From: Klebsiella phage vB_KpnM_KB57 | DNA length: 64,000 nucleotides | Sequence record: NC_028659.1 | Reading direction: 5' to 3' (one strand) | Shown here: positions 1 to 64,000 of the stretch, one piece after another | Numbering within the stretch: the first letter of the stretch is position 1 | Layout: every line of letters starts with the position of its first letter | The notes under the pieces: generated by a model | The model's database searches: none | Told to the model about the DNA's origin: nothing | What the model saw: only the letters and a program-made list of their open reading frames with translations | Made by a program: the position numbers and the translations under genes

Positions 1-96
1 GAAAGTTCTAATGAGGGTCTGTTTTGTGTCTGCGATAAGGTCATCAAGAGAGGGGATAGTGAAACCGTAATCGCTCAATCCATATTGAGTTGCCAA
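1..96 (-). CDS. hypothetical protein, 5' end only (gene runs off window start)
   Basis: Open minus-strand frame beginning TTG about 4 nt after a strong AAAGGAGGA SD (rc of 101-109). It lies downstream of the terminator that follows the first tail-fibre gene. Confidence 0.3.
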   Translation of the reverse strand, partial: MATQYGLSDYGFTIPSLDDLIADTKQTLIRTF

Positions 97-184
97 TTCG
101 TCCTCCTTTCAGGACCATGATTCTTTTGTATATTTTACCATACGTGGCAGTGTTTTGCAAATAAAGGGGGAGGGGTCATAAATG

Positions 185-206
185 AAAAAACCACCCCGGA
201 GGGTGG
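185..206 (-). terminator. rho-independent terminator after tail-fibre gene
   Basis: Minus-strand hairpin CCACCC-UCCG-GGGUGG followed by a U7 run, immediately after the TAA at 207-209. Confidence 0.6.
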
Positions 207-1034
207 TTAGTTACCGGACAGAGAATTTTCCAAGGCTGAAAGGCGCTTGTCAAGATCTTCCTGCACCGCAATTGTTGCTCTAAGTATCCAAAATAAGAGT
301 TCTTCTTTTCTAAAAGCGAATTCTTCACCTGCGGGAGTATCCCCATTCGCTTCCCAGCTATCATAGCAGAAAGCTGAATACTTGGTCCAATCGAGACCGT
401 GTTTGAGCATGACCTTAATAGCATCCTGCACAGTAGGCCCTGAATGAAGCCTAGCAGCACCCTTTTCAGAAGAGTATTTAGACAACCATTGCCATACAGA
501 ATCTAGTTTCCCAATTTCATAAAAAGCTTTTGCTTCTGTAGGTGTGATTTGTCGAAGATTTGTTTTCTTCTTTTTATTTGAGGTGGAGATTACACTGTTA
601 ACTGCATACACTTGACTCCAACGCAGGGATGTTGTACCGTTGGACAATACATTGTCTACCTTAGGAGAAAATGATGCTAAAGGTGTTGATATTTGAACAC
701 CATAAGTTCTTTGCACAGGGCTAAGGGCAATGGTGTCAACATGTGTTCCGATCTCATTCCCAGTAGTAGAGAAATAATATAAGTTCTGCCAACTATTAGA
801 AAGACTATCCAAAACTTGCTGTACAGTAGCCCCCGAGTGAGTCCCTATGACGGAGGCGCCTGTGATACCTGTTACTTCACTTCTTTTCAGAAGTCCTATA
901 TCGGTGATGAACTTATTAATGGATGTCTTCTCAGTGTCAGTGGAAGATTGGATAATAATTTCATCACTGCCTGTTACAAGAGTTTTATCAGAAAGATTTT
1001 TTATCTTGATAACAGGTAGTTCTATTGTAGCCAT
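207..1034 (-). CDS. tail fibre protein (putative)
   Basis: Last gene of the minus-strand tail module; Ser/Thr/Gly/Asn-rich with a coiled-coil-like C-terminal segment; own terminator downstream. Confidence 0.45.
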   Translation of the reverse strand: MATIELPVIKIKNLSDKTLVTGSDEIIIQSSTDTEKTSINKFITDIGLLKRSEVTGITGASVIGTHSGATVQQVLDSLSNSWQNLYYFSTTGNEIGTHVDTIALSPVQRTYGVQISTPLASFSPKVDNVLSNGTTSLRWSQVYAVNSVISTSNKKKKTNLRQITPTEAKAFYEIGKLDSVWQWLSKYSSEKGAARLHSGPTVQDAIKVMLKHGLDWTKYSAFCYDSWEANGDTPAGEEFAFRKEELLFWILRATIAVQEDLDKRLSALENSLSGN

Positions 1035-1207
1035 TTTTTACCCCCAATTAACCCATATTTAGAGACCGCAATTTTATCATCTGTCGTTAAAATCCCACCC
1101 ATAAGAATTGTAGAACTAAATCGGGCCATGATTATTTTGTATATTTTATCACGCAAGACATTGATTTGCAACAATAGCAAGGGATGCAAAAAGTCAAGAG
1201 ATTAAAA

Positions 1208-1232
1208 CAAAAAGGCCCGTAAGGGCCTCTTT
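1208..1232 (-). terminator. rho-independent terminator
   Basis: Minus-strand AGGCCC-UUAC-GGGCCU hairpin followed by UUUUUGUUUU, just downstream of the stop at 1234. Confidence 0.6.
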
Positions 1233-1233
1233 A

Positions 1234-2061
1234 TTATGGAATTGTGGATGGGTCTGTAGGGATTGTGTCCCCAGCATATTTCCCACCGGTTCCAAAGTTA
1301 ATGTTGTAAATCTGCTGCTCTGAGTTCAACAGTTCTGCATATGTCATACCAGAAGCATCGATATCAACAAAGTGCATACGATAAAGGACAAATGATTTAC
1401 AAGAGTTGTTTACCAATGAACCGAAGCCAGATGCAGCACCCCATACAGGAAGGTCTTGGTAATAAACTGTAGAAGTGAAATCAGTCCCAGCTTTATCTGA
1501 TTGCAGACCCATCAGTGCGGGAGCACTCTGAACCGTATTCGGCAGACGAAAAACGATCAGTCTGTTAGATGATGGAGACGTCTGCGAAGCAATCAGCGCT
1601 TCTGTTGCGGATGTTGCACCAGTCCCTGCTCCGGCTCTTGTCACACGATAGTGCATGAAGAGTGCAAATTTATGGTCATTTTGGTGTGTAGCAACATACT
1701 CCATGATGCCCGGAGTTTGGAATCTACCCCTGTGACCTGCGACTTGGTTCGCCTGGGAAAGAATACCATGCAACCCGCCCTTTGGCGTTCTTTCAAACTT
1801 AGCCTCAGGGGTGGCCCCTGTAAGACCAAGTGTATTTGACCAAGTGAATGCCAGATCGGCCTCAGTCTTCCCAGTCAATCTTGTTGCTTCAGAAACCGCA
1901 AGATTGGGGATTCCGGTAACAACAGAAGTGAAATCAATATTACCAAGCTGGCTGGCATCCAGCAATGCCAGCGAACCATCGGTAAGGCCTGGGTAGGCCC
2001 TCAGTTGAGGCAGTCTACTATCTGTAAACTGAGCGCCTTTCAGGTTATAAAGAATGCCCAT
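1234..2061 (-). CDS. tail fibre / distal tail structural protein (putative)
   Basis: 275-aa Gly/Thr/Ser-rich ORF inside the tail-fibre gene block, with its own terminator. Confidence 0.4.
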   Translation of the reverse strand: MGILYNLKGAQFTDSRLPQLRAYPGLTDGSLALLDASQLGNIDFTSVVTGIPNLAVSEATRLTGKTEADLAFTWSNTLGLTGATPEAKFERTPKGGLHGILSQANQVAGHRGRFQTPGIMEYVATHQNDHKFALFMHYRVTRAGAGTGATSATEALIASQTSPSSNRLIVFRLPNTVQSAPALMGLQSDKAGTDFTSTVYYQDLPVWGAASGFGSLVNNSCKSFVLYRMHFVDIDASGMTYAELLNSEQQIYNINFGTGGKYAGDTIPTDPSTIP

Positions 2062-2070
2062 TTAATCCCC

Positions 2071-4395
2071 TTATCTATAGAAGTGATTTTTTGTAAGAAT
2101 ATCTGCAACACCGTCCCTTGCAGGAACGTTTGTATAGCCAGTGCCAAGAGAGAATCCATCTCCACCATAACACAATGCTGTGCCTCCTGCATTGCTAAGG
2201 TGCGTTCTGTCAATGGAGTTTTCGATCCAAGTTCCGCCGGAGTTATAAATAACGTTACCAACATTAGAAGAGGTATCTGTTCTCAGGTAATAGTCCCCTG
2301 AAGATCCTCCGGTTGGTAAGGCAGTTCCTGTCCATGTTCCTTTATACACTAACTGATTAGTTGTTAATCCGGTAAGCGTGGAACCGTTAAAGAAAGACCA
2401 CGGCAAAATGCCATATTTGGCAGCAACTTGTTTCTCTGTCATTCCTGGGAATGTAGGATCAATTGCATCTGTTGCAGCAGACAGGAGAATCTCATATGTA
2501 TTGGCATATCTTCCAGGCATGATTCTTGAATACCAGTCAGAAAGCTCATACAAGATACCAGTTTTAGCAAATTGGTCTTCTTGTTGTTGCACAACAATTC
2601 GTGTTCCGTTCCAAGTCATGGTTCTCTGACCAAGGATAGTCAAGAACAATGTCTTAATATCCCTTGCGCCAGCAAGTTGAGCCATTTGCATGGACACTTC
2701 TCGTAATTGAGCCGCATTCAGGTCTGTGCTTGGTTGGTTATTTTGACCATGCCATACAACAATCGTCTGTGCCTTGTAGTTATCTCCCCAAGAAAGAATT
2801 TCTTTCTTGAACATTCCGAGAACTTGCTCAGAAGTAGAACCACCATAAGACCTGACTTCACCAGTTACACCTGTTGCAGAAATGATCTGTGTTCCAGAGG
2901 ACCCGCTACCAAACATGGAATCGCCGATCAGCAACTGCTTGCTTCCAAGAACTTCTTGGATCAGTGTCATAACTTGAGCCTTCATTCTGACACCAACCGG
3001 AACATCATTTTTATCTGTTCTACGGACTTCCCATTCGTCAGAATTTGATGTGCATCTTAGGGCAACAGAACCGCCAGCAGCCACCGTAATCACAACATCA
3101 TCATTCATGACCTTAATCCATCCAGAACCATCATACCATCCATAATCACCAACGGCATAGGTGTCTGCACCTATTACTCCTGTTGAGGTGGCTTGGTATA
3201 CCCCGTTCTTAATTGGGTCGGTCGGTAGAGATGCAGGGGTGAATTCTCCTGCGTAGAAAAGTCTGTCTGAGGAGCTTGGAATAGCTACCCATGTTGGTGT
3301 AAGTCGAGCACCACCCGCAGTTTGGTTGGTCAAGAACATCAGCTTATCGCCCTGTTTCACTTCCATCGCATCAAACCAGCCGTCGGCAGTTATGGTAAAG
3401 TACATATCAGGTGCTCTTTGAGCACCACGCCCTGGGGATGGTTGAATTGCCCAAGCAGCGCCGTCATAAACAAGATGATCTCCAAGATAGATATCTTGAC
3501 CATTCCATGTTCCGGGGGTCGTTTCTGAGATGTTATTGTTGCTATTATATACTTCATAGGTATAATAGTCACCAGCATTAAACGTTCCCGTCGGTGTGCT
3601 TACCGGAGTGCTAGTGAAGCGCCCCTTTTTAACTTTGGACTGCAATGCCCCAGGAGAATATGCCCCAACAAAAGCTTTTCCTGTGAACTGAAGACCTGCT
3701 GATTTTCTAAACTGTAAAGAAACACCAGAGGTATTTACACCGATCATCGCCTTACAGATATGGGATGGGAATTGCGCCCATCCTGAACCTGCTTTACGAA
3801 TAGTTCTGACAGAAATCTCTGCCATTGCTGCACGCATAGGTTCCGGTCTGGCATCTACAACATCTGCGGCTACTGGGATGATATTTGCCGTTACCTCATC
3901 AGCGAGGTTCTTCATCAGCACCACTTGCTCACCTAAGGCGAATAGTGGAATAGTGACGTGACCATCAACTGCAACTAAAAGGGCATAACGAAGAGTAACG
4001 GGGTCTCTTAGGCCATATACATACCCAGTATCTGGACTTAGAGATACAGGAACCAATTGAGACATCTCTTCATCGAGAGAAGTTAGGCCAACACTTGCTT
4101 CAGGGATCTTGAGCATTGGCATGGTAACCGTTCCGTTAACGGAAACAAGCATAGCATATTTTTTAGTAACAGGATCTCTTAGACCAAAAACATAGCCTGT
4201 TTCGGCACTCATACTTTCAGGAAGGAGTGTAGCCACCTCATCAGCGAGGTTGTTAAGGGTAATCACCCCCTGCCCAGCAGACAGAATTGGAATCTCTACC
4301 GTCCCTGCTGTTGTTACCCGTAAAGCAGATCTCTGAGTAACAGGATCTCTTAGACCAAAAACATAACCTGTTTCCGGGCTAAGGTTTTCTGGCAA
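2071..4395 (-). CDS. tail fibre protein with N-terminal triple tandem repeat and C-terminal SGNH/GDSL-type esterase domain
   Basis: Three ~58-aa repeats each containing ETGYVFGLRDPVT. The C-terminal third carries SGNH blocks LLIGDSMFGSG (GDS), VWHGQNN (GxN[ND]) and IDRTHLS (DxxH). Annotated start is TTG with a 46-nt overlap of the upstream fibre gene. Confidence 0.55.
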   Translation of the reverse strand: MPENLSPETGYVFGLRDPVTQRSALRVTTAGTVEIPILSAGQGVITLNNLADEVATLLPESMSAETGYVFGLRDPVTKKYAMLVSVNGTVTMPMLKIPEASVGLTSLDEEMSQLVPVSLSPDTGYVYGLRDPVTLRYALLVAVDGHVTIPLFALGEQVVLMKNLADEVTANIIPVAADVVDARPEPMRAAMAEISVRTIRKAGSGWAQFPSHICKAMIGVNTSGVSLQFRKSAGLQFTGKAFVGAYSPGALQSKVKKGRFTSTPVSTPTGTFNAGDYYTYEVYNSNNNISETTPGTWNGQDIYLGDHLVYDGAAWAIQPSPGRGAQRAPDMYFTITADGWFDAMEVKQGDKLMFLTNQTAGGARLTPTWVAIPSSSDRLFYAGEFTPASLPTDPIKNGVYQATSTGVIGADTYAVGDYGWYDGSGWIKVMNDDVVITVAAGGSVALRCTSNSDEWEVRRTDKNDVPVGVRMKAQVMTLIQEVLGSKQLLIGDSMFGSGSSGTQIISATGVTGEVRSYGGSTSEQVLGMFKKEILSWGDNYKAQTIVVWHGQNNQPSTDLNAAQLREVSMQMAQLAGARDIKTLFLTILGQRTMTWNGTRIVVQQQEDQFAKTGILYELSDWYSRIMPGRYANTYEILLSAATDAIDPTFPGMTEKQVAAKYGILPWSFFNGSTLTGLTTNQLVYKGTWTGTALPTGGSSGDYYLRTDTSSNVGNVIYNSGGTWIENSIDRTHLSNAGGTALCYGGDGFSLGTGYTNVPARDGVADILTKNHFYR

Positions 4396-5348
4396 AATCC
4401 TTGAGTACCCAGGGAAGCAATATATTCCGAAAGTTGTTTCAGCACCTCTTGAGAAGGGACTCTCCTTCCAGTCAGCTCCAATGTTCCGTTATTATTGATA
4501 TACTCATCAGACATATATCCATACTCAGAACTTTTCACAAGAACATTCTGTTGGTTAGGGATATTCCCGTCCGCTATCTGAGCTTGGGCATCGGCTACCG
4601 TTGCGAATGTGCGAAGCGTCTTGGCTATTGCAGCAGAGCCTGGCATACTCGCAACTTCTTGTGCAACCCCTGCGTTATTAAGATAGGCTTTAAAAGAAAC
4701 AGAGCTTCCTGATCCTTGGGGGACTTGGAAATATTGTCCAGAAGTTGTTGCCGCAAGGCCAGCCGCAGTGTTTGGATATAGATTTCCAAATTCTGAAGCC
4801 TGAAGTACGTAAGCCTCGGCTTGATTTTTGGCCTCAACAGCCTCATCTTTTGCTTCTACCGCCTCATTTTTTATCTCGGTAACTTCATCTAATAGGCTTA
4901 ACCCTCCAACGGTAAGCCATTCAGATCCTGTATTGGACGGTGTTGATCCAGCAGGTACAGATTTTGGAAAAGTACCCGACCAAGTGTAACATTGTGCCCC
5001 CGACATATGCCAAATAGCATCGGTTGTGTAGGTAAGGGTCGCTCCTTCCTCAAAAGAACCGTCCACAAGTGTCAAACCAAGGTCGTGGAGTGCTCTTCTC
5101 CAAAGTTCTCTTGTATTTGCGCGATCGGTATCAAGACTTTTCTGAACTCCCTCGCCATCTTCTGTGCCGATAATACCAGCCCCACCAGGTCCTGTCAAGG
5201 ATGATTTATTTGCCAAGTCAAGGTCTGAGATAACCTGAGAGGCGGTGGCCTTTTTGGTCTTATCCGGTTGTTCTACAACAAGGTAGTCGTCTCCGACCAC
5301 TTGGGTTGCAGAGGGTAACTCCGCAATTTTAATTGTTTCTAAGGCCAT
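4350..5348 (-). CDS. tail fibre protein (N-terminal baseplate-attachment module)
   Basis: Its N-terminus (IAELPSATQVVGDDYLVVEQPDKTKKATASQV) is paralogous to the N-terminus of the 5540-7501 fibre. Contains a coiled-coil EAVEAKDEAVEAKNQAEA. Confidence 0.5.
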   Translation of the reverse strand: MALETIKIAELPSATQVVGDDYLVVEQPDKTKKATASQVISDLDLANKSSLTGPGGAGIIGTEDGEGVQKSLDTDRANTRELWRRALHDLGLTLVDGSFEEGATLTYTTDAIWHMSGAQCYTWSGTFPKSVPAGSTPSNTGSEWLTVGGLSLLDEVTEIKNEAVEAKDEAVEAKNQAEAYVLQASEFGNLYPNTAAGLAATTSGQYFQVPQGSGSSVSFKAYLNNAGVAQEVASMPGSAAIAKTLRTFATVADAQAQIADGNIPNQQNVLVKSSEYGYMSDEYINNNGTLELTGRRVPSQEVLKQLSEYIASLGTQGFCQKTLARKQVMFLV

Positions 5349-5539
5349 CTTTTATCCTCCAAGAAATTCGCCTGAGACAGTCTATGGTGATTGTCATATA
5401 ATTGTTAAAGCTTTGCATGGCGAAGGTGGGCCACCATATCCGCCACAACAGGTTGTTCTTCACTAATCTTTGCAGGCCATAGTTAGTACGAATGGTTGCG
5501 TATGCCATTATTGTGGCCCATTTTCATTTCTATGTTGTT

Positions 5540-7501
5540 TTATGAAAAAGCTACTGTTTCTATAGGGTAGGTAGCGTAAATCGGTGTTCCTGCCGGAACA
5601 GCGGTTACTATCGCCGGATTTATTGTCACGCGATAAATCCCGCCCGATACGTAAGGCGCTCTAGTCACGACAGTTTTTAAATCTGCCCCATCAACTCCCG
5701 CTCCAGGTATAGTTATTTGGAGGCCTGCTGACTTTGTATTAGTCGCGGCCCAATCTAGACCTGCCGTATTAGCTTCTATGTAATTCTGTCCGGCAGCGGC
5801 TGCCTTGATAGCATCGTTACTGTTCACCAGCGCCCCGCTCTTAGTGACGAGCCAGCCTCCTCCAGCAATAGCGGGATCTGTTGAACTCTTGTAGACACGA
5901 TCGCCCTGAACGAATGGATGGCCTACAGGGAAGGTGGTTCCTGCCGCTAAATATATTCTTCCTGGCTGGACTAATGCCCCCCTTCCTCCGTTGGCGGCAG
6001 AGGATTTGACAATAGGAAAATTGCAACCGCGAACATCCAATATATCTGCATAGATATGGAGTGCTGTACCGTTTGGTGCGTTGTTCTCATCCTGGGAAAT
6101 AACGCCATCAAAAGAACAGGTGATCTGGCTGTTTCTTGTTAATATACCAACCCCTTCACCTGTCGTGTGAGCCATATCAATAGTTAGTGCATTAGCTTTC
6201 AATCCTTTAATACGTAGGTTGCTCATGTAACCTTTGATGAAAGAACCAGCTCCATTTGCTACAACGTTTGAAATATCAATATCCGAGCCAACTGTAGAAC
6301 TGGCCCCGGTGTATATTGATAATCTACCAGACGTGTTGCCATCGCGAATTGTGAAGTTTCTGCATGGTCCTGTATAGGCTCCAGATACGACACCCCAGCT
6401 TGTGGTTATCGCTGGTGTGGTGGCAATATCGACTGGGGTGATAGACCATTGCTCAATAAAAAATTCTCGGCAACCAACAACGGAAATACCAGTCGGAATA
6501 AGGCCGGATGCTGTGTTTATGCTGCTGTCAGGGTATAACTGCACCCCGCGAATAGTAAAATCACGGCTTTTTTCAAGGTGTATTGGCTGACGGCAGCCGA
6601 TGGCGACGACGTTCTCAATCAGAATGTTACTAGCCATGTCTGAATCTGGCGTCTCCAGCGCATAATTTCCAGCACCTGCAATGCCAATACCAATTCCCCA
6701 AAAATCATTAGAGTTCCCCGTCCCTGTGACGCCATTAATGATGACGTTGCGGATTTCTTTCCTCCCCCATGTCTGGACAAGGTTTAGTTCTATAGGGTCG
6801 CCCTTGTGCGCTGTTGCATAGATGTGATTAAGAGAAATGCGAGTAACAGGCGAGCCTGATGCTCCCTGCCCAAGAATCCCATAGTTGTTGTTCGCTAACG
6901 TAAGCCCGTCAATGTCAACCACACCAGGTGAATCCAGAGGGCCGATAAGGATTGCGGCTGTTGCGGTTGAATTCTCCGCGCGAATATTCTTACATACAAA
7001 GTCGCCACCAACATGGCGAACATTGCATTTGCTAAATTTAGCCCTTTCAAGTCTCGCGTTCTTGACCTGAACAACTGTTGCACCAGTACCTATTAAGGTT
7101 CCTCCGAACCATTCAACACCTTCAATACGTAGCGTTTGACCCGATGTAAGGTTATAAACACCATCTGCATTAATCTGGCGTGAAGATGCCGCCGCATCTA
7201 TTACCATTTGGTTCAGGGCGGCTGTAACACTAGGATAAATTCCAGAATTCAAGTAAATTTCGGGTGTAAGATATTGAATGCCGTCTTGTACCGTCCCTCC
7301 TTGCGTAAGACCTGATTTCCCTGCTCCAGTTGGCTGTGCCAGCTCCGCCAGCACTGACTGTTCAACGGCATCTTCAAGATGATTTAAAACTTGAAATAAA
7401 GTTGCCTTCTTTGTATCATCTGGCTGATCAACTACGATTAGGTCATCTTCTGTTAGAGTGTCCGCACTTGGCAACTCTGAAATTTTAACACTCTGTAGCA
7501 T
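5540..7501 (-). CDS. tail fibre / tailspike protein with parallel beta-helix-like repeats
   Basis: Start chosen at the ATG at 7501 (MLQSVKISELPSADTLTEDD...), which matches the conserved fibre N-terminal module. Central region has repetitive Asn/Gly/Ile-rich beta-helix-like units (pectate-lyase-like). Confidence 0.5.
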   Translation of the reverse strand: MLQSVKISELPSADTLTEDDLIVVDQPDDTKKATLFQVLNHLEDAVEQSVLAELAQPTGAGKSGLTQGGTVQDGIQYLTPEIYLNSGIYPSVTAALNQMVIDAAASSRQINADGVYNLTSGQTLRIEGVEWFGGTLIGTGATVVQVKNARLERAKFSKCNVRHVGGDFVCKNIRAENSTATAAILIGPLDSPGVVDIDGLTLANNNYGILGQGASGSPVTRISLNHIYATAHKGDPIELNLVQTWGRKEIRNVIINGVTGTGNSNDFWGIGIGIAGAGNYALETPDSDMASNILIENVVAIGCRQPIHLEKSRDFTIRGVQLYPDSSINTASGLIPTGISVVGCREFFIEQWSITPVDIATTPAITTSWGVVSGAYTGPCRNFTIRDGNTSGRLSIYTGASSTVGSDIDISNVVANGAGSFIKGYMSNLRIKGLKANALTIDMAHTTGEGVGILTRNSQITCSFDGVISQDENNAPNGTALHIYADILDVRGCNFPIVKSSAANGGRGALVQPGRIYLAAGTTFPVGHPFVQGDRVYKSSTDPAIAGGGWLVTKSGALVNSNDAIKAAAAGQNYIEANTAGLDWAATNTKSAGLQITIPGAGVDGADLKTVVTRAPYVSGGIYRVTINPAIVTAVPAGTPIYATYPIETVAFS

Positions 7502-7621
7502 CCTATATTTACCCCTCTTCTTAACATTAGTACATTTTACCACAAAGTTCAAAGATTTAAAAGCACAATGGTCTGCCTTAGGTAGCACAGACCTGAAAGA
7601 AATCTTGAATTGTGATAATTT

Positions 7622-8236
7622 TTATTTTATAGTGTTTATAGCCTTATCGCCTGGGGTAACCACGGGGTCACTTTTTCTGGTCAGAAGGGTCCCTGGTGGT
7701 ACAGGGTTTGCCATATCACCCGCCCAAGTATTCCACCAAGTTGCATCACCAGTCTTAGGTAATCTAAAGTTGATAAGGTAGTATAACTTATTTCCCCAAG
7801 GTATCCAACCCTCATCACCGCAAAGGGTTGTTGTTTCAGGATTTGGCGTCGGGTAGTAGTAATCATCAGCACCCACGAAGGCTATTCTTACAATCTCCTG
7901 CTCTTTTGTTAAGACTTCAAAAAAGGCAGAATAGCTTCTTGTTGTATGGTCCATTACAGACTGGAAATCTGCAATTTCTAAAACATCCGGTTCAAGACGG
8001 GTTATTTCCTTTATCTTATTATCAAGGACCGTCTTCATAACTTTTTTACTTATGTAGGTTCTATATGGAAATCCAAAGGTCTCATCAAAATACCAATCCC
8101 CTGCCCACACATTAAACCTTAGCCATAAGCGCTGTCGTAGACTTACTTGATTGGATTCTATCAACTGAAGACCTGTAGAAACATCAAGATCTCCAGTAAC
8201 AGGGTCCATCAAGAAGTCAGAATAAAGAGTTGCCAT
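7622..8236 (-). CDS. baseplate wedge protein (gp25/W-like, putative)
   Basis: LRQRLWLRFNVWAGDWYFDETFGFPY resembles the GE/RPxFG core of gp25/GpW baseplate proteins; position upstream of the tail fibres fits. Confidence 0.35.
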   Translation of the reverse strand: MATLYSDFLMDPVTGDLDVSTGLQLIESNQVSLRQRLWLRFNVWAGDWYFDETFGFPYRTYISKKVMKTVLDNKIKEITRLEPDVLEIADFQSVMDHTTRSYSAFFEVLTKEQEIVRIAFVGADDYYYPTPNPETTTLCGDEGWIPWGNKLYYLINFRLPKTGDATWWNTWAGDMANPVPPGTLLTRKSDPVVTPGDKAINTIK

Positions 8237-8245
8237 CTATTCCCC

Positions 8246-8947
8246 TCATGCATTTGGAGCATCGGTATTGTTCTGACCACCATCATCTGTCCAAGTATAG
8301 TGATGTGTATGGCGAATAAAATAATCATAAAAATCATTCATGTTTACACCCCGCGCAGTAATAATATTGCCATCAGGGGTAACTTGAGCACCATTCATCT
8401 TAATCGTACCACCAGATTCTGCTGTCAGGTTTGCCGCACCATTATCGAACTTGAAATTCCCAGATTGGTCAACCACTAATTTTCCTACTGGCGTCTCCAG
8501 CGTGAAATCACCAGCAGGCGTCATTGAGAAATGCACCTTGTCGTTCCAAAGTTCAACATTGTCTGGATCGATCGTCATGGCATTCCCATCGCTGTGAACA
8601 CCAATTATCGCCCACCCAGGAAACATATTGTGTGTTGTCTGGTCATTATTATCATTCTCATTCCTTTCTGAGAAGCTCAGACCCACAATATCACCAGGTT
8701 TCACAGGAATCGTTAGGCGGGCTTTTCCTCCATTACCTGAAGGCATTGATAGGGGAACATCAAAAACAGAGCCATAGGCATCCACAGTCCCATCTGGGAA
8801 GTTTGTACTCGCAAGGGGCTGAACTGTTGCAGACGGGATGCTATAGTCCACATCAACTACCGTTGCCCTTAGCCCTGTGTGAATATCTCTGGCCTGTTTT
8901 GCAAACCACTGATTAAGTGCTGCATCCATACGGGTTATTGCTGCCAT
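8246..8947 (-). CDS. baseplate protein (spike/V-like, putative)
   Basis: Start ATG overlaps the upstream stop (TAATG at 8945-8949); lies between putative hub and wedge genes. Confidence 0.3.
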   Translation of the reverse strand: MAAITRMDAALNQWFAKQARDIHTGLRATVVDVDYSIPSATVQPLASTNFPDGTVDAYGSVFDVPLSMPSGNGGKARLTIPVKPGDIVGLSFSERNENDNNDQTTHNMFPGWAIIGVHSDGNAMTIDPDNVELWNDKVHFSMTPAGDFTLETPVGKLVVDQSGNFKFDNGAANLTAESGGTIKMNGAQVTPDGNIITARGVNMNDFYDYFIRHTHHYTWTDDGGQNNTDAPNA

Positions 8948-9936
8948 TAGGCCTCCACAATTCCACCACGGGTTTCTGCAAGTCCTAACTCTGTGATCCA
9001 ATCCCCACCTTCGAGCTGGCCTTTGTGAGTTAAGTATACAACCTTGTAAAAACCTGTGTATTTCTGGCTCTTTAAAAATACAGTTGATTCTGGTATGATT
9101 GCACCATTCATTTCTGTTACCACCACCAACCCCGCGTCCTCTTTTATTTCTGCGGAAGTAGGTACATGAGGCTTAGATGATTTTTTCTTAGACTTGGCCC
9201 TTTTTTCCTTTCTCCTCTTTGCAGGCTCAGGGTTCTGTGGCGTTGGTGAATCATGCATACCAGATTCAGCACTGATCTCAAAAACTGCCCTTTGAAATCT
9301 TTTCCCTTGCGTCGTCCAATATACAGCACCATCTTGAACACTGAAAGTAGATCCTGTATTCTTGGCTAATCTCTCCAAGTTATTTGCGGCGAGGCCCGTA
9401 AAGGACATAGAGTGCTGAAGCGTTTGGTCGCCAAACTTGACGATCTTCCCAATGGGGAGCTTCATATCAGAAGCAAGGTCACTGACTACCGTGTCTATTG
9501 GCGTACCTTTCTTATAAGAGCGAGAGGTCTTTGCCGTTTTAATATTTACTGTTGCATCCCCGAGGATCATCTTTGTCTGACGGGTATTGCCGTCCCACTT
9601 ATCCTGAACAAACTCTACGGTCCCAGAAAAGATAGTCTGATTCTCGCCATCAAACCCGGCCTCAAGAACGATCGCAATGGACTCACGTTGGTTAGCATCG
9701 AGGTAGCTCACCGTCTCATCGGAGAGGTTGTAGATGGTAACATAACCCTTATTAGGCTCCTTCGAATTGTCCTTCTTGACCTCAAACTCGATGTTTGCGG
9801 CACCAGTTTCATTACTGATATAATACGCATCTTTAGCATTCTGGTTGGTATAGTCAGATATATTGGTAGGCTTTTCACCAACATACACTGGTTTACCTAT
9901 CGTTAGCTTATAGGTTCTTGTTCTGTAAGCAGGCAT
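8947..9936 (-). CDS. baseplate/tail structural protein (hub-like, putative)
   Basis: 329-aa ORF in baseplate gene order with a highly basic internal stretch (KRRKEKRAKSKKKSSK). Confidence 0.3.
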   Translation of the reverse strand: MPAYRTRTYKLTIGKPVYVGEKPTNISDYTNQNAKDAYYISNETGAANIEFEVKKDNSKEPNKGYVTIYNLSDETVSYLDANQRESIAIVLEAGFDGENQTIFSGTVEFVQDKWDGNTRQTKMILGDATVNIKTAKTSRSYKKGTPIDTVVSDLASDMKLPIGKIVKFGDQTLQHSMSFTGLAANNLERLAKNTGSTFSVQDGAVYWTTQGKRFQRAVFEISAESGMHDSPTPQNPEPAKRRKEKRAKSKKKSSKPHVPTSAEIKEDAGLVVVTEMNGAIIPESTVFLKSQKYTGFYKVVYLTHKGQLEGGDWITELGLAETRGGIVEA

Positions 9937-9939
9937 TGT

Positions 9940-10293
9940 TTACTCCTCATCGGTAGTTACCTCATCATCAGGAGACGAGTAAAGTAGTTGCAAGTCTGAC
10001 AAAAATCCAATATTGTATCTCCCTACACGTTTAGTGGATTGAGTAAAAGAAAATACTCTCAACTGACCATCGGGGATATTGTCAAGATATTTGAAAGGTG
10101 CAAATATATCAAAAATTGTAGTCAATTTGAAAGATATTGTAGGATCAGAACCAACATCCCCGAAATAGACGAGCCAAGACTCGTCTCTCTCGTTCCATTG
10201 AAAACGCATTTCATAAGTTTGGCTGTCCAGAACCACACGCATCGTCTGATCAGCAAAACCGTCTATGTCCCAAGAAAATGTGATCGCTGCCAT
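9940..10293 (-). CDS. tail structural protein (hypothetical)
   Basis: 117-aa ORF translationally coupled between tape-measure-proximal genes. Confidence 0.3.
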   Translation of the reverse strand: MAAITFSWDIDGFADQTMRVVLDSQTYEMRFQWNERDESWLVYFGDVGSDPTISFKLTTIFDIFAPFKYLDNIPDGQLRVFSFTQSTKRVGRYNIGFLSDLQLLYSSPDDEVTTDEE

Positions 10294-11165
10294 TAGTTAC
10301 CTACCGCTTTATTATAGTCGAGGGTATTTCCATTCAGATCCTTGAGTTTACCGTCCGGCGTCAGTGTTCCAACCACTTGATCTTGCTTGGTATAATCCCC
10401 AATTCCCATATCGTTTGCAACCTTTTGCCAACCATCTTGGTTAGGTCCGGCAAACTTGGTTCTCCTTGCGGTGACTTCTACTTCATCGTCAGTGGCGGAA
10501 GACTGAACAGCGCCTTTCTGTTTTGTTTTTCCGCCTGACTTTTTAGGGTCTGTATACACCGTAGCCAAGGCTGTCTTCCCAAGAGTAAAAGTACGGAACT
10601 CAGTAAACTCAAGTTGAAAAACCAGCGCTGCCCCATCTGAATTGCTGCGGCTTGCTTCCAAAGAAGTAAGGATATAGTTTTCAATGATGCGGTCTTCCGT
10701 TACAAGCGTAACGATTTGGCGATCAGTGATGAGCCTTTCCAAAACCTCCAAGGCCTTTTCTGGGCGGCGGGATTCTACCGGGTTGTTAGGGTCGGTGTCT
10801 TTGTCGATGTAGTTGTTCTCAATCATGTAGAGTGGCGAGCTATTGATTCTCGCACTGAAAGAGAATTTACCATCCTCTATCACACCATGATCACTGTACT
10901 TGACCTTATTCTCTACTGCGTAGGAGGTTTTGTCAACAGTTCTTGTATACGTATGGTCTTCAACGACATCAAATAAAATCGCAATATTGTCCGTATAGTT
11001 TTTATTTTTTAATTCTACATTCCTTCCGCCATTGTTAAGGCCGCTTGCAAATAAAGTATATTGAACTTCACTACTGGCATTCTGAGCCGTAGAGACTTTT
11101 TGCTCAACGTTTGCTGTAGCCTTACCTTGTTGCGGTTTGGACTGGTTGCTTGCTACAACTGCCAT
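10293..11165 (-). CDS. tail structural protein (hypothetical)
   Basis: 290-aa ORF immediately downstream of tape measure on the same strand. Confidence 0.3.
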   Translation of the reverse strand: MAVVASNQSKPQQGKATANVEQKVSTAQNASSEVQYTLFASGLNNGGRNVELKNKNYTDNIAILFDVVEDHTYTRTVDKTSYAVENKVKYSDHGVIEDGKFSFSARINSSPLYMIENNYIDKDTDPNNPVESRRPEKALEVLERLITDRQIVTLVTEDRIIENYILTSLEASRSNSDGAALVFQLEFTEFRTFTLGKTALATVYTDPKKSGGKTKQKGAVQSSATDDEVEVTARRTKFAGPNQDGWQKVANDMGIGDYTKQDQVVGTLTPDGKLKDLNGNTLDYNKAVGN

Positions 11166-11221
11166 AAAACCTCCTCAATAAGCTTGTTATGATTTTATCA
11201 TAAATCTTCAAATAAAACAAC

Positions 11222-11246
11222 GAAAAAGGGGCCGAAGCCCCTTGTA
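11222..11246 (-). terminator. rho-independent terminator after tape-measure gene
   Basis: Minus-strand GGGGC-UUCG-GCCCC hairpin followed by UUUUUCGUUGUUUUAUU. Confidence 0.6.
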
Positions 11247-13655
11247 TTAATCTGGGACACCAAGGATTAAATTGATGTTACCCATATTCGATGCTTCGAT
11301 TTGCTGGTCAATCATATCCTTCAGCTCTCCAGCATCCAGTTTGATAGTTATTTCGCCAGAGACAGGCTCGGTAGGAATAACCATCGGAGGGGTAGCAGAA
11401 GACTTACCATTCGCCCCAGGTATCTGATTGTTCAGATAATCCAGGGTTGCCTTATCAGGACCCCAGAGGTTAGAGAACCAGCTTCCTGTTTTTCCACTGA
11501 CAATGCTATCATGCACATTGGAGAACACTTTACCACGCTCTTCGTTGAAGTCGCTGTACGGATTATATCTGTCGTTAAGTTCAGATCCTAAAGTGAACAG
11601 GGACAGCAGTCCACCTAAGGAACCCGCTCCTTTAAAGAACTTACCTACACGAGAGAATCTACCGCCCTTAGCAGGACCAGCTCCACCACCCTCTCCACCT
11701 TTAGGTGTGGCCCCATCGCCTTTACCAAAAACAGCACCAATAGTCTTGATCGCCCCAGCTAGGCCAGCGATCTTAGCTAGGATGTTGAACACCCGGACCA
11801 GGGATGTAGCAAAGAATATAGCACCTATACCCCAACCCACCCAGTTCCATGTCTTAGAAATTTCTTCGCCATTCTTCCTGAACACGGGAACATATCTCTC
11901 TAAGATAGCATTGACCATTATAAAGGCGTTATACAAAGCATAAGGTATCTTCATAAATCCGTCTATGAATCCTGCGACAAACTGACCCACGGCAGCGGCG
12001 AGTGGACCATTAGAATCCAAGATTTTGGCAAGAGTGTTAAATGTCTCTGTCATCTTATCGCCGAAACCAGATTCGAAGATCTTGTTCTGGAAGTTCATCC
12101 AAGTCTGGGTAAGGCGTTGCATAGCAACTCGGTTACCTTGTAAAGCTTTCTGTAGTGCGCCACCCTTGTTAGCAGCTTCTGCGTAGTATTTAGCAACGAA
12201 CGGAAGCACTTTAGCAGCTTTCAGTTCCCCATCCTTCATCATATCCATCAACTTCTCCACGTTGATGGATGAGTCGTTAAAAGCTTCTTGCGATGCCTTC
12301 ACGAACACCTGTAATGATCCGGGGATACCCTCGGCAAGCTGTTGCTTAAGTTCTTCAGACATGATCTGTCCTTTGCCCATCATCTGTTGAATAGCTGTAA
12401 TACCGCGTTGGTATTTTACAGGGTCAACCTGAAGAGCAGTTGCATACTCAGAGAATGACTTGAAGAGTTCGTCGTTTTGTGATTTAGTAAGCACACCGTT
12501 TGCTGCGATAGACATTTGTGTGTAACCCTGCGCAGCTACCTTAAGGTCGAGACCTAAACGATACGCCTGGTTTCTCACAAATTCAATACGCTTACCAGCC
12601 TCTGCGGAGTCATCGGACACCATCAGCATTGTTGCTTCCATACCCTGGAAGAACTGTCCAGTTTTCAGAACGCTTGCAGCGGCATTGAACGCTCCGTATG
12701 CTGCTGTAACACTGATTAATGTGCTGCGTAGATTTCTCAAGCCATCATTCAAAGAAAGAGTATTAGCGCTGGCCTTACGGAGTCCGGTTTCCATAGAGGC
12801 AAGTTCTGCACGGAAATTTGATGCCTTCATGTTCCCGCTCTTCATGTAGCGGTTAACTAAGGAATCATAACCTGGCAATTTCCTTGCATATTTATCACCA
12901 TACTTGGCACGAAGACGAATGTTGGCGTTAGATATTGTGCTAATCTTCGCTTCCCGTGCTCTTGCTCTTCTACCAGCTTCCCGCTCTGCGTCGCGGGCCA
13001 TTTTCTCTCTGGCTTTATTGTCAGCTTTATCCTGCTTGACTTGTTCACGACGCATACGTGCGTGATCACGCTCCATTGCCTTACGTTGTTGTGCTGCAAG
13101 ATGAGGATCGTAAGGTGTTGCATTAGCGTTCAGTATTGGTGAACCACCGCCGCCAGCACCCTTATTTTTCAGACTTGCTTCATATGCTGCCATACGTGCA
13201 GCAGAAATGGAAGGGTTAGTTCCATAAGCACCGTTCTTAGCAGCAAGTTTTTCTTGTTGACGGAGCTGTGCCTTCAGGGCATTATAGTTTGCCTGCGACT
13301 CTGGAGATCGACCAGCAGTTAGTCTGGAGACAGCAGCCTTACGACGTGCCTTTTCAATCTTATCAATGGCTTCACGAGCACGAGCTTCTTTCTTTGCCAT
13401 TGCGATATTGTGAGCTGTGGTCTTAGCCGCCTCTGCACGTTCAGTTTGATTGAGTCTTTTATTAACCATTCTCGCCTGCATGGCGGAACGTTTCAGGGCA
13501 GCAGCAGGGTCGGCCTTAGCAGAAGAAAAAGCCTTCCCGGTCTTTTCCCATTCGGAACGAATTTGCTTTACAGCTTTCAAGGCGCGTCCAAAGGATGTTT
13601 TGTCAACATCCCATGTCACCTTGTTGACTGTGGAAGTCACTATAATATTTGCCAT
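11247..13655 (-). CDS. tail tape measure protein
   Basis: 802 aa; long Ala/Lys/Arg-rich coiled-coil N-terminal half, Gly-rich hydrophobic C-terminal part; follows the chaperone G/GT genes. SD GAGGAAATT precedes the ATG at 13655. Confidence 0.7.
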   Translation of the reverse strand: MANIIVTSTVNKVTWDVDKTSFGRALKAVKQIRSEWEKTGKAFSSAKADPAAALKRSAMQARMVNKRLNQTERAEAAKTTAHNIAMAKKEARAREAIDKIEKARRKAAVSRLTAGRSPESQANYNALKAQLRQQEKLAAKNGAYGTNPSISAARMAAYEASLKNKGAGGGGSPILNANATPYDPHLAAQQRKAMERDHARMRREQVKQDKADNKAREKMARDAEREAGRRARAREAKISTISNANIRLRAKYGDKYARKLPGYDSLVNRYMKSGNMKASNFRAELASMETGLRKASANTLSLNDGLRNLRSTLISVTAAYGAFNAAASVLKTGQFFQGMEATMLMVSDDSAEAGKRIEFVRNQAYRLGLDLKVAAQGYTQMSIAANGVLTKSQNDELFKSFSEYATALQVDPVKYQRGITAIQQMMGKGQIMSEELKQQLAEGIPGSLQVFVKASQEAFNDSSINVEKLMDMMKDGELKAAKVLPFVAKYYAEAANKGGALQKALQGNRVAMQRLTQTWMNFQNKIFESGFGDKMTETFNTLAKILDSNGPLAAAVGQFVAGFIDGFMKIPYALYNAFIMVNAILERYVPVFRKNGEEISKTWNWVGWGIGAIFFATSLVRVFNILAKIAGLAGAIKTIGAVFGKGDGATPKGGEGGGAGPAKGGRFSRVGKFFKGAGSLGGLLSLFTLGSELNDRYNPYSDFNEERGKVFSNVHDSIVSGKTGSWFSNLWGPDKATLDYLNNQIPGANGKSSATPPMVIPTEPVSGEITIKLDAGELKDMIDQQIEASNMGNINLILGVPD

Positions 13656-13664
13656 AATTTCCTC

Positions 13665-13699
13665 AATAAAAAAGCCAGGCTCCTGAAAAGGAACCTGGC
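13665..13699 (-). terminator. intrinsic terminator/attenuator immediately upstream of tape-measure RBS
   Basis: Minus-strand 10-bp stem GCCAGGUUCC/GGAGCCUGGC (one G.U pair), loop UUUUCA, followed by UUUUUUAUU. It ends about 10 nt before the tape-measure start and just after the GT stop at 13706. Confidence 0.5.
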
Positions 13700-13705
13700 T
13701 TGAGA

Positions 13706-14463
13706 TTAACCTCTTCTGCCTTTGCTTCGGGGTTTAGCTGCTTCGGCGTCTGCTCTCGATTTCTCTTCTTTCTCATGGACATCGTTGATGAAATCTTCGA
13801 CATCGAGATACTCATTGAGCTTGAGCAAATATTCCATATCGGCAGACTCAAGGGAGATATAAGACTCTCCCTTAAAGTTCTTCAGAGCACGGCACCAGAG
13901 ATAGTCGAACCACGTCAGGGAACTATTTTTTCTTGCATAATCAATAGCTCTTTGGACGACTTTAGAAATTTTGGACGGTGTTACTCCGCTGCCACTTCCG
14001 TCGGTTCCTGATCCACCGTCGCCACTTGGTGAACCATCCCGAAGTTGCCCAGAAGTCCCTGAAGGTCTGCGAAACCGTCTTTCGTGAAAAAACAGCCGTA
14101 GTTAATCTTCAGAACCTCCGCTACCAATTTGATCAGGTCCAACATCTTATCCTGGAAGACCGTATCAATATCAATCTTGCCAGCCATTCCGTTCACAGAC
14201 ACATCTTCAAGGATGAGTTCGAATAATTTTTCGATATCATCTTGCTCCATCTGCTCAAATAGGTATAGAATTGCGGTAGGTAGTGCTTCAGAGAGGTTAG
14301 ACCCTCCGGTAAACAATGCACCACTAATAGTAGCCATTGGAACTGCGATATAACGACCAATCTTCGGAAGGTTTTTCATAACCTTGGACGGAGACCAGTG
14401 TGTGATTACAAAGTTCTTACCAGCCAGATCGATTTCTGTGGTAGGTCTAAAATTCATCATGTG
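13706..14463 (-). CDS. tail assembly chaperone GT (-1 programmed frameshift fusion)
   Basis: A -1 frame ORF overlaps the 3' end of G and stays open to the TAA at 13706-13708 (FFHERRFRRPSGTSGQLRDGSPSGDGGSG...KPRSKGRRG). Entry is through the slippery heptamer T_TTT_TTC at 14086-14092 (minus strand). Confidence 0.5.
13981..14463 (-). CDS. tail assembly chaperone G
   Basis: 160 aa from MMNFRPTTEID...; acidic C-terminus; located between tail tube and tape measure as in gpG/gpGT systems. Confidence 0.55.
   Translation of the reverse strand, partial: HMMNFRPTTEIDLAGKNFVITHWSPSKVMKNLPKIGRYIAVPMATISGALFTGGSNLSEALPTAILYLFEQMEQDDIEKLFELILEDVSVNGMAGKIDIDTVFQDKMLDLIKLVAEVLKINYGCFFTKDGFADLQGLLGNFGMVHQVATVDQEPTEVAAE
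14086..14092 (-). other. -1 ribosomal frameshift slippery heptamer T_TTT_TTC
   Basis: Minus strand reads UGU-UUU-UUC (Cys-Phe-Phe) in the G frame; a -1 slip gives UUU-UUU then CAC, continuing into the T extension. Confidence 0.5.
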
Positions 14464-14541
14464 TACGCTCCTGCGTCTTTTAAGGTTGTTATATCCATGC
14501 GTGTTTGAAAAGGCCACATCCTTGTGGCACACGAAACGCTA

Positions 14542-15015
14542 TTAGACGATACCTGCAAGGCCAGCCAGACCGAAGCCTGTAGCGTACAGAGTATCTGGGC
14601 TTAACCATGCGTCCAGGATTCCGATTTCCCAATCCATCTGGCCAACTTCAGTACCGTAGGTCAGGTCAGGCTGTTTCTGAATCCAACCAACTGTGCTCAG
14701 ACCCATACCTTGGGAGCCTTCAAGAAGGACAGGGAAGAAAATCAGGCCAGTGATGGAAGCTTGTTTCTGCCAGTTAGCCAAGTATCCGTTCCATACCGAA
14801 GTGTTCTGTAGAGAGACCGTCAGGACACCAGATTGGTTACGAGACAGCGCTGCTGACAGTTCACCATCAACCCCCATGTGGGGGATGATGTTATCTTCGT
14901 TGCGAGCAACGACGATCTTGGTATCCGCTGCGAACCCAGTGACGCGCTGAGTCATCATATAGAGACGCGCTTTCTGTGGGTCGTAAGCATACGGGGTTAA
15001 AATTCTAGTATCCAT
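14542..15015 (-). CDS. tail tube protein
   Basis: 157-aa ORF directly downstream of the sheath gene; conserved myovirus gene order. Confidence 0.55.
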   Translation of the reverse strand: MDTRILTPYAYDPQKARLYMMTQRVTGFAADTKIVVARNEDNIIPHMGVDGELSAALSRNQSGVLTVSLQNTSVWNGYLANWQKQASITGLIFFPVLLEGSQGMGLSTVGWIQKQPDLTYGTEVGQMDWEIGILDAWLSPDTLYATGFGLAGLAGIV

Positions 15016-15018
15016 TTA

Positions 15019-16515
15019 TTACACTCCTGCTGTTACTTGTCCGCTGGAAGAAGTAGACCCGGTTTTGTCTAGCAGAACAGAGATGCGGATCTTGACGAAA
15101 TGCAGGGCGCTGTTGTAGACTAGCTCTACCTTAACGTTGTTAAGAGTACGAGATGCCAGGTCATTAGATGGTATGTTTGCACGAAGCGGGATTGTTACAA
15201 CCGGATCGTAGAACACTTTGTTGACGGAATCATACCCGGTCAGAATAGAGCCGTTGGTAATACCGACATTCAGAGGACTGTTCATCAGGACTGACTTCAG
15301 GTTCGGCAGATCATCATCGCTCATTTTCATGGACAGGCCAAGATTAGAACGGCGAGACATGTAGGCGAAGATACTTTCTTCACTTCTGAACTTCAGCCAG
15401 TGACCAAAACGGACAACATCGACATACTGACCGGAGGCACACTTACCTTCCCAGAATGCGCCGACACCATTAATCATACGATAGAAGTTCAGGTTCTGGC
15501 CCCAGATAGCTGGACGCTCAGAAGAACTCAGGGTCGGAGCAATAACACCCGGCATTGTCTTCAGGTGGATTGAGTCACCATAGGATGGGTCATTAGATGC
15601 CATTGCACCGATGATACCACCTTCAGGGAATGCACTATCAGCAAGCGGGTCATACATACCAATGCTAGTATCATACTGAAGTGCTTTCAGTTGATTAGCA
15701 ATAGAATCTCCGTCGACAACTTTTGACAGCGGATCGGATGTTGAATAGACGTGAAGCTTATAGTTAGCAGCAGCATAAGCGGCAGCTCCCAGAATTGCAG
15801 AAGAAACATGTTGTTCTGTGCTCAGGAAGTACCAGTTGCTGTTTGCAGTTTCTACCTGTGGTAGAACACCGCTTACAGTCTCAGTTGAGTTGTTAGTCAG
15901 TGTGCAATCACCGGAGTCAACACCGATGCTAAACGGCTCGCCGATAACATCAGAAGATGTTGCCATGATGCCTTGGTCAGATTCGGTTGTAACCACCTCA
16001 TCATTGTTAGTAGCTAGCAGAGAGCCATCACCTTTCGGAGTGATTGTTACAACACCAGTTGTAGCTACTGCGCCGACAATTACATTAAGCGTGGTATCGG
16101 AGTTGATTGCAGATGCCAGGGCTGTTGCAATACTCTCTGGTGTAGATGCGGTAGTAACAGGAATAACGATGCTTTTAGTATACGCACCTGCTGCAACGTT
16201 GAAACTTACCGGGTTATTAGGATCTACGTTAGTCTGCCCTGTGAAATCGATAACTGTTGATTCCCATGCTTGTCTTCCGATCATAAGCGCTTGGGGGCGG
16301 AAAGTCCCAGCAAAGGCTTTTGTCGCAAAAGTATACGCAGGGGAACCTACAGCGAAACCATCAGCAGCGAGTTCATCCAGATCTGTATATGTACGTACTC
16401 GTTCTGGGAAAACGTTGTGAATTGCGATAAATAGAGGGGTTTCAAACCCTACGGTGTCGATTGGTTGTGTCCCGAGAACAACCGTTACGTCAACAACCTT
16501 ATCATTATAAGCCAT
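15019..16515 (-). CDS. tail sheath protein
   Basis: 498 aa, Thr/Ala/Gly-rich, typical contractile-sheath composition; adjacent to the tube gene. Confidence 0.65.
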   Translation of the reverse strand: MAYNDKVVDVTVVLGTQPIDTVGFETPLFIAIHNVFPERVRTYTDLDELAADGFAVGSPAYTFATKAFAGTFRPQALMIGRQAWESTVIDFTGQTNVDPNNPVSFNVAAGAYTKSIVIPVTTASTPESIATALASAINSDTTLNVIVGAVATTGVVTITPKGDGSLLATNNDEVVTTESDQGIMATSSDVIGEPFSIGVDSGDCTLTNNSTETVSGVLPQVETANSNWYFLSTEQHVSSAILGAAAYAAANYKLHVYSTSDPLSKVVDGDSIANQLKALQYDTSIGMYDPLADSAFPEGGIIGAMASNDPSYGDSIHLKTMPGVIAPTLSSSERPAIWGQNLNFYRMINGVGAFWEGKCASGQYVDVVRFGHWLKFRSEESIFAYMSRRSNLGLSMKMSDDDLPNLKSVLMNSPLNVGITNGSILTGYDSVNKVFYDPVVTIPLRANIPSNDLASRTLNNVKVELVYNSALHFVKIRISVLLDKTGSTSSSGQVTAGV

Positions 16516-16547
16516 TGATTTCCTCTTCTTCTATTTCTTTCATAAAG

Positions 16548-17093
16548 TTATTGTTGATCATCTGGAGCCGGATAGTAATAAACCATCTCTGCATTCACCC
16601 TCTCGATATCCTCGAAAGCTCCTGTATCTGTCACTCCAACGCAGACGTTAAAAGTGATAAGTACAGTTGCACGGTTTTCGAAGGTTTGCATGTTCAACGG
16701 AACTCTCTGGCGCGATACCGTTGAGGAAGAAGAATATGCAAATGGGGAATTGGTTGGAAAATACTTGTCGCAGATGTAGGGGAGGCTCAAGGCCTGTAGA
16801 ATCCGAGTTAATGCATTTGATGCTTTTCCTCGAAATGCTGTCAGGTTGTAAACCACCTCGTAGTTGTGAGTTATTACAGCGTTACCGCTCTCATCTACCC
16901 ACTCGTTCGCAGCCCAGTCCATCTGGTCAGCGGTAACTTGGTTGAGCATGATGAACTCACCCTCTACCTTGGATATGACGTCTCCGTCCCCGTCAATTAT
17001 TTTTCTCCCCGTGACTTCTTTGCAAAATCTGGCGAGCGTAACTGCGAGGGCGTCAAAAATATCATCGGAGTTTGTTACGAAGTCTGCCATCAT
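16548..17093 (-). CDS. tail completion / sheath terminator-like protein (putative)
   Basis: Position between neck genes and sheath; overlapping start/stop codons with its neighbours. Confidence 0.3.
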   Translation of the reverse strand: MMADFVTNSDDIFDALAVTLARFCKEVTGRKIIDGDGDVISKVEGEFIMLNQVTADQMDWAANEWVDESGNAVITHNYEVVYNLTAFRGKASNALTRILQALSLPYICDKYFPTNSPFAYSSSSTVSRQRVPLNMQTFENRATVLITFNVCVGVTDTGAFEDIERVNAEMVYYYPAPDDQQ

Positions 17094-17527
17094 AGGCCTC
17101 CTTCTGTCCCCGCAGGCGTAGAGATCACATACGCTCTGTAACGGCTAACCCCTGTCGTCTGATACGGATCAGACTTGATAACAGTAAACCATTCCATTTC
17201 CCCACGGGAATTCATGAGCTGGATTTGGTCTGCTAGCAGGAAAGAACCTTCGACAGGACCTTTAAGAAGAGTTGACGAATATACAGTGAATGAATCATAC
17301 TGTCTGCCGCCAGCCTCGGTCAACTGAGAAGTGTAGTCTCTTGCTGCCTTGCCTGTCAGAGGCTGAACAACGCATTCCAAGACATCAAACTCTTCATACT
17401 GAATAGCGATCTCTTGGTTTTCGAATGGATTGCCTGGGTCTGGCTGGGAAAAAGTACGATGTCTCCCGATGAAAGTCTTTCTCGGAATCAGCTTATTCCT
17501 GCCTATTAATCTGTAGCCTGGTGTCAT
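17090..17527 (-). CDS. neck/tail terminator protein (putative)
   Basis: Gene order; ATGA overlap coupling. Confidence 0.3.
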   Translation of the reverse strand: MTPGYRLIGRNKLIPRKTFIGRHRTFSQPDPGNPFENQEIAIQYEEFDVLECVVQPLTGKAARDYTSQLTEAGGRQYDSFTVYSSTLLKGPVEGSFLLADQIQLMNSRGEMEWFTVIKSDPYQTTGVSRYRAYVISTPAGTEGGL

Positions 17528-17997
17528 TTAGTCCCCTTCCCAGTGGAAATCTTATAGGTTGCAGATGACTTCAGGTCGCCGTAGTGGAACATGGCCTCTT
17601 TAAATCCTTTGACATCGGCCCATGCATCAGATACGATGTTATTAGGGAACAGACCACCTTCGATGACATATCGAATCTTGTCTGCACCTGCTTGACCGAT
17701 TTGTTTCAGGACTGGAGTCGGGTCTTGCGCTCCCGCCGCCAATTGACCGAAGAGGTCGATCTGAAATTTTTTAAGTTCTTTCTGGAAAAGAACGCCCGCG
17801 CTAGTCATGAAAGTACGAGCCGGGAGGTTATTCCAACCCTCTTGATGAATCGCTGCAAGAGTTGCAGTATTCAGGCCAGAATAGTGAGGATCGTCGAAAA
17901 AGCCGTAGCTTACCTGACGATAATCAAGCTTCTTAACCGCATTAAAGAAGTTCATAAGCTGGCTAAGATCTTGCGTACTTGTGAATTTTGGTATCAT
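17524..17997 (-). CDS. head-tail joining protein (putative)
   Basis: Gene order. Confidence 0.3.
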   Translation of the reverse strand: MIPKFTSTQDLSQLMNFFNAVKKLDYRQVSYGFFDDPHYSGLNTATLAAIHQEGWNNLPARTFMTSAGVLFQKELKKFQIDLFGQLAAGAQDPTPVLKQIGQAGADKIRYVIEGGLFPNNIVSDAWADVKGFKEAMFHYGDLKSSATYKISTGKGTK

Positions 17998-18062
17998 GAC
18001 TGCATCCGTTTAGGTATTTTACCACATTATCTTAGCAAAATCAACGATAAACGTTTGGATAG

Positions 18063-18581
18063 TTAGCAAGGCCAACGGCGAGGGTATCGACGAGGAATTC
18101 CTGGAACACCAGTTTGTGGAATTATGCCACCAACATCGAAAGGTCCACGGGAGTTTCTGTCGTATTTAACACGGTTGAACTCGTCTTCACGAACGCCACC
18201 AACGATAACAAGGCCTCTGACCGCACTTAAGCAATCATTGACATAGTCAGGGTTTTCAAGCAGCCAGTCGAGGAAGTCTTTCCAATTCTGGTAAGGAGAC
18301 CCACCTTTGATCTGGATAGTTTCATCACCAATCTTTTCAAGGCGGTCCGTGATTGATGCCTCTCCTGTGTTCACTTCCTGAAGAATCAACCAACGTACCA
18401 CGTCAACAAGAGTATTGTAAATAACGTAGTAAACGGTACATGGCGTGTTATCATCACTGGGGTAATTAGCCTTTGATTTCTCTATTGCCAAAAAGGCAAG
18501 GATAATCTCGTCGGGTAAGACTTCCGGGGAAATGGACCCAAGGAGCAGGCGAATATAAGCAACAATTTCTTGGTCTGTCAT
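18063..18581 (-). CDS. head completion / connector protein (putative)
   Basis: Gene order; acidic, Leu-rich protein. Confidence 0.3.
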   Translation of the reverse strand: MTDQEIVAYIRLLLGSISPEVLPDEIILAFLAIEKSKANYPSDDNTPCTVYYVIYNTLVDVVRWLILQEVNTGEASITDRLEKIGDETIQIKGGSPYQNWKDFLDWLLENPDYVNDCLSAVRGLVIVGGVREDEFNRVKYDRNSRGPFDVGGIIPQTGVPGIPRRYPRRWPC

Positions 18582-18651
18582 TTTCGCTCCTTCAAGCTCT
18601 TCTATTTATCAATATCTTATCATATAACGTCGATTTTGTCATCAAAAACAC

Positions 18652-18679
18652 TTGACATCATGGAACAGAGTGCTATTCT
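18652..18679 (+). promoter_or_regulatory. sigma70-like promoter for plus-strand moron
   Basis: TTGACA - 16 nt - TATTCT, about 25 nt upstream of the GAGGAGA SD and ATG at 18706. Confidence 0.45.
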
Positions 18680-18705
18680 CAAAGAAAATTATTGAGGAGA
18701 ATCCC

Positions 18706-19104
18706 ATGAAAACAGTAATAGCAGGTGTTATCACAGCCCTCGTTGTCTCGGGTGGACTTATCTACTTTATGAAAACCAACCCCAATATGAACAAACTCGA
18801 CGATGTTTCTTCAAGCTGGTTGTCTGATGAAGAAAAAACAGAGGCCATTCATCGGATTGCTGGGATGAAGTGCGATACAGAATTCAGAAAGGCATTCATT
18901 CCCGGCACTCTGACGACGCAGACAGGTATGTTAGATGAGATGGAAGAACAAGAAGATAGTTTCCAAGTAATGAGGAATATGGGGATAGTCAACGGTACTG
19001 TTCTTGCAACAGGAACTTACATCTGTAAATATTATAAAGATGGTCGCCAACCTTATCTTCAGGTATCTTTGAAACCAGAGGCGAGACCGCTACTAAAAAA
19101 ATAA
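18706..19104 (+). CDS. membrane-anchored protein (moron on opposite strand inside structural module)
   Basis: MKTVIAGVITALVVSGGLIYF N-terminal TM/signal anchor; strong SD; own promoter; followed by a bidirectional terminator. Confidence 0.5.
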   Translation: MKTVIAGVITALVVSGGLIYFMKTNPNMNKLDDVSSSWLSDEEKTEAIHRIAGMKCDTEFRKAFIPGTLTTQTGMLDEMEEQEDSFQVMRNMGIVNGTVLATGTYICKYYKDGRQPYLQVSLKPEARPLLKK

Positions 19105-19120
19105 GGCCCCGGAGGGCCTT
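19103..19120. terminator. bidirectional intrinsic terminator
   Basis: AGGCCC-CGGA-GGGCCU hairpin flanked by A7 upstream and UUAUAUU downstream; lies between convergent genes 18706..19104(+) and 19125..19424(-). Confidence 0.6.
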
Positions 19121-19124
19121 TATA

Positions 19125-19424
19125 TTACGCCATAATGCCAGCAGCCTTCAGCTTGGAAAGAAGGGCATTAAAGTCGGTAACCAGTCCAGCTACGTCAGTC
19201 GCAACCGTATTGGCCTGTGTTGCCGCCATTTTAACACCGCCAACCACAGAAGTGGTTGCAGCTACGGGAGCAAAAGTGGTAGGCTTACCAGTAATATCGG
19301 CCCATGCCACAGATCCGCCACTGCCAGCGGCAGCAATAACATCAGCGAAGGAAATAACTCCGCCAGTTGCAATGTCAATCAGTTTTGTACCGTAGACCAG
19401 TCCAGCTACACCAGATGTTGCCAT
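19125..19424 (-). CDS. small Gly/Ala-rich structural protein (hypothetical)
   Basis: 99-aa Ala/Gly/Val/Thr-rich ORF downstream of the capsid gene. Confidence 0.35.
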   Translation of the reverse strand: MATSGVAGLVYGTKLIDIATGGVISFADVIAAAGSGGSVAWADITGKPTTFAPVAATTSVVGGVKMAATQANTVATDVAGLVTDFNALLSKLKAAGIMA

Positions 19425-19443
19425 TTTAAATCTCCTAAGATTA

Positions 19444-19842
19444 TTACTTCAGTGCGGATTCGAAGTCAGCTAACATATTTTCAAATGTCTTGCTCTTCGA
19501 CAGGGTAACACCCTTGTTTGCTGCGAATTCAGCAAGTTTGTCTTTACTACCTTTTTTGTCGGCTTCATCAAGCAGTGCAGATGCTTCAGCAAGAAGTGCC
19601 TTTACGTCCACAGAGTCTGTCTCAATGATTTCTGTATTATCTTCTACAACCTGTTCAACAACGGTTTCTTCCGCTTTTGGTCTAACCGTAACAGGTTTAA
19701 CTTCAGACGGAGGTGTAATGTCCCCGTTAAAGAACACGATGAAGTTGCCCATCCTCAGAGTAGAGGTCTTGGCGTCTACAGGAAGACCGGACAGGTCTGC
19801 AAGTTCCTGGAAAAACTCCATGAAAGAACGAAAAGCCTTCAT
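19444..19842 (-). CDS. hypothetical head-associated protein
   Basis: 132-aa ORF with good coding appearance; acidic C-terminal half. Confidence 0.35.
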   Translation of the reverse strand: MKAFRSFMEFFQELADLSGLPVDAKTSTLRMGNFIVFFNGDITPPSEVKPVTVRPKAEETVVEQVVEDNTEIIETDSVDVKALLAEASALLDEADKKGSKDKLAEFAANKGVTLSKSKTFENMLADFESALK

Positions 19843-19973
19843 TTGCTTACCAAGACGAAGCCATTTAGGGGTAAGCGGCTTGAAGCGCTAATGTTCAATT
19901 CGGGAATGTATGCCCCAAAGAACTTGAAAAGCTCTACCTTGTTCGGGAAAATGCGATAATTTTGATTTGCCAT
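19839..19973 (-). CDS. small hypothetical protein
   Basis: ATG at 19973 preceded by AAAGGAGATTCT; 44 aa. Confidence 0.3.
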   Translation of the reverse strand: MANQNYRIFPNKVELFKFFGAYIPELNISASSRLPLNGFVLVSK

Positions 19974-20030
19974 AGAATCTCCTTTGGTCCTCATAAACCT
20001 CTTGACATATAAGATCACCATGCTAATCTT

Positions 20031-20067
20031 AAAATGAAAAAAGGGAGAGGTGATTAACACCTCCCCC
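20031..20067 (-). terminator. rho-independent terminator after major capsid gene
   Basis: Minus-strand 10-bp GC-rich stem (GGGGGAGGUG/CACCUCUCCC) followed by UUUUUUCAUUUU. Confidence 0.6.
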
Positions 20068-20091
20068 TCTTAGAGGTAGCTTTAAGCTATA

Positions 20092-21105
20092 TTACGCGAA
20101 AGTACCAGTCAGTTTAACAACCAGCTCTGGGCGGCAGTTAACTGTCAGGAAGGAGGTTTCAGATTCAACCTTCTCTTCACGCAGGTAAGCAGAAGATTTG
20201 TACCACAGGTACAGTTCTTGTGCCGGAGTGTTCGCTTCACGAACATCGTCTGCTGGCGCGTAGTGGATCTGGAACATGTTGTCGATACCGCGTGGCAGCA
20301 TGTAAGCTTCACCGTCCGGGATGTAGCCGGAGATATCTTCGATGTACAGAACGTTCTTATGAACGAAGGAACGGTTGTTAGCGTTCTCTTGTCCGTCACC
20401 AAGACGACGGCGCAGCGGTTCTTGAGTGGAACTGTAGTATTGGTATGCGTTCATGATCAGCGGGTGACCTACGAAAGCAGAGAACCATTTACGAGAAGCC
20501 AGGACTACGATGTCGTAGTTGTTTCCGTTGTCACCAGCGTTGTCGATGATGAATGCACGACCATCGTTTTCGAGCAGGTCAGACGGGTCAACTGCAACGT
20601 CAGTGAAATCTACGTTAACAACTTCCTGGGTAACACCCCATTCGGTGAAGTAGTTATACTGAGCGGTCGGGTCCTGCGGTGCCCAAGATTTACCCATGAT
20701 TGCCTGAAGCATTGCTTTTTCTTTAAGCTGTTCATGAGAAATACGGATACGACGAACAACACGTTCAACTACATCCTGTACAGATTTAGGAGCGTCCGCA
20801 GTGAAATATTTACGGAAGTTCTGTACGTCTGCCGGAGTGATCTGACGATCCAGCGGGAAGAACGGGATGTTGAAGTTTTTCAGTTGGGCCTTTTCAGTAC
20901 CAACGTAGTTACGTTCACCCTGACGACGACGAGCTGGGAAGTCGGTTACAACTTCGTCAACACGCTCGATCTGGGCGATAGTAGAGACACCGTGATAAGC
21001 CTCGAAAAGGTTCATGTTGGTGATCATACGGTACTGACGAGGTACAATTTCCAGAGTTGCGCCTAGGTCAACGATCTGGAAATCATTAGTGCGTACTACT
21101 GCCAT
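20092..21105 (-). CDS. major capsid protein
   Basis: 337 aa; position after scaffold/decoration genes; strongly codon-optimised; followed by a strong terminator. Confidence 0.7.
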   Translation of the reverse strand: MAVVRTNDFQIVDLGATLEIVPRQYRMITNMNLFEAYHGVSTIAQIERVDEVVTDFPARRRQGERNYVGTEKAQLKNFNIPFFPLDRQITPADVQNFRKYFTADAPKSVQDVVERVVRRIRISHEQLKEKAMLQAIMGKSWAPQDPTAQYNYFTEWGVTQEVVNVDFTDVAVDPSDLLENDGRAFIIDNAGDNGNNYDIVVLASRKWFSAFVGHPLIMNAYQYYSSTQEPLRRRLGDGQENANNRSFVHKNVLYIEDISGYIPDGEAYMLPRGIDNMFQIHYAPADDVREANTPAQELYLWYKSSAYLREEKVESETSFLTVNCRPELVVKLTGTFA

Positions 21106-21125
21106 TATTTTCTCCTTGGTGTAGA

Positions 21126-21548
21126 TTAGATAGACGTTACTGGGATCTCAACGGAGCCGTCGTAATATTTATCAGTGATCTTCAGACCTTTGGCCTCAAG
21201 AGCAGCGATAGCAGCAGCGTTGATAGCAGTAGTACCGTCAGCAAAGAACAGTTTGGATTTGTTCAGGGTCAGACCACGAACAGCAACCACGAAATTGTAT
21301 TTTTGACCAACTACGAAAGGACGTGGCATGGTGTAAGAAGAAGTCACCAGGTCGCGGTCGGTGATTACACCAAATGCGCTTGCAGCGTCGGCAGTTGCAG
21401 CCAGAGTACCATCAGACTTAACGATCATACCGGCCTTCAGCCCTGCGGAATAAGTGATTTCCATTTCCAGGAAGCTGTAGCCCTGATCAGAAGAATCAAC
21501 TTTACCCAGGACGATGTCAGAGTAGAACCCTTGAATCGGATTAGCCAT
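21126..21548 (-). CDS. head decoration / accessory capsid protein (putative)
   Basis: 140 aa between scaffold and capsid genes. Confidence 0.35.
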   Translation of the reverse strand: MANPIQGFYSDIVLGKVDSSDQGYSFLEMEITYSAGLKAGMIVKSDGTLAATADAASAFGVITDRDLVTSSYTMPRPFVVGQKYNFVVAVRGLTLNKSKLFFADGTTAINAAAIAALEAKGLKITDKYYDGSVEIPVTSI

Positions 21549-21567
21549 TTATATTATCTCCTCGATA

Positions 21568-22563
21568 TTAGGCAGTTTTGCGAGCGCGAGCAGCTTCTAG
21601 AGCTTTCTGCACGTTAGCTTTAAGAACATCTTCGGCGGACTTAGCTAGGTCTTCAGTAACAACCTCTTGGTTGATACCATTTTCCTGAGTACCGAACTCT
21701 TTCTTCACAGTTTCAACTTCTGTTTCCAGTTCGCTAATACGAGCTTGGGCTTTTTCCAGAAGAGCTACCACTGGGGCGTTAGCTTTTTCAATGATGAAGT
21801 CAGCAAGAGATTCATGGTCTTCTTCAGCGGCAAAAGTAAAACCTTTGGCTTTTGTAAGAGCATTTTTCTTTTCTGCTTCAACAGCAGCCTTGATAATCAG
21901 TTCTGCTTGGGCATTTTTTGCATTAGCTTCTTCAAGCTTTTTAACCAGGTCCAGGTACTCCTGGGATTTGGTTACATCAACAGTATCGGACACAGAGGTC
22001 TCCTTGTTTTCAATTGTATTTTGAACAGGTACGTCTGGTTTAGCAGCGTCCTTGATGACCTCAGTCTCCTGAGTGTCTTTGGCATCAAAAATGACACCGT
22101 GCTCTGCAACACCCTTCTCAAACATCTGTTGGAGTTTGATTAGTTCATATTGCTTCACAAGGTCCAGCTCTTCACCTGCATTTGCAGCTTTGGCGATAGA
22201 GATGGACTCCATCTTCGATTCTAACCATTCTTGGTTATCATCATTCCAACGTTGCAGCCATTCATCATCAGGATTTTCAGCAGCAGCGTTTTCCAGTTCT
22301 GTTTCGAAGCCCAAAAGTTTGGCAAGGAGTTCAGCATCACTACTCCACATATCGAAGAAGCGACGAAGGAATTCTTCAAAGCTCATATCGACAGTAACTT
22401 GGCGAAGTGCCTTAACCACGTCTTTGGTAATCTGTTCAGGTGCAAGGTCAGACTTCATCAGAAGACTAACCGGACGCATATTTGCAGAATAACCTTGACT
22501 CTCGTGGCAGAGTGCGATACCCTTATCCTTAATAGTTTTGGCCTTGACTACGAGTGCGCTCAT
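21568..22563 (-). CDS. scaffolding protein
   Basis: Acidic, Ala/Glu/Lys-rich coiled-coil sequence (…AEAEKKNALTKAKG…ARISELETEVETVKKE…); position between protease and capsid genes. Confidence 0.55.
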   Translation of the reverse strand: MSALVVKAKTIKDKGIALCHESQGYSANMRPVSLLMKSDLAPEQITKDVVKALRQVTVDMSFEEFLRRFFDMWSSDAELLAKLLGFETELENAAAENPDDEWLQRWNDDNQEWLESKMESISIAKAANAGEELDLVKQYELIKLQQMFEKGVAEHGVIFDAKDTQETEVIKDAAKPDVPVQNTIENKETSVSDTVDVTKSQEYLDLVKKLEEANAKNAQAELIIKAAVEAEKKNALTKAKGFTFAAEEDHESLADFIIEKANAPVVALLEKAQARISELETEVETVKKEFGTQENGINQEVVTEDLAKSAEDVLKANVQKALEAARARKTA

Positions 22564-23189
22564 TCGTTTTCCTCGGCAATCTCAATCCCGAAATCGAGTC
22601 CGGTGATTTCACCAGTCTCCTTGTCTGTGTAGCCAGAGCATTGAATGCTCAGTCCACCGACAGCGTTGGCCTTTTTCAAGAGCCACAGTTCAGGATCATT
22701 GTATTTAACCTTAGCTACCCAGGTGCCAGCTTTAATGATTTGCTCGCTACCGATAACCACGACATCAAACTCTTCTTGAATCCAAGTCTTCTCGATGGTA
22801 AAGGCATCAGTCTCGACAATGTGGAACAGGTTCTCTTTAACAAGACCAGCCGCTCGCGCAGCATCGAAACTTTCCTTACCTTTGACGATTGTCTCTGGAG
22901 ACATCCATTCACCGTGGGCATCCCTAGTGTTTGGTTCATAAATGACTTCGTAAGAAATCATTTGTTCTCCAGCATCTTTGACAACAGATACAGGCTTGGC
23001 ATTCTTTTGAATTGCTGTCTTCTTCAGCCCTACATGGAGTACATCTTTAGATGCTTTCTCAATAGCGGCTTCAGGAGATAGGCCTGAATCAATCAGGCCA
23101 TTTGCGAGAACCAGCACCTTGCTCTTCTGAATGAGAGACAGATTCGATACTGATGCAGGAAGGTCAGCAATACTTGAGTATTTCATCAT
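22560..23189 (-). CDS. prohead maturation protease (putative)
   Basis: 209 aa immediately after portal and overlapping the scaffold start; typical portal-protease-scaffold-capsid order. Confidence 0.35.
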   Translation of the reverse strand: MMKYSSIADLPASVSNLSLIQKSKVLVLANGLIDSGLSPEAAIEKASKDVLHVGLKKTAIQKNAKPVSVVKDAGEQMISYEVIYEPNTRDAHGEWMSPETIVKGKESFDAARAAGLVKENLFHIVETDAFTIEKTWIQEEFDVVVIGSEQIIKAGTWVAKVKYNDPELWLLKKANAVGGLSIQCSGYTDKETGEITGLDFGIEIAEENE

Positions 23190-23253
23190 TTTCCCCGTTG
23201 ATAGTTATTTTAACACCGTTTATTTTCTTTTGCAAGTTATTTCAGTGAGTTGC

Positions 23254-24801
23254 TTAGTTATCCAAGTTAGAGACAGAATTATCTCTTACTTTAGACGTCC
23301 CATTACCAGAAGTACCTTGCTTCATTCCATCACCGGAGCGACTGGTATCTTCCCCAAGGATCTTGAGTAGTTCCTCTTGAGATGTGTTTTCAGGAATCTC
23401 TTCATCAAACCCACCAACCTCAAGGATCTTGTTGATAACTGTAGGTGTCTTCGGCAGATAACCAACAGCACCAATTCTCTGAACAAATTTGGAGAAGCTT
23501 TCCATATCAACTTCCTGGATAGCTCCAGGCTTAAGTCTTGGCATGTCTTCATCAGACAAACGGATATTATTAAGAGCGAGTAGTTGAGGAATCAAGTTCT
23601 TGTTGAATGATTCACAAATAATATCGATATCTCGTTGAACAAAATGTCCGTGGATTGTTTGTTTTGATTCCGACAGGTTGTAAGACCCTTGACCATCATT
23701 CCCTAAGTTGATGAATCCCGCACCAAATCTGTCCAAGATCGCCTTCTTACGCTCTTGTATTAGGTCCTTGGTACTGTACTGTTTACCAACCCCATCGATT
23801 CCCTTAAGGGTCATCTTATACTGCTCACCGCCCTTATCATTCATATCTGAAGGTAAGATGAAGTAAGATTGTTCACCTGAATGTGCGTTTGCAGCGTCAG
23901 CCATCAGGCCACGAACCATATCTGCTTCAGGTGATCTCGGGTCCATAGATGCCTTATTCAGAATTGAAGAAGGGATCTTTAATTCAATGATACCGCCGAG
24001 GTCCTTAGATGCCCCTATAACTTCGAGGTTTTCGATCAGGATTTTTTCACGGAATGCACGGTAACAACCAACAAGAGGTGATACACCTGTAGGGTTTGAT
24101 TCTGTCCCACCAAGAGACATTATCATCAACTTATTCACAGGAATGAATTTCTCATCCGCACTTCCTGACAGATTTGTGACGAGACTCATGGCCCCAGCAA
24201 TCTGGTTCATCCCGTTCTGGAAATTAGCAAAAGCTAGTGCGCTTTGATAAACACCTGTGATTGTCCTTCCATCATCGCTGAAGACAAAAGGTTTTGTACG
24301 AGAGAGGCTTGACTGAGGACGGAAAGCAATTTTGTCGATCGTCATATAGCCTGCGTACTTAGATGGCGCGGATTCTGTTCTGTAGACCTTTTCGAATACA
24401 GAGAAACCATACTCGTTAAATGTCGCAGCACTTCTCGCCACATCGCGAAGCGTCTGTTGGTTAGCAAGATTCTTCAGAGCATACTCGACGAAATCTGCCG
24501 CTTTTTTAGACTCTTCACTATCTCGGTTGAAAAGAATTTTAAAATCATTGAAAGCCTTGGTGACAAAAACATATTTCGTATCCAGCGCTGTGGCAACAGT
24601 ATGGTCTTGCTTCATGGAATCCACTGTTGCGAGGAACATAGGCCAGCGGAGTTCTTCAACCTTCATAATCTCAGATTCAGCACGAATCTGAGACAATGCT
24701 CCACTACCCAGTTCTCCAGTACGGACACGACTCACAGCAAGGTTTTCATTCCCTGCTTTTGCCACCGCATTCTTTCTTTTTCTGTTTCTGCGATTTGACA
24801 C
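23254..24801 (-). CDS. portal protein
   Basis: 515 aa directly downstream of the large terminase; size and position. Confidence 0.7.
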   Translation of the reverse strand: MSNRRNRKRKNAVAKAGNENLAVSRVRTGELGSGALSQIRAESEIMKVEELRWPMFLATVDSMKQDHTVATALDTKYVFVTKAFNDFKILFNRDSEESKKAADFVEYALKNLANQQTLRDVARSAATFNEYGFSVFEKVYRTESAPSKYAGYMTIDKIAFRPQSSLSRTKPFVFSDDGRTITGVYQSALAFANFQNGMNQIAGAMSLVTNLSGSADEKFIPVNKLMIMSLGGTESNPTGVSPLVGCYRAFREKILIENLEVIGASKDLGGIIELKIPSSILNKASMDPRSPEADMVRGLMADAANAHSGEQSYFILPSDMNDKGGEQYKMTLKGIDGVGKQYSTKDLIQERKKAILDRFGAGFINLGNDGQGSYNLSESKQTIHGHFVQRDIDIICESFNKNLIPQLLALNNIRLSDEDMPRLKPGAIQEVDMESFSKFVQRIGAVGYLPKTPTVINKILEVGGFDEEIPENTSQEELLKILGEDTSRSGDGMKQGTSGNGTSKVRDNSVSNLDN

Positions 24802-24816
24802 GAGTCATCCCCTCTA

Positions 24817-26340
24817 TTATAATCGTGTATACATAGTCGGAGCAACAATCCTTGGGATTACGACAGGTCTGATGATCTCCGTTTTCTCCAGGAAGTTAAT
24901 ACCTGAAGAGATGGCGTCAACCCAGTCGTCCTTACGGGACACAGTGCTTCGCTCGCCATTAAATTTCTCAAGTTCATTCATGAGGGCTTCATATGTCTTT
25001 GCGTCAAAACTGTTACGGACAATACGAACAAAGCCTTGTTGTGCAAGCTGGGCAAAGGGTGCGAAACGAGTAAGTTTCGACTTGTTGCCTGGCGTAGGGT
25101 CTTTCTCAACCACATAACCATCCGCGAGCAATGCTCTTGAGCTGGTGAGGAATTCGCTTATACCAGCTTGGCCTGGGTCAACTGAGAAAATAATCGTTAC
25201 ATCATCACCATCATGTTCTGCTTGTTTTTTGATAATTGCATCACGTTCGCCAGCCTTCTTACAGAAGCGGCCTTGAGTTCCTGTGGAATAGAGACCATCA
25301 TCAACGAACTCGGCACAATAATCACCGGATAAATAGTAAAAACCCTCGGTGTCTTTACTCACTTTCACGGAGGCTGTAAAGTCAGGATGTCTGTTACCAG
25401 ATGTCCTTTCAGTTCCTGCCTTATCGTATGGCCTTACAGATGTGCAACCTAAAGGTAGACATGCCACCTCTTTCAAATAGGATCTTTGAAAATAGTTTGC
25501 ACCCTCAGGGCGAGCATTCCAGTTACCATAAAGTAACTGTGCCTTTTCAACTTCAGGAAGCCCTTTCAGGAATGCCAGATATTCTTTGTTATTCTCCAGC
25601 ATCGGAGGGTTATCATAAATGTTAGCGGAGATGAAGGAAAATGTCAGAGCATCGTCGGCGTCATCACCATAAAGCTCTCTCAGTTCTTCTTGAGACTCAC
25701 CCCAGACAAAGTTACCATCTTGACGGAGGAACCAACGGATGACACCGTCACGCTCAGGGATTGGATATCCATCATCGTCAAGATACCAATCGATAAGTTC
25801 TTTTATTTTGTGATCCGGGTCCGGGTTACAAGAAATTACCATGCGACTTGGGTATTTAGATTCAGAACGTAGACGAGAGATTAGGTAGTCGATCTGCTCC
25901 CATTCGAACTGGCATCCTTCATCGAAACCAACAAAAGTGTACTGAAGACCCTGGTGGTTAAGTTTGTCCTTCACATATTCCATGTGAGACCATTTTACCT
26001 TTGCGCCAGGACGACCCTTTTTGAATGTCTGTGTCTCCGCGTCAAAGTATGGGAATATTGCCTCAAGCTCTTTCTCTCTAAAGCGTGGTTTCCATGCATC
26101 AGGTAGTTCATTATAAATGCTTTGTGCTGTATCAAATAAACCACCCTGGCCTTTCAACTGAGGTGTGGTTCTACGGAACATGATACAGTTCGATTTTGGA
26201 TCATCGATATATGCTAAAGGCATTAATTGTAACAGATACGATTTACCTGACCCCGCAGCGCCCCCAATGATCAGGATTTGCGCCTTATTTTCCAGGATCA
26301 TTTTCTGCTTAGGGCTGGCGGGTCCAAAAGTCTTACTCAA
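24817..26340 (-). CDS. terL: terminase large subunit
   Basis: Walker A LIIGGAAGSGKSY near the N-terminus; C-terminal nuclease-like acidic residues; TTG start with GGAGGT SD; a TATAAT box about 14 nt upstream. Confidence 0.85.
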   Translation of the reverse strand: MSKTFGPASPKQKMILENKAQILIIGGAAGSGKSYLLQLMPLAYIDDPKSNCIMFRRTTPQLKGQGGLFDTAQSIYNELPDAWKPRFREKELEAIFPYFDAETQTFKKGRPGAKVKWSHMEYVKDKLNHQGLQYTFVGFDEGCQFEWEQIDYLISRLRSESKYPSRMVISCNPDPDHKIKELIDWYLDDDGYPIPERDGVIRWFLRQDGNFVWGESQEELRELYGDDADDALTFSFISANIYDNPPMLENNKEYLAFLKGLPEVEKAQLLYGNWNARPEGANYFQRSYLKEVACLPLGCTSVRPYDKAGTERTSGNRHPDFTASVKVSKDTEGFYYLSGDYCAEFVDDGLYSTGTQGRFCKKAGERDAIIKKQAEHDGDDVTIIFSVDPGQAGISEFLTSSRALLADGYVVEKDPTPGNKSKLTRFAPFAQLAQQGFVRIVRNSFDAKTYEALMNELEKFNGERSTVSRKDDWVDAISSGINFLEKTEIIRPVVIPRIVAPTMYTRL

Positions 26341-26387
26341 AGGACCTCCATTATTATATGCTATAGGAGGATTTTACCACGAAAGAT

Positions 26388-26422
26388 CATAAAAATAAAG
26401 CCCTTATCACTAAATAAGGGCC
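26388..26422 (-). terminator. rho-independent terminator after spanin genes
   Basis: Minus-strand GCCCUUA...UAAGGGC hairpin followed by UUUAUUUUUAU. Confidence 0.5.
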
Positions 26423-26429
26423 TTGTCAA

Positions 26430-26720
26430 TCACTTTTGAGGTGTAAATATGTTACGAATGTATGCCTGAAGGATAAGTAACTTGCTACGTGTATCCGCTG
26501 CTTCAAGATTATTTTTCTTAACAATAGCACTGTTTTTAGCGTTATCAGCACCATAAGGAAGTGGTGTTGGGTCAGTAGGTGGGATCATAGCGTAAGCAGG
26601 GGGCTTAGAAAGCACCTCAGAGGGATTAAACTTCTCAACCACTGGAACTACCTTCTGTGGAGACTCGCATCCAACCAGCATGATTACAGAGAGGAATATG
26701 GCAAGCAAACTCTTTCTCAT
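26430..26720 (-). CDS. o-spanin (Rz1-like outer-membrane lipoprotein)
   Basis: Signal peptide with lipobox LVGC, Pro-rich mature part (PTDPTPLPYG), 96 aa; start overlaps the upstream gene. Confidence 0.55.
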   Translation of the reverse strand: MRKSLLAIFLSVIMLVGCESPQKVVPVVEKFNPSEVLSKPPAYAMIPPTDPTPLPYGADNAKNSAIVKKNNLEAADTRSKLLILQAYIRNIFTPQK

Positions 26721-27121
26721 TTAACCCCCAAGCTTTCATTATAGATATCAACAAAATCGTTATCCAGCCCAAACTTTTTACCTGCTTCAGATTTGTTATA
26801 TGCCTCTTGTTTTTCATCGAGGCGAGACCTAAGCAGTTCATTCTTAGCTTTCTCTTCTGCAAGCTGACGACTTAGTTCATCCGAAAAGTCTTGCTGCCCA
26901 TTTTTAAAATCTTGATTTGCATCTTTGTTGTTTCTCATTTGCAGATCCCATTTGTTATCCGTATCATTAACTCCACGGCTATAGGCCTGCTGTATTTGGT
27001 AATCATACCACCCCTTAACTTCAAAAGCGCCCCACAGGAGCGCCAGAGAAAGGACAGCAATGATAACCAGTTTGGTATGTCCCTTGATAAAGGTCAAAAC
27101 CATACTGATAAAATCCATCAT
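26717..27121 (-). CDS. i-spanin (Rz-like)
   Basis: N-terminal TM (LVIIAVLSLALLWGAF) plus coiled-coil periplasmic domain; immediately upstream of the lipoprotein gene with a 4-nt overlap. Confidence 0.55.
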   Translation of the reverse strand: MMDFISMVLTFIKGHTKLVIIAVLSLALLWGAFEVKGWYDYQIQQAYSRGVNDTDNKWDLQMRNNKDANQDFKNGQQDFSDELSRQLAEEKAKNELLRSRLDEKQEAYNKSEAGKKFGLDNDFVDIYNESLGVK

Positions 27122-28575
27122 GAGAGATCCCCATCACAATCTAATAATTCAACAATGGTCACTTTATTTCGAGGCGCTTTATCTTCTCGGTTTACAGATA
27201 CTCTACCATCACCCTCGTATTCAAGGGCAAGTGGGTCTTCCACGTCAACTTTAAAGAGGCAAGCTCCAGGTTCTATCGCTCCTGCGTGCCAACTGCCCTG
27301 AACCCCATTCTTGCATAAGAGCTTGTACCTCTCTTGTGCAGCATCAAGATCAAAATAAATCCTGATCTTATCTAGCATCTCTGGATTGTCGATGCTATTG
27401 CTGTTAAGACCGAATACGTGTTTTTCGGTATGCGCCTGCATCATGTAAAAATGCACAGCACTAGATACAGCCCAGAATTCCTTGAAATACAGGCGATCGG
27501 TGTTTTTACGCAGGCGTTGGAAAACATTGAAGATATCTTTAGCTTCGAGATTAAAACGCCGTTGGCCTTTACGCTTGTCGGTGATAGTGGCAATCGTGCT
27601 GATAGCAATATCACCTGCATTATCCAGTTTATCAAATAATCCCTCAAATGAAAACGGCTCTTTTGTATCGAAGAGTTCTTCAACGTTTGTCCCATACATA
27701 CCGCTAAGATGCTTTTTGGCATCTTCCCAGCTTTCCATTTTGAGACTTGCGGCTGCTACACCTAACTTCATTGTCTCACGTCGGGAGATTGTATAGCCAC
27801 GGGCCTCATACTTGGATGCTCGGAGCATACTGATAATTGGGTAATCTGTGGCCGGATTAAGCACCAACACTTTTTGTGCAGCATGTTTAAGGAAACGACT
27901 ATCAAACACCCATGTTTCATCACCAAATGAGAAGGCACCCATATTGATGGTATAGTCAAACTTATCAAAGATCTGCCCAGCGTTCTCAAATACCGAGAAT
28001 GCAATGCATTGCAGCACCGGATTAGAACCCTCTGAAAACATAATGCTTTTATCTGTCATGCCAATATTACGAACATATGAGACTTTCTTCTTTCTACTTT
28101 CGAGCAGTTTTTCAATACCATCCCAAGTCGATTCAGAGATATCAGACAGATCAAAAGGGCAGTCACTGGCAAACTTATCTTCCATCTCCAAGATCTCTTG
28201 CTTAGACACTTTCTGAGAAAGAACCTTGAATCTTGGCGCACGGGATTCCCATACCTCTTTCCCATTGTCTAAAATGAAGAAATCACGATAAACACGTTTC
28301 TCTTCATTGTATCCCATCGTTTTAGGTGACAGGTCATGTTCACCTTTTCGTAGGTCTATATCCATCATGTAAGTAATGAAGATCTCCAAGTCATCCCATG
28401 AACGGAAGTACAGGTCGAGATCATTAACTTCCCGGTTGGTAAAGAGAGCCGTGATAGCGCCACCTGCGATTATAACATCGAGGCTACGAAGGATATGGTA
28501 AATATCCTCAGAGAAAAAACTTTTTAGTAAACGGTATTCTCGAAGATGCTCATTCTTCTCGTAAGTGTGGATCAT
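27118..28575 (-). CDS. Pol-beta-type nucleotidyltransferase (CCA-adding-enzyme-like, putative)
   Basis: Start chosen at MIHTYEK (ATG 28575, SD AAAGGAGA). Motif VIIAGGAITALFTNREVNDLDLYF follows the hG[GS]x9-13DhD nucleotidyltransferase signature and the GGAVRDxLLG...DxD head motif of class II tRNA nucleotidyltransferases. Adjacent to the tRNA cluster. Confidence 0.35.
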   Translation of the reverse strand: MIHTYEKNEHLREYRLLKSFFSEDIYHILRSLDVIIAGGAITALFTNREVNDLDLYFRSWDDLEIFITYMMDIDLRKGEHDLSPKTMGYNEEKRVYRDFFILDNGKEVWESRAPRFKVLSQKVSKQEILEMEDKFASDCPFDLSDISESTWDGIEKLLESRKKKVSYVRNIGMTDKSIMFSEGSNPVLQCIAFSVFENAGQIFDKFDYTINMGAFSFGDETWVFDSRFLKHAAQKVLVLNPATDYPIISMLRASKYEARGYTISRRETMKLGVAAASLKMESWEDAKKHLSGMYGTNVEELFDTKEPFSFEGLFDKLDNAGDIAISTIATITDKRKGQRRFNLEAKDIFNVFQRLRKNTDRLYFKEFWAVSSAVHFYMMQAHTEKHVFGLNSNSIDNPEMLDKIRIYFDLDAAQERYKLLCKNGVQGSWHAGAIEPGACLFKVDVEDPLALEYEGDGRVSVNREDKAPRNKVTIVELLDCDGDLS

Positions 28576-28610
28576 TCTGGTCTCCTTTAGTAAGTTACTT
28601 TTAGAGTGTA

Positions 28611-28641
28611 CCAGAAAAAGAAAAGCCCCGCAAGAGCGGGG
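28611..28641 (-). terminator. rho-independent terminator downstream of tRNA cluster
   Basis: Minus-strand GCCCCGC-UCUU-GCGGGGC hairpin followed by UUUUCUUUUUCUGG. Confidence 0.6.
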
Positions 28642-28803
28642 CGAGGCAAAGGAGAGGAGATATAAGAATTTATTGTTATAAGAATTTTGCATTCAGTGCC
28701 TGTGCCACCAGGGTGATGGTTTCGTCCTTACGGCTTGTCCACCTGAACAACATGGCTTTTCACCATTGATCATACGAAAAGGCTTTCGTCTACACTGAAA
28801 TTT

Positions 28804-28885
28804 TGGATGCGTGGATGGGAGTCGAACCCACAATTTTCGGCTTATGAGGCCAACGTGATCTATATATCCGTTTCACTAACACGCA
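28804..28885 (-). tRNA. tRNA-Met/Ile2 (anticodon CAT)
   Basis: Hand-folded cloverleaf: T-arm GUGGG-UUCGACU-CCCAU, anticodon loop CUCAUAA, 3' CCA encoded. Confidence 0.55.
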
Positions 28886-28891
28886 ATTATT

Positions 28892-28966
28892 TGGTGCAAC
28901 CTTCAGGTAACGATCCTGACTATCTGGCTTTTCAGGCCAGCACACATCCGTCTATGTCAAAGTTGC
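28892..28966 (-). tRNA. tRNA-Phe (GAA), atypical T-loop
   Basis: Acceptor GCAACUU/AGGUUGC, anticodon stem CUGGC/GCCAG, loop CUGAAAA, discriminator A + CCA. T-loop AUCGUUA is non-canonical. Confidence 0.45.
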
Positions 28967-28972
28967 ATAATG

Positions 28973-29049
28973 TGGTGGGCGACAGGGGACTCGAACCCCC
29001 AAAATTCGGAATCTAAATCCGACACGTATACCAATTCCATCAATCGCCC
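28973..29049 (-). tRNA. tRNA with Leu anticodon UAG but short (class I) variable loop
   Basis: Acceptor GGGCGAU/GUCGCCC, disc A, CCA; anticodon stem UCGGA/UCCGA, loop UUUAGAU; variable region only AUUUU. Confidence 0.45.
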
Positions 29050-29084
29050 GTGCGCTTGGGTCCGAAGAAGTCCAAGCCTTAATT

Positions 29085-29160
29085 TGGTGGAGTCACTGAG
29101 AATCGAACTCAGTTCTACAAGGTGCAAGCCTGTAATTTTATCCAAATAAACTATAACCCC
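29085..29160 (-). tRNA. tRNA-Ala (TGC)
   Basis: Anticodon stem ACAGG/CUUGU, loop CUUGCAC; T-arm CUGAG-UUCGAUU-CUCAG; CCA encoded. Confidence 0.55.
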
Positions 29161-29163
29161 AAT

Positions 29164-29237
29164 TGGTGTGGATGGAAGGACTCGAACCTACATCAAACGG
29201 CTTCGTAGACCGTTGCCTGTCCGTCAGGACACCCACA
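29164..29237 (-). tRNA. tRNA-Arg (ACG)
   Basis: Anticodon stem ACGGU/GCCGU, loop CUACGAA; CCA encoded. Confidence 0.5.
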
Positions 29238-29242
29238 TAATT

Positions 29243-29319
29243 TGGTCTCCATAGAGTGACTCGAACACTCAACCTCCTGGTCCCAAACCAGGCGCTCTAC
29301 ACTATTGAGCTACACGGAG
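29243..29319 (-). tRNA. tRNA-Pro (TGG)
   Basis: D-arm GCUC-AAUAGUGUA-GAGC, anticodon stem CCUGG/CCAGG, loop UUUGGGA; CCA encoded. Confidence 0.55.
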
Positions 29320-29402
29320 AGATAGGTGCAGAATTTTAATTATCCCAGACACTGCAACTGGTATCGCTGGCTAGCTAATATCATGCCCCGTTAGGGTACA
29401 AT

Positions 29403-29462
29403 TGGTTTGATACGTCGAACTCATTTTGAGTGCCTTCCGGCAATTTACATCAACATATCAAA
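29403..29462 (-). pseudogene. truncated tRNA-like element (about 60 nt)
   Basis: 7-bp acceptor-like pairing UUUGAUA/UAUCAAA + CCA and a UUCGACG T-loop-like motif, but too short for a cloverleaf. Confidence 0.25.
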
Positions 29463-29463
29463 T

Positions 29464-29539
29464 TGGCGAGGATAACGGGATTCGAACCCGTGACTCCGGC
29501 GTGACAGGCCAGTATGTTTGCCGCTAATACCATATCCCC
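29464..29539 (-). tRNA. tRNA-Asp (GTC)
   Basis: T-arm ACGGG-UUCGAAU-CCCGU, anticodon loop CUGUCAC, disc G + CCA. Confidence 0.5.
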
Positions 29540-29546
29540 ATGAATT

Positions 29547-29631
29547 TGGCGACGAGCGTAGGAATTGAACCTACATAGAGCTAATGCTCGCGGATTAACA
29601 GTCCGCCGTTCTACCAATGAACCAGCTCGTC
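29547..29631 (-). tRNA. tRNA with Asn anticodon GUU and a long (class II-like) variable arm
   Basis: Clean cloverleaf: acceptor GACGAGC/GCUCGUC, D GUUC-AUUGGUA-GAAC, anticodon stem GCGGA/UCCGC, loop CUGUUAA. Variable arm is a 15-nt stem-loop GAGCAUUAGCUCUAU. T-arm GUAGG-UUCAAUU-CCUAC; disc G + CCA. Confidence 0.45.
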
Positions 29632-29691
29632 ATTTAAATACTTTATCAGTGAAAACAACCTTTTGCAAGAATTATTTTAACCGATTCAATT

Positions 29692-29768
29692 TGGTGGGAA
29701 GGGAGGGATTTGAACCCATCGTCTCTTCGCTTAAAAGGCGAATGCCTGGCCGCTCGGCTACCTACCCA
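29692..29768 (-). tRNA. tRNA-Lys (TTT)
   Basis: Anticodon stem UUCGC/GCGAA, loop CUUUUAA; UUCAAAU T-loop; CCA encoded. Confidence 0.5.
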
Positions 29769-29847
29769 AATATTTGCCCCTTGACGGTATCCAACCCGTG
29801 ATCCCATCTCGCCTGTCGTAGACCGGGCTGCTGACAGTCCAGCAATT

Positions 29848-29940
29848 TGGAGGAAGATAATGGAGTCGAACCATCACCGGGGGATCGCCCCGATGGGCCA
29901 GGGTTCAAATCTGGTTGCGTACCACTACGCCCTATCTTCC
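29848..29940 (-). tRNA. tRNA-Ser (TGA)
   Basis: 93 nt with long variable stem-loop; acceptor GGAAGAU/AUCUUCC; anticodon loop UUUGAAC; CCA encoded. Confidence 0.5.
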
Positions 29941-30021
29941 GAATTCAATGGCATTTAAGCCAGTTAGTGTTTCCCTGGATTTATACACGCTGGTTCACTA
30001 ACCCCACACTCGTGTTTAAAT

Positions 30022-30115
30022 TTGGCGGAAGATGCAAGACTTGAACTCGCACACCCCTTTCGGAGCTACTGTCTCTTTAGCAAAGAGATCCCTTACCTGA
30101 TTAGGGTTAATCTTC
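30022..30115 (-). tRNA. tRNA-Ser (GCT)
   Basis: 94 nt, long variable arm, anticodon loop UUGCUAA, T-arm GCGAG-UUCAAGU-CUUGC, disc G + CCA. Confidence 0.5.
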
Positions 30116-30262
30116 CAATTGTTCTTTAATTTCTTTACGAAGATCTTCTTTTTCTTTCGCACGAGTAATAGGGACTGATTGAATTTCTTCTGCAACACCA
30201 CAGTTACTACCGTGGAGCCTACAGCGTCCAAACACTTTCTTGCAACGCAAAAGTTTCTGCAT
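30106..30262 (-). CDS. small Cys-rich protein (51 aa) inside tRNA cluster
   Basis: ATG preceded by GGAGGATTT. Sequence MQKLLRCKKVFGRCRLHGSNCGVAEEIQSVPITRAKEKEDLRKEIKEQLED; its last codons and stop (GAA GAT TAA) overlap the 5' end of tRNA-Ser(GCT). Confidence 0.35.
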
Positions 30263-30277
30263 AAATCCTCCATAAAG

Positions 30278-30368
30278 TGGCGGTGGAAGTAGGATTCGAA
30301 CCTACGGACCCCTTTTGGGGGCCTACACCTTTCCAAGGTGCTGTCTTAAACCTCTCGACCATTCCACC
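30278..30368 (-). tRNA. tRNA-Ser (GGA)
   Basis: 91 nt, long variable arm AGGCCCCCAAAAGGGGUCC, anticodon stem GCACC/GGUGU loop UUGGAAA, CCA encoded. Confidence 0.5.
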
Positions 30369-30453
30369 AAATTCGCGGCAGATATCGTACAAACGAAAAT
30401 CTCGACTAGAACACATGACGTGGGAAGATAGAGATAATCACGTATCTGCAAAT

Positions 30454-30529
30454 TGGGGTGACCTATGGGACTTGAACCCATGACTGCCCGGATCACAACC
30501 GGGAATTCTACCAACTGAATTAAGGCCAC
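30454..30529 (-). tRNA. tRNA-His (GTG)
   Basis: Anticodon stem CCCGG/CCGGG, loop UUGUGAU; disc C + CCA. Confidence 0.5.
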
Positions 30530-30589
30530 ATTTCAGTGCTCTCTTTGATGCCGCTGTACGAAGTACGGAAGCTGGAAAGCACTCAAAAA

Positions 30590-30664
30590 TGGCAGGAGAT
30601 GGTGGATTCGAACCACCGATGCTGATATCAAAGACCAGTGCCGTAACCGCTTGGCTAATCTCCT
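30590..30664 (-). tRNA. tRNA-Gln (TTG)
   Basis: T-arm GGUGG-UUCGAAU-CCACC, anticodon stem CUGGU/AUCAG loop CUUUGAU; CCA encoded. Confidence 0.5.
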
Positions 30665-30778
30665 ATACGCGCCTCGTGATCCTTGGTAATTTGTATATCT
30701 CTGTTGCAAATAGAGGCTAGTGACAAATACGGTAATCAAAAGACGACTTCGTGGATGCCTCCACTCTCCCACCGGATA

Positions 30779-30855
30779 TGGCAGGGACCCTGGGATTCGA
30801 ACCCAGAACCTGCGGATTTGGAATCCGCTGCACTAGCCAGTTGTGCTAAGTCCCT
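30779..30855 (-). tRNA. tRNA-Trp (CCA)
   Basis: Anticodon stem GCGGA/UCCGC, loop UUCCAAA; T-arm CUGGG-UUCGAAU-CCCAG; CCA encoded. Confidence 0.55.
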
Positions 30856-30864
30856 ATAACGTAA

Positions 30865-30934
30865 CGGGGCGACCCTGAATCGAACAGGGAACTACCACTG
30901 ACGAGTGGCCTGTTTACCATTAGCCTATCGCCCC
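30865..30934 (-). tRNA. tRNA-like gene with 6-nt anticodon loop, no encoded CCA (identity undetermined)
   Basis: Good acceptor (GGGGCGA/UCGCCCC) and T-arm (CCCUG-UUCGAUU-CAGGG), but the anticodon arm GCCAC-UCGUCA-GUGGU has only a 6-nt loop; no CCA encoded. Confidence 0.3.
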
Positions 30935-31068
30935 CTTATTTGGTGCGGCAACACAGGTAATGAGTCTGCTCGGACATGAGAGGTGATCAACCTCCATAAA
31001 ATGCCAGCCGCAACATTAACCGGTATGTTTGCAGCCCCATCTTCGTGATGGCACGTTACCGCATTATT

Positions 31069-31144
31069 TGGCACTCCCACCGAGGATCGAACTCGGATTT
31101 CCAGATTGAAAGTCTGACGGCCTGTCCATTTAGCCGATAGGAGC
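31069..31144 (-). tRNA. tRNA-Glu (TTC)
   Basis: Anticodon stem UCAGA/UCUGG, loop CUUUCAA; T-arm CCGAG-UUCGAUC-CUCGG; CCA encoded. Confidence 0.45.
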
Positions 31145-31215
31145 ATTTTTTGGTGTGGTACTCTAAACAATTCTTCTGACGATACAGATGCCTCTTGTTT
31201 ATTTCCCACATTATT

Positions 31216-31289
31216 TGGAGCGTCTAGAGGGAATCGAACCCTACTCTGCGAGGCTTGGAAGGCCTGCGACACACCTCGTGCTTAGACGC
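31216..31289 (-). tRNA. tRNA-Gly (TCC)
   Basis: Anticodon stem AGGC/GCCU, loop CUUCCAA; disc U + CCA. Confidence 0.45.
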
Positions 31290-31296
31290 CTTAAAT

Positions 31297-31371
31297 TGGT
31301 GGGAGTATCTGGGATCGAACCAGAGACCTCTCGATTATCGATCGAGCGTTCTACCGCTGAACTATACCCCC
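31297..31371 (-). tRNA. tRNA-Ile (GAT) (C at position 33)
   Basis: D-arm GUUC-AGCGGUA-GAAC, anticodon stem CUCGA/UCGAG, loop UCGAUAA; CCA encoded. Confidence 0.4.
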
Positions 31372-31377
31372 ATTAAT

Positions 31378-31464
31378 TGGTGCGCCGTGATAGAGTCGAA
31401 CTACCCGAGCCTTTTGAGCAACAGATTTACAGTCTGTCCCGCTACCCCTACGGTCTAACGACGC
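31378..31464 (-). tRNA. tRNA-Tyr (GTA)
   Basis: 87 nt class II; anticodon stem ACAGA/UCUGU, loop CUGUAAA; disc A + CCA. Confidence 0.5.
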
Positions 31465-31466
31465 AT

Positions 31467-31817
31467 TTAACCTTGTTTGAACTGAACAATATCTGTTGTG
31501 AATGGCTTACTCATAGGAGTAGATTTCTTATCATCAACATTAGTTGTTTCAGCTTCTTCATTCTCTTCATCGAAGTAATCAGAAAGCATTTGTTCACCTT
31601 TCTCAATTACAAATCGAGCAATATTTTCCCTGATATTGTCCTTTGTTGTAGCGCTTGTCATAAGGTCTTTTAGCACTTTATGAGCATCAGGAATCATAGC
31701 AATCATATTGGTCTTAAGGTCAAGGATATTCTTCTCAAGCTGAATAGCATTAGACTCTTCTTTAAGGGGTCTACCTTTTCCTCTACGACGCTTTGTAAGT
31801 TGTTGTTTTACTGCCAT
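31467..31817 (-). CDS. small DNA-binding protein with N-terminal AT-hook-like motif (hypothetical)
   Basis: 116 aa; MAVKQQLTKRRRGKGRPLKEE contains an RGRP AT-hook core; acidic C-terminus; embedded in the tRNA cluster. Confidence 0.35.
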   Translation of the reverse strand: MAVKQQLTKRRRGKGRPLKEESNAIQLEKNILDLKTNMIAMIPDAHKVLKDLMTSATTKDNIRENIARFVIEKGEQMLSDYFDEENEEAETTNVDDKKSTPMSKPFTTDIVQFKQG

Positions 31818-31902
31818 AATAACCCCACTTATTAATGTTATCAGATTTAAATTTATCTGTCAAGGGCCATTTTATCATTTTTTATAAAAATATTCAACAA
31901 CT

Positions 31903-31976
31903 TGGAGCACGGTAGGTGAATCGAACACCTGACATTCGGTTTGCAGCCGAAGCTGTTGCCACTCCAGCAACCGTGC
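31903..31976 (-). tRNA. tRNA-Cys (GCA)
   Basis: D-arm GCUG-GAGUGGCAA-CAGC, anticodon stem UUCGG/CCGAA loop CUGCAAA; CCA encoded. Confidence 0.5.
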
Positions 31977-32092
31977 TTTTGTGGGACCCGATTATTTCAA
32001 TTCGCTCCCACACATTCGGGTCAAGACGTGTCCTATAGTCTTTCGACGCTTCCACAGCTCGGAGTAAACCCGTCCCGGCTGTCCTGTGAATT

Positions 32093-32174
32093 TGGCGAAG
32101 GCGGCAGGATTCGAACCCGCATACTCCAATTACTCGATTAACGACGGGTTAGAAGCCCGTTGAGATACGCCCTC
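32093..32174 (-). tRNA. aberrant tRNA-like gene with Arg(UCU)-type anticodon stem-loop
   Basis: Good acceptor (GAGGGCG/CGCCUUC, G, CCA) and T-arm (GCGGG-UUCGAAU-CCUGC), and a stem-loop ACGGG-CUUCUAA-CCCGU. There is no recognisable D-arm, and 23 extra nt lie between the anticodon arm and T-arm. Confidence 0.3.
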
Positions 32175-32183
32175 TTAAACTGA

Positions 32184-32258
32184 TGCGCCCTCCCGGACTC
32201 GAACCGGGAACCCTGGGGGCTTAACACCCATGCCTCTGCCAGATTGGACCAAGGACGC
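32184..32258 (-). tRNA. tRNA with Leu anticodon UAA but class I architecture, no encoded CCA
   Basis: Acceptor GCGUCCU/AGGGCGC, disc A; anticodon stem UGGGU/CCCCA, loop GUUAAGC; short variable loop; T-arm CCCGG-UUCGAGU-CCGGG. Confidence 0.35.
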
Positions 32259-32535
32259 AAAGCATTTATGTGCTGCGACTCTCTCAAAACACTTGTCGGG
32301 AGAAGGTCAAGAAATATCCGCGAAATACCCCTATCGTCACACCCTATGCAATGTCTGTCGTTTCGGTTTGCAACCCTTGCGACTTCTATTCCAAATGGAG
32401 AAAGCCCAGCCATAAATGTTTTGTGGAGCAGGGTGGTGGAATCTAACCACCTATGTATTCTCCACCGCACGTATGTAGCGGGGATATTTTCAGGTCTGGA
32501 TGGACCTCGCGGTTGACAAACCGCCTACCCTGCAT

Positions 32536-32610
32536 TGGCTTCTCGAACAGGAATCGAACCTGTACCGTCCCTATCGTGGGACCGCTCTAACCAAAGTAAG
32601 CTATCGAGAA
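32536..32610 (-). tRNA. tRNA-Ile (GAT)-like (C33)
   Basis: Acceptor UUCUCGA/UCGAGAA, disc G + CCA; anticodon stem GUCCC/GGGAC, loop ACGAUAG; T-arm ACAGG-UUCGAUU-CCUGU. Confidence 0.4.
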
Positions 32611-32616
32611 ATTGTT

Positions 32617-32692
32617 TGGTGCTCGCAGTAGGACTTGAACCCACGACCTTCTCCTTACAAGGGAGTTGCTCTACCAACTGAGCTATACGAGC
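32617..32692 (-). tRNA. tRNA-Thr (TGT)
   Basis: Canonical D-arm GCUC-AGUUGGUA-GAGC, anticodon stem ACUCC/GGAGA loop CUUGUAA, disc A + CCA. Confidence 0.6.
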
Positions 32693-32699
32693 AAGAAAT

Positions 32700-33090
32700 G
32701 CTGTTTCCGATTAACAGCCTGGAGGAGTCAGTTAGCCATATCTTGTGAGCTAAGATCCTATATCCAGGATTTAAGTAATCAAAGAAATTTTAGCTTTATG
32801 GTTTAGAAGTTTCAAGTTTAAACATTAAGCTTTGAACGATAATCTTTGAATGTTGAATGTTGAAGTCTTTCGAATTCGCGATTCGACAATTTCGATCAAA
32901 CCGCATCATTGTGCGGACTGACGGAAACATACGTTTAAGTATCATCCTGTACGATTATGTTCGGAGCAGTTTAACCTCCGGCCCCGGTAGAGGCAAGATG
33001 TTTCTGACTTCGCTAACCAAAAACAGCATTTAAAAACTTTACCAGCTATCCGCAGGAATTACAAGATGTTAATCAAGAATTCCTGCAAAT
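32700..33090. repeat. AT-rich non-coding region with short direct repeats (CTTTGAA/TGTTGAA units) upstream of the minus-strand tRNA cluster
   Basis: About 390 nt without ORFs; repeats such as aagctttgaacga, aatctttgaatgttgaatgttgaag and ttcgaattcgcgattcgacaatttcgatc. Confidence 0.35.
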
Positions 33091-33093
33091 ATT

Positions 33094-33741
33094 TTAGATT
33101 GATCCTTCAATCTCTACTTCAGTCCGTGCATTTGACTCGGAAAGAACAAAGTCAACGTTAGACTTAAAGTCTTCAATCTCTGCTTCCAGAGAACGAATGC
33201 GATCTGCCAGACCCAGTGGGTCAACAATGGAAGGAGTTCCCATGCTACGAACTGGCGCTTCTACTACAGCCAACTGTGCAGCGTCTGGCGCTTTATCACG
33301 TTGGACATATGGAGCACGAGCAGCTTCAAGCTTCGCCTCGAATTCCTGTGTATCACGGTTCAGGCGAACCTGAGCATGATTATACTGAGACTTCAGTTTG
33401 CCAAGCAGAAGCTCTTTGAAAACGATGGTGCGTTTACGTTCAATCGCCTGAGCTACGGTCATAGACTCGCCAGCGATCTCAACTTTTGTTACAGCGTTTG
33501 ACTGAACAACTTTCGCCTTCAGGTCGTCGCGAACAGCCAGAAGATCCTGAACACCCTGGAAGTCTGCCTGAGCAGATTTCTCGAAGTCCTCAACGCTCTG
33601 GATAGAGCCTGGGATCTGACGGTTTGCGTCAGTGCCTTTCGCGATGTGAATCGTGTTCAGCGCTTCGATACGCTTCTGAATCTTTTCCTCAACCTTGGTC
33701 AGGGTAGCCAGAGCGCGGGTTACAGACATCTTAGTAGACAT
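33094..33741 (-). CDS. coiled-coil protein (hypothetical)
   Basis: 215 aa, Ala/Glu/Lys/Val-rich heptad pattern; SD GAGAGGAG. Confidence 0.4.
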   Translation of the reverse strand: MSTKMSVTRALATLTKVEEKIQKRIEALNTIHIAKGTDANRQIPGSIQSVEDFEKSAQADFQGVQDLLAVRDDLKAKVVQSNAVTKVEIAGESMTVAQAIERKRTIVFKELLLGKLKSQYNHAQVRLNRDTQEFEAKLEAARAPYVQRDKAPDAAQLAVVEAPVRSMGTPSIVDPLGLADRIRSLEAEIEDFKSNVDFVLSESNARTEVEIEGSI

Positions 33742-33815
33742 AGAATTCTCCTCTCATGAAATTTAAAATTTGAGTTACTTCAAATATTTGCCGACATCCG
33801 TGTCGGCACTACGCA

Positions 33816-34427
33816 TTAGTTTTTGCCAGTGTTGACAACAACGCCCTGGCGGTTAGCATCAGCTTTTGCGATTTCCAGACGGGTTTCGCGTTCAGCCTTC
33901 AGATCACCACGCGCTGCTTCAAGCTGTTCTGTCAGCATTGCAATACGGTCATCCTTAGCCTTGCTATTCGCAGTAAGTTCTGCAATTGCAACCTTGTGAG
34001 CAGATTCCAGATTTGCCTTAACCGCATTCAGTTCGATTGCAGCGCTACGTTTAACGTCGGCAACTGCGCTTTCTACAGCTTCAGCATTGTTCTGCTGAGA
34101 GATCGCCAGCTCTGCACGAAGGTCTTCAACAACACCCGGTTCTACAGCTACAAGGCCGCGAGCTTTCAGGATAGAATTCAGAACGGAATCTTCGTTTTCC
34201 AGAACTTTGATCTTCAGCTTGGATTTTTCTTCTGCCAGTTTTTCGTTGAACTGAACTTCAATTTGTCCCAGTTCCTGCTGCTTAAACTGAATTTCCTGAC
34301 TGATCTTTTCAGACCCTTCTGCCAGAGATTGCAGTTCAGCGACTACTTTAGTCAGACCAGTAGCGGCAGTGGTTACTGCTTTAGTGGCACGTTCAGTTAC
34401 GGAAATTACAGTTTTAGAATCAGTCAT
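33816..34427 (-). CDS. coiled-coil protein (hypothetical)
   Basis: 203 aa, highly helical Ala/Glu/Lys-rich; AAGGAGAAC SD. Confidence 0.4.
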   Translation of the reverse strand: MTDSKTVISVTERATKAVTTAATGLTKVVAELQSLAEGSEKISQEIQFKQQELGQIEVQFNEKLAEEKSKLKIKVLENEDSVLNSILKARGLVAVEPGVVEDLRAELAISQQNNAEAVESAVADVKRSAAIELNAVKANLESAHKVAIAELTANSKAKDDRIAMLTEQLEAARGDLKAERETRLEIAKADANRQGVVVNTGKN

Positions 34428-34458
34428 TAAGTTCTCCTTTGCGTTAAATTAGGTTTAA

Positions 34459-34487
34459 ATACTACACTTACAGATTGTGTTTGTCAA
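34459..34487 (-). promoter_or_regulatory. sigma70-like promoter (minus strand) for coiled-coil gene
   Basis: On the minus strand, TTGACA - 17 nt - TAGTAT about 30 nt upstream of the ATG at 34427. Confidence 0.4.
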
Positions 34488-34605
34488 GCGAATCTTTGAT
34501 TATTTCTTCGGTGGTAGGGTTGTTTTCAAACCATGACCAATAATACCAAAGAACAAGCAGGAAAGAGATCACTGACATGATGATAAAGATAACACCGCCA
34601 CTCAT
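34468..34605 (-). CDS. small single-TM membrane protein (45 aa)
   Basis: MSGGVIFIIMSVISFLLVLWYYWSWF...; its ATG overlaps the upstream stop (ATGA). Confidence 0.35.
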   Translation of the reverse strand: MSGGVIFIIMSVISFLLVLWYYWSWFENNPTTEEIIKDSLDKHNL

Positions 34606-34838
34606 CGTACAACGTCCTTAATGGAGTCACAAACTTCACCAACGACGCCTGCGGTAGGTGATACGATAATCTCATCAGCGGCGTCAAGAACTTCTGCGGC
34701 TACATCTACAAAAGGTTCTGCAACAGTTGCCGTGACAACAACAGCAGTACCAACAATATCGCCAGCCATACGTAACAGGGATCCGAACATTTCGTTCTCC
34801 TTTTGGTTTAGATTTGAAACGAGAGCACTTTCGTCCAT
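34602..34838 (-). CDS. small hypothetical protein (78 aa)
   Basis: ORF with Val/Ala/Asp-rich sequence, coupled to the downstream small membrane ORF. Confidence 0.3.
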   Translation of the reverse strand: MDESALVSNLNQKENEMFGSLLRMAGDIVGTAVVVTATVAEPFVDVAAEVLDAADEIIVSPTAGVVGEVCDSIKDVVR

Positions 34839-34874
34839 TTAAGCTATCGCCCTGTGCCACTACGCGAGCCGGGC

Positions 34875-34918
34875 CAGCAAGAACGGGAGTCGAACCCGTA
34901 TCTCTCTCATTTCAAACT
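34875..34918 (-). pseudogene. tRNA 3'-half remnant (T-arm + acceptor strand)
   Basis: ACGGG-UUCGACU-CCCGU T-arm followed by a 7-nt acceptor-like strand, but no matching 5' half before the next tRNA. Confidence 0.3.
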
Positions 34919-34994
34919 TGGTGGGGCATGAAGGATTCGAACCTTCGACCTTCGGCTTAAGGGGCCGCTACACTAACCGCTGTGTTAATACCCC
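34919..34994 (-). tRNA. tRNA-Lys (CTT)-like (C33)
   Basis: Acceptor GGGGUAU/AUGCCCC, disc A + CCA; T-arm GAAGG-UUCGAAU-CCUUC; anticodon stem CGGC/GCCG with loop CCCUUAA. Confidence 0.4.
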
Positions 34995-35055
34995 GAAAAC
35001 ATGCCCGTGTTTTTAAAGACGTTTCACGGAATCGTCATTCCCCATGCCGGAGAAA

Positions 35056-35367
35056 TTACTTTTTCTTCTTACTCTTCGTGGCTACGGTTTCAACAACCTT
35101 AGTTTCCTTTACCTTACCAGCACGTTCACGCTTGGTCTTGCCTGTGCGGATGCGGTAAGAAGCAGAGATAATCTGACCACCTTCAATCCGGGTTTCGGAT
35201 TTATACTCTCCTTTACGGCGATCGAAAACTGATACGGTTTTCTCTACACCACCGAGACGCACATCGTGCGGCGCAGAATGAGTCTGAGTAGACTTCGACT
35301 CAAACTGGAAAGGCTGTTTGATAGCGTCGATGGCGGATACTTTCTTAGCAGTATTTTTCTTAGTCAT
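35056..35367 (-). CDS. basic Lys-rich protein (possible nucleic-acid-binding)
   Basis: 103 aa with a KKKK tail and many Lys/Arg residues. Confidence 0.35.
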   Translation of the reverse strand: MTKKNTAKKVSAIDAIKQPFQFESKSTQTHSAPHDVRLGGVEKTVSVFDRRKGEYKSETRIEGGQIISASYRIRTGKTKRERAGKVKETKVVETVATKSKKKK

Positions 35368-35459
35368 AATTTTCTCCTTTGCATTTTATTTGGGAATTTG
35401 TCCCGTTTATGTTCATGAGGATACTAACTCAATCAGATATCCTCGTCAACATTTTTAAT

Positions 35460-35537
35460 TGGTGGCCCCCGGAGGATTCGAACCTGCCTACCTCTCGATT
35501 ATGAGTCGATTGCTCATACCTAATGAGCTTGAGGGCT
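35460..35537 (-). tRNA. tRNA-Met (CAT), initiator-like unpaired 1:72
   Basis: Anticodon loop CUCAUAA; acceptor 5' AGCCCUC vs 3' GGGGGCC leaves an A1xC72 mismatch; CCA encoded. Confidence 0.45.
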
Positions 35538-35539
35538 TA

Positions 35540-35612
35540 TCGTTCAGAGTGGAATTGAACCACTGACCTTGTCCGTATGAAGAACCTGCTCTACCAACTG
35601 AGCTACTGAACG
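35540..35612 (-). tRNA. tRNA-Met/Ile2 (CAT), no encoded CCA
   Basis: Canonical D-arm GCUC-AGUUGGUA-GAGC, anticodon loop UUCAUAC, T-arm AGUGG-UUCAAUU-CCACU. Confidence 0.5.
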
Positions 35613-35628
35613 CTTGATGTGGTAGATA

Positions 35629-35823
35629 TTATAGATCACCTGTTTCATTGTCAACGTCTTTTTTACTATTACTGCAAATAAAACAGAAAATTTCTCTTTT
35701 AGGACCTATGTACTCCTTCCCGCAGTTAGTACAGGCTGAATGATAATACATACCCCGCAGACTTTCACCAGGCCAGTCTCTTTCAGAGAATGCGATGCAG
35801 TGATTAGAGGTCAGGTCGTTCAT
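35629..35823 (-). CDS. small Cys-rich (zinc-finger-like) protein
   Basis: 64 aa with HC...C..C...C..C pattern. Confidence 0.3.
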   Translation of the reverse strand: MNDLTSNHCIAFSERDWPGESLRGMYYHSACTNCGKEYIGPKREIFCFICSNSKKDVDNETGDL

Positions 35824-35936
35824 CAGTGTATACCTCTGGGAACAATTGTCTTGCCCTAGCCTTCATTTCAACAATGATGTCATTCAGTCTAAGACTGAGG
35901 CTATGCATTCTTTCTAAAGTTTCCATATAATGCCTC

Positions 35937-36056
35937 TCAGAAGTCTGGGTGCTCGTCAGAAGAAATCCCCTCTCCGAAACCAACGAAAACATCTACGTCT
36001 TCAGACTGACGAATCCCTTCGCCGTAACCAATAAAGCCGTCAAATTCATCTTTCAT
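35937..36056 (-). CDS. small repeat protein (40 aa)
   Basis: ATG preceded by AAAAGGAGCAAAACG; internal repeat GYGEGI / GFGEGI. Confidence 0.3.
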   Translation of the reverse strand: MKDEFDGFIGYGEGIRQSEDVDVFVGFGEGISSDEHPDF

Positions 36057-36119
36057 CGTTTTGCTCCTTTTCGTTTTGAACGAATGATCGCCGCTTCAGC
36101 ACGACGTTGTTTTCGATTC

Positions 36120-36365
36120 TTAAATTGTTCGGAAGATTCGGAGAGCGTATTTGATTGTGAGATCTTCATCATTGGGGTAGAAATAGTATAATCCACCTTC
36201 TTCACCGAAGGAGGCAACGTATTTCCAGGCTTCAATTCCAAAACCAGTTGTAGAAAAAGCGATCTCATCCGCTTCATCAGTAGCTTCATCCAGTTCCCTA
36301 TGATTCGATTCGTGTTCAATATACTCTCCGTTATCAGATTTATAAACGAGTTTTAGTTTAAACAT
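36120..36365 (-). CDS. small acidic hypothetical protein
   Basis: 81 aa; AGGA SD 5 nt upstream of the ATG. Confidence 0.3.
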   Translation of the reverse strand: MFKLKLVYKSDNGEYIEHESNHRELDEATDEADEIAFSTTGFGIEAWKYVASFGEEGGLYYFYPNDEDLTIKYALRIFRTI

Positions 36366-36439
36366 AGTGTCCTACCGTGTAAGTTGTTAAGAGTCAAGTT
36401 ATTTTGATAACTCAATCTTACCAGCGGACACCTTTTTTG

Positions 36440-36688
36440 TCAATCCATGATACCGGAGTCGTTGACACCACGACGGTATTCTGCTATGGAAAGTGCTCTG
36501 ATACGTTCTATGAACTCATCATCAGTTTCCCATTCACAGTCATCATCGTAATATTCATCAAGACCATCTTCAATCTCAGGAACCCAAGACTTCTTCTGAT
36601 CTTCATGAACAGATGCCCTATTGAAATCGTGTTTAGCGACTAAATTACGCACTGAAATCAGACCCCTTAATCTGTTTTGCGGTTTCAA
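36440..36688 (-). CDS. hypothetical protein
   Basis: 82-aa acidic ORF. Confidence 0.3.
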   Translation of the reverse strand: MKPQNRLRGLISVRNLVAKHDFNRASVHEDQKKSWVPEIEDGLDEYYDDDCEWETDDEFIERIRALSIAEYRRGVNDSGIMD

Positions 36689-36956
36689 CGAGATCTACAT
36701 TTCCCGTTTTCGTGTTTACCCAGCGGGTTTCGGTCTTTGTTGCGTGCATTGTATGTCCACAACCAAAGGAAATGATGCAAACACCTGGTCCATGAGCCTC
36801 AAGATCGGCTTCAAACTCCTGTTTACAGACTTTACATTCCATCATTACGGGTCCAAACATTTTAGGCTCCTTAATATAATACGGGTTTGTCGGTGTATTA
36901 TTACATGTCAGGCAATCATGTACCGGGACTTCATGCCACTTGCATGGATTTTCCAT
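36645..36956 (-). CDS. Cys-rich hypothetical protein (Zn-binding-like)
   Basis: 103 aa with multiple CxxC pairs. Confidence 0.3.
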   Translation of the reverse strand: MENPCKWHEVPVHDCLTCNNTPTNPYYIKEPKMFGPVMMECKVCKQEFEADLEAHGPGVCIISFGCGHTMHATKTETRWVNTKTGNVDLVETAKQIKGSDFSA

Positions 36957-36965
36957 AGTGTACCT

Positions 36966-36990
36966 ATCAGAAAAGCCCCCGAAGGGCTTA
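36966..36990 (-). terminator. rho-independent terminator after NAMPT gene
   Basis: Minus-strand AAGCCC-UUCG-GGGGCUU hairpin followed by UUUCUGAU. Confidence 0.55.
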
Positions 36991-36994
36991 TTGA

Positions 36995-38674
36995 TTACAG
37001 TTGAGCGGCTGCGCGTTCACGAATCGTTGTCAGATCTTCATCGACAATAAGTTTACCGTTGTAGAACACACGACGCAGTTCGTTATCGTCAGACTGTACA
37101 TCTTCAAGCTGACAATTGTCAATCAGTTCTAACTGACCGAACATGTTGCGAACAACTTTGAGGAAACCTTTCGCAGATTTCTTACTGAGGTCGGTCTTAG
37201 GCTCTTTGACAACCATGATTTGCTGACCATCAATAACAGCGCCAGTTGCTTTCACAGCCATACCCAGTGAATCACGGGTTGTGTACTGGGTGGTAAAGGA
37301 ACCAACACCGTACACGATATTGCTGGATGCAAAGCCTTTATCTCTCAGACGTTCAAAGATGTCTTTTGCACGCGCGACAGTGATAGAATCACCGTAGATC
37401 AGACCAATATGACTATCAAGAACCTTATAGCCCTTGGAATTAACTTCACCACCGAAAATATCCCATAAACATTGGACTGCACCTACAGCTTCATGGTAAG
37501 GAACTTCATCTGTTTCATCAATAACATCAAAACCTGAAGACTGCTTGACACGATAGAACTTACCAAGAACCTGAACAAGTTCATATCCGGCTTCCGCATT
37601 GGCATCATAAGCTTCTTCAAAGCTTGCATAATCACCGCCATCTGTGTAGTAACCAGCAATGATATGCTCAGGGACACCGGAGTCCGGGCGGAATACAACA
37701 CGTCCATCGCGAGCCATGATTTCCTGTTTCAGGATCGCTGCTGCTTTGGTGATAATCGCCCAGAAGTCATAACTGTCTGCCACGTAGGAAACAAAACCTT
37801 TAGGGAAAATTTCCGTAATGTAGCGTTTCATGAATTCAACTTCAGCCAAGAAACGTGCTTCGTCCAGAGTCAGTTCCGGGTGTTCACCTTGTAGGCGACC
37901 GACGATAAATCCGATGTTCGTGGTTGCAACAGAGTGTTCAGATGCAGGAATAGAACCAGCAACGAACTTGCCTTTCATGTTGTAATAACGACGAGCATAC
38001 AGAATCGCTGGGATAGTGTCTGTACCCATAGAGTTGATCAGTTGACCGAATTCGCTCTGTGCTGCGTCGTGAGTACCAGCTTCACCGCGATATGCGAAGC
38101 AGTGGTTCTGGAATGCAACATGGTCGTTGTTATCACAGGTCTCAGCAGCCCATTTTTCAGACAGCTTGCGATACTGCCAGAACGTCGTTGCAGTTGTGAT
38201 AGTTTTCCAAGTTTCTGCGGAGATCACACTTTCCAGGAAGTTAGGCAACCAGTAAAAATCCGGGTGCGTATTCTGGATTGTAAACATTGGGACCTGAACC
38301 GGAGAAAGAGTTCCTTCTGGAAGAGCACGGATTTCCAGAGGAAGATAACCGAGATCATGAAGAGCCTCAAAGCCCCAGGTTTCTACCATGCCAATGCCGA
38401 TGCTGGAGTCGCAAACCTCACGATAATCAGCAACCGCTTCTTCTTTCGGGAGGTTGAAGAAGTTATTGTTGAACATGTCGATAAGGAACCACTTAATAAA
38501 TCCCTGAAGGCCAGCAAACATGACACGCTGGTCGTTATCAGCGAAGTGGATGAAGTGCTTCGCATTACGAGGGGTCATGTTATCCTGAACAATTTCAGAA
38601 CGTTTATCATACATGGAGATATGTGAAGGTTTGTAAAAGTCAGCGAACAGGATAGGACTTTCTTGATTAAGCAT
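36995..38674 (-). CDS. nadV: nicotinamide phosphoribosyltransferase (NAMPT/NadV)
   Basis: 559 aa from MLNQESPILFADFYKPSH (AAGGAG SD). NAMPT-like N-terminal signature FADFYK..H and a long conserved body; adjacent to a PRPP synthetase gene. Confidence 0.65.
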   Translation of the reverse strand: MLNQESPILFADFYKPSHISMYDKRSEIVQDNMTPRNAKHFIHFADNDQRVMFAGLQGFIKWFLIDMFNNNFFNLPKEEAVADYREVCDSSIGIGMVETWGFEALHDLGYLPLEIRALPEGTLSPVQVPMFTIQNTHPDFYWLPNFLESVISAETWKTITTATTFWQYRKLSEKWAAETCDNNDHVAFQNHCFAYRGEAGTHDAAQSEFGQLINSMGTDTIPAILYARRYYNMKGKFVAGSIPASEHSVATTNIGFIVGRLQGEHPELTLDEARFLAEVEFMKRYITEIFPKGFVSYVADSYDFWAIITKAAAILKQEIMARDGRVVFRPDSGVPEHIIAGYYTDGGDYASFEEAYDANAEAGYELVQVLGKFYRVKQSSGFDVIDETDEVPYHEAVGAVQCLWDIFGGEVNSKGYKVLDSHIGLIYGDSITVARAKDIFERLRDKGFASSNIVYGVGSFTTQYTTRDSLGMAVKATGAVIDGQQIMVVKEPKTDLSKKSAKGFLKVVRNMFGQLELIDNCQLEDVQSDDNELRRVFYNGKLIVDEDLTTIRERAAAQL

Positions 38675-38735
38675 GTTTTGTTTCTCCTTTGTTTGTTTAA
38701 TAGGGCGATTGTACGCCCACTTATTCATTTGTCAA

Positions 38736-39536
38736 TTAAAAGTTTTCGGTCCAGTCGTGGTACGCGTAGATTTCATCAACGCCGCCTTCGTAGATAACTT
38801 CTTTACCGAAGGAAAAGATACCGTGAGTTACGTAAAGAATAACACGTTTTGCTCCTTTTGCCTTCAATGCTTGTGCCAGGGCGATGAATGTGCGACCACC
38901 ATCGCAGATATCATCGACAATAACACACTCGCGGCCTTCAACATCACCGAAAACAGCAGTCCCGGTAATTTCATTTGTCTTCAGATCGCGCACTTTTCCA
39001 GCTTCCACCAGAGGGAGGCGGAGACGATCGGAAACTTTCTGAGCTTTTTTACGTGCTCCGGCGTCAGGTGCCACGATAACAACATCTTTTCCAACCAGGC
39101 CTTCATGGAATTCCGCAATAAGAGCATCCTGACCACGAATTTTAACGTTGTTAAGCAACGCAGCAGAGACATCGCTGTGCGGATCATCGACAATGACCTT
39201 GTCAAACCCAAGAGAGTTGACGATATTTGCGAAAACTTTGATGGATAACGCTTCACCAGGTTGCATTACGCGGTCCTGACGTGCATATGGGATGTACGGC
39301 AAGTGCAAAGTGAACTGTGCAGTATGATGGAGGCCTTCAAGGCGAGAACATGCATCAACCAACATGGCAAGTGCCATAACATCAGTAGAATTTTTAATTT
39401 TCGCAGTGATGTCTACGAAACCAATACCACCTTTCGGGGTATGCGCCATATCGATTCTAACCTGTTCTTCACCACCTTTGAACGTAAAGTGATCGACAGG
39501 AACTACCAGTTTGTTCAGACGAAGTTCTAAACTCAT
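38736..39536 (-). CDS. prs: ribose-phosphate pyrophosphokinase (PRPP synthetase)
   Basis: 266 aa; PRPP-binding loop VIVDDICDGGRT and the overall Prs layout. Confidence 0.6.
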   Translation of the reverse strand: MSLELRLNKLVVPVDHFTFKGGEEQVRIDMAHTPKGGIGFVDITAKIKNSTDVMALAMLVDACSRLEGLHHTAQFTLHLPYIPYARQDRVMQPGEALSIKVFANIVNSLGFDKVIVDDPHSDVSAALLNNVKIRGQDALIAEFHEGLVGKDVVIVAPDAGARKKAQKVSDRLRLPLVEAGKVRDLKTNEITGTAVFGDVEGRECVIVDDICDGGRTFIALAQALKAKGAKRVILYVTHGIFSFGKEVIYEGGVDEIYAYHDWTENF

Positions 39537-39907
39537 TTCATATATCCTCTATTAACAATTATGTAATGTCTAGGTTTTGCATTCCCATTTGAATCCTGAA
39601 AACCAGAACGTATCCTTCGAATGTATCCAAGAGACTCCATCTTTGTCAAGAACTCTGATACTTTCGGTTGTGACTTTTCGCTCAACCCAAACAGATGACA
39701 CAAAGATTTTTGAGATGGGTAAAAAACTTCATCGCCACCATCTGGGTTTAGACTCTTGAAGTAATCATACCTCCACCAAAGCTTGATTAATCTTTGCAAA
39801 TCTTGGGGTGAGAGACGATCATCAAAAAGCCACTGCGTCGGAATGGTGACATATGCCCCATCTCTGATATTCACAGTGTTGTCACCAATCTTTATCTCCA
39901 CCACCAT
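39533..39907 (-). CDS. hypothetical protein, possible winged-helix regulator
   Basis: 124 aa; first gene of the minus-strand transcription unit, next to the operator-like palindromes. Confidence 0.25.
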   Translation of the reverse strand: MVVEIKIGDNTVNIRDGAYVTIPTQWLFDDRLSPQDLQRLIKLWWRYDYFKSLNPDGGDEVFYPSQKSLCHLFGLSEKSQPKVSEFLTKMESLGYIRRIRSGFQDSNGNAKPRHYIIVNRGYMK

Positions 39908-39974
39908 CTCCTATTTATTCCGCGATAGGTATAATTAGAGCCTACACCACTAAATCAATACTGTCAACTCTAAT

Positions 39975-40016
39975 TATTCCCGATTAGGAATATCTAATTA
40001 TTCCCGAAAAGGAATA
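39975..40016. promoter_or_regulatory. tandem operator-like palindromes TATTCCcgNNNNGGAATA x2
   Basis: tattcccgattaggaata and tattcccgaaaaggaata, 6-bp inverted arms with a 6-nt spacer, 24-bp periodicity, in the divergent intergenic region. A third palindrome agagtataaatactct lies at about 40099-40115. Confidence 0.4.
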
Positions 40017-40177
40017 CAATACTAACTTATCATTTAAACTAACTTATGATCTTTAAAAACAATAAAACATAAGATCTAAAACAAGATCTTTTACTACAGA
40101 GTATAAATACTCTATATCATAGAGTCGGTGACTCGATGAGTTGGATTATCGTATGAAGAAAAGATGATGTCAAGTGT

Positions 40178-40205
40178 TGACATGAAATTTTTAACGTGTA
40201 GAATC
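40178..40205 (+). promoter_or_regulatory. sigma70-like early promoter for plus-strand operon
   Basis: TTGACA - 16 nt - TAGAAT, about 25 nt upstream of the AAAGGAGATTGTT SD and start. Confidence 0.5.
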
Positions 40206-40229
40206 TAGGTAATGTTAAAGGAGATTGTT

Positions 40230-40553
40230 ATGTTTTCAAGTAAAGAAACAAAAGTTATCGGTGAAATGGTCTGTGGTAAGCCACGACGGAAACCGGAGCA
40301 GACCGATGAAGAGAATACCAAGTTGATGATGATACGTGAAGTGTATCATGAATGTGGTGAAGACCACAATGTGTGCGTGGTATTACCAGATGGTATACCT
40401 GTTGACAAGTTCTTCGATAACTTCTATGCTTCAATAAAGTCGAGACTAGCTCGACGTAATGTGTGTGTAACATATTCAAAGGACTTGACTGTGGAACACA
40501 TCGAGAACAACATTGTTGTGGTGGATCTAAGTGAAATCCATGTAACGCTCTAG
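40230..40553 (+). CDS. hypothetical early protein
   Basis: ORF-track frame; the internal ATG at 40230 has a strong SD (the annotated first ATG is at 40212). Confidence 0.35.
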   Translation: MFSSKETKVIGEMVCGKPRRKPEQTDEENTKLMMIREVYHECGEDHNVCVVLPDGIPVDKFFDNFYASIKSRLARRNVCVTYSKDLTVEHIENNIVVVDLSEIHVTL

Positions 40554-40670
40554 AACGTGTTCTAAGGCGTTTTAATGGTGTGGTAGTACACTTGGGTTAC
40601 CAACCCATATTAAATTAAATACAGGGCCTCCCAGAGGCTCTGAGAGGTATTGTGGAGGATTATTTTGGAT

Positions 40671-40940
40671 ATGAAGAGCATTACCCGTGATGACTCCATC
40701 TATAAAGGTGCTTATCTAGCTCTGAGAGACATCATGAAGTCTATGGAGAAAAAGTATGGTGTGAAACTGTACTTAGATAGCCGGGTAGACTGGGGAAAGA
40801 CATGGATGGATGCTTCAGTTTACATTCATGGTGATAGGCATATCGTTAACCTGGTGTGTATGAAACTTATTGTGTGGCAGCATTACCAGAAAATAAGGGA
40901 TGGAATTCTTTTCGCCTACCCCGCTGAGGATATGAAATGA
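40671..40940 (+). CDS. hypothetical protein
   Basis: ATG with GGAGGA upstream; 89 aa. Confidence 0.3.
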   Translation: MKSITRDDSIYKGAYLALRDIMKSMEKKYGVKLYLDSRVDWGKTWMDASVYIHGDRHIVNLVCMKLIVWQHYQKIRDGILFAYPAEDMK

Positions 40941-41221
40941 AGAAAGATATCAAGAAACCTGTCAAGGAAAAGTTTGATACCTCTGCATTTGTGTTCACAA
41001 CCGATGTGGGTGTGATTAAAGATGCTCTACAGCAACTGCATGAACAGGAGGAAGACCGTGAATCGGAACCACTAACAAGGGATCAGATCTATTGGATGGG
41101 TTGGTGGGAGCTTAACATGCCGGAGGTTGATCGTCGCGGGTTAACACATGTATTGACATGTGCTCAGGAAAATGCTGCACTGGGTCTGTATAAGAAAACT
41201 ACGAAGAGGAAGAAAAAATGA
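40937..41221 (+). CDS. hypothetical protein
   Basis: 94 aa; ATGA overlap coupling. Confidence 0.3.
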   Translation: MKKDIKKPVKEKFDTSAFVFTTDVGVIKDALQQLHEQEEDRESEPLTRDQIYWMGWWELNMPEVDRRGLTHVLTCAQENAALGLYKKTTKRKKK

Positions 41222-41457
41222 GCAGACTTGCAAAACTAAACAGAAGAAAGAAAATGTTGAAAGAGAAGCAGAAAAACATCACGGCTACTTTCCAAGTATG
41301 CCGAGAGGCTATGAAGGCAAATTTGATAACACCTTCGCAGAGACAGTTGATCCGTGATATTCTTCGTCCTGTACTCCACGACCTTGAAGGTGAAGTTCGT
41401 GATGTTACACTTCATATTCAAGAGGAACTTGTAAAAAGATATCAGGAGGATACATGA
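41218..41457 (+). CDS. hypothetical protein
   Basis: 79 aa, basic N-terminus. Confidence 0.3.
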   Translation: MSRLAKLNRRKKMLKEKQKNITATFQVCREAMKANLITPSQRQLIRDILRPVLHDLEGEVRDVTLHIQEELVKRYQEDT

Positions 41458-42047
41458 TCGACCACGTCACGTCAGACACGCATTGGTGGCATACCAACAT
41501 CCTTGGTTTCCCATCGTGTGATAAATTCCGTAAGAACCTGTACGGTCCAAAAGAAGACCGTGAAAGTCTGTATGCCATGAATGCAGGCATGATTGAAATC
41601 TGGAATAAGCACGTCAAACCAGATGATGTCGTAGCACATCTTGGTGATTTCGTGATTGCTTACGGACGCTATATTGAGCCTCGTGTTCGTGACATCCTTG
41701 AAAAGATCAACGGAAAGATCATTCTCGTTGGTGGAAATCACGATAACCGTGATACGAAACGTATCTTCCGTGAGTTTGGTCATGAAGTTGTTGATTATAA
41801 AGAGATTGACTTTAGCACAGGGAAAGAGAAGGTGCGGGTATGTATGTCTCACTATCCGTTTGCATCGTGGAACAAAGCACACCACGGGTCAGTTATGTTG
41901 CACGGGCATAGCCACGGCTCCTATACGGCCCCTGGTGGACGTATTCTGGATGTTGGCTGGGATGTACATGGTCGTCCTCTTACGATGCGTGAAGCCGTCC
42001 TGATGTGCCTCAAAAAACCAATCTACACTGCTGACCACGGAGAATAA
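41454..42047 (+). CDS. calcineurin-like metallophosphoesterase (Ser/Thr or polynucleotide 2',3'-phosphatase)
   Basis: Motifs HLGDF (GDxx), VGGNHDNRD (GNHD), LHGHSHGS (GHxH); 197 aa. Confidence 0.55.
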   Translation: MIDHVTSDTHWWHTNILGFPSCDKFRKNLYGPKEDRESLYAMNAGMIEIWNKHVKPDDVVAHLGDFVIAYGRYIEPRVRDILEKINGKIILVGGNHDNRDTKRIFREFGHEVVDYKEIDFSTGKEKVRVCMSHYPFASWNKAHHGSVMLHGHSHGSYTAPGGRILDVGWDVHGRPLTMREAVLMCLKKPIYTADHGE

Positions 42048-42048
42048 G

Positions 42049-42405
42049 ATGCATAACAAAGAACGGAATTTCATAGCACGTAACACGGCGAAGTCTTTCT
42101 TCGCCACTATTCATATCGCCGGGGACTATACTCAGGCAAAGAATCTTTGTCGTCAGTGGGTTATGCAAGGTGCTTGTGTGCAGATTTCCCCATGCACTTA
42201 TATCTACACAGGCGGTGCGGAAGAGGGTATGACTGTTCGGTTAATGCAGTATCCGCGTTTCCAGAGAACTGAGATTGAAATCCTTGAGATGGCTCGGGAG
42301 TTGGGAACTTACCTCGCTCAAGAGCTTTGCCAGATCAGTTTCAGTATTGAAACACCTTACAATACCACTTATTACCAAGCTGAGGGATACGATAAGCGCT
42401 CATGA
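42049..42405 (+). CDS. hypothetical protein
   Basis: 118 aa; SD GGAGAATAAG. Confidence 0.3.
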   Translation: MHNKERNFIARNTAKSFFATIHIAGDYTQAKNLCRQWVMQGACVQISPCTYIYTGGAEEGMTVRLMQYPRFQRTEIEILEMARELGTYLAQELCQISFSIETPYNTTYYQAEGYDKRS

Positions 42406-42605
42406 AAATACACAACATAACCAAAGACAGGATTCATTTCATAATGGATTCAGGAGCTTACGGATCTATCTCCAAGGCAGATGCCATGAAATTTCTGTAT
42501 GCTTCAAATATTCCTCAGGCAAAGCTTGACTCCCGTTCAGGAGAGTGTATTATTGACTCTATCACGAATATACAAGACCTGTGGGAGATATATCATGAAG
42601 TTTAA
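42402..42605 (+). CDS. hypothetical protein
   Basis: 67 aa. Confidence 0.25.
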   Translation: MKIHNITKDRIHFIMDSGAYGSISKADAMKFLYASNIPQAKLDSRSGECIIDSITNIQDLWEIYHEV

Positions 42606-43557
42606 TGTTGACGATCTGGTCGCTAAAAATCTGGTAACCAAAAAGACTTACACCGAAGGCCCGTTCGCGGGTCTGTCTGTGCTGAAGTATAAGAACAATG
42701 TGTTCTGGGATAACCTGTGGCATACTGACCCACGCCTGCTTGAGTGCCGTGGCATGGTTGTTGATTCAGAAGACAACGTGATTATCTGGCCTTTCACTAA
42801 GATTTTCAACCGCTTCGAGAATGGAACTGACCTTCCTCTTGACAAACCGGTTGTTTGTTCCCGCAAGGTCAATGGTTTTATGGCCACAGCGGCAATACAC
42901 AAAGACAAGCTCCTCGTTTCAACAACAGGGACATTGGATTCTGAGTTTTCAGAATTGGCTCGTAAGTACCTCGAAAAAATGAATTTTGATCTGATTTCTT
43001 TCCGTGAAGATTACACTTTCATTTTCGAAATATGCGATAGCAGCGACCCACATATTGTGGAAGAGAAAGAAGGTGCTTATCTGATTGGTGTCCGTGACCT
43101 CGCTTTAAACGGTGTTATGGTTGAAGAGCACAAACTTGATCGCATCGCTGAAGTGATCGGTGCAAAACGTCCTCAATGGGATGTCCGTGCATTTGGCGAT
43201 GTCGTTGCAGCCAGTCATGCTGTTAGCCACGAAGGTTTTGTTGTCCGAAATATCGGGACAGATGACGAAAATAGCGAACTACTTTTGAAAATCAAGTCCC
43301 CACATTACCTGGCGAAGAAATTCCTGATGCGTGGAGGTGATAACAAGTGGGATATGATCTGGGATAACCCGAAAGAGGCCAAGAAGCGTATTGACGAAGA
43401 GTATTACGAGTTGCTAGACCATATTCGTGAGTATTACTCTAAAGATGTTTGGTCCGCGATGGATTCTCAAAAACGACGTCAGGTTGTTGAAGATTACTTC
43501 GCTATCGAAGACATGTTTGATCGTGGTAGTCGTTTTTATGTTGGGGTTCCAAAATGA
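42595..43557 (+). CDS. RNA ligase (Rnl2-like nucleotidyltransferase ligase)
   Basis: Start at MKFNVDD (GGGAGA SD). Motif I RKVNGF (KxNG as in Rnl2 KIHG), motif III-like FIFEICD, motif IV HEGFVVRN, motif V LLLKIK. Confidence 0.5.
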   Translation: MKFNVDDLVAKNLVTKKTYTEGPFAGLSVLKYKNNVFWDNLWHTDPRLLECRGMVVDSEDNVIIWPFTKIFNRFENGTDLPLDKPVVCSRKVNGFMATAAIHKDKLLVSTTGTLDSEFSELARKYLEKMNFDLISFREDYTFIFEICDSSDPHIVEEKEGAYLIGVRDLALNGVMVEEHKLDRIAEVIGAKRPQWDVRAFGDVVAASHAVSHEGFVVRNIGTDDENSELLLKIKSPHYLAKKFLMRGGDNKWDMIWDNPKEAKKRIDEEYYELLDHIREYYSKDVWSAMDSQKRRQVVEDYFAIEDMFDRGSRFYVGVPK

Positions 43558-43898
43558 TTATCTGGCTTGATGACCTGAGAGATCCAAAAGACTACGGGTA
43601 TCCTGATGCCTTGTGGTTCAAGACCTCTCAGAAATTTATGGACTTTCTGGACAACAGGTCAAAGTTCTATCGTTATGTCACAGAGTGGCATTTCGATAAT
43701 GACCTTGGGGAAGGGTCAGAAATGGAGGGCTATGACTGCCTGTTGGCCTTGGAAGAGAAGCTTGTGTATGGAAAACTTCCTGTGCATGATGCTAAACTCT
43801 ATGTCCACACGTCTAACCCTTCTGCGGCACAAAAGTTCATGCTTGCAAAAGAGAGCTTCTTGAAGTATCGTATCACGATCTTAAGAAACAATTACTGA
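43554..43898 (+). CDS. hypothetical protein
   Basis: 114 aa. Confidence 0.3.
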   Translation: MIIWLDDLRDPKDYGYPDALWFKTSQKFMDFLDNRSKFYRYVTEWHFDNDLGEGSEMEGYDCLLALEEKLVYGKLPVHDAKLYVHTSNPSAAQKFMLAKESFLKYRITILRNNY

Positions 43899-43907
43899 GG
43901 AGAAGAG

Positions 43908-44312
43908 ATGGAAAAGACTCTGATTATCCTGCGTGGTGTGTCTGGTGCGGGTAAGTCTACAGTTGCTGAGACAATCGCTGGTAAAGCATGGCCTGTGTTT
44001 GAGGCCGATAAATACCATTATCGGGACGGGGTTTACGACTGGAAGCCTGAAAACATGGCTGTTGCTCATAAGTGGTGTCAAGAACAGGTACGTGAGGCTA
44101 TGGTGTGCCGTATTGCAAAAATTATCGTATCCAACACTTCGACAACAGAGAAGGAACTAAAACCCTACATTGCCCTTGCTGATGAGCACGGATACCAAGT
44201 TATTAGCTTGGTGGTCGAGAATAGGCATGGTAATGATTCTATTCACAATGTTCCGCAGGAAACTCGTGATGCTCAAGAGCTTCGTCTGCGTAACTCATTG
44301 AAATTACAGTAA
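43908..44312 (+). CDS. P-loop polynucleotide kinase-like protein
   Basis: Walker A ILRGVSGAGKST at the N-terminus; 134 aa, Pnk kinase/AAA_33-like size. Confidence 0.45.
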   Translation: MEKTLIILRGVSGAGKSTVAETIAGKAWPVFEADKYHYRDGVYDWKPENMAVAHKWCQEQVREAMVCRIAKIIVSNTSTTEKELKPYIALADEHGYQVISLVVENRHGNDSIHNVPQETRDAQELRLRNSLKLQ

Positions 44313-44320
44313 GGAAAGAT

Positions 44321-44545
44321 ATGTATAAAGGAAATAACCTACGGGAATCGTTCGAAAATTGGTGGGACTCTCTTAGCGATCCTTGGTCAACACCAGAAGC
44401 AAAATCTGCTGCATGGGAAGCCTGGAAGTTTTCAAATTTACGAGTTCTTAATAAAATTCGTTATATGAAAGGTATTACCGAGCGGTGCAATGGTTATAAT
44501 GAGGCTATGAATGAGATAAATAATGTTATAGGGGAAAATCCATGA
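44321..44545 (+). CDS. hypothetical protein
   Basis: 74 aa. Confidence 0.25.
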   Translation: MYKGNNLRESFENWWDSLSDPWSTPEAKSAAWEAWKFSNLRVLNKIRYMKGITERCNGYNEAMNEINNVIGENP

Positions 44546-45318
44546 GACGTCTTATCGTTATAAGTGGTGCTGGCTTCTCTGCGGAGAGTGGTGTACGTAC
44601 ATTCCGCACAGATACTGAATCTGGTAAAGCCCTGTGGGATGAATACGACCTTGAGGAGGTTTGTAACATACACGCCTTCCGTGGTAACTTCTACCATAAA
44701 ACGCACATGTTTTATAACAAGCGTCGTGCAGAGTTACCAACGGTACATCCGAATGCGGCGCATCTTCGCGTGGCTGAGTGGTACAGACGTTATCCTGGGC
44801 AGGTTGTTAACATGACAACTAACGTTGATGACCTTCTGGAACGTGCGGGTGTCCCTAAAGAAGATACTCTTTACATCCACGGGTATCTGAAAGAAATTCG
44901 ATACAAGCTCCATGAAGATTCTGAAGAGCAGTTGGTTGACATCGGTTACGATGAGGTAGACCCCGACCAATTTCATTGGTGTAAACCAAACGTAGTTTTC
45001 TTTGGTGAGAATGCTCCGGCCTATGGCCCTATGAATGATACCTTGGAGTCATTGACAAATCAGGATCTTGTAATTGTTGTAGGCTGTTCAAATACAGTTA
45101 TTAACTTCAACTGGGAGTTGTTCCCTGCGGTTATGCGGGGGACCAAAGTTGTTGTTGTTAATCCTGCTATTAGGTATGATGAACAAATGATGTATGAGAA
45201 TGCGGGTGTTCTTGTATATCGTACCGGAGCTGTTGATGCCTTTAATAATCCAGGCCTTATCAAGATAGTTGAGAATCACCTTGAAGGTAAGACACCATTG
45301 CAAAGCAAGGAGAAATAA
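44542..45318 (+). CDS. Sir2-family NAD-dependent deacylase / ADP-ribosyltransferase
   Basis: Sirtuin Rossmann signature ISGAGFSAESGVRTFR (GAGxSxxSGIPxFR), NVDDLLE and VVVNP motifs; 258 aa. Confidence 0.6.
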   Translation: MRRLIVISGAGFSAESGVRTFRTDTESGKALWDEYDLEEVCNIHAFRGNFYHKTHMFYNKRRAELPTVHPNAAHLRVAEWYRRYPGQVVNMTTNVDDLLERAGVPKEDTLYIHGYLKEIRYKLHEDSEEQLVDIGYDEVDPDQFHWCKPNVVFFGENAPAYGPMNDTLESLTNQDLVIVVGCSNTVINFNWELFPAVMRGTKVVVVNPAIRYDEQMMYENAGVLVYRTGAVDAFNNPGLIKIVENHLEGKTPLQSKEK

Positions 45319-46631
45319 TGCAACAAGTAAACAGTACACTGTACGCCCTTAATAAAGATGGTTCTTTCCAGTGTTGGAAGGTGTTTATTGCTGGTAATCA
45401 GGTAGTTGTAGAGTTTGGCAAGGTTGGTGGTAAGAAGCAACAAAAGGTTACCACCTGTGAACCGAAGAACGTTGGACGTTCTAACGAAACCACCGCAGAA
45501 CAGCAGGCATTGGCTGAGGCGGTTTCCAAATGGGAGAAACAGGTTCGCCTTGGATATCGTGACGATACAAGTAAGCTTGAGCAGGAAGAGAACTTCTCCC
45601 CAATGCTGGCCCATGATGCAACTAAACGTTCAAAATCAATAGTTTATCCTGCATACGTGCAACCTAAGCTCGATGGTGTACGTGCTCTGGTTACTCTTGA
45701 TGCAGATGGCTTCCCACAATTCAATAGCCGTGGTAACAAACTGTATCCTGTACCGCTTGATTCTGAGTTGTCTGAACAGGTTAAATCCCTTTCTGAGCAT
45801 TCAGGGTTTGACAAATTCGATGGGGAGCTGTACATTCATGGTCTGAGTCTGCAAAAGATTGTCGCTCTTGCTAAGAAGTGGCGTACACCAGAGCAGATCG
45901 AGGAAGAGATTGAAAAGGATTATCAGTCTGACCTGAAGCGCCATCAGAAAGCTATTGACAATGGGGAAGACAGTTGGAAAGATTTCGATGGTGATGTTTA
46001 CTCTGTCGCGATCGAACCAGTTAAAGATGTTGATCGTTATGGCGGCTATTCAAGCCTTGACCTAGAGTACCATATCTTTGACATTCCGTGTTCAAATAAA
46101 CCCTGGATGATTAACGATGGGATTTCAGACTATACAGATAAGGAGTGTCGATACAAAGACCTTATGGACACTGACCACTTCACCTCTGTTATTAAAGCAG
46201 ATAAAATAAATGTGGTCCAAGGTAATGTCTTTGACACTGAGGATGAGGTTAAGCAATCAATCGGACATTTTATGCAGCAAGGCTTTGAGGGTGCTATCAT
46301 CCGAAATTTCAAAGGTGTCTATGAATTTGGTCAGCGATCTTCTGATCTCCAGAAATGGAAACTTTTCCAAGACGGCGAGGCTAAAGTCCTTGATTCTGTG
46401 GAAGATAAGAACGGTGAGGGTGTATTACTCTGCGAAGAGAAAGATGGTACACGTTTCAACTGTAAAATGAAGGGAACCCACGCAGAGAGATCTCAGGAAC
46501 GAATGCTCCTGCTGGTGGGTAAGTTTATTAACTTCACGTTCCAAGCTAGAACTGATGATGGTGTTCCTCAGTTCCCTGTGGGCCAAAGCGTTCGTGAACT
46601 CGATACATTAACATGGGAGCCTGTATACTAA
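45318..46631 (+). CDS. ATP-dependent DNA ligase
   Basis: Motif I KLDGVR, motif III FDGELYIHG, motif IV EGAIIRN, motif V LQKWK; 437 aa. Confidence 0.65.
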   Translation: MQQVNSTLYALNKDGSFQCWKVFIAGNQVVVEFGKVGGKKQQKVTTCEPKNVGRSNETTAEQQALAEAVSKWEKQVRLGYRDDTSKLEQEENFSPMLAHDATKRSKSIVYPAYVQPKLDGVRALVTLDADGFPQFNSRGNKLYPVPLDSELSEQVKSLSEHSGFDKFDGELYIHGLSLQKIVALAKKWRTPEQIEEEIEKDYQSDLKRHQKAIDNGEDSWKDFDGDVYSVAIEPVKDVDRYGGYSSLDLEYHIFDIPCSNKPWMINDGISDYTDKECRYKDLMDTDHFTSVIKADKINVVQGNVFDTEDEVKQSIGHFMQQGFEGAIIRNFKGVYEFGQRSSDLQKWKLFQDGEAKVLDSVEDKNGEGVLLCEEKDGTRFNCKMKGTHAERSQERMLLLVGKFINFTFQARTDDGVPQFPVGQSVRELDTLTWEPVY

Positions 46632-47092
46632 TGGGATTTTATCGTAAAAAACCTGTAGAGGTTGAAGCACATAAGTTTGACGGGTCGTCAACCAGCGCAG
46701 GGCAGATCCATAATTGGATGGAAACTGGTGTGTGGAAGGATTCCGAAATCCACACTCGTGATTGTGGTCGTACTGTAGAGATAAAAACCCCAGAGGGTGT
46801 GGTTGTAGCCTCTGCTGGGGATTATGTAATTAAAGGGGTGGCTGGAGAATTCTATCCTTGCAAATCAGAAATTTTCCATGCAACATATGACCCGCTGGAA
46901 GACACTGATCGGGAACCTGGGAACTACCCAGCTAAAGCAATCCGTAAGGGTGATGAGATCATGTTTTGCGGAAAGGTTTATACCGTAACGAATACTGGTG
47001 CGATGGGGGAGGATGTTATCCTGACTCTCGGTGATGGTTCCCAAATCCCTGTGCGCCCTGATACTCAAATTATCGTAACAAAGGCACAGTAA
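46631..47092 (+). CDS. hypothetical protein
   Basis: Start at MGFYRKKP (TAATG overlap with ligase). Confidence 0.3.
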   Translation: MGFYRKKPVEVEAHKFDGSSTSAGQIHNWMETGVWKDSEIHTRDCGRTVEIKTPEGVVVASAGDYVIKGVAGEFYPCKSEIFHATYDPLEDTDREPGNYPAKAIRKGDEIMFCGKVYTVTNTGAMGEDVILTLGDGSQIPVRPDTQIIVTKAQ

Positions 47093-47093
47093 A

Positions 47094-47444
47094 ATGATCT
47101 GGTATTGGCTGGCGCTACTAGGCGCATCATTTGTAACAGGAGGCGGCATTTATGCCGCTTACAGATTCCGAAAAGATAAGTTGGATGATTTCTTTGACTG
47201 GGTTGCTGGAAAGGTTAAACGTCTGCTGATCATCTGGGTATTTGTTATGGGCCTTGTTACGCTGGCCCTTACTGTCCCATTATGGCATACTATGACTTGT
47301 CAGTTCGACGGCTGGGCCGCGAATACAGAGACCAGTTATTCATGGTACAAATCAACCTGCCTGTATAAAAGCAAGACAGGGGCATGGCTACCTTTAGGTA
47401 TCAGTCGTGATCAACCGCAAGGAGATGGTGATGCATCAAATTAA
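47094..47444 (+). CDS. membrane protein (2 TM)
   Basis: MIWYWLALLGASFVTGGGIYAAY and LLIIWVFVMGLVTLALTV hydrophobic helices. Confidence 0.35.
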   Translation: MIWYWLALLGASFVTGGGIYAAYRFRKDKLDDFFDWVAGKVKRLLIIWVFVMGLVTLALTVPLWHTMTCQFDGWAANTETSYSWYKSTCLYKSKTGAWLPLGISRDQPQGDGDASN

Positions 47445-47685
47445 AGAAAATACTGTAGATTTTGAAGCGCATATCTACGATTCTGCGATGAACGACAACT
47501 ACAGATGGTCAATTCGTCCAGATCCTGATCTGCCAGGTTCAGTTAATCTTTCTTACAATGAGTTAGCTCATTATGACAACCGTTCTCGCCAAGGCTATGA
47601 GCAGCGAGGTATGGTAGGTTTCGATAAAGAAACTTGGGAAAAAATTAAATACGCCATCGATGGTGTTTTTGAAAAAACAATTTAG
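47431..47685 (+). CDS. hypothetical protein
   Basis: ATG with GGAGATGGTG SD. Confidence 0.3.
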   Translation: MHQIKENTVDFEAHIYDSAMNDNYRWSIRPDPDLPGSVNLSYNELAHYDNRSRQGYEQRGMVGFDKETWEKIKYAIDGVFEKTI

Positions 47686-47693
47686 GAGATTTA

Positions 47694-48359
47694 ATGAAAG
47701 AAGCTTACGAAACCCTCAACTCAATGCTGCGCCCAACCTCCCTTGTTAAGTATGCGAAACATGTGGTAGATTGGAATTCTATCGCAGCTTCTGCAAAGGG
47801 TGAATTTACCCCATTGGAAAAGCAGTGGGAGTTTGTCGGAGAGGAGTTAGAAGAAACCGTTAAGGCATTAGCCGAAAATGACCGTAAGGAAGTCATTGAT
47901 GGGGCATGTGACTTGTTTGTTGTAGCGTCGTATGCTTATTGGTTGAGTAATAACCATTCACTATCCTTAAATTATAACCCTGATCTTAAGTTTTCGCTTG
48001 GTAAAGCTTTGGATGCTTTTGCGAATGAAGACTACGAAGAAATGCTTAAATTGAGCACAGCTTTGTTGTTTGGTATTGATATGCAATTGGATAAGAACAT
48101 GAGTAGCGTTCTTGAGTCTAACGATTCTAAATATCCAACACTTAACGAAGTTCAGTCTTTGCATAAAGATCTTGACTTGGTAAAAGCCCTTGAGGCAGAA
48201 TGCGCCTGTATCGAACGGCGTAACGGTGGACGTTATGAAGGTGTTCATTTCTCGATTGTTGATGGGAATATGAAAGAAGAGCCTCGTGTCGTATTCTTCG
48301 ACAAAGGTGGTAAAATCATGAAGCCTGGAACTTTCAAAAAGCCAAACATTATTGTTTGA
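47694..48359 (+). CDS. MazG-like nucleotide pyrophosphohydrolase (putative)
   Basis: WEFVGEELEETVKALAEN...EVIDGACDLFVV resembles the MazG/all-alpha NTP-PPase EExxE...D metal-binding helix pair. Confidence 0.35.
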   Translation: MKEAYETLNSMLRPTSLVKYAKHVVDWNSIAASAKGEFTPLEKQWEFVGEELEETVKALAENDRKEVIDGACDLFVVASYAYWLSNNHSLSLNYNPDLKFSLGKALDAFANEDYEEMLKLSTALLFGIDMQLDKNMSSVLESNDSKYPTLNEVQSLHKDLDLVKALEAECACIERRNGGRYEGVHFSIVDGNMKEEPRVVFFDKGGKIMKPGTFKKPNIIV

Positions 48360-48378
48360 CAATCGCATCGGGGTCTGT

Positions 48379-48636
48379 ATGATGACCCCATCAAGACAAA
48401 AGGAGAACGAAGTGGAAGAAAATATTGATTATTCTGAAATTGTTGCCTTAGCTAATCGCCTTAAAATTACCATCATGAATCGCGGGGCATCTTCCCGTCA
48501 TGTTATCCGCTTCACGATGAAGCGTCGTTGGGGCGGCGTAAAGAAATACGCTTATGAATGCACACTCGGCACACTGGTATCTCATGTCAACCAGATCGAG
48601 AGAATGGGCGGAAAAATTGTCGGCATTGACAATTGA
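48379..48636 (+). CDS. hypothetical protein
   Basis: ORF-track frame; internal ATG-ATG chosen as start. Confidence 0.25.
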   Translation: MMTPSRQKENEVEENIDYSEIVALANRLKITIMNRGASSRHVIRFTMKRRWGGVKKYAYECTLGTLVSHVNQIERMGGKIVGIDN

Positions 48637-48639
48637 AGC

Positions 48640-48668
48640 TTGACAAATAAAACTGAACGGTTATACTG
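48640..48668 (+). promoter_or_regulatory. sigma70-like promoter
   Basis: TTGACA - 16 nt - TATACT upstream of the AAAGGAG SD and ATG at 48699. Confidence 0.45.
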
Positions 48669-48698
48669 ACCACACTAAACCAAACAAAGGAGCAATAT

Positions 48699-49058
48699 AT
48701 GCCACGTATGCCAAAAATCAAAATCGAACTGATCACCTCTCTGCCGTCTGACCCAGTTCAGCGTAAACGCCTGAAAGATAGCGTAACTGAAGTGGTTGAT
48801 CTCCAGCGTCAAATCGCTGATCTGAAAGACCAGATCAAAGACATTCGCTCTGTGGAGAAAGAGACGCATAATATCTCTCCAAAATTCTTCAATAGTTTGG
48901 TGAAGCGCGAGTATGATGTTCGCTTCGAAGCCGAAAAGAAAACTGCTGCATTAGAGGCTGAAAAAGAAGTCTTCACCGAGGCAGACATTCTGTTTGGTCG
49001 TGGAACCCCAAATGTTGCACAGACTGAAGCCGATGATGGTGCTGAGGACACTGAATAA
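48699..49058 (+). CDS. hypothetical protein
   Basis: 119 aa, acidic C-terminus. Confidence 0.3.
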   Translation: MPRMPKIKIELITSLPSDPVQRKRLKDSVTEVVDLQRQIADLKDQIKDIRSVEKETHNISPKFFNSLVKREYDVRFEAEKKTAALEAEKEVFTEADILFGRGTPNVAQTEADDGAEDTE

Positions 49059-49258
49059 TGAAATACTACCTGAATGGTGTTGGCCTGTTTGTCTTCATCT
49101 GTGTCGTATTCGGGTTTGGTGTTCCAACTCTGGTGTCTGCCAAAGATACAATTAGTGTTATTGGCGGGTTTACCTTAGTCTTCACTGCCCCGGTTGTCGT
49201 GTGGTACTGGTTGCGTAAGGTCTTCATTCCGAAGATAAGCGCTGAAGGAGATCGATAA
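49058..49258 (+). CDS. small membrane protein (2 TM; holin-like topology)
   Basis: GVGLFVFICVVFGFGV and VIGGFTLVFTAPVVVWYW hydrophobic segments; 66 aa. Confidence 0.3.
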   Translation: MKYYLNGVGLFVFICVVFGFGVPTLVSAKDTISVIGGFTLVFTAPVVVWYWLRKVFIPKISAEGDR

Positions 49259-49413
49259 TGTTGCTAAATCTGAAGGCTGCAACTTGGGAAAAGTTGCAGC
49301 ACTTGGCAAAGTCCAAAGGTAAGTCTGCGGCATCTTATGTTGCAAAAATCGTAGATGACCACGTTGATGAAAACGTAAAGACTGAGTATAAAATCAAAGA
49401 GGAGAAACAAACT
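49258..49413 (+). CDS. ribbon-helix-helix (Arc/CopG-like) DNA-binding protein
   Basis: 51 aa MLLNLKAATWEKLQHLAKSKGKSAASYVAKIVDDHV: beta strand plus two helices typical of RHH; TAATG coupling. Confidence 0.4.
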
Positions 49414-49414
49414 A

Positions 49415-50305
49415 ATGCTTAAGAATATCAAACGCGTAGTATTTGCTGGTCTGATCGCCCTGGGTGCAATTGGTCTGACTGGTTGTGAACGTGCAACTGT
49501 TCCGGCGGGTTATGTGGGCGTTAAGGTTGACCTGTATGGTGATGAGAAAGGCGTTCAGCAGCAAGAAGTTGGCGTTGGTAAGTATTGGTTAACCTGGAAC
49601 GAAGAGATCTATCAGTTCCCGACGTTCAACCAGTTGAACAACTACGAACAACCGTTTAACTTCCAGACCAAAGATTCTATGACGGTTACTGCGAAGATCG
49701 GTGTTGAGTATTACGTTGACCGCTCTAAGGTTACCAAGATCTTCCAGACCTACCGTAAAGGCGTCCAGGAGATTACCGATGTCAACATTCGTCAGAATAT
49801 CTCTGATGCGTTGATCAAGGAAGCGGGTACAATGGACATTGGTACACTGGCTGGTGATGGTAAATCTCAGCTTCTGGACCGAGTGACCAAGACCCTGAAG
49901 CAGAAACTTGACCCGGTAGGTATCGTTATTGTGAAACTGTCTTACACTGATGACCTTGGTTATCCTCCTCAGGTAACTGCGTCCATCAACGCTAAGATCG
50001 AAGCGACTCAGAAAGCGCTGCTGCGTGAAAACGAAATCCAGCAGACTAAAGCTGAAGCTCAGAAACAAATTGAAGCAGCTCGCGGTGAAGCAGAATCCCA
50101 GCGACTGCAAGCTCAGGGCCAGGCAGATGCTAAAGTAGCTCTGGCAAAAGGTGAAGCAGAATCCATCCAACTGCGTGGTGATGCTCTCCGTAAGAACCCT
50201 GAAATCATGCAACTGGAAGCGATCAACAAGTGGGACGGTAAAACCCCGACCATTATGGGTGGCAACGGTGCAGTACCTTTCGTAAATCTGCCAGCAGGTA
50301 AGTAA
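49415..50305 (+). CDS. SPFH/band-7 (stomatin/HflKC-like) lipoprotein
   Basis: Lipobox LTGC after a signal peptide; band-7 core followed by a long Ala/Glu/Gln coiled-coil (EAQKQIEAARGEAESQRLQAQGQADAKVALAKGEAESIQLRG). Confidence 0.5.
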   Translation: MLKNIKRVVFAGLIALGAIGLTGCERATVPAGYVGVKVDLYGDEKGVQQQEVGVGKYWLTWNEEIYQFPTFNQLNNYEQPFNFQTKDSMTVTAKIGVEYYVDRSKVTKIFQTYRKGVQEITDVNIRQNISDALIKEAGTMDIGTLAGDGKSQLLDRVTKTLKQKLDPVGIVIVKLSYTDDLGYPPQVTASINAKIEATQKALLRENEIQQTKAEAQKQIEAARGEAESQRLQAQGQADAKVALAKGEAESIQLRGDALRKNPEIMQLEAINKWDGKTPTIMGGNGAVPFVNLPAGK

Positions 50306-50308
50306 AGG

Positions 50309-50337
50309 TTGACAAAAGGCCCGGTGATTAGTATCAT
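50309..50337 (+). promoter_or_regulatory. sigma70-like promoter
   Basis: TTGACA - 17 nt - TATCAT, about 30 nt upstream of the AAAGGAGA SD and ATG at 50368. Confidence 0.45.
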
Positions 50338-50367
50338 CGGGTCTCTACTTACAAAAGGAGATACACA

Positions 50368-50562
50368 ATGATCCGCACAAAAATTCTTATCGCAGCATTG
50401 CTGCTCTCTTCTCCGGTATTCGCAACTGTAAACACTCTCGATTTGGTTGATGAATATACCAACGGCAGCTCTAAGGTCTGCGTTTACAGCGACGGTCATC
50501 GAACAGAGACTGTAACAAAAGATGGCGCTGGTTCTTGTCCAAGTAAGAAAACATTTCATTGA
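50368..50562 (+). CDS. small secreted protein with signal peptide (64 aa)
   Basis: MIRTKILIAALLLSSPVFA signal peptide; two Cys in the mature part. Confidence 0.35.
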   Translation: MIRTKILIAALLLSSPVFATVNTLDLVDEYTNGSSKVCVYSDGHRTETVTKDGAGSCPSKKTFH

Positions 50563-50569
50563 GGGAATA

Positions 50570-51076
50570 ATGCGAGTAACTGATAAATACGTCTTTTTCT
50601 TCACTTACCGGGATATGTTCAGTAATCACTACCGCCAAGTTATTCCTATTCGTTGTGGTGGTTACGAGTTTTTCACTGTAGAACATTACATGATGTTCCA
50701 GAAGGCAATGCTCTTCGATGACAAAGAAATTGCTTCCCGTATCGCTACGGTTGATAACCCTAATGAGGCCAAAGCTCTTGGTCGTCAGGTAAAAGGTTTC
50801 GACAACAGCGTCTGGGAAGAAAATAGAATGGATATAGTGACTTCAGGTCTTGTATTGAAAATGAAGGCCAACAGATCTGTTCTCGAAGCTGCTCTTGGGC
50901 ATCGAGATGCTGGGCGTAAGTTTGTGGAAGCCTCCCCTTATGATGCCATCTGGGGTGTTAAATTAAACGAATATGACACACGTATCGATGACCCAACCAA
51001 CTGGCGTGGTTTGAATCTTCTCGGTAAGTGCTGGGAACGAGCTATTGATATTGTTGTTGCTGCAACGTGGAGGTGA
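50570..51076 (+). CDS. NADAR-domain protein (YbiA/DUF1768-like; ADP-ribose-processing glycohydrolase family)
   Basis: FFFTYRDMFSNHY...GGYEFFTVEHYMMFQKAMLFDD...WGVKL matches the YbiA-like NADAR pattern (FFxxxxxFSNF...FxSxEHYxQxxKA...WG); GAGGGAA SD. Confidence 0.5.
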   Translation: MRVTDKYVFFFTYRDMFSNHYRQVIPIRCGGYEFFTVEHYMMFQKAMLFDDKEIASRIATVDNPNEAKALGRQVKGFDNSVWEENRMDIVTSGLVLKMKANRSVLEAALGHRDAGRKFVEASPYDAIWGVKLNEYDTRIDDPTNWRGLNLLGKCWERAIDIVVAATWR

Positions 51077-51077
51077 T

Positions 51078-51515
51078 TTGAAATTAGAGATTGAACTAGT
51101 TCCAAAGACCGCGTGGTTTACTAATCTCCGATCTCGTCTCCCCAAAGCCCAGTGGGATGTTGTCAGAAAGAAGTGTTATGCTAAGGCCAATTATCGATGT
51201 GAAATCTGCGGGGGCAAAGGAACAAAACACCCTGTTGAATGCCATGAGAAGTGGAATTTCGGAGACGGTAAGATAACTCTGATAGGTCTAATCGCGCTAT
51301 GTCCTTCCTGTCATGAAGTCAAGCATATTGGTTTGGCAGGGATCCGTGGGCGTGGTGAAATTGCCCTTCGTCACTTTATGAGAGTGAATGAAGTTAGTCG
51401 CCCTGTGGCAGAGAAATATGTTAAGGAAGCGTTTGATTTGTATCATGAACGAAGCAAGCGCGAAAAGTGGGAATTGGATGTCCGGTATTTGGACGAGTAT
51501 TTGAGTAAAGATTGA
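51078..51515 (+). CDS. HNH endonuclease
   Basis: TTG start after GGAGGTGA; CEICGG...HPVECHEKWNFGD...LCPSCHEVKH HNH/Zn-finger pattern. Confidence 0.5.
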   Translation: MKLEIELVPKTAWFTNLRSRLPKAQWDVVRKKCYAKANYRCEICGGKGTKHPVECHEKWNFGDGKITLIGLIALCPSCHEVKHIGLAGIRGRGEIALRHFMRVNEVSRPVAEKYVKEAFDLYHERSKREKWELDVRYLDEYLSKD

Positions 51516-52645
51516 GAGGGCTAGTGGGATATCCGTATGATAAAGATTGGAAAAATAAAGTCACAAAAGACTGCGTATTAGCTTTGGATCTCGACCAGAC
51601 ATGCTTTGTATCAGCCGCTGGTGCTGAAAAGCGTACAATTGAGGTCACTCACATTGAGTCTGGAAGAACAAAGATTTTCAAAAACAGGACTGAGTTTTGG
51701 GGATCGACAAAGAAAGTTGTCGGTGGATGGATCAAAGACCAAAACATGAACATGGAGGCGAAGGCAAAGGCCGAAGGCCGAGTGTTTGTACCGTGGGGTA
51801 GGGATGACTTCACGATTAAAGACATTCAGGAACCGGAACCTGTAGAAAACTGCCTTCATATCCTGAAGACAAAGATCAATGCTATCTTTGAACACCTTGA
51901 GATGGAAAGCAATACAGGGATGGGTGTACTTGGTGGTGAGGGTAACTTCCGCCTTATGCTCCCAGCTCCAGAGCGTTACAAGGGTAATCGTGAGGATACA
52001 TTACGCCCACTCCTTCTTCAGGAAACAAGGGATTATGTTACCCGGAAGTATAACGCTAAGGTGATCAATGGTGTTGAAGCAGATGACTATCTGTCTGTTC
52101 TTGCTTATATGGGGTGGGAGAATTACCAGAAGACCGGGAAGTTCAACTACATCGTGGCATCGTTTGATAAAGACCAGAAAGGAAACCCTGGGCTTATCTT
52201 CGATACTATGCGCGATTCAGAAGAGAAGACATGGAAGCACCCGATCCCTATGTTGATCGACGATTCGATGGGAGAGATCTGGATGGAAGGTAGTAAGGTC
52301 AAGGGATGGGGACGTAAGTTCTTCGGTTACCAGATGCTTTGCGGTGACAGCTCAGATAACATCAAGCCTTACCAGTGTTTCGATATCGCTGGACGTTTCG
52401 GTGATACGGCGGCATTCAATCTGATCGGACACCTTCAGGATGAGAAATCCATGTGGCAAGCGATCATTAACCAGTATAAAACCTGGTTCCCGAACGGTGT
52501 TGAGTTTACTTCGTGGGACGGCACACAACGGAAAATGAGTGCAGGCCAGTGGGCATCTATCATCTTCCAGATGGTCTACATGAAACGTTCTGCAAATGAT
52601 AAGACAACCCTTTCAAGCGAGTTACGCCGTGTGGGGGTTATATGA
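51512..52645 (+). CDS. 5'-3' exonuclease / flap endonuclease (RNase H-like, FEN family)
   Basis: NGVEADDYLSVLAY (GxEADD) and LDLDQT metal-binding motifs; start may be TTG 51512 or GTG 51524. Confidence 0.5.
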   Translation: MRGLVGYPYDKDWKNKVTKDCVLALDLDQTCFVSAAGAEKRTIEVTHIESGRTKIFKNRTEFWGSTKKVVGGWIKDQNMNMEAKAKAEGRVFVPWGRDDFTIKDIQEPEPVENCLHILKTKINAIFEHLEMESNTGMGVLGGEGNFRLMLPAPERYKGNREDTLRPLLLQETRDYVTRKYNAKVINGVEADDYLSVLAYMGWENYQKTGKFNYIVASFDKDQKGNPGLIFDTMRDSEEKTWKHPIPMLIDDSMGEIWMEGSKVKGWGRKFFGYQMLCGDSSDNIKPYQCFDIAGRFGDTAAFNLIGHLQDEKSMWQAIINQYKTWFPNGVEFTSWDGTQRKMSAGQWASIIFQMVYMKRSANDKTTLSSELRRVGVI

Positions 52646-52962
52646 TTGATAACTTAATCATGCAGGCAGTTATGAGGGATGCTGAGGCGCTGGCTGTTCC
52701 CAGCGTCAAGGGTAAATTCTTAGTCGCCACAGGATTGTGGCGCATGGTTGAGTCTGGTGATGATTGCTATGTGATTTTCACTGATGACTATACTGATCCG
52801 AATGTTGCATTCACCGTATTGCTTCTGGATAATTGCGAGCTGGTAGAAGGTGAGAAGCTGTTGATGTTAACAAGCGTTTTGCTAGACACTCAAGAATTCT
52901 CGCTTGTTGTCTTCAAGGACCAAAATGACTCGGAGGTAACCGATGAAGCTGATGTCGGTTGA
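52642..52962 (+). CDS. hypothetical protein
   Basis: 106 aa. Confidence 0.25.
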   Translation: MIDNLIMQAVMRDAEALAVPSVKGKFLVATGLWRMVESGDDCYVIFTDDYTDPNVAFTVLLLDNCELVEGEKLLMLTSVLLDTQEFSLVVFKDQNDSEVTDEADVG

Positions 52963-53557
52963 TCAGAGTCTTAGCCATTGTGCTGTTGTCATATTCGATG
53001 ATGGAGTGCCTGTTTACCGGGAAATGATCAGAACAGGCTCAAACAATAGCAAGAGCAAGAAAAACAAGGATGTTATTTATTTTGACAATGTTCATGAACA
53101 GATTAGGTTCATTGTTGGCAGAATCCTTACTTTGGCTGAAGAACATCGGATTGACAAATATGTTATGGAGGCCCTTAGCCTTAGTTCTATCGGCAGCGCC
53201 ACTCGGGATTTGGCTGGTCTGTTCTACTGTATTGTGTACGGGTTGTATCAGTCAGCAATTTTGGGGTATCAAGCGATCCATACTGTAGCCCCTACCTCTG
53301 TGAAGGCTTATGCCAGAGCACTTTTGCCTGAATCAGAACGCACAGTTGTTAAAGAAAAGGTTGACAAAAAGACCGGGAAAAAGGTATACTCAACAGGTCA
53401 GGTTAAAATGGAAAAATCGCACATGGTGAGAGCAGTAGATTGTGATTTTCCAGGTTGGCTTGATGGAATGACTCTTGCCGCCGGAAAGGCTGACTACGCA
53501 GATGCATATTTGATAGGGAAGAAGTTCTTGGAGGATATATCCGTAGGAAAAGAATAA
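52943..53557 (+). CDS. RuvC-like Holliday junction resolvase (putative)
   Basis: N-terminal MKLMSVDQSLSHCAVVIFDD resembles the RuvC/A22 catalytic Asp region; 204 aa. Confidence 0.3.
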   Translation: MKLMSVDQSLSHCAVVIFDDGVPVYREMIRTGSNNSKSKKNKDVIYFDNVHEQIRFIVGRILTLAEEHRIDKYVMEALSLSSIGSATRDLAGLFYCIVYGLYQSAILGYQAIHTVAPTSVKAYARALLPESERTVVKEKVDKKTGKKVYSTGQVKMEKSHMVRAVDCDFPGWLDGMTLAAGKADYADAYLIGKKFLEDISVGKE

Positions 53558-53625
53558 AGAGTCGAGCATCCAAACCAAAAGCAAGGAAGAAGCCAGTAGT
53601 TGTACCATTAACACCGGAACTTTGG

Positions 53626-54096
53626 GTGAAAGATGCAAAGCAGATTGCTGCTTTCAGAAACAAATTGATTCTGGAGCAGCAAGGGTTAGATCCTATACTC
53701 GGCGAGCCACTTCGCAAACCGTGCTTGGATCATGACCACTTCGAAGGTAAATGCAGAGGTGTCCTTAGTCAGTGCGTGAATACTTTTGAGGGATATGTCC
53801 TGAAGGCTTGGATGAAGTACGTTTCAGAGAATACTCAGACGTCGTTATCCACCGCTCTTAGAAATTTGGCAGATTACTTAGAGCAAGACTTCAGTGGCTA
53901 TCCGCTTCACGGCGGGTTTAAGAACGATATGTTGAAGTTTTTGAGAAGATGCACCAACGAGAAGATAATTGAAAGAGCTAAGGCAGACCTTGGCATAATT
54001 ATCCCCGAAGGTACTCAGAAACAAGACAGCCTCTTGCTATACCTTACAGAGTTCGTCAAGCAGACGGAGGAAAAACATGCCAAAGAAACCACTTAA
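53626..54096 (+). CDS. endonuclease VII-like (T4 gp49 family) nuclease
   Basis: CLDHDHFEGKCRGVLSQCVN matches the Endo VII signature DHDH...RGxLCxxCN. Confidence 0.5.
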   Translation: MKDAKQIAAFRNKLILEQQGLDPILGEPLRKPCLDHDHFEGKCRGVLSQCVNTFEGYVLKAWMKYVSENTQTSLSTALRNLADYLEQDFSGYPLHGGFKNDMLKFLRRCTNEKIIERAKADLGIIIPEGTQKQDSLLLYLTEFVKQTEEKHAKETT

Positions 54097-54280
54097 GTTC
54101 TTTTACAGAAATTGGCGAGGTAAGTGCGGATATCGTACTGTAGAAGAACCCGTCATGTGGTATGGGTCTACCCAGTATCACAAGAACTCTCAATGGTTTA
54201 TTAGAGGTTATGATCTCGATAAACAAGACTTTAGAGATTTCGCTGTGAATGATATCATTGAATTCGTCCGAGAGGTGTAA
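54077..54280 (+). CDS. hypothetical protein
   Basis: 67 aa. Confidence 0.25.
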   Translation: MPKKPLKFFYRNWRGKCGYRTVEEPVMWYGSTQYHKNSQWFIRGYDLDKQDFRDFAVNDIIEFVREV

Positions 54281-55221
54281 TGCTACCTGTAGATAAAAAG
54301 ATTATAGAACTTCATGAAAGCGGAATGAGTAACCGTGAAATTGCTCGCACATTCCTTGGAAAAGAGTCGAGAGAGTCATACATCCGTTTGGTTCTTAAGC
54401 GTCATAGCGCAGAGTCTACGCCTTTGACAAAGTCCTTAGTATCTGATTATAAGAAAGCTAAAATCCTGTTCTTAGACATCGAGACCGCGCCGCTGAAGGG
54501 ACATCTCTGGAGTCTTTGGCAGAACGGGATTGGATTGAACCAGCTGGTTTCTGACTGGTACATGCTATCTTTCGTAGCCAAATGGGCTGATCAGGACGAG
54601 GTCATTTATCGCGATATCCGTGATAACTACGATAAGGAAAGTGATGCATCTATCCTTCAAGACCTGTGGGATTTGCTTGATGAAGCGGATTTTGTTGTTG
54701 GGCATAATGTCCGTAAGTTCGACATTAAGAAGGTCAATGCTCGTTTCCTGTTGAATGGAATGGATAAGCCGTCAACTTTCCGTATTATCGATACCATGCT
54801 TATTGCCAAAGCCCTGTTTGGATTCACCTCCAACAAGCTGGAATACTTGACAGATCGCCTGTGTACGAAATACAAGAAGTCTAAGCATACCAAGTTCCCA
54901 GGACATCTCCTGTGGGATGAGTGCCTGAAAGGCAACCCTGAAGCTTGGGATGAGATGGAAGAGTATAACAAGTTCGACGTTTTATCGAACCAAGAGTTGT
55001 ACGAAATCTTCATGCCTTGGGATTCTCGTCTGCCTAACTTCGATCTGTATGTTGATGGTGTTCTGGATATGAGTGAGTGGATCGAGGATGGCTTCCATTA
55101 CACCAACCTTGGCAAGTACCAACGTTACCGTCACAAGGTCACCGGGCAACAGCGCCGTGGGAGAACAAACCTTCTCTCGAAAGAGAAACGAGCGCAACTG
55201 CTATCAAATATTTTGGTTTAA
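54280..55221 (+). CDS. DnaQ-like 3'-5' exonuclease with N-terminal HTH
   Basis: HTH ESGMSNREIARTF; Exo I ILFLDIETAP, Exo II VGHNVRKFDI, Exo III YNKFDV. Confidence 0.5.
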   Translation: MLPVDKKIIELHESGMSNREIARTFLGKESRESYIRLVLKRHSAESTPLTKSLVSDYKKAKILFLDIETAPLKGHLWSLWQNGIGLNQLVSDWYMLSFVAKWADQDEVIYRDIRDNYDKESDASILQDLWDLLDEADFVVGHNVRKFDIKKVNARFLLNGMDKPSTFRIIDTMLIAKALFGFTSNKLEYLTDRLCTKYKKSKHTKFPGHLLWDECLKGNPEAWDEMEEYNKFDVLSNQELYEIFMPWDSRLPNFDLYVDGVLDMSEWIEDGFHYTNLGKYQRYRHKVTGQQRRGRTNLLSKEKRAQLLSNILV

Positions 55222-55256
55222 CTTTAAGGGCTTCGGCCCTTTGCAAAGGAGATTCT

Positions 55257-55442
55257 ATGGGAAGAGAAATTGTTGTTAAAGTTCCTGATGCCGCAGATGA
55301 TGATTGGCTGCGAGAGCAGATCGAATCCTTACGTGTAAGGATCGAGGCTGTTGTAGAGGTTGAGGATAACGAAGAAAGCTTTAATAAGTTAGGGGCTTGC
55401 CTTGACATCATTGATGCACTTCAACAGTATACGGGGTACTAA
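55257..55442 (+). CDS. small acidic hypothetical protein
   Basis: AAGGAGATTCT SD; 61 aa. Confidence 0.3.
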   Translation: MGREIVVKVPDAADDDWLREQIESLRVRIEAVVEVEDNEESFNKLGACLDIIDALQQYTGY

Positions 55443-56047
55443 TGGATATTATTGTTCTGAATGCTCCCCCACAGAGCGGTAAAGATGAGATTTCTGCGTA
55501 CCTTTGTAAAGGTAACCCAAACATCAACCACGAAGAGGTAAAGGAACTCCTTTTTGAGGTTGCTATTCGTTCAGCGGGAATTTCCCGTGAGTTGTGGGAT
55601 GCAATGTATACCCGTCGGTATAAAGAGATCCCAAGCCCATACCTGATGATTGATGGTGTGAATGTGTCGCCACGTCAGTGGATGATCCATTGCTCCGAAA
55701 AGGTAATCAAGCCATTGTTCGGCAAGTCAGCATTCGGTAAAGCTGCTGTGGAAAAGTTGAAGCAGACCTATGCAAATGACGAGGTGATTGTATTCTCAGA
55801 TGGTGGCTTTGCTGAGGAAATCAAAGAGTTGTCCGATTATGCATACTCGACTGGTGGTGAATTCTTCCTTGCGCGTATCCACCGAAAAGGTTATGATTGG
55901 GGGAATGACAGTCGTAACTGGTTATACCTTGACGGCATCCGAGGTCATGAACGTGACTTCGATAACAAAGAGGGCGGTATGAACGACTGTGCAGAAGAGA
56001 TCCTTGAGTGGGCAAGAACAATTAGCTATGGAGAAGACGATGCGTAA
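55442..56047 (+). CDS. deoxynucleoside monophosphate kinase (T4 gp1-like)
   Basis: P-loop LNAPPQSGKDEISAYL similar to T4 dNMP kinase (SGVKRSGKDTTA); 201 aa. Confidence 0.45.
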   Translation: MDIIVLNAPPQSGKDEISAYLCKGNPNINHEEVKELLFEVAIRSAGISRELWDAMYTRRYKEIPSPYLMIDGVNVSPRQWMIHCSEKVIKPLFGKSAFGKAAVEKLKQTYANDEVIVFSDGGFAEEIKELSDYAYSTGGEFFLARIHRKGYDWGNDSRNWLYLDGIRGHERDFDNKEGGMNDCAEEILEWARTISYGEDDA

Positions 56048-56642
56048 ACCGATGAATATAGGTATTGATGTCGACCTAACTTTTGTAGATTCTGGTACTC
56101 CTTGGCTTCATTGGTTGGAACTGATGTATGGCGTTAAGGCCGACTGTAGTTTGCCACCCCCGAACCCACAGGGGAAGACTTACTATAATCTTTCTAAATA
56201 TTTTCCACCCGCGAAGGTGAATCAATTACCTCCGTATGAGTTCTGGGAAGACCCTTATTTGTACGATAGGCTGAAACCACGCCCTGGCGCTGTTGAAGCA
56301 GTGGCCGCATTTGCTGAAGCTGGCCACTTCAACCAATTTGTATCATACTGCAAAAAGGGACACTTCTCGTCTAAGGTACGCTTCTTGAAACGTGAGACAG
56401 AAGAGTTCTTCAGCCTTGAGCCGGGTTCTGGTCATGGTTTTTATGCGACGAAGAACAAAGCCGGTCTTAAGCTTGAAGTCATTATTGATGATCGCAATGA
56501 ATTCCTGAATCAGTTCGGAGATGACGTACTTAAGATTAAGTTCTGGACGCCGTATGACCAATCTGAGGAGTTGAAAGTCTCGATTGACCTTGAGACATCC
56601 GACTGGAGTCATATTCAGGACTTTATTCTGGACCTCTCCTGA
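56040..56642 (+). CDS. HAD-family 5'(3')-deoxyribonucleotidase
   Basis: HAD motif I IGIDVDLTF (DxDxT) near the N-terminus; IIDDR motif. Confidence 0.45.
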   Translation: MRKPMNIGIDVDLTFVDSGTPWLHWLELMYGVKADCSLPPPNPQGKTYYNLSKYFPPAKVNQLPPYEFWEDPYLYDRLKPRPGAVEAVAAFAEAGHFNQFVSYCKKGHFSSKVRFLKRETEEFFSLEPGSGHGFYATKNKAGLKLEVIIDDRNEFLNQFGDDVLKIKFWTPYDQSEELKVSIDLETSDWSHIQDFILDLS

Positions 56643-56842
56643 TGAAAAGGAATAGATGCGAGGGCGGTGATTTCATCGTCCGTCAGGGTAAGTGGTACGA
56701 AGTGTTCGATGAGAAGGATAATTTCGTGTACTCATTCAAAGCGACAAGCGACATGTGTAAGAATGTGCTTAACCGCTACTTGGTGTTCAAGGCAGACCTT
56801 GATCCAAATGTTAACTACAAAATTAAGAGGGTTGGAAAATGA
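56642..56842 (+). CDS. hypothetical protein
   Basis: 66 aa. Confidence 0.25.
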   Translation: MKRNRCEGGDFIVRQGKWYEVFDEKDNFVYSFKATSDMCKNVLNRYLVFKADLDPNVNYKIKRVGK

Positions 56843-57156
56843 CAAAGGATGAAATGGCGGAACACATCCGTACACAAGCAACGGCTCGTGTGAATCGTGT
56901 TATTGAAGGGATGTTCCCAGGTACAGGACTGACTGCGGATATCATGGGAATTGATGCAGATTTTAATAAAGGTCTTTTTGATGACGTCTATCTGAACTTA
57001 TTCTCTCTCAGCGAACTGGAAGAGATTATTACCCCCCAGATCAAATACAAAGGCCGTCTTGCTGAACTTGACCTGCTAGTTGAAACTGCCGTCGCCGCCC
57101 GTATGGCTGAAAACCAAGACAAGATTATTGAGAAATTAGGAGCAATGAGTGAGTAA
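56839..57156 (+). CDS. hypothetical protein
   Basis: 105 aa. Confidence 0.25.
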   Translation: MTKDEMAEHIRTQATARVNRVIEGMFPGTGLTADIMGIDADFNKGLFDDVYLNLFSLSELEEIITPQIKYKGRLAELDLLVETAVAARMAENQDKIIEKLGAMSE

Positions 57157-58168
57157 TTTGATTTCCGTAAAAATTGTAGCTGACAGCATTTCACCTTCTG
57201 GTTCTCGGATCACAACTTTCGAGCTTGAATATCCACGAATTATTCACAGTGAGTTGATGACTCACCGACTGTTAAGTAGGAATGCGATGAGCAGTCGTGC
57301 TATTCCGATCAATAAGATGATCGACCAAGTACGTAATGACCCCGCAATGCCAGTTAAGTTCGGAAAGAATCAGCCGGGTATGCAGGATGCTGGTGAACAT
57401 GGGGCCTATGTAATGTACGAATGGGATGGCCTCACTTATGTGAATACCGCAGAAATGGCGTGGCGAGCTGCTGGACAATCTGCCTGTATCTTTGCTGAGG
57501 CTTTCTCAAATGCGGGTTACCACAAACAGATTGCAAACCGCCTCCTAGAACCATACCAAAGGATGAAGACAGTTGTCACCGCTACAGACTGGAATAACTT
57601 CTTCTGGTTGCGTGTTGATAAGGATGCTGATCCTACGATCTATGAACTAGCTAAGGCAATGAAAGAGGCTAGCGATAACTCTATCCCAGACCCTCTTGAA
57701 CCGGGACAGTGGCATACACCATACGTTGACCACGTTTATGGCTTTGAAGATATCGACGACAAAGAGTGTGCAGTATTTGAAGGCTATTGCGTTCTTGACG
57801 AAGAGAACAAGCCTGTAATGCTGACCCTAGAAGAGGCTTTGGCTGTTTCCGCATCTTGTTGTGCTCAGGTGTCTTATCGTGTTCTGAATACGAGCAAAGA
57901 AAAGGCTCTGGATATCTATGAGAAGTTGGTGAGTGGTAACAAGGTTCATGCCTCTCCATTCGAACATCAGGCTACACCTATGGCAGAATACAGGGAAATT
58001 GAGAACTCTGATTATTTAACTATCGGGCATATTAACTTTCCCCGTGATCCAAGCTCTTGGGAAGAAGGTATCACACACGCAGATCGTCAAGGGCAACTCT
58101 GGTCCGGTAACCTGCGTGGGTGGCGACAACATCGCCAGTTAGTGCCTGACAATGCAATTTCAGGTTGA
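57149..58168 (+). CDS. thyX: flavin-dependent thymidylate synthase ThyX
   Basis: ThyX motif region ELMTHRLLSRNAMSSRAIP (RHRx7S-like); GTG start overlapping the upstream stop. Confidence 0.55.
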   Translation: MSNLISVKIVADSISPSGSRITTFELEYPRIIHSELMTHRLLSRNAMSSRAIPINKMIDQVRNDPAMPVKFGKNQPGMQDAGEHGAYVMYEWDGLTYVNTAEMAWRAAGQSACIFAEAFSNAGYHKQIANRLLEPYQRMKTVVTATDWNNFFWLRVDKDADPTIYELAKAMKEASDNSIPDPLEPGQWHTPYVDHVYGFEDIDDKECAVFEGYCVLDEENKPVMLTLEEALAVSASCCAQVSYRVLNTSKEKALDIYEKLVSGNKVHASPFEHQATPMAEYREIENSDYLTIGHINFPRDPSSWEEGITHADRQGQLWSGNLRGWRQHRQLVPDNAISG

Positions 58169-58248
58169 CAAAGATATAGTTAATTCGTATCTTAGAAGCA
58201 TATTAATTAGGGGCGATTTTGCCCCTTGTCAGGCAGAATGGAGATTAC

Positions 58249-58728
58249 ATGAGTAAAGAAAAACGCAAGCCACCCCAACACATTTCGGTCACCATTGACT
58301 TCCTGAGAACGGTCCCAGGGTTTGATGTCCAGAAAGATAATGACCTCCGCGCTGCCTTATACGCACTCGGTTTTCAGGTTACCGATAAAGATGGGAATCC
58401 TAAACACGTAACTGTGTTCCAAAACAAAAATGTAAGATGTGCCAACATGCCATCGACGTATCGTAAGACAATGATTTTTGTAGGAGAAATGCGACCTGAT
58501 TATAAATACGCGAAGATATACAACGGTGTTGAAATCCTTGATGTAGGGGTTTATTCAGGCAGTGATATGGAATTTGTTTTAGATCTTCCTTACGACATCC
58601 CTGTAATTGAAAAAGTTAACACCCGCAAGTATACCAAGCGAGGTGATCGACCAGAGACATTTGAAATCACTTTCGATATTGAAGACGAAGCTCGTCTGGG
58701 CGATGTATTTGGCCTGGAGGACGAATGA
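58249..58728 (+). CDS. hypothetical protein
   Basis: GGAG SD then ATG; 159 aa. Confidence 0.3.
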   Translation: MSKEKRKPPQHISVTIDFLRTVPGFDVQKDNDLRAALYALGFQVTDKDGNPKHVTVFQNKNVRCANMPSTYRKTMIFVGEMRPDYKYAKIYNGVEILDVGVYSGSDMEFVLDLPYDIPVIEKVNTRKYTKRGDRPETFEITFDIEDEARLGDVFGLEDE

Positions 58729-58955
58729 GTAAAGAAAAAACGAAATGGAAAGACCGTGGCTTCGATGATAAGCATCATTATGCCGGGTGGCTCTACTTCA
58801 ACGATTTAACCGATGACAGTAAAATGTACGACGATGTTTACTATGATGAGTTTTCTGGTAAAATAGTTAACATCGTTGCGCCAGATCAAAACGAGAAAGA
58901 CGATCAGGATGTTGACGAGGCAGATAAGTTTTTGTCTCAATTTGAAGAAGAATAA
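58725..58955 (+). CDS. small acidic hypothetical protein
   Basis: 76 aa. Confidence 0.25.
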   Translation: MSKEKTKWKDRGFDDKHHYAGWLYFNDLTDDSKMYDDVYYDEFSGKIVNIVAPDQNEKDDQDVDEADKFLSQFEEE

Positions 58956-58964
58956 GGGGAAAGT

Positions 58965-61274
58965 TTGATCAATACAGTTGTGAAGAGTGATGGCAGTGTG
59001 GTTCCATTTGAACCAGAACGTCTAAACAAGGCCGCTATCTTTGGTGATGACGGTAATGGTAACTGGTCGTATATCTCAATGGATGCATATAAGCGACTGT
59101 ATGACGGCTGCACCACTCGTGAAGTTAACCAGGCATTGATCGACGCCTGTGTGAGTCGTAAAGACGAAGCCCATTCACGGATGGCTGGGCGCGTCCTGAT
59201 TGGACAAATCTACAAGGAAGCTTTTGGCGGATTTAAGAAAATCCCAAGCCTTACCGAGTTTTACCAGGACATGGTGATGCGTGGGTACTGGGAAGAAATG
59301 GGCTATACTGGACCTGAGCTGTTAAACTTTGACCAAGTCATTGACCACAGTAAGGACCTGAGTTATGGGTATGCGGTTCTGAAACAGTTCCGGGATAAGT
59401 ATGGCATCAAAGATAACATCAATGATATCCTGTTCGAATCCCCACAGATGATGTTCATGGGTATTGCTATGGCTGTTATGAAGAATATGCCATTATCCCG
59501 TAGGAAGAATGACGTCATCAGACTGTATACGTATCTCTCTGATCTTAAGATCAATGCACCAACGCCGTACCTGAATGGGTTGCGTACTGGTAAAACTGGA
59601 TATGCATCCTGTTGCATTATCAAAGCAGACGATACAGCTAAAAGTATTGGTGTTGCTCGTGAGGTGGCATACACTATGACGGTAGCACAAGCGGGGATTG
59701 GATATTATCTGTCTTCTCGTTCTATCGGCGATGGTGTTCGTGACAATACGATCAAGCATATGGGTAAACTCCCTTATTACCGTGGAATTGATGTCGGTGT
59801 TAAGGAAAATCGCCAACAATCCCGTGGTGGTTCTGCAACGGTATCTTTCCTTGCGCTAGACCCGCAAGTTGAAGAACTGATGCGCCTTCGTAACCCGATG
59901 ACGGTTACCTCAAAGCGTATAAATACGATGGACTATTCGATCGGTGTCAACCACTCGTTCATGAATCGAGTGGCTAAGAATCTGGACTGGATGTTGGTGT
60001 CGTATAAGGATGCCCCTCAGCTGCATGAGGGTATGTTCCGAATGACAATGCAGGAGTTTGATGCTGAGGTTGCCCGTGTAGCAGCAGATACGAAGATTCC
60101 AAAAACTTGGGTGAAGGCGCGTGATCTGGCAATGGAGCTGATCACTCAACGTGCAGAAACTGGTCGTCTTTATGTTTACTGGCCTGACGAAATGAACCGT
60201 CATACGCCATTTCTTGAGACAATCTATTCATCTAACCTGTGTCAAGAAATCTGTCTACCAACAAAAGGGTATACAGATATGCGGAACATTTTCAACCCGA
60301 CTGTCGATGATGGTGAAGTTGCATTGTGCTTTATCGCCTCTCTTGTTGCTGGTCGTATTTCCGAAGAAGAGTACGAGGATGTTGCTTACTACACCGTCCT
60401 GATGATCGACAACGTTATGGATATCATGGATTATCCATATGAGAACATGAAGTACACAGCCGAATCTCGTCGTTCGATTGGTGTTGGCCTGACCAACCTT
60501 GCACACTACATCGCGAAACACAAAGTCGCGTATGGTTCTCCTGAGAGCAAACAGTTGGTTCACGATCTGGCAGAACTGCATAGCTTCAGCCTGCATAAGG
60601 CAAGTCTGCGACTGGCTAAAGAGCGTGGTGTTGCTCCGTGGATGAATAAGACTAAGTACCGCAGTTGGTTGCCTATCGATACCTATAATAAGGCAGTTGA
60701 TAGTGTTGTGAAGAATCCGAGCCTGAAGCAGGACTGGGAAACTTTGCGCCAGGAAATCATCGAAAATGGTGGTATCCGTAACAGTGTTCTGGAAGCTTAT
60801 ATGCCGAACGAAAGTTCATCATTGGCTACCAACACAACAAATGGCCTGTATCCGGTACGTGACCATGTGATCTTCAAGAAATCTCCTCAAGGCTCTGTGC
60901 TGTTTATCGTGCCCGAGTATGAAGAGCTGAAGGAATATTACACGTCGGCTTGGGATATCGATACGAATGACTTGATTGATATCTATGCAATCATTCAGAA
61001 GTTCGCAGGGCAAGCAATTAGTGCGGATCTTTACATCGACTATACCCAGTTACCTGATGGTAAGATTTCCATGAAACAACAACTGGGATATCTGATCCGC
61101 GCCACGAAGATGGGGATGAAGACATGGTATTACCTGAACTCCAAGGTTGGGGCGGGAGACTCCCTCACTGAGGAACTTCATGCTAAAGCAAAAGCTGAGG
61201 AAGAGACAAGGGCTGTTGCACCACTTATCGCCGGGGATACTGAAGATCCTTATTGCGAAAGTTGTTCTTTATAA
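58965..61274 (+). CDS. nrdA: ribonucleoside-diphosphate reductase alpha subunit (class Ia)
   Basis: 769 aa; ATP-cone N-terminus; active-site NLCQEICLPT; C-terminal CESC; TTG start after AAGGGGAAAG. Confidence 0.8.
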   Translation: MINTVVKSDGSVVPFEPERLNKAAIFGDDGNGNWSYISMDAYKRLYDGCTTREVNQALIDACVSRKDEAHSRMAGRVLIGQIYKEAFGGFKKIPSLTEFYQDMVMRGYWEEMGYTGPELLNFDQVIDHSKDLSYGYAVLKQFRDKYGIKDNINDILFESPQMMFMGIAMAVMKNMPLSRRKNDVIRLYTYLSDLKINAPTPYLNGLRTGKTGYASCCIIKADDTAKSIGVAREVAYTMTVAQAGIGYYLSSRSIGDGVRDNTIKHMGKLPYYRGIDVGVKENRQQSRGGSATVSFLALDPQVEELMRLRNPMTVTSKRINTMDYSIGVNHSFMNRVAKNLDWMLVSYKDAPQLHEGMFRMTMQEFDAEVARVAADTKIPKTWVKARDLAMELITQRAETGRLYVYWPDEMNRHTPFLETIYSSNLCQEICLPTKGYTDMRNIFNPTVDDGEVALCFIASLVAGRISEEEYEDVAYYTVLMIDNVMDIMDYPYENMKYTAESRRSIGVGLTNLAHYIAKHKVAYGSPESKQLVHDLAELHSFSLHKASLRLAKERGVAPWMNKTKYRSWLPIDTYNKAVDSVVKNPSLKQDWETLRQEIIENGGIRNSVLEAYMPNESSSLATNTTNGLYPVRDHVIFKKSPQGSVLFIVPEYEELKEYYTSAWDIDTNDLIDIYAIIQKFAGQAISADLYIDYTQLPDGKISMKQQLGYLIRATKMGMKTWYYLNSKVGAGDSLTEELHAKAKAEEETRAVAPLIAGDTEDPYCESCSL

Positions 61275-61280
61275 GTTGTA

Positions 61281-61303
61281 GGGGCTTCGGCCCCGTTTTT
61301 GAG
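61281..61303 (+). terminator. intrinsic terminator/attenuator between nrdA and nrdB
   Basis: GGGGC-UUCG-GCCCC hairpin followed by GUUUUU. Confidence 0.45.
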
Positions 61304-61311
61304 GAGAGAAA

Positions 61312-62400
61312 ATGGCAGTTTTTAACGTAGAAAACACCGCACATAAGACCGGGGACTACCCACTGTTCCTTGGTCAACAGATGGGGATGTATGACTCCAT
61401 CAATAAAAAGTATCCGCAACTGTTTGACCTGTATAAAAAGCAGAAAGAACAGGACTGGTCAGAAGATGAAGTTGAACTGAGCCAGTCTATCACTGACTTT
61501 GCTACTTGCAGCAAATCGACTTACGACGTCATGGTGCAGACCCTGATGTGGCAATGGGAAGCTGATAGTGTTGCAGCACAGTCTATCATCTGTCTGTTTG
61601 CACCGTTCATCACGAATAGTGAACTGTTCGCCATGATGATGAAGCAATCAGAGATTGAAGTCCTACATGCTCTGACGTATTCTGATATTGTTCGTCAATG
61701 TCTGCCTAATTCTCGCCAGATCATTGAAGATATTCAGAACAACCAGGCAGTCCTTGAACGCTCTGGCGTCATTGTCAAATTCATGCGTGAATTAGAGATC
61801 CTCGGTGCTCGATACCGTATTGACCCGGACTCTGTTGACAAAGAGGAAATCCGTCGAGGAATCCTGAGAGCGATGTTCTCCCTGTTGGGGCTGGAAGGTA
61901 TTGAATTCATCTCTAGCTTTGCCTGTACGTTCGCTCTTGCAGAACAGGGTGTTTTTGTCCAGGTGGGGCAGCTGGTGCAGAAAATTATGTTGGATGAGAT
62001 GCTGCATACCAAGATGGATTTCGGAGTTATCGATATCCTTCTGAAAGACCCGGTATGGAAGGCCAGTTTTATCGCAATCAAGCACGAGCTGAAAGCAATT
62101 CTGGATGAAGTTCGTACCAATGAATATGGTTGGGGCGATTATCTCTTCAGTGAAGGCCGTGCGATCATCGGGTTGAACGCTCCATTGCTGAAAGATTGGA
62201 CTGACTGGAACTGTGCTCCGATCTACGATTACTACGGCATTGAAAAAGATTTCGTAGCACCAAAACGTGATCCTCTCCCGTTCATGGATGTTTGGATGAA
62301 CCCTTCCAAGCAACAGAATGCGAATCAGGAACAAACAAACACTGATTATCGTCTTAATGCGACAGTCAATGACGCTGAAGATGAAGTCTGGGATTTTTAA
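61312..62400 (+). CDS. nrdB: ribonucleoside-diphosphate reductase beta subunit
   Basis: 362 aa; di-iron ligand pattern (E...H and MLDEMLH helix); immediately downstream of nrdA. Confidence 0.75.
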   Translation: MAVFNVENTAHKTGDYPLFLGQQMGMYDSINKKYPQLFDLYKKQKEQDWSEDEVELSQSITDFATCSKSTYDVMVQTLMWQWEADSVAAQSIICLFAPFITNSELFAMMMKQSEIEVLHALTYSDIVRQCLPNSRQIIEDIQNNQAVLERSGVIVKFMRELEILGARYRIDPDSVDKEEIRRGILRAMFSLLGLEGIEFISSFACTFALAEQGVFVQVGQLVQKIMLDEMLHTKMDFGVIDILLKDPVWKASFIAIKHELKAILDEVRTNEYGWGDYLFSEGRAIIGLNAPLLKDWTDWNCAPIYDYYGIEKDFVAPKRDPLPFMDVWMNPSKQQNANQEQTNTDYRLNATVNDAEDEVWDF

Positions 62401-62409
62401 GGAGTAATA

Positions 62410-62757
62410 ATGGATAGCGCCAATTTTGAATCTGTAGTATACGACCCGTCCAAGCTGGTAGTTACTTTTGGAGGCGAGCGTGTGGTAGGCTTCTCAAGTG
62501 ATATGAAAATTTCCATTTCCCGTCGATTGCACGGAGTAGCTAAGGCTAAAATCTATTTACAGGCTACCAGCCCTTGGGTATTAAAGCTTAAACAGGCGCT
62601 AGGCCATCCTGCAAGGGTTGAGGCAGCGTATCCCGTTTTTGGCAGTCTATCAGAGTCCATGCGTTTCGTTGGGGACTTGGTAGTTAAAGGGTATGATGTT
62701 GACTACACATCAGAAATCCCAGTATTCACATTCCTTCTTGAATCGGAGAAACAATGA
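62410..62757 (+). CDS. hypothetical protein
   Basis: 115 aa. Confidence 0.3.
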   Translation: MDSANFESVVYDPSKLVVTFGGERVVGFSSDMKISISRRLHGVAKAKIYLQATSPWVLKLKQALGHPARVEAAYPVFGSLSESMRFVGDLVVKGYDVDYTSEIPVFTFLLESEKQ

Positions 62758-63026
62758 ATCTGAAGAATTCAACCTTCACCATTTATGGTAAGGATAACTG
62801 CTTACACTGCGTCCGTGCGAAGGAGTTTGCCATTGCAAATGGGATCGAGTATATCTATCTGACACTCGGGAAGAATTACACCAAGGAAGAGCTGGTGGAG
62901 CAGTGCGCCCCGGTTATCCCTCGCACCGTCCCGCAGATTTTCCGTGAGACGGACTCCTCAACGGAGTACATTGGTGGCGCGGATGACTTCATTGCTTTTG
63001 TGCAAAAACATATGAAATCCTGTTGA
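62754..63026 (+). CDS. glutaredoxin (NrdH/Grx-like)
   Basis: FTIYGKDNCLHCVRAKEF with CxxC active site; 90 aa. Confidence 0.6.
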   Translation: MNLKNSTFTIYGKDNCLHCVRAKEFAIANGIEYIYLTLGKNYTKEELVEQCAPVIPRTVPQIFRETDSSTEYIGGADDFIAFVQKHMKSC

Positions 63027-63051
63027 CATAGCAACCTTCTGTCTGTATGAT
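63023..63051 (+). promoter_or_regulatory. sigma70-like promoter overlapping glutaredoxin stop
   Basis: TTGACA - 17 nt - TATGAT; the glutaredoxin TGA is part of the -35 hexamer. Confidence 0.45.
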
Positions 63052-63106
63052 TTATGTAATCCTGCCGAGAAATCTGTCCGGCGGGAAATTTAGAGGAGAA
63101 TTCGAA

Positions 63107-63247
63107 TGAGTAAAAAAGCACTGCGTAAGGCATATACCAAGGAACTGGCTCTGGAACTGCGTGGCAAAAAGCCGAAGAATAAACGCTCTTCTGATGAAGA
63201 ACTTCAGCAACTTGCAGCAGACGCTGCCGCTCGCGGGGGTTACTAAT
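63107..63247 (+). CDS. small basic protein (46 aa)
   Basis: GAGGAGAATTCGA SD; MSKKALRKAYTKELALELRGKKPKNKRSSDEELQQLAADAAARGGY. Confidence 0.3.
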
Positions 63248-63626
63248 GTCAAAAAAGGCCGAAGTTGTAACCACTGACTTACGACCTTCTCTGGCAAAGG
63301 AGTTTGTTTCTCTGGTGTGGGACCGACTGATCGGGGATTTTGCTACTGGATTGCAGGTGCAGGTTGAAAGTCTCCAGAACATGGTGAAGGGAGAGAAAGA
63401 CGTATATTTTGCCAAGGAAATAAAGGAGAAAAAAGAACGCCTTCGTAAAACTCTCTCTACAGGGGTTCAACAGAAAGTGTTTGATAAATTGGTCTGCCAG
63501 TTGGCAGAGGCTTTGACAGAAGAAGAGCTGAGATACGCGATCTTCCAAGAGAAGATTACGATCAAGATTCATGGGGTAGCCTCCCAGCTCGAAGCGGCTT
63601 TTGAAGAGGCAGTGGGAGAGGCCTAA
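63246..63626 (+). CDS. hypothetical protein
   Basis: 126 aa, no TM segment; precedes the endolysin. Confidence 0.3.
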   Translation: MSKKAEVVTTDLRPSLAKEFVSLVWDRLIGDFATGLQVQVESLQNMVKGEKDVYFAKEIKEKKERLRKTLSTGVQQKVFDKLVCQLAEALTEEELRYAIFQEKITIKIHGVASQLEAAFEEAVGEA

Positions 63627-63644
63627 CCTGAAAAAGGAGGTCTT

Positions 63645-64000
63645 TTGAAACTTACGCTGGAACAACTCAACAAAATATTTCCGAATGGCGCGAAGGCTGG
63701 CAGAAATGCCAAGTTTATTGGTCCTTTGAATGATTTGTTTGAGAAGGGTGGTATTAATACTGTCAACCGCATTGCCGGATTCCTTTCCCAAATCGGTGTG
63801 GAGTCCGCAGAGTTCCTGTATACCAGAGAGCTTGGAAACAATGCCTACTTTAATAAGTATGATACCGGACCAATTGCAAAGCGACTTGGCAATACACCAG
63901 AAAAGGATGGTGACGGAGCTAAGTACAAGGGACGTGGTCTGATCCAAGTCACCGGGCTTGCAAACTACAAAGCTTGTGGTAAAGCCTTAGGGTTGGATCT
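63645..64000 (+). CDS. endolysin, glycoside hydrolase family 19 (N-terminal part; continues beyond window)
   Basis: TTG start after AAAAAGGAGG; GH19 signature [16 protein letters not shown] and ...[14 protein letters not shown]. Confidence 0.6.

What the first reader, a model, noticed from the sequence alone, without database searches (positions are those of the whole stretch)
28804..35612. ~30-member tRNA cluster with several non-canonical members
Hand folding finds canonical tRNAs for Met x3, Phe, Ala, Arg(ACG), Pro, Asp, Lys(UUU), Ser x3, His, Gln, Trp, Glu, Gly, Ile, Tyr, Cys and Thr. It also finds oddities: two tRNAs with Leu anticodons (UAG at 28973, UAA at 32184) but short class I variable loops and A73; an Asn-anticodon (GUU, G73) tRNA with a 15-nt class II variable arm; an Arg(UCU)-type gene lacking a D-arm; a tRNA with a 6-nt anticodon loop; three with C33; and fragments. 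The QUN-anticodon set (His, Asn, Asp, Tyr) plus Lys(UUU) and Arg matches known targets of anticodon nucleases, which fits a replenishment or decoy role.
Basis: seen in the sequence. Interest (0 to 1): 0.65.

Follow-up and report, generated by a model that had tools for sequence, protein, structure and literature searches.

The report
Phage tRNA array with rewired tRNAs
A Klebsiella phage carries about 30 tRNA genes, several with conserved non-standard shapes, including an arginine tRNA with a rewired core that gene finders miss in over 250 sequenced phages and that I found described nowhere.

Summary
The window is a Mydovirus (Vequintavirinae) Klebsiella phage. Coordinates 28807-35612, minus strand, hold 31 tRNA or tRNA-like genes covering 19 amino acids; valine is missing. 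ARAGORN and Rfam confirm nearly every oddity listed.

Most oddities are conserved phage tRNA types, not decay:
- The short-variable-loop Leu tRNAs and the Asn tRNA with a variable arm also occur in T5-like phages. There the record notes say anticodon-swapped versions act as amber suppressors.
- The "D-armless Arg(UCU)" is the main result. It is an 82-nt RNA in which a 3-4 bp helix encloses the anticodon arm, and a D-loop-like GG-A segment lies 3' of that arm. Forty distinct copies covary perfectly in this helix.
- It sits in the slot where related phages have a canonical Arg(UCU). It occurs in at least 253 phage records and is almost never annotated. Only 3 hits, all on metagenome-assembled contigs, turned up in 185,579 bacterial and archaeal species genomes.

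Three members have 6-nt anticodon loops, and some fragments probably do not decode. The anticodon-nuclease reading is a published hypothesis, and this near-complete set gives it no specific support. A CCA-adding-enzyme-like gene flanks the array.

The parts
35626..35654 (-). sigma-70-like promoter (TTGACA, 17 nt, TAATAT) just upstream of the first tRNA
   Evidence: It is a consensus match only. Promoter-like sites in the region number 15, against 10 +/- 2.5 in shuffles.
35540..35612 (-). tRNA-Met(CAU), 73 nt, no encoded CCA
   Evidence: ARAGORN; Rfam 60.9 bits.
35460..35537 (-). Ile2-type tRNA(CAU), loop CUCAUAA, with a window-specific A1.C72 mismatch
   Evidence: The homolog is annotated tRNA-Ile in phage DP. 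It resembles T5-like tRNAI2. Relatives have G1.
34919..34994 (-). tRNA-Lys(CUU) with C33 (loop CCCUUAA)
   Evidence: Mydo, K45PH128C2, KpS11 and PVP-SE1 have CUCUUAA, so this is a window-specific U33C change.
34800..34918 (-). tRNA-like remnant: a T arm (ACGGG TTCGACT CCCGT) inside a long inverted repeat (GTTTGAAATGAGAG ... CTCTCGTTTCAAA)
   Evidence: Sequence and T-arm scan. Called tRNA-OTHER in phage DP. Absent from PVP-SE1.
32617..32692 (-). tRNA-Thr(UGU), canonical
   Evidence: 69.8 bits.
32536..32610 (-). tRNA-like 'X': G73, CCA, 6-nt anticodon loop ACGAUA
   Evidence: It is identical in 7 Mydovirus loci. Homologs have loops of 7 nt (AAGAUUC, ACGAUUC) or 8 nt (ACAGAUCC). GAU is always kept and the base before it is never U. 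The acceptor stem covaries.
32424..32533 (-). 110-nt tRNA-like RNA: acceptor, D arm, 6-nt loop CAUCCA (UCC), variable arm of about 38 nt, T arm (loop TTAGATT), U73, CCA
   Evidence: Sequence; weak Rfam Sec-model hit of 23 bits. The acceptor, D stem and variable-arm stem show compensatory changes in KE22 and EspYZU15.
32182..32259 (-). class-I-shaped tRNA-Leu(UAA): 5-nt variable loop, A73, 31-39 mismatch, ends TCA
   Evidence: (37 bits). Cleaner homologs with loop CUUAAGA and CCA occur in Sugarlandvirus and Seunavirus. AV124 has a class II Leu(UAA) in this slot.
32093..32174 (-). rewired tRNA-Arg(UCU), 82 nt. In order: acceptor 5' strand (7), UAU, helix X 5' strand, anticodon arm (loop CUUCUAA), CGUUAAU, helix X 3' strand, UAAUUGGAGUAU, T arm, acceptor 3' strand, G73, CCA
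   Evidence: Rfam tRNA 34.9 bits; not called by ARAGORN. Covariation over 40 distinct copies. Own covariance model gives 100.4 bits, against at most 38 bits for any ordinary tRNA.
31903..31976 (-). tRNA-Cys(GCA), canonical
31378..31464 (-). tRNA-Tyr(GUA), class II, A73
31297..31371 (-). tRNA-Ile(GAU) with C33 (loop UCGAUAA)
   Evidence: (67 bits). C33 is conserved in Mydovirus and Seunavirus homologs (CCGAUAA).
31216..31290 (-). Gly(UCC)-like gene with weak D arm and a T-stem mismatch, U73, CCA
   Evidence: Sequence. Missed by ARAGORN and by Rfam at gathering score. Sec-model hit of 25.4 bits. T arm found. Relatives hold a canonical Gly(UCC) allele here.
31069..31144 (-). tRNA-Glu(UUC), canonical
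30941..31062 (-). 122-nt RNA with an acceptor-like stem (GCGGUAA/UUGCCGC), A, CCA, and an internal long hairpin; not a cloverleaf
   Evidence: Sequence only. Not followed up.
30865..30934 (-). tRNA-like with 6-nt loop UCGUCA (GUC), G73, no CCA
   Evidence: (38 bits). Found in only 11 phage records at 97-100% identity, so covariation cannot be tested.
30779..30855 (-). tRNA-Trp(CCA), canonical
30590..30664 (-). tRNA-Gln(UUG), canonical
30454..30529 (-). tRNA-His(GUG), canonical
30278..30368 (-). tRNA-Ser(GGA), class II
30023..30116 (-). tRNA-Ser(GCU), class II
   Evidence: 36.8 bits.
29848..29940 (-). tRNA-Ser(UGA), class II
29692..29767 (-). tRNA-Lys(UUU)
29547..29631 (-). tRNA-Asn(GUU) with a 15-nt variable arm and G73
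   Evidence: (61.7 bits). The arm stem varies with compensation: GAGC/GCUC, GUUC/GAAC (Phapecoctavirus), GAGU/ACUC (PVP-SE1), GUC/GAC (T5-like).
29464..29539 (-). tRNA-Asp(GUC)
29243..29319 (-). tRNA-Pro(UGG)
29164..29236 (-). tRNA-Arg(ACG) with a reduced D arm (3 bp, 5-nt loop ACGGA)
   Evidence: (34.8 bits). Identical in all 7 Mydovirus loci.
29085..29160 (-). tRNA-Ala(UGC) with G3.U70
28973..29049 (-). class-I-shaped tRNA-Leu(UAG): 5-nt variable loop AUUUU, A73, CCA
   Evidence: (50.8 bits). The same type occurs in T5-like tRNAL1, Epseptimavirus, Seunavirus and Vibrio phages. It equals the class II form minus 8 nt of the variable arm.
28892..28966 (-). tRNA-Phe(GAA) with T loop AUCGUUA
   Evidence: (44.8 bits). 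This allele is unique among the 7 Mydovirus loci compared.
28807..28885 (-). CAU-anticodon tRNA with a 12-14-nt D loop, U1-A72 and U73
   Evidence: Rfam 45 bits; not called by ARAGORN here, and miscalled Ala(GGC) in relatives. Annotated tRNA-Met in PVP-SE1 and the Erwinia phage.
28625..28642 (-). terminator-like hairpin GCCCCGC...GCGGGGC followed by a U run, downstream of the last tRNA
   Evidence: Consensus match only.
27121..28575 (-). 485-aa ORF flanking the array with a Pol-beta nucleotidyltransferase motif (IAGGAITALFTNREVNDLDLYF) and a CCA-adding-enzyme-like predicted fold
   Evidence: The same gene follows the array in Mydo, VLCpiM5a, DP, AV124 and the Erwinia Henunavirus.

Best explanation
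**What it is (shown).** This is the tRNA gene array of a Mydovirus (Vequintavirinae) phage. It lies on the minus strand just upstream of the lysis and structural genes. It encodes a near-complete decoding set covering 19 amino acids.

**The main odd members are conserved phage tRNA types, not decayed genes (shown by comparison).**
1. The Leu(UAG) and Leu(UAA) tRNAs have lost the long variable arm. They keep the Leu-type D arm, the A15-U48 positions and A73.
2. The Asn(GUU) tRNA is an ordinary Asn body plus a 3-4 bp variable arm.
3. The Arg(UCU) tRNA has a rewired core. After U8-A9 the chain goes straight into one strand of a 3-4 bp helix and continues into the anticodon arm. It then forms a 7-nt bulge (CGUUAAN) and the other helix strand. 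Only then comes a D-loop-like AANUGGAGUA segment, which leads into the T arm.

**How the rewired Arg(UCU) probably folds (inferred).** In tRNA numbering the order is 8, 9, [22-25], 26, anticodon arm, variable-loop-like bulge, [10-13], [14-21], 48, T arm. All tertiary-contact nucleotides are kept: U8, A14, R15, G18, G19, A21 and Y48. So is the ArgRS identity set: A20, C35, U36 and A/G73. It could therefore fold into the usual L shape and be charged with arginine. A partial tandem duplication followed by two deletions would produce this order.

**What it does (inferred).** It serves AGA codons, which the phage uses often and for which the array has no other tRNA. Shapes that differ from host tRNAs plausibly protect these tRNAs from host tRNA-cutting defences. 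They may also protect the genes from homing endonucleases.

**Members that probably do not decode (inferred).** These are the three RNAs with 6-nt anticodon loops, the two long RNAs and the fragments. They resemble the 'tRNA-like RNAs of unknown function' annotated in the T5 tRNA region.
For: **Identity of the window.** It is 96-99% identical to Mydovirus phages, with the same gene order.

**Array content.**

**Class-I Leu(UAG).**
- 199 phage records cover at least 80% of it, including the T5-like tRNAL1.
- The alignment shows an 8-nt deletion of the variable arm, a conserved D arm, and compensatory changes in the acceptor and anticodon stems.
- The T5-like record notes say the 77-nt Leu(UUA) and the 83-nt Asn become amber suppressors when given a CUA anticodon.
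- In E. coli, leucylation does not depend on the sequence or fold of the variable arm (PMC9976931).

**Asn variable arm.** Four compensatory stem variants occur across four phage lineages.

**Arg(UCU).**
- In 40 distinct copies, 94.8% of cells form a standard pair, against 65% in shuffles and 32-46% in slid controls.
- In helix X, pair 12-41 is UA 28, AU 7, GC 5 and pair 13-40 is CG 34, UA 4, GC 2, with no unpaired cell.
- Mutual information recovers both pairs independently.
- The same slot (after Leu(UAA), before Cys) in Seunavirus holds a canonical 75-nt Arg(UCU) with near-identical acceptor and T arms. T5-like tRNAR has the same arms.
- Of 71 loci holding the element, only one also has a canonical UCU tRNA. 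Streptomyces-phage arrays have GCG, UCG and CCU plus this element.
- No copy of the scaffold has an anticodon other than U-C-N in IMG/VR.
- AGA makes up 8.1 per 1000 codons, 18% of Arg codons, in the window's ORFs.
- 253 phage records cover at least 80% of the element. The 185,579-species bacterial and archaeal genome set gave only 3 hits, all on metagenome-assembled contigs.
- The ArgRS identity set is taken from PMC9976931.

**Defences.** Nucleases that cut tRNA D loops, acceptor stems, anticodon stems and anticodon loops are documented (PMC12916289; PMC11464382).
Against: - There are no expression, processing, charging or decoding data for any gene in this window.
- The three-dimensional mapping of the rewired Arg(UCU) is inferred. 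RNAalifold does not predict helix X on energy grounds.
- The invariant motifs in my alignment are partly a product of the search pattern used to collect the copies.
- Some copies elsewhere lack CCA and sit in long extended stems. That fits an ordinary tRNA poorly.
- E. coli LeuRS did not charge the Streptomyces type I tRNA-Leu (PMC6614811), so leucylation of the phage type is not assured.
- Several window genes carry lesions that suggest loss of function:
  - U33C in Lys(CUU);
  - A1.C72 in the Ile2-type gene;
  - a 31-39 mismatch and TCA end in Leu(UAA);
  - a weak Gly allele.
- The link to defence evasion is circumstantial.
Confidence: 0.7

Rival explanations
1. The odd members are decaying or dead tRNA genes. 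Phage arrays turn over quickly, and these are pseudogenes on the way out.
For: - The window carries its own lesions: U33C in Lys(CUU), A1.C72 in the Ile2-type gene, a 31-39 mismatch and TCA end in Leu(UAA), and a Gly allele that both predictors miss.
- There are remnants at 34800-34918.
- The 6-nt-loop gene at 30865-30934 occurs in only 11 records with no divergence to test.
- The tRNA-X loop varies between 6, 7 and 8 nt among homologs.
Against: - Leu(UAG), Asn and Arg(UCU) are kept across several phage families with many compensatory changes.
- Arg(UCU) is invariant in its anticodon loop and has replaced the canonical gene.
- The T5-like counterparts of the Leu and Asn types work as suppressors, according to the record notes.
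Confidence: 0.12
2. Some members are decoys rather than adaptors. They would be tRNA mimics that bind or soak up host tRNA-targeting nucleases or toxins, or serve another non-decoding role. This applies mainly to the three RNAs with 6-nt loops and possibly to Arg(UCU).
For: - All three 6-nt loops keep a sense anticodon triplet (GUC, GAU, UCC) flanked by a non-U base and A37.
- tRNA-X and the 110-nt RNA keep covarying stems while tRNA-X's loop length drifts.
- The T5 tRNA region holds stable tRNA-like RNAs of unknown function.
- Some Arg(UCU) copies lack CCA.
Against: - No nuclease is known to be titrated by such RNAs.
- For Arg(UCU), slot homology, the absence of another UCU tRNA and frequent AGA use favour decoding.
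- Published cases work by supplying functional, uncleavable or abundant tRNA (PMC11464382, PMC11555353).
Confidence: 0.2
3. The diversity and the rewiring arise at the DNA level. HNH homing endonucleases in phage tRNA regions cut tRNA genes of competing phages. Alleles that change the target sequence while keeping tRNA function would spread, giving slot-by-slot mosaicism.
For: - Among 7 Mydovirus loci that are 96-99% identical, 13 of about 24 isoacceptors exist in two to four allele groups less than 90% identical. Phe has four.
- HNH endonuclease ORFs sit at varying places in the arrays of relatives. In Felix O1 and GZ8 one lies directly next to the rewired Arg(UCU).
- The T5-like region encodes the HNH endonuclease F-TflIII among its tRNA genes.
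- That T5 HNH enzymes cut tRNA genes is from my own knowledge and was not checked here.
Against: - The window's own array has no HNH ORF.
- This explains variety but not why particular shapes are kept across families.
- It is compatible with the main explanation rather than exclusive of it.
Confidence: 0.3
4. The shape-anticodon mismatches recode. On this view the Asn-anticodon tRNA, which has a long arm and G73, is charged with serine, or the short Leu tRNAs are charged with another amino acid, giving deliberate mistranslation.
For: - SerRS recognises a long variable arm plus G73 and ignores the anticodon (PMC7609411).
Against: - The Asn body and anticodon arm are Asn-like. G73 plus the GUU anticodon is the AsnRS identity set.
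- The arm stem is only 3-4 bp.
- AAC and AAU are frequent codons in the phage, about 49 per 1000 together, so misreading them would be damaging.
- The Leu tRNAs keep A73 and the Leu-type D arm.
Confidence: 0.04

Closest known systems
tRNA gene region of phage T5, BF23 and 'Bacteriophage 5' (AJ604531; Demerecviridae)
   Same: - It is a large array of about 24 tRNAs interspersed with small ORFs and an HNH endonuclease.
- It contains 77-nt Leu(CUA) and Leu(UUA) tRNAs, an 83-nt Asn tRNA with a variable arm, an Ile2-type CAU tRNA, and several 'tRNA-like' or stable RNAs of unknown function.
- Leu(UAG) is directly homologous.
   Different: - It belongs to a different phage family.
- T5 has a canonical 75-nt Arg(AGA) tRNA where this phage has the rewired form.
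- The window's 6-nt-loop members and its 110-nt Gly-like RNA were not matched to T5 RNAs.
Canonical phage tRNA-Arg(UCU) of Seunavirus (PVP-SE1, KE22, EspYZU15) and T5
   Same: It occupies the same slot (after Leu(UAA), before Cys). It has the same anticodon loop core, near-identical acceptor stem and T arm, and the same discriminator and CCA.
   Different: The canonical form has a local D hairpin and a 4-nt variable loop. The window's form has the D-stem strands on either side of the anticodon arm, with the D-loop-like segment 3' of that arm. The canonical genes score 21-27 bits with the rewired-form model, against 100 bits for the window element.
[quoted passage not shown]
   Same: There is no D hairpin between the acceptor and anticodon stems, and the anticodon is UCU (PMC7609411).
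   Different: The mitochondrial tRNAs truly lack the D-arm elements, are short and flexible, and need adapted partner proteins. The phage RNA keeps a D-stem equivalent, G18-G19-A20 and a standard T arm. It must work with standard bacterial machinery.
Type I (short variable loop) tRNA-Leu of Streptomyces coelicolor and of mitochondria
   Same: It has a Leu anticodon on a class I body. [quoted passage not shown]
   Different: Charging there depends on an adapted LeuRS, and E. coli LeuRS did not charge the Streptomyces tRNA. The phage type derives from an enterobacterial-style class II Leu by an 8-nt deletion and keeps its D arm.
allo-tRNAs and other tRNAs with novel cloverleaf structures (Mukai et al., PMC5389517)
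   Same: These are natural non-standard tRNA architectures, found partly in phages, that work in E. coli translation.
   Different: They vary stem lengths (8/4 or 9/3) within a cloverleaf. The Arg(UCU) here changes the order of the strands, producing a three-way junction instead of a four-way junction.

Membership tests
tRNA (Rfam RF00005), applied to the UCU element 32093-32174 | 7-bp acceptor stem with discriminator and CCA | tested here: met
   GAGGGCG/CGCCUUC, G73, CCA. All 7 pairs covary and 98.9% of cells are paired.
tRNA (Rfam RF00005), applied to the UCU element 32093-32174 | 5-bp anticodon stem with a 7-nt loop, U33 and purine 37 | tested here: met
   ACGGG CUUCUAA CCCGU. The loop is invariant in the 40 copies, though that was a condition of the search pattern. 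The stem covaries at 4 of 5 pairs.
tRNA (Rfam RF00005), applied to the UCU element 32093-32174 | 5-bp T stem with a UUCRANY loop | tested here: met
   GCGGG UUCGAAU CCUGC; 99% of cells are paired.
tRNA (Rfam RF00005), applied to the UCU element 32093-32174 | Local D hairpin between position 9 and the anticodon stem (four-way cloverleaf) | tested here: not met
   Only 7 nt (UAUCUCA) lie there. ARAGORN misses the element in the window and in 70 of 71 further loci. Rfam gives only 34.9 bits. The partner strand lies 3' of the anticodon arm.
Bacterial tRNA-Arg identity (ArgRS substrate) | A20 after G18-G19, C35, U/G36 and A/G73 (PMC9976931) | tested here: met
   UGGAG supplies GG followed by A. The anticodon is UCU. 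The discriminator is G in the window and mostly A or G in the 40 copies. Whether A20 sits in the right three-dimensional place cannot be tested here.
Bacterial tRNA-Arg identity (ArgRS substrate) | Actual arginylation and AGA decoding | not testable with these tools
   Indirect only: slot homology with the canonical gene, absence of another UCU tRNA, and AGA use.
Class II (long variable arm) tRNA, applied to Asn(GUU) 29547-29631 | Base-paired variable arm of more than 10 nt | tested here: met
   15 nt with a 4-bp stem. There are compensatory variants in four lineages.
Class II (long variable arm) tRNA, applied to Asn(GUU) 29547-29631 | Leu, Ser or Tyr anticodon | tested here: not met
   The anticodon is GUU, and the D and anticodon arms are Asn-like.
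Bacterial tRNA-Leu, applied to 28973-29049 and 32182-32259 | A73, a Leu-type D loop with G18-G19, and A15-U48 | tested here: met
   Both have A73. The D loop GAAUUGGUA of Leu(UAG) is shared with the class II allele, and the variable loop ends in U.
Bacterial tRNA-Leu, applied to 28973-29049 and 32182-32259 | Long variable arm | tested here: not met
   Both have 5-nt variable loops. According to PMC9976931, the sequence and fold of the arm are not correlated with leucylation in E. coli.
Counter-defence tRNA (uncleavable or over-supplied phage tRNA, as for T5 tRNA-Lys and tRNA-Tyr) | Resists a defined nuclease or rescues infection of a host carrying that defence | not testable with these tools
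   There are only sequence differences from host-like loops (C33 in Ile(GAU)) and altered shapes.
Class II CCA-adding enzyme / tRNA nucleotidyltransferase, applied to ORF 27121-28575 | Pol-beta head-domain motif (GG, about 10 residues, DxD) | tested here: met
   AGGAITALFTNREVNDLDLY. G38, G39, D52 and D54 are at least 90% conserved in 25 homologs.
Class II CCA-adding enzyme / tRNA nucleotidyltransferase, applied to ORF 27121-28575 | Overall fold, and sequence membership of the family | tested here: inconclusive
   The 32 best Foldseek PDB matches are CCA-adding or A-adding enzymes, bacterial proteins deposited without a name (3aqk/3aql/3aqm) and FAM46/TENT5. Of them, 29 have probability 0.75-1.00 and three have 0.44-0.63. 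TM-scores are only 0.21-0.39 and the best E-value is 4e-4. There is no Pfam, NCBIfam or PDB sequence match.

The most novel reading that the evidence does not exclude
The 82-nt Arg(UCU) RNA is a working arginine tRNA whose core strands are connected in a different order from every known tRNA. It would be a three-way junction in which the D-stem strands flank the anticodon arm. It would be used by standard bacterial ArgRS, EF-Tu and ribosomes in hundreds of phages from unrelated families. On this reading the rewiring was selected because it makes the tRNA, or its gene, invisible to nucleases that recognise the normal D arm.
Probability: 0.45. Interest if true: 0.85.

Novelty: new variant of a known kind. 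Interest (0 to 1): 0.74.

Why it matters
[quoted passage not shown] A natural, widespread, strand-rewired tRNA working in bacterial translation would be an exception. It would show how much the tRNA core can be reconnected while still serving synthetase, EF-Tu and ribosome, and it would offer a new scaffold for engineering orthogonal tRNAs.
- It exposes a blind spot. At least 253 deposited phage genomes carry the gene with almost no annotation, and some records place spurious protein genes over it. Counts of phage tRNAs and codon-tRNA matching studies therefore miss the AGA decoder.
- It gives testable material for the idea that phage tRNA arrays are shaped by tRNA-cutting defences. Naturally occurring pairs of canonical and reshaped alleles in near-identical phages (Leu class I versus class II, Asn with or without the arm, Arg canonical versus rewired) are ready-made comparisons.

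Tried and rejected
- **Mis-specified patterns.** Searches used one N too many between CGTTAA and GTAA, so those zero results mean nothing. Searches were the correct patterns and found no scaffold copy with anticodon position 34 other than U, or position 35 other than C. Position 36 was not scanned separately. Scaffolds with different conserved motifs would not have been found.
- **RNAalifold on the 40 copies** predicts the three ordinary stems but not helix X. The case for helix X rests on covariation counts and mutual information.
- **Alternative folds of the UCU element** were considered and dropped because the pairs do not hold across homologs. One was the Leu(UAA) reading used in the 121Q record. 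The other paired UAUCUC with GGAGUAU.
- **Literature.** Eight searches and eleven papers fetched gave no description of the rewired Arg(UCU). The library lacks most subscription journals, including the older T5 literature.
- **Internal ORFs of the array** (103, 203, 215, 116 and 78 aa) match only PHROGs of unknown function or one labelled 'tail fiber protein' (phrog_1491). The only Pfam hit, OmpH for the 203-aa ORF, is far below its cut-off (17.5 against 32.4 bits), so nothing ties them to tRNA biology.
- **The flanking nucleotidyltransferase-like ORF** has no sequence match in PDB. Its only NCBIfam hit is a negligible 14 bits against a cut-off of 150.
- **Promoter-like and terminator-like sites** in the array are not clearly more numerous than in shuffled sequence.
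- **The record OY978796** has annotation offset from its sequence, so I ignored it.

Full report
**Source and setting.** The region 28700-35700 is 96-99% identical to Klebsiella and Proteus phages of the genus Mydovirus, subfamily Vequintavirinae (VLCpiM5a, K45PH128C2, KPP-1, KpS11, KpS8, Mydo). The gene order is the same. All tRNA genes lie on the minus strand. On the far side of the flanking ORF come the spanin, terminase, capsid and tail genes. A near-consensus sigma-70-like promoter precedes the first tRNA, and a hairpin followed by a U run follows the last one. Such sites are not clearly enriched over shuffled sequence, though.

**Checking the observation.**
- ARAGORN finds 25 tRNAs. Rfam's tRNA model finds 23 at gathering score. 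Together they give 27.
- Reading the sequence, a T-arm scan and weak Rfam hits add four more. These are a Gly(UCC)-like gene (31216-31290), a 110-nt tRNA-like RNA (32424-32533), a 122-nt RNA with an acceptor-like stem and ACCA end (30941-31062), and a remnant with a T arm (34800-34918). The total is 31.
- The set covers every amino acid except valine.
- The predictors reproduce the listed oddities: two Leu-anticodon tRNAs with 5-nt variable loops and A73, an Asn tRNA with a 15-nt paired variable arm and G73, C33 in Ile(GAU) and Lys(CUU), and 6-nt anticodon loops. There are three such loops, not one.
- Some 'canonical' calls need qualifying:
  - One of the three CAU tRNAs is an Ile2-type gene.
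  - Another has an oversized D loop and U73.
  - Gly is missed by both tools.
  - Arg(ACG) has a reduced D arm.
  - Phe has the T loop AUCGUUA.
- Two features are point changes private to this phage: U33C in Lys(CUU) and G1A in the Ile2-type gene.

**The Leu and Asn oddities are old, conserved phage tRNA types.**
- The 77-nt Leu(UAG) is covered by 199 phage records. They include tRNAL1 of the curated T5-like record AJ604531, Epseptimavirus, Seunavirus and Vibrio phages.
- Aligned with the class II Leu(UAG) that Mydo carries in the same slot, it is the same tRNA minus 8 nt of the variable arm. The D arm is conserved, and the acceptor and anticodon stems show compensatory changes.
- The short Leu(UAA) has cleaner homologs, with loop CUUAAGA and CCA, in Sugarlandvirus and Seunavirus. 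The Mydovirus copy has a 31-39 mismatch and ends TCA.
- The Asn tRNA with a variable arm occurs in Mydovirus, Henunavirus, Phapecoctavirus, an Aeromonas phage of Straboviridae, Seunavirus and T5-like phages. The arm stem reads GAGC/GCUC, GUUC/GAAC, GAGU/ACUC or GUC/GAC, so the helix is maintained by compensation.
- The depositors' notes in AJ604531 say that the 77-nt Leu(UUA) and the 83-nt Asn become amber suppressors when given a CUA anticodon. This means these shapes work in translation, at least in the T5-like versions.
- The identity rules agree (PMC9976931). Asn identity is the anticodon plus G73. E. coli Leu identity is A73 plus D-loop and tertiary elements, and the sequence and fold of the arm do not matter.
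- One caution: E. coli LeuRS did not charge the Streptomyces type I tRNA-Leu (PMC6614811).

**The Arg(UCU) gene: structure.**
BLAST found the same 82-nt element in Felix O1-like phages, 121Q, Justusliebigvirus, Sugarlandvirus, Kuravirus and Streptomyces phages.
- A pattern scan of IMG/VR gave 60 more loci. From all of these I aligned 40 distinct copies.
- The acceptor, anticodon and T stems covary heavily.
- In addition, the three or four bases after U8-A9-U pair with the three or four bases that follow a conserved CGUUAAN bulge 3' of the anticodon arm.
  - Pair 11-42 is C-G in all 40 copies.
  - Pair 12-41 is UA 28, AU 7, GC 5.
  - Pair 13-40 is CG 34, UA 4, GC 2.
  - No cell in these three pairs is unpaired.
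- Over the whole structure, 94.8% of cells form a standard pair. Shuffled partners give 65% and partners slid by one to three columns give 32-46%.
- A blind mutual-information ranking puts 12-41 and 13-40 among the true stem pairs.
- After this helix comes UAANUGGAGUAU and then the T arm.

**The Arg(UCU) gene: proposed mapping to a normal tRNA (inferred).**
- The chain order is 8, 9, [22-25], 26, anticodon arm, a bulge resembling the variable loop, [10-13], [14-21], 48, T arm.
- This mapping puts a G-C pair where G10-C25 normally lies and an A.C mismatch at the 26-44 position.
- It also places A14, R15, G18, G19, A20, A21 and U48 in their usual order.
- A partial tandem duplication followed by two deletions would generate exactly this arrangement.
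- The invariance of CUUCUAA, CGUUAA and GGAGUAU in my alignment is partly imposed by the search pattern. The BLAST-derived homologs show the same conservation.

**Evidence that it is the phage's AGA decoder.**
- In Seunavirus phages (PVP-SE1, KE22, EspYZU15) the same slot, after the short Leu(UAA) and before Cys, holds a canonical 75-nt Arg(UCU). Its acceptor stem, T arm and discriminator nearly match those of the rewired form. T5-like tRNAR has the same arms.
- Of 71 loci with the element, only one also has a canonical UCU tRNA.
- Arrays of 20 or more tRNAs have Arg(ACG) plus the element. Streptomyces-phage arrays have GCG, UCG and CCU plus the element.
- No copy of the scaffold in IMG/VR has an anticodon other than U-C-N.
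- The ArgRS identity set (A20, C35, U36, A/G73) is present.
- AGA accounts for 8.1 per 1000 codons, 18% of Arg codons, in 44 ORFs of the window. From my own knowledge this is several-fold above enterobacterial usage.

**Distribution and annotation of the Arg(UCU) element.**
- A covariance model of the family scores the window element at 100.4 bits. Every ordinary tRNA scores 38 bits or less, and the canonical Arg(UCU) genes score 21-27 bits.
- The element is covered at 80% or more in 253 of 50,697 phage records.
- It was found only 3 times, all on metagenome-assembled contigs, in one genome for each of 185,579 bacterial and archaeal species.
- ARAGORN misses it in 70 of 71 loci. GenBank records mostly leave it blank, or label it tRNA-OTHER or tRNA-Leu(taa), or place a protein gene over it.
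- I found no description of it in the searchable literature. Rfam 15 has no family for it.

**Members that probably do not decode.**
- Three RNAs have 6-nt loops of the form N, non-U, anticodon, A: UCGUCA, ACGAUA and CAUCCA.
- Homologs of the second (tRNA-X) have loops of 7 and 8 nt. They always contain GAU and never have U before it. The acceptor stem covaries.
- The third is a 110-nt RNA whose acceptor, D stem and long variable arm all covary between genera.
- The curated T5-like record annotates several 'tRNA-like RNAs with unknown functions' and stable RNAs in its tRNA region, so this class of product has a precedent.
- Their role is unknown. A decoy role is possible but untested.

**Mosaic alleles.** Among seven Mydovirus loci, 13 of about 24 isoacceptors occur in two to four allele groups less than 90% identical. 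Phe has four, and the window's Phe allele is unique. The class I and class II Leu forms, the Asn forms with and without the arm, and the canonical and weak Gly forms replace each other in the same slots. HNH endonuclease genes sit at varying places in related arrays. This points to cassette-like exchange. It fits either selection by RNA-level defences or conflict with homing endonucleases at the DNA level.

Replenishment by uncleavable or abundant phage tRNAs is published and demonstrated for T5 (PMC10264068, PMC11464382, PMC11555353). Defences are known that cut D loops, acceptor stems, anticodon stems and anticodon loops (PMC12916289). A near-complete tRNA set will always include the known targets, however, so the claimed match carries no weight. 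I rate the interpretation partly supported.

**Flanking gene.** The 485-aa ORF immediately after the array (27121-28575) has the motif AGGAITALFTNREVNDLDLY, with the GG and DxD residues conserved in 25 homologs. Its AlphaFold model has mean pLDDT 80 and pTM 0.81. The model's 32 best PDB matches are CCA-adding and A-adding enzymes, bacterial proteins deposited without a name (3aqk/3aql/3aqm) and FAM46/TENT5. The TM-scores are modest, 0.21-0.39, and there is no sequence-level match. The gene keeps this position in relatives. Three array members lack an encoded CCA, so a phage tRNA 3'-end adding or repair enzyme would make sense. This is a lead, not a finding.

**Verdict.** The cluster and its oddities are real. 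The cluster as such is ordinary for this phage group and is already annotated. The Leu and Asn shapes are known from T5-like phages. The rewired Arg(UCU) is, as far as I can tell, an undescribed tRNA architecture. It has strong comparative support for its secondary structure and good circumstantial support for a decoding role. Its three-dimensional fold, charging and biological advantage remain to be shown.

Noticed in passing
window 27121-28575 (-): The ORF next to the array, annotated 'hypothetical protein' in relatives, has a Pol-beta nucleotidyltransferase motif. Its predicted fold best matches CCA-adding enzymes. It may add or repair tRNA 3' ends.
   Followed up: partly
window 28807-32700 compared with L001-L006: Phages that are 96-99% identical carry very different alleles of the same tRNA in the same slot (identity down to 47-67%). 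Phe has four allele groups, while Pro, Asp, Ser(GCU) and Leu(UAG) have three each.
   Followed up: partly
L022, L047, L038, L032, L015, L018, L049, L020 (IMG/VR and phage loci): In some phages the rewired Arg(UCU) lacks CCA. Its acceptor stem continues into a duplex of up to about 17 bp formed by the flanks, which is odd for a tRNA precursor. L047 also has a canonical Arg(UCU) next to it.
   Followed up: no
L082:7337-7422 (PVP-SE1): The 86-nt gene annotated tRNA-Lys appears to carry an insertion of about 11 nt between the D arm and the anticodon stem (anticodon loop CUUUUAA). ARAGORN reads it as a 4-base anticodon. This is another reshaped phage tRNA.
   Followed up: no
L090 (AJ604531) 1936-2022: The T5-like tRNA-Thr(UGU) is 87 nt, with a long variable arm on a class I amino-acid tRNA. 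The record notes it as an effective amber suppressor after an anticodon swap.
   Followed up: no
window 30941-31062 (-): A 122-nt RNA-like element has a 7-bp acceptor-like stem, A, CCA, and an internal hairpin of about 9 bp. It has no cloverleaf. It recalls the stable RNAs of the T5 and T4 tRNA regions.
   Followed up: no
window 34800-34918 (-): An inverted repeat of about 14 bp encloses a perfect T arm and other tRNA-like pieces. It is absent from PVP-SE1, where the next ORF follows Lys(CUU) directly.
   Followed up: no
window 30107-30262 (-): A 51-codon ORF ends inside the 5' end of tRNA-Ser(GCU). Relatives annotate a similar small CDS there (DP, KpS11).
   Followed up: no
GenBank records MK024806 (Mydo), KY652726, NC_005282 (Felix O1), OP171943 (GZ8): Short 'hypothetical protein' or HNH endonuclease CDSs are annotated over or abutting the rewired Arg(UCU). 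At least the short ones are probably spurious.
   Followed up: no
L004 (OY978796.1): The CDS annotation of this record does not fit its sequence. The tRNA array lies under features named helicase, ligase and primase.
   Followed up: no
window 28892-28966 (-): The window's Phe allele has T loop AUCGUUA. Positions 54 and 58 are swapped from U-A to A-U, which would preserve the reverse-Hoogsteen pair.
   Followed up: no

Follow-up and report, generated by a model that had tools for sequence, protein, structure and literature searches.

Four NAD+- and ADP-ribose-related genes of a Klebsiella phage probably belong to three separate, previously described functions

Between positions 36995 and 51076 of the 64,000-nucleotide stretch of Klebsiella phage vB_KpnM_KB57 analyzed here (the window; NC_028659.1) lie genes resembling NAMPT, PRPP synthetase (Prs), Sir2, and NADAR, which raises the question of whether they form one NAD pathway lacking an enzyme or several independent functions. 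Nucleotide comparison identifies the window as a Klebsiella Mydovirus, 98.3 to 98.7% identical (also given as 98 to 99%) to the Klebsiella phages BIS47 and NDO71. The sequence-only reading had placed the four genes in one set, and its observations were borne out: all four ORFs are present and exceed the Pfam cut-offs of the named families in a profile search, the NAMPT-like and Prs-like genes are direct neighbors on the minus strand, and the plus strand carries Sir2 about 5 kb and NADAR about 11 kb beyond them. Pfam scans of the region's genes and 63 other window ORFs agreed with its report that no NMNAT (CTP_transf_like/NMNAT) is encoded in the window, and found no Nudix, Macro, PnuC, or RyR domain either. 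Its mechanism did not stand, as canonical Prs/NAMPT chemistry had been assumed. It is highly probable that the region holds three separate, earlier-described phage functions and not one incomplete NAD pathway. The "NAMPT + PRPP synthetase" pair has already been published as the two-enzyme NARP1, and the sirtuin and NADAR gene sets have each been described separately before.

NARP1 is known from the phages Bas63, SPbetaL1, FADO, and ICP1 (bioRxiv 10.1101/2024.02.11.579819; structures PMC12774641, PMC13586617). Osterman et al. (bioRxiv 10.1101/2024.02.11.579819) noted that Pfam names are misleading for this operon: Adps pyrophosphorylates ADP-ribose (ADPR), not ribose-5-phosphate, and Namat converts ADPR-PP and nicotinamide directly to NAD+. 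Two genes suffice in the validated NARP1 operons, and the Bas63 operon is functional in a pncC nadR double-deletion host. The corresponding genes of the window and their surroundings are as follows.

36995..38674, minus strand: predicted Namat (nicotinamide ADP-ribose transferase), 559 aa, second enzyme of NARP1; Pfam NAPRTase
38736..39536, minus strand: predicted Adps (ADP-ribose pyrophosphokinase, Prs-like), 266 aa, first enzyme of NARP1; Pfam Prs domains
39533..39907, minus strand: small upstream gene, 124 aa; phrog_8453, weak DnaD-like and HTH_36 matches
40145..40204, strand not assigned: divergent sigma-70-like promoter pair, intergenic, with the NARP1 unit running leftward and the early genes rightward

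The Adps ORF (38736-39536, minus strand) passed the Pfam cut-offs for Pribosyltran_N, Pribosyltran, and Pribosyl_synth, and fell below every cut-off of the NCBIfam Prs equivalog models. Its product is identical to BIS47 Adps at 265 of 266 residues (99.6%). Identity to experimentally tested Adps proteins is only 30 to 42%, with 41.6% (158 bits) for Bas63 and 38.9% (146 bits) for ICP1; Bacillus-phage Adps proteins scored 94 and 79 bits, no higher than E. coli Prs (97 bits; BLAST). The PP loop (DDICDGGRTF) shows no differences from that of Bas63, K181 aligns with the catalytic Lys of ICP1 (K185) and SPbetaL1 (K162), and the F, R, H, D, K, and DD residues together with the ICD-loop agree with the ICP1 Adps structure paper (PMC13586617); the acceptor-site residues are present. 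After the THG motif there are only 27 residues, compared to 64 in Prs; the Prs C-terminal module is absent, and this truncation matches the "signature" of the family.

The Namat ORF (36995-38728, minus strand) matched NAPRTase at 96 bits, above the Pfam cut-off. Translation most likely starts at ATG 38674 rather than at the mechanical ORF end (38728), because this ATG has a Shine-Dalgarno sequence (AAGGAG) 8 nt to its 5′ side and the annotated start of BIS47 Namat (99.3% identical) is its equivalent. The best PDB match was SPbetaL1 Namat (9W5X/9W5W; E 4e-123), compared to about 1e-48 for human NAMPT and 6e-51 to 1e-46 for true Nampts. BLASTP gave 392 bits to SPbetaL1 Namat and 383 bits to Bas63 Namat versus 139 and 128 bits for Nampt of the NARP2 type. 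In a phage-wide tblastn search, identity was 32 to 48% to Adps-carrying phages (such as ICP1, relatives of Bas63, and Staphylococcus and Pseudomonas phages) and 22 to 29% to T4-like Nampts such as those of KP15 and RB43, and the protein falls among the Adps-associated Namats and outside the Nampt clade that is associated with Nmnat. Residues F460 and Y464 align with F392 and Y396 of the clamp, which was defined through the Namat mutants F392G and Y396K (PMC12774641), and R329 aligns with the core Arg R306. The clamp-helix motif reads GSFTTQY in the window, GSFTYQY in Namat, and GGGLLQE/Q in Nampt. Unlike the assayed Namat enzymes, to which it is about 40% identical, the window protein has K39 in place of R40 in a longer clamp loop, and an insertion of ~55 aa (residues 343-396) is absent from the crystallized enzyme.

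What the sequences show directly is to which families the proteins belong, which diagnostic residues they carry, how nearly they match catalogued proteins, and how the genes are arranged. Table S1 (Adps, with Namat neighbor "Yes") and Table S2 (Namat, "Adps-associated") of Osterman et al. already contain the near-identical proteins of BIS47, KpS8, and Mydo, and the gene order, Adps then Namat, is that of the known operons. By sequence, 36995-39536 on the minus strand is thus identified as a NARP1 operon that is complete. Its Adps, a Prs homologue that has been truncated and rewired, would move the beta-gamma pyrophosphate from ATP onto the free ribose of ADPR, giving ADPR-PP, and Namat, a NAMPT homologue with an adenine-binding clamp, would let nicotinamide displace this pyrophosphate to yield NAD+. 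The predicted substrates, ADPR and nicotinamide, are the leftovers of NADase defense effectors (SIR2-HerA, DSR1/2, type I Thoeris, and SEFIR), so the phage would restore NAD+ without NMN, NMNAT, or host salvage. The suggestion that the pair is an NAD+ reconstitution module of the kind countering Thoeris, DSR, SIR2-HerA, and SEFIR is therefore supported. By contrast, the formation of NMN from nicotinamide by NAMPT and Prs was the wrong chemistry, arrived at because the Pfam names were followed, and the pathway was called incomplete for want of an NMNAT that NARP1 does not require. A minor NMN route may exist, since Namat homologues retain some PRPP-dependent NMN formation in vitro.

Two features near the operon differ from known NARP1 loci. 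The small HTH-like gene shares 4 nt with the start of the Adps gene and is probably cotranscribed with NARP1; it is present in 72 V5-like phages, in several of them directly 5′ of the Adps gene, and had no match around NARP1 in the examined regions of Mydo, BIS47, Bas62, and Bas63. It is not among the known NARP1 components. Another promoter-like site lies between the Adps and Namat genes. The divergent promoter pair consists of two 11/12 matches, one per strand, and the GC-skew sign flips at about 40 kb; the pair is only suggestive, because the total of promoter-like sites was not above shuffles.

Two related systems share parts of this arrangement. NARP1-AP (bioRxiv 10.64898/2026.01.28.702374) has the same core genes plus Adpp, a Macro-domain ADPR-1''P phosphatase, whereas no Macro-domain gene was found in the window operon or in the Pfam-scanned window ORFs. 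The phage is therefore predicted to be sensitive to NAD+ degradation by aRES (RES-domain) proteins, unless a different phosphatase stands in for Adpp. NARP2 (Nampt + Nmnat, Vibrio phage KVP40) likewise restores NAD+ from nicotinamide with a NAPRTase-family enzyme, but the window Namat is only 27 to 28% identical to NARP2-type Nampts, has F and Y where these have G and E/Q, and adjoins Adps, with no Nmnat found in the window.

The Sir2 gene stands among plus-strand genes of another kind.

41454..42047, plus strand: calcineurin-like metallophosphoesterase; Pfam Metallophos, phrog_547 phosphoesterase
42595..43557, plus strand: T4 Rnl1-like RNA ligase; Pfam RNA_lig_T4_1
43554..43898, plus strand: cREC (cyclic-phosphate processing receiver-like) protein; Pfam cREC_REC PF20274, E 4e-17
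43908..44312, plus strand: P-loop nucleotide/polynucleotide kinase; Pfam AAA_33
44542..45318, plus strand: phage sirtuin (CobB-like, zinc-less), 258 aa; Pfam SIR2, 84 bits, phrog_2162
47694..48359, plus strand: MazG/PRA-PH-type nucleotide pyrophosphohydrolase; Pfam PRA-PH, phrog_671 and phrog_2144 MazG-like

Iyer, Burroughs, Anantharaman, and Aravind (2022; PMC9503650, section 3.7.3) described a sirtuin-centered neighborhood with V5 and Mydo as prototypes and predicted it to be an NAD+-dependent RNA-repair module, counting MazG within it. All of the V5/Mydo neighbors that they named were found in the window, with nothing notable unlike, and the function is a prediction in their work too. The window Sir2 shares 92% identity with Mydo Sir2 and 59.6% with the Sir2 of phage T5. 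The RNA ligase ORF opens at 42499, but relatives start at its residue 33, from which it shares 99.4% identity with the ligases of Mydo and BIS47; the kinase is 75% identical to a Bas62 gene annotated "polynucleotide kinase." From these matches, 41454-48359 on the plus strand is identified as a V5/Mydo-type sirtuin neighborhood, predicted to repair, by healing and sealing, RNAs such as tRNAs that host nucleases have cleaved; Sir2 is predicted to remove a 2′-phosphate in an NAD+-dependent, KptA-like manner. The motif GAGFSAESGVRTFR lies in the N terminus of the Sir2 ORF (44542-45318, plus strand).

The third unit is a single gene.

50570..51076, plus strand: stand-alone NADAR (YbiA-type), 168 aa; Pfam NADAR, 121 bits

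The mechanical ORF spans 50522-51076 (plus strand), and the most likely start is 50570, which gives 168 aa as in BIS47. The protein reached 126 bits against TIGR02464 (cut-off, 74), also passed the riboflavin-intermediate N-glycosidase model, and matched PDB 8BAU (listed as "NADAR domain-containing protein"; E 2e-15), with the conserved NADAR motifs VEHYMMFQK and VEASPYDAIWG aligned. It is variable within Mydovirus (98% identical to the BIS47 copy and 57% to that of Mydo). Phage NADARs that counter DarTG1 are T4 AdfN, the Bas32 NADAR, and the NADAR shared by the BASEL phages Bas60-62, which was shown to neutralize DarT1/DarTG1 (Johannesman et al., PMC11257639). Like the last, the window protein is stand-alone and comes from a V5-related phage; it is related to bas62_0106 of Bas62 (annotated YbiA-like; E 5e-38), although only 40% identical to this tested protein, and it is of the glutamate (YbiA-like) type whereas AdfN is of the histidine type. 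It is likely a DNA guanine-ADP-ribose glycohydrolase, judged from these homologues, and would most likely act against DarT1-type toxins by stripping guanine in phage DNA of its ADP-ribose.

The enzyme activities and anti-defense phenotypes of all units are those expected from homologues, and other readings have to be weighed against them. A canonical PRPP synthetase making PRPP and a canonical NAMPT making NMN, finished to NAD+ by an NMNAT (NadR/NadD) of the host or outside the window, would amount to an incomplete NARP2-like route. Pfam, PHROG, and NCBIfam naming and the in vitro NMN formation by Namat homologues speak for it, but purified SPbetaL1 Adps converted ADPR to ADPR-PP without a Prs-type product, leading its authors to conclude that it is not a Prs, and the Bas63 operon dispenses with pncC and nadR. 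The equivalog scores and missing C-terminal module of the window Adps, the clamp aromatics and Adps-associated grouping of its Namat, and the fact that Osterman et al. found no phage with NARP1 and NARP2 together make this route extremely improbable. For Sir2 alone, an ordinary CobB-type lysine deacylase (possibly a desuccinylase) that reprograms proteins of the host or the phage and has no part in RNA repair is possible but unlikely, as is an NADase. Its nearest structure is E. coli CobB (1S5P; E 6e-21), the NAD-binding and catalytic motifs align (GAGxS..FR, TTNVD, the IHG catalytic His, and FGE, with the class III YxxR as FYNKRR), and a 2016 modeling study of a related Vibrio-phage Sir2 favored deacetylase function. 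Against this, the Zn cysteines of CobB were not found in the alignment to 1S5P, the scores lie far under all NCBIfam CobB cut-offs, and linkage with RNA ligase, cREC, kinase, and phosphoesterases, kept across three neighborhood types, points to RNA-end chemistry; an NADase would oppose the phage's own NARP1.

The predicted RNA-repair function could in turn feed NARP1 in one integrated module. Sir2 would convert NAD+ to nicotinamide and ADP-ribose 1'',2''-cyclic phosphate, a putative cREC/metallophosphoesterase step would give ADPR, NARP1 would remake NAD+, and NADAR would add ADPR freed from DNA. ADPR-feeding accessory enzymes of NARP1 are known (the Macro phosphatase Adpp and the RyR glycosidase RyDEP), and ADPR-cyclic phosphate also arises among the products of ADPR-PP breakdown. 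Yet validated NARP1 operons work as two genes only, and in Bas62 Sir2 and NADAR lie ~33 kb and ~59 kb from NARP1; neither was found in the NARP1-bearing half of Bas63. The window-type Sir2 family occurs mainly in T5-like phages, mostly without Adps, and Adps is frequent among phages of Staphylococcus, Pseudomonas, and Mycobacterium, mostly without this Sir2. We regard the integrated module as very unlikely. The single set of the sequence-only reading thus comes apart: Sir2 and NADAR are outside the NARP1 operon, on the opposite strand across divergent promoter-like sites, in different neighborhoods, with phage distributions unlike that of Adps and published readings of their own. NARP1 divergently adjoins the phosphoesterase/RNA-ligase/kinase cluster in both the window and Bas62, and because this adjacency is kept, some functional link may connect the NARP1 unit with the sirtuin neighborhood.

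Pfam searches placed four open reading frames (ORFs) in the families that a sequence-only reading of this DNA had named, all above curated cutoffs:

36995-38728, minus strand, ORF with the NAPRTase domain
38736-39536, minus strand, Prs-like ORF with the Pribosyltran_N, Pribosyltran, and Pribosyl_synth domains
44542-45318, plus strand, ORF with the SIR2 domain, in which the sirtuin motif quoted in that reading (GAGFSAESGVRTFR) is present
50522-51076, plus strand, ORF with the NADAR domain

The NAPRTase gene is assigned to 36995-38674 (559 amino acids) because the ATG at 38674 is preceded by an AAGGAG Shine-Dalgarno sequence 8 nt upstream and agrees with the start annotated in Klebsiella phage vB_KpnM_BIS47. 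Comparison with BIS47 also moved the NADAR start to 50570 (50570-51076, 168 amino acids).

The minus-strand pair, which had been read as PRPP synthetase (Prs) plus NAMPT, is by sequence comparison NARP1, the two-enzyme NAD+ route formed by Adps (Prs-like) and Namat (NAMPT-like). Osterman et al. (bioRxiv 10.1101/2024.02.11.579819) began with this two-gene operon type, under identical Pfam names, in the BASEL phages, where it lets Bas63 evade SIR2-HerA even when the host lacks pncC and nadR. In that work, Adps turns ADP-ribose (ADPR) plus ATP into ADPR-pyrophosphate (ADPR-PP) and is concluded not to be a Prs, while Namat, which favors ADPR-PP over PRPP, couples the former to nicotinamide, yielding NAD+. 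NARP1 overcomes Thoeris, DSR1, DSR2, SIR2-HerA, and SEFIR and is present in 859 phage genomes, and the tables of the study list proteins of the Klebsiella phages BIS47 and KpS8 and the Proteus phage Mydo both as Adps (Namat nearby, "Yes") and as Namat ("Adps-associated"). All components have been described before, and the identity of the pair is settled because near-identical proteins are already catalogued by name in near-identical phages. The window Adps matches BIS47 KY652726_00093 (Osterman Table S1) at 265 of 266 residues, and identity between the window and BIS47 Namat proteins is 99.3%. Over the 2.5-kb stretch carrying both genes, identity is 98.7% with Klebsiella phage vB_KpnM_NDO71, 98.3% with BIS47 (Vequintavirinae, Mydovirus), and 93 to 97% with other Klebsiella and Proteus Mydoviruses.

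By analogy with the characterized enzymes, the window Adps is predicted to make ADPR-PP rather than PRPP, and the window Namat to prefer ADPR-PP and yield NAD+. The anti-defense purpose proposed for the pair stands, but the proposed chemistry, formation of NMN by NAMPT and Prs, does not. The pathway, which had been considered incomplete, is complete because NARP1 requires neither NMN nor NMNAT. The locus is a clear case of family names misleading pathway reasoning, in that "Prs + NAMPT without NMNAT" seems broken yet is a complete route for NAD+ reconstitution that has been established experimentally.

Within the NAPRTase domain of the window Namat, the core arginine is R329 in the motif VVFRPDSG (catalytic R306 in the reference structure, PMC12774641). 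The same structure defines an ADPR-PP "selectivity clamp" with a conserved helix providing F392 and Y396; the clamp-helix aromatics of the window protein are F460 and Y464 in GSFTTQY, and the two NARP2-type Nampts compared read GGGLLQE/Q at this position. The clamp-loop residue R40, which contacts adenine and is nonconserved by definition (PMC12774641), aligns with K39 of the window Namat in a loop 4 to 5 residues longer (KHFIHF), similar in kind to that of Bas63 (KWFNSP). The best PDB matches are the SPbetaL1 Namat structures 9W5X/9W5W (E value, 4e-123), compared with 6e-51 to 1e-46 for true Nampts (Xanthomonas, human, and rodent). BLASTP gave 392 bits to SPbetaL1 Namat and 383 bits to Bas63 Namat, versus 139 bits to the Nampt of a KVP40-like Vibrio phage and 128 bits to that of Klebsiella phage KP15. 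A phage-wide tblastn search found 32 to 48% identity in Adps-carrying phages and 22 to 29% in T4-like Nampts. In these comparisons, Adps-associated Namat is a nearer relative of the window protein than Nmnat-associated Nampt is. NCBIfam holds no Namat-specific model and names the protein "nicotinate phosphoribosyltransferase."

The three Pribosyl-type domains give the window Adps (266 amino acids) a Prs-like two-domain fold. Residues were compared with the ICP1 genomic protein, which the numbering of the Adps structure paper (UniProt F1D1Q1) fits exactly. The donor site conserved among Adps consists of a remodeled PP loop (ICP1 C215-S220) and the F221 lid (PMC13586617). The window loop, D208-D-I-C-D-G-G-R-T-F217, is identical to that of Bas63 and close to that of ICP1 (DDICDGAASF), and the same position in Escherichia coli Prs reads DDMIDTGGTL. 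The catalytic hairpin lysine (ICP1 K185, SPbetaL1 K162) and the acceptor residues F18, R87, H121, D161, D212, and D213 (PMC13586617) correspond to K181, F19, R86, H120, D158, D208, and D209, most of which also occur in Prs and are alone nondiscriminating. The tail after the THG motif has 27 residues, versus 64 in E. coli Prs and 37 to 50 in validated Adps, which matches loss of the Prs C-terminal alpha11-alpha12 module, a signature of the Adps family (PMC13586617). The window Adps scores 158 bits to Bas63 Adps, 146 bits to ICP1 Adps, and 97 bits to E. coli Prs, and it falls under every NCBIfam Prs equivalog cutoff; that collection has no Adps-specific model and names Adps only at a broad subfamily level. 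Bacillus phage Adps proteins score 94 and 79 bits, as distant as Prs, and the placement in the Adps clade is therefore taken from the published tree rather than from pairwise scores. A Namat gene lies in the immediate vicinity in 97% of the Adps clade (Osterman et al.), and in the window it is read from the same strand as Adps, starting 62 nt downstream of that gene's stop.

Several minor features were observed around the pair. A near-consensus sigma-70-like site (TTGACA-16-TACAAT, 11/12; 38708-38735, minus strand) in the 62-nt gap may be a separate promoter for Namat, and the earlier-read Namat ATG at 38728 falls within it. A 124-amino-acid gene with weak DnaD-like/HTH matches (39533-39907, minus strand) overlaps the Adps start codon (ATGA) and has homologs in 72 V5-like phages, several immediately beside the Adps gene. 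It was rejected as a NARP1 component, with no match in the regions compared around NARP1 of Mydo, BIS47, Bas62, and Bas63; BIS47 and Mydo have a different small gene annotated upstream of Adps. Between its PDSG motif and C-terminal half, the window Namat contains an acidic insertion of ∼55 amino acids (residues ∼343 to 396), which is missing from the crystallized SPbetaL1 Namat and from Nampts, and the corresponding position in Bas63 Namat carries a longer insertion that is not similar. In Vibrio phage ICP1 isolate 2017_Dha_N (L002 4296-5821), the Namat homolog beside Adps matches in two parts that lie in different frames and are each annotated as a hypothetical protein; the gene may be interrupted or contain a sequencing error. 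Under the NARP1 match, several OY-series Klebsiella phage records (OY757067, OY979426, and OY978784) list unrelated genes (helicase, HNH, and thymidylate kinase), as if their feature tables were out of register with their sequence.

A Pfam scan of the genes of the region and 63 further window ORFs detected no NMNAT-type nucleotidyltransferase, in agreement with the earlier observation, and no Nudix, Macro, PnuC, or RyR domain. NARP2 differs from the window system in that the same phage encodes Nmnat and a Nampt-clade enzyme, whereas the window has neither a nucleotidyltransferase nor a Nudix domain and its enzyme is Namat-type. Unlike NARP1-AP, which includes the Macro-domain phosphatase Adpp in the operon, the window operon is plain NARP1, since no Macro domain occurs in its neighbors or the other ORFs scanned. 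Neither NARP3 genes (PnuC and NadR) nor a RyR-domain glycosidase (RyDEP) were found among the same ORFs. For Klebsiella phage therapy, Mydoviruses are predicted to resist NAD-depleting defenses of the SIR2, TIR, and SEFIR types. Following the logic of the work on aRES, the RES-domain NAD+-degrading defense, plain NARP1 lacking Adpp should fall to RES-type degradation of NAD+ to ADPR-1''P, and Mydoviruses without the Macro phosphatase are expected to be still vulnerable to such depletion.

The Sir2 and NADAR genes had been grouped with the pair as one set, but the evidence speaks against NARP1, the Sir2 neighborhood, and NADAR being one module. The sign of the GC skew flips at ∼40 kb in the window. 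Leftward-read genes to the left of this point include those for structural proteins, an array of 25 tRNA genes, and the Adps/Namat pair, and rightward-read genes to the right are early and nucleic acid metabolism genes. NARP1 lies on the strand opposite to Sir2 and NADAR, and promoter-like sites at 40145-40204 are arranged divergently. Bas62 likewise has NARP1 divergently beside the phosphoesterase/RNA ligase/kinase cluster, with the sirtuin ∼33 kb and NADAR ∼59 kb from NARP1; the half of Bas63 that bears NARP1 gave no Sir2 or NADAR. The Adps, Sir2, and NADAR families also have strongly different host-genus profiles. The tRNA array (28892-35612, minus strand) follows directly downstream of NARP1, with small ORFs scattered among its genes as in Mydo, and its 25 members include two ARAGORN calls whose anticodon loops are irregular.

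The sirtuin belongs to a different neighborhood. According to Iyer et al. 2022 (PMC9503650), viral sirtuins for the most part fall in a clade of their own, found in conserved RNA repair neighborhoods, and are proposed to remove RNA 2'-phosphate in a KptA-like, NAD+-dependent manner. The V5/Mydo type combines the sirtuin with a T4-like RNA ligase, cREC, a nucleotide kinase, MazG, and in some cases a calcineurin-like phosphoesterase, and all six genes occur in the window on the plus strand between 41454 and 48359:

41454-42047, plus strand, metallophosphoesterase
42595-43557, plus strand, RNA_lig_T4_1 RNA ligase
43554-43898, plus strand, cREC_REC
43908-44312, plus strand, AAA_33 kinase
44542-45318, plus strand, Sir2
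47694-48359, plus strand, PRA-PH/MazG

The Sir2 family comprises 989 records, mostly from T5-like phages but also from V5-like, Phapecoctavirus, KVP40-like, and jumbo phages, and the window protein is 59.6% identical to T5 Sir2 and 92% identical to Mydo Sir2. With this setting, the window sirtuin is predicted to be an NAD+-dependent RNA 2'-phosphotransferase. A CobB-like deacylase is a live rival. The closest structure to the 258-amino-acid protein is E. coli CobB (1S5P; E value, 6e-21), and the alignment retains the NAD+-binding motifs and catalytic histidine (GAGxSxxSGxxTFR, TxNxD, HG, and FGE) as well as the class III YxxR motif. Against a deacylase, the zinc cysteines of CobB are missing, with a single Cys in that region and no Cys4 module, and the score to the NCBIfam CobB equivalog (114.5 bits; cutoff, 243) is under the cutoff, as it is for all other CobB models. 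PDB searches with the metallophosphoesterase and the kinase for a tie to Pnkp-type RNA repair enzymes were uninformative, one giving a weak match and the other none. A literature search for an experimentally characterized phage sirtuin of this clade returned only annotation or modeling papers and the prediction of Iyer et al. Within the region, the real gap in knowledge concerns this sirtuin module alone, whose function is a prediction.

Since the adjacency of NARP1 to RNA repair enzymes is conserved, there is a small chance that the two are metabolically coupled by recycling ADP-ribose 1'',2''-cyclic phosphate (ADPR>P) and nicotinamide. In such a closed NAD+ cycle, which we consider very unlikely in V5-like phages, the sirtuin would spend NAD+ on removing RNA 2'-phosphate, releasing nicotinamide and ADPR>P; cREC and/or the metallophosphoesterase would open and dephosphorylate the cyclic phosphate to ADPR, as a non-Macro equivalent of Adpp; and NARP1 would rebuild NAD+. 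If so, V5-like phages would also be shielded from aRES-type defense.

The window NADAR scores 121 bits to Pfam NADAR (cutoff, 35), passes TIGR02464, and can be aligned to 8BAU, a NADAR structure, with VEHYMMFQK and VEASPYDAIWG, the conserved motifs, in place. The hallmarks known for the NADAR/YbiA fold, a catalytic Glu and Lys and an acidic residue on the last strand, are all found in the protein. Phage NADARs, including a protein common to the V5-related BASEL phages Bas60 to Bas62, neutralize DarT1 and allow phages to plate again on hosts carrying DarTG1 (Johannesman et al., PMC11257639). The window NADAR is 40% identical (E value, 5e-38) to the Bas62 gene, which is annotated as a YbiA-like N-glycosidase. 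By analogy, the window NADAR is best read as a putative anti-DarTG1 protein. Less probably, it would be a small-molecule N-glycosidase. BIS47 (KY652726) labels its NADAR "GTP cyclohydrolase II," probably an error inherited from RibA-NADAR fusion proteins.

Compared with Mydo and BIS47, the plus-strand genes show mosaic divergence at 44542-46631 and 50570-51076 amid neighbors otherwise 97 to 100% identical. Sir2 is 92% and DNA ligase 84 to 86% identical to both phages, and NADAR is 98% identical to the BIS47 copy but only 57% to that of Mydo, a pattern that suggests allele replacement at these loci. A gene for a 296-amino-acid SPFH/Band 7 protein with a lipoprotein-signal-like N terminus (…GLTGCE…) is unusual cargo placed between the RNA repair cluster and NADAR (49415-50305, plus strand). 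The nucleotide precursor block at 57149-62757 (plus strand), with a ThyX-type thymidylate synthase, the large and small subunits of a class I ribonucleotide reductase, and a glutaredoxin, is ordinary at this phage size.

Follow-up and report, generated by a model that had tools for sequence, protein, structure and literature searches.

An orphan NADAR protein of Klebsiella phage vB_KpnM_KB57 as a candidate eraser of DarT1-type DNA ADP-ribosylation

Results

The NADAR Gene and Its Neighborhood

The DNA analyzed here, referred to as the window, is a stretch of 64,000 nucleotides from Klebsiella phage vB_KpnM_KB57 (NC_028659.1; KB57 in the following), an rV5-like phage of the genus Mydovirus (Vequintavirinae). 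On the plus strand it contains a gene for a NADAR protein of 168 aa (50570..51076), which starts with the ATG at 50570, ends with the TGA at 51074–51076, and is preceded by a GAGGG ribosome-binding site 5 nt 5' of the start codon. An alternative in-frame ATG at 50522 was ruled out as the start, as the gene would then overlap the preceding open reading frame of 64 aa; the N-termini of the homologs, which read MR(V/I)TDKYVFFF, and the ribosome-binding site also speak against it. The product has a single domain and is a predicted N-glycosidase/ADP-ribosyl-guanine glycohydrolase. A region of 1.3 kb around the gene is 99.0–99.4% identical to VLCpiM5b, Seu621, and KpS8.

NCBI already has an entry with 100% identity to this product, under the name ‘NADAR family protein [Klebsiella phage vB_KpnM_KB57]’. 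In other records the orthologs are labeled ‘hypothetical protein’, ‘GTP cyclohydrolase II’, or ‘YbiA-like N-glycosidase’. The label ‘GTP cyclohydrolase II’ is wrong and was carried over from RibA-COG3236 fusion proteins.

Upstream of the NADAR gene and on the same strand lie a gene for an SPFH/Band-7 lipoprotein (49415–50305) and, after a gap of 62 nt, the open reading frame of 64 aa (orf64, 50368..50562). The latter has a signal-peptide-like N-terminus, MIRTKILIAALLLSSPVFA, matches PHROG 4641 (function unknown; E = 4.9e-31), and is kept at the same position in KpS8 and in Seunavirus SSE121. The gap contains a sigma-70-type promoter-like site on the plus strand (50309..50337; TTGACA-17 nt-TATCAT), in which 11 of the 12 consensus positions are matched. 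Among KB57, KpS8, and SSE121 the gap with this site is nearly invariant, even though the NADAR proteins of KB57 and SSE121 share only 59% identity, which suggests a functional regulatory element. Judging from the sequence, the site likely starts a transcript comprising orf64 and the NADAR, HNH, and exonuclease genes, and expression of the NADAR gene would presumably be early or middle.

The HNH endonuclease gene (51078..51515, plus strand) follows immediately, with a TTG start, a GGAGG ribosome-binding site located just 5' of the NADAR stop codon, and a match to PHROG 5200 (HNH, E = 8.8e-74). On its 3' side are the exonuclease gene, also on the plus strand and ending at 52645, and then genes for endonuclease VII and a polymerase exonuclease subunit; the gene string around NADAR is one of DNA metabolism. 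A second gene set, related to NAD+/ADP-ribose (ADPr) and RNA repair, is found in the window 4–13 kb upstream of the NADAR gene. It encodes a Metallophos phosphoesterase, an Rnl1-type RNA ligase, a cREC cyclic-phosphate domain, a P-loop kinase, Sir2, a Nampt-like enzyme, and PRPP synthetase, the last two from the strand opposite to the NADAR gene. No ART or DarT gene was found flanking the NADAR gene, which is an orphan, and the annotation of KpS8 at 92–142 kb, a part of the genome outside the window, lists no ART or macrodomain gene.

Domain Assignment and Predicted Fold

The original prediction had read a NADAR/YbiA pattern from two peptide strings, FFFTYRDMFSNHY and EFFTVEHYMMFQKAMLFDD. Both are present in the translation of the open reading frame, and the pattern was borne out by Pfam, PHROG, NCBIfam, and PDB sequence matches as well as by the predicted fold. 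The profile PF08719 (DUF1768), proposed earlier as a check, matched with E = 4.4e-35 and 121.8 bits (cut-off 35.1). The match covers residues 15–156 of 168 and profile positions 11–156 of 163, and therefore a second domain has no room. Further matches were obtained to PHROG 1017 (E = 1.1e-52) and to NCBIfam TIGR02464, named ‘riboflavin biosynthesis intermediates N-glycosidase’ (125.7 bits, cut-off 73.7). The NADAR superfamily is very large; at E ≤ 0.001 it counts 8,009 representative clusters.

In a PDB sequence search, the protein matched the Phytophthora nicotianae NADAR (8BAU, E = 2e-15) and E. coli YbiA (2B3W, E = 2e-4). With a profile of 74 sequences the match to 8BAU improved to E = 8e-36; 8BAU and 2B3W were the only entries found with the profile of the protein's relatives, and DarG1 structures were not reached. 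An AlphaFold2 model built with 74 homologs (mean pLDDT 97.6, pTM 0.92) contains six helices and short strands, and Foldseek aligned it with 8BAU (TM 0.84) and 2B3W (TM 0.75) and with nothing else at E ≤ 0.001. The fold predicted by AlphaFold2 and Foldseek is that of the NADAR alpha+beta type, with core helices flanked by small beta-hairpins. The product of this open reading frame is a genuine NADAR protein.

Active Site

For the NADAR of P. nicotianae (PnNADAR), the residues E43, K50, R79, W89, R93, E125, D130, and W133 have been described as catalytic or as coordinating ADP-ribose (Schuller et al., 2023; PMC11543638). At the aligned positions of the KB57 protein we found E38, K45, R72, W82, R86, E120, D125, and W128, so that all eight reference residues have identical counterparts and the active-site part of the NADAR reading holds. 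The codons from E38 to K45 (EHYMMFQK; 50681..50704, plus strand) encode the predicted catalytic Glu/Lys pair, which corresponds to E43/K50 of PnNADAR, E88/K95 of E. coli C7 DarG1, and E36/K43 of T4 AdfN; the roles of the two residues are taken from PMC11543638 and PMC11257639. None of the 81 aligned NADARs deviates at E38 or K45. From its residues, the protein is apparently catalytically competent.

The codons from E120 to W128 (EASPYDAIW; 50927..50953, plus strand) carry the YbiA-subfamily glutamate and ADP-ribose contacts, with E120, D125, and W128 corresponding to E125, D130, and W133 of PnNADAR. The position of Pn E125 is occupied by Glu in the YbiA subfamily, by Asp in the BC4488/DarG1 subfamily, and by His in T4-like phage NADARs (PMC11543638). 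Glutamate is present there in 80 of the 81 aligned sequences, T4 AdfN being the only one with His. Lying in a VEASPYD motif, E120 places the KB57 protein in the YbiA subfamily sensu de Souza & Aravind, in the broad sense.

The hallmarks of DarG1 were sought in the KB57 protein and were absent: there is no Asp of the D171 type and no N-terminal extension, as the domain begins no later than residue 15 of 168. With DarG1 (BC4488 subfamily; E. coli C7, Geobacter lovleyi) the protein shares the Glu/Lys pair and the proposed G-ADPr chemistry on ssDNA, but it differs in lacking the Asp, the extension, and an adjacent darT1 gene. The YbiA-type Glu in place of the DarG1-type Asp, the missing DarT1-linked N-terminal extension, and the score above the TIGR02464 cut-off are points that count against an action on DarT1 marks.

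Relationship to AdfN-Bas60 and Other NADARs

The NADAR of Escherichia phage PaulScherrer/Bas60 (MZ501100; bas60_0111, QXV83846.1), a phi92-like Justusliebigvirus, is known as AdfN-Bas60 and shows 42% identity to the KB57 protein along the entire length (E = 1e-37). Both are stand-alone, single-domain proteins (183 and 168 aa, respectively), both match PADLOC PDC-M42C, and they have in common the N-terminus MR[IV]TDKYVFFF and the E/K/R/W/E/D residues. AdfN-Bas60 differs in having Y in place of W128 and two insertions of about 9 and 7 aa. Synteny between the gene loci is lacking; the NADAR gene of alia and Bas60 is preceded by an ATPase gene and a large hypothetical gene, and neither an HNH nor an exonuclease gene adjoins it. 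The phages also belong to different subfamilies, Bas60 to the Stephanstirmvirinae and KB57 to the Vequintavirinae, and their hosts differ.

We calculated a neighbor-joining (NJ) tree of 81 sequences, rooted on T4 AdfN, with 100 bootstraps; AdfN-Bas32 and the E. coli sigma70-linked NADAR were not part of the sequence comparison. In 86 of the 100 bootstraps E. coli YbiA fell outside the smallest clade that unites the KB57 protein with AdfN-Bas60, and for PnNADAR this was the case in 75; the median size of the clade was 29 sequences. For a short protein and a distance method, this clade gives moderate support to a branch shared by the KB57 protein and AdfN-Bas60.

Among solved structures, the best match is PnNADAR (8BAU, in complex with ADP-ribose), in which all ADPr-contacting residues are identical and the E125-type glutamate of the YbiA subfamily is present. 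It hydrolyzes guanine-ADPr in vitro (PMC11543638), but it is a eukaryotic (oomycete) protein with about 29–35% identity to the KB57 protein. E. coli YbiA (2B3W; COG3236) resembles the KB57 protein in fold, in the catalytic residues, and in scoring above the TIGR02464 cut-off; it differs in sequence (27% identity), branches outside the KB57/AdfN-Bas60 clade, and has its gene next to dinG, rhlE, and ybiB in an operon under LexA control. No such dinG-ybiB context and no fusion to RibA or RibD was found at the KB57 gene, and the annotation of the matching KpS8 region lists no rib genes.

T4 gp30.3 (AdfN-T4) likewise is an orphan NADAR of a phage; it has the catalytic Glu/Lys pair and acts as a DNA guanine-ADPr glycohydrolase, and its gene lies a few genes away from the DNA ligase gene, as does the KB57 gene. 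It is, however, only about 19% identical to the KB57 protein in the alignment, does not match TIGR02464, has His where the KB57 protein has E120, and is related to the DarG1 clade. Being a phage-encoded orphan NADAR with an intact Glu/Lys pair and a sequence relationship to the validated AdfN-Bas60, the KB57 protein is a candidate AdfN protein, but not of the T4 type.

Distribution and the Adjacent HNH Gene

The NADAR gene is intact in 27 Mydovirus-type records, with at least 95% identity. The order NADAR-HNH-exonuclease is kept in Seunavirus SSE121, in 4MG (by annotation), and in the unclassified Vequintavirinae phage A5-4, in which an HNH ortholog is also present. At the syntenic locus of Vequintavirus APCEc02, NADAR is absent, and an HNH ortholog (50% identity) and the exonuclease are present. 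In phi92-like and phAPEC8-like phages, NADAR occupies another locus with no HNH gene adjoining. In the BASEL collection, DELTA-BLAST had found NADARs only in Bas32/33 and Bas60–62, and none in the rV5-like phages (PMC11257639).

As APCEc02 has the HNH gene without NADAR and the phi92-like and phAPEC8-like phages have NADAR elsewhere, the NADAR gene is, as far as these genomes tell, a lineage-specific accessory gene to which HNH is not tied. Such a pattern is as expected for an accessory counter-defense gene. The adjacency of the two genes had been offered as a hint to function; for the same reason we do not follow it. A functional coupling of HNH and NADAR was rejected: an extra homing endonuclease is inserted beside HNH in AV124, which shows the junction to be a homing-endonuclease hot spot.

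Discussion

NADARs act as the antitoxins (DarG1) of DarTG1 systems, in which DarT1 attaches ADP-ribose to the guanine amino group of ssDNA and NADAR takes it off again (PMC11543638). Guanine-ADPr was hydrolyzed by every NADAR subtype assayed, namely, DarG1, the sigma70-linked type, YbiA, T4 gp30.3, and PnNADAR (for the last, PMC11543638), while thymine-ADPr was hydrolyzed by none of the four E. coli-associated subtypes (DarT1-linked, sigma70-linked, YbiA, and T4 gp30.3). On RNA, NADARs including the YbiA type remove guanosine-ADPr but do not process KptA-type phosphate-end ADPr, and some NADARs also remove cytidine-ADPr.

For phages, T4 gp30.3 (AdfN) was found to be necessary and sufficient for the escape of T-even phages from DarTG1 (Johannesman, Carlson & LeRoux; bioRxiv 2024, PMC11257639; Nat Commun 2025;16:1598, PMC11825919), and HIDEN-SEQ independently identified adfN as conditionally essential on DarTG1. 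T4 AdfN is fully effective only in T-even infections (PMC11257639). AdfN-Bas32 (T5-like) and AdfN-Bas60 (phi92-like) neutralize DarT1 even without infection, and they restored the full titer of RB69, T5, and Bas25 on hosts with DarTG1, but not with DarTG2 (PMC11825919). [quoted passage not shown]

We consider it probable that the KB57 protein is an orphan NADAR of the AdfN type which erases DarT1-type marks on phage DNA and thereby defeats abortive infection of the DarTG1 type. A host-type promoter would drive the gene along with those for the replication and recombination nucleases of the phage. The enzyme would bind the ADP-ribose moiety through K45, R72, W82, R86, D125, and W128 and hydrolyze the bond between the ribose and N2 of guanine in ADP-ribosylated ssDNA. 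Single-stranded phage DNA would in this way be freed from the ADP-ribose added by DarT1-type toxins, and replication could proceed. This proposal takes the protein to be enzymatically active, with guanine-ADPr DNA as its physiological substrate, and we infer DarTG1 to be the selective pressure, provided that the Klebsiella, Raoultella, or Proteus hosts carry it. Rescue in vivo does not follow from conserved residues, because YbiA and T4 gp30.3 hydrolyze G-ADPr in vitro and yet do not protect E. coli from DarT1.

The idea that the phage gene serves counter-defense is reasonable, but it has already been published for related phage NADARs (PMC11825919), and its target has to be worded more narrowly than in the original prediction. 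Reversal of ‘DNA/protein ADP-ribosylation’ stands for nucleic acids, where guanine-ADPr on DNA and RNA and cytidine-ADPr are documented; the protein part falls away, as an activity on protein is not described in the cited NADAR papers. From ‘DarTG-type’ marks, DarTG1 is to be kept and DarTG2 removed, because the tested NADARs leave the thymine marks of DarT2 in place and the phage AdfNs give no rescue from DarTG2. A tblastn search of PLSDB plasmids with T4 AdfN gave a single match, in Euzebya, and our searches of the literature for DarTG/DarTG1 in Klebsiella were equally uninformative about its presence there.

It is possible, though unlikely, that the substrates are soluble N-ribosyl or ADP-ribose-derived small molecules and not DNA, the enzyme then being part of the NAD+-ADPr metabolism of the phage; candidates are NAD+-derived immune signals or toxins and by-products of the NAD+/RNA-repair network of the phage. 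This would fit the view of Iyer et al. that phage NADARs process soluble ADPr derivatives, a view that stays alive because the window holds the NAD+/RNA-repair gene set (Sir2, Nampt-like enzyme, PRPP synthetase, Rnl1-type ligase, and others). However, that set lies kilobases away from the NADAR gene and partly on the opposite strand, and the immediate gene string holds DNA nucleases instead. The cited NADAR papers report no action on soluble ADPr signals, KptA-type phosphate ends of RNA were left unprocessed, and all phage NADARs assayed acted against the DNA damage of DarT1.

That the KB57 protein reverses base ADP-ribosylation caused by a toxin different from DarT1, or acts on RNA instead of DNA, appears rather improbable to us. 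Examples would be pierisin/ScARP-like or YarT-like ARTs, with guanosine or cytidine of DNA or RNA as their target, deployed by defense systems or by competitor bacteria. The substrate range of NADARs on RNA and on cytidine would allow for it, and according to Johannesman et al. guanine-ADPr is removed irrespective of the toxin that has written it. Moreover, a myxobacterial NADAR of the YbiA subfamily, to which the KB57 protein with its E120 belongs in the broad sense, is the antitoxin of YarT, an ART unrelated to DarT. Nevertheless, anti-phage defenses of this kind are not yet known from Enterobacteriaceae, and the chemistry and the logic would be the same as in the proposed action on DarT1 marks; the target changes, the mechanism does not.

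Slightly more doubtful still is the idea that the NADAR lineage of Mydovirus, Seunavirus, and A5-4-like phages is not directed against DarT1, but has an integral role in the nucleic-acid or NAD+ metabolism of the phage or counters an undescribed defense of Klebsiella. In the first case it might, for example, erase ADP-ribose written by the Sir2-like enzyme of the phage itself; this draws on the fixed position of NADAR at the head of the replication/recombination nuclease string, behind an unusually conserved promoter/hairpin. The undescribed defense might be a guanine- or cytidine-ADP-ribosylating system or one based on ADPr signals. A housekeeping N-glycosidase of the YbiA/COG3236 type, acting on reactive early intermediates of the riboflavin pathway from GTP and thus serving a metabolic auxiliary function, is very unlikely: the TIGR02464 score, the YbiA-type glutamate, and the labels of several GenBank records point that way, but AdfN-Bas60 passes TIGR02464 as well (109.4 bits), the identity to YbiA is low and the clade with AdfN-Bas60 mostly excludes it, riboflavin genes nearby and a RibA domain are absent, and a lytic phage would have no evident gain from riboflavin damage control. 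As the anti-DarTG1 protein AdfN-Bas60 passes this model too, TIGR02464 cannot separate a riboflavin function from an anti-DarT1 function, and we dropped it as an arbiter between the two.

Since the concept, the chemistry, and the assay have already been published for phage NADARs, the finding mainly improves annotation, in that the labels ‘GTP cyclohydrolase II’ and ‘hypothetical protein’ can be corrected. If the KB57 protein indeed erases DarT1-type marks, Klebsiella phages of the genus Mydovirus, several of them under study as candidates for therapy, would carry an intrinsic resistance to abortive infection of the DarTG1 type, and the gene would be transferable into DarTG1-sensitive phages. 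The Vequintavirinae sensu stricto would then provide a fourth tested lineage of phage NADARs beside the present three, which would support the repeated capture of NADAR genes by phages.

Conserved promoter-like gap and mobile endonucleases around the NADAR gene

The intergenic stretch at 50306-50367, located 5' of the 64-aa ORF orf64 (50368-50562, +) and the NADAR gene (50570-51076, +), was nearly invariant across genera when the window was compared with its close Mydovirus relative KpS8 and the Seunavirus phage SSE121, even though the NADAR proteins were only 59% identical in the cross-genus comparison with SSE121. Within this gap lie a promoter-like TTGACA-17-TATCAT site and, overlapping its spacer and -10 element, an imperfect hairpin (CCCGGTGAT...ATCATCGGG) that is possibly an operator or RNA element. 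Directly 5' of the gap, a 296-aa SPFH/Band-7 lipoprotein is encoded (49415-50305, +), and 2 kb upstream a MazG-like nucleotide pyrophosphohydrolase with a PRA-PH match (47694-48359, +); both genes are kept in SSE121.

On the 3' side, Escherichia phage AV124 carries an additional homing-endonuclease gene of 546 nt (1513-2058 in its L011 coordinates) between the HNH gene (51078-51515, +, in the window) and the exonuclease gene, equivalent to 51515-51524 in the window. At the same junction, the Vequintavirus APCEc02 harbors two HNH genes and a 'transposase'. The HNH-exonuclease junction is a hot spot for mobile endonucleases.

NAD-linked, RNA-repair and tRNA genes

A gene for a 577-aa Nampt-like member of the NAPRTase family adjoins a PRPP synthetase gene at 36995-39536 (-); both are also annotated in KpS8. 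The pair resembles part of a counter-defence by NAD+ salvage of the NARP2 type; the 64-kb window showed no NMN adenylyltransferase. A compact string of RNA-repair and NAD-linked genes occupies 41454-46631 (+), comprising a Metallophos phosphoesterase (41454-42047), an Rnl1-type RNA ligase (42499-43557), a protein with a cREC_REC 'cyclic-phosphate processing receiver' domain (43554-43898), an AAA_33 P-loop kinase (43908-44312), a Sir2-family protein (44542-45318) and an ATP-dependent DNA ligase (45318-46631), all on the + strand. The phage Sir2 adjoins the RNA-repair set, a pairing potentially of separate interest. ARAGORN detected a cluster of 25 tRNA genes at 28892-35612 (-), with abnormal anticodon loops in two of its calls (30865-30934 and 32536-32610).

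NADAR gene labels and defence-family matches

In many deposited genomes of GenBank relatives, orthologs of the NADAR gene are labeled 'GTP cyclohydrolase II'. The label is a carry-over from RibA-COG3236 fusion proteins; NADAR is the sole domain in the protein. Against NCBIfam NF053876 ('DS32_2 NADAR family anti-phage protein', cut-off 240 bits), the phage protein gave a weak, sub-threshold match of 34 bits and the E. coli NADAR protein YbiA scored 102 bits, while the PADLOC candidate PDC-M42C matched the phage protein strongly (E=4e-29). The bacterial defence side likewise employs NADAR domains.
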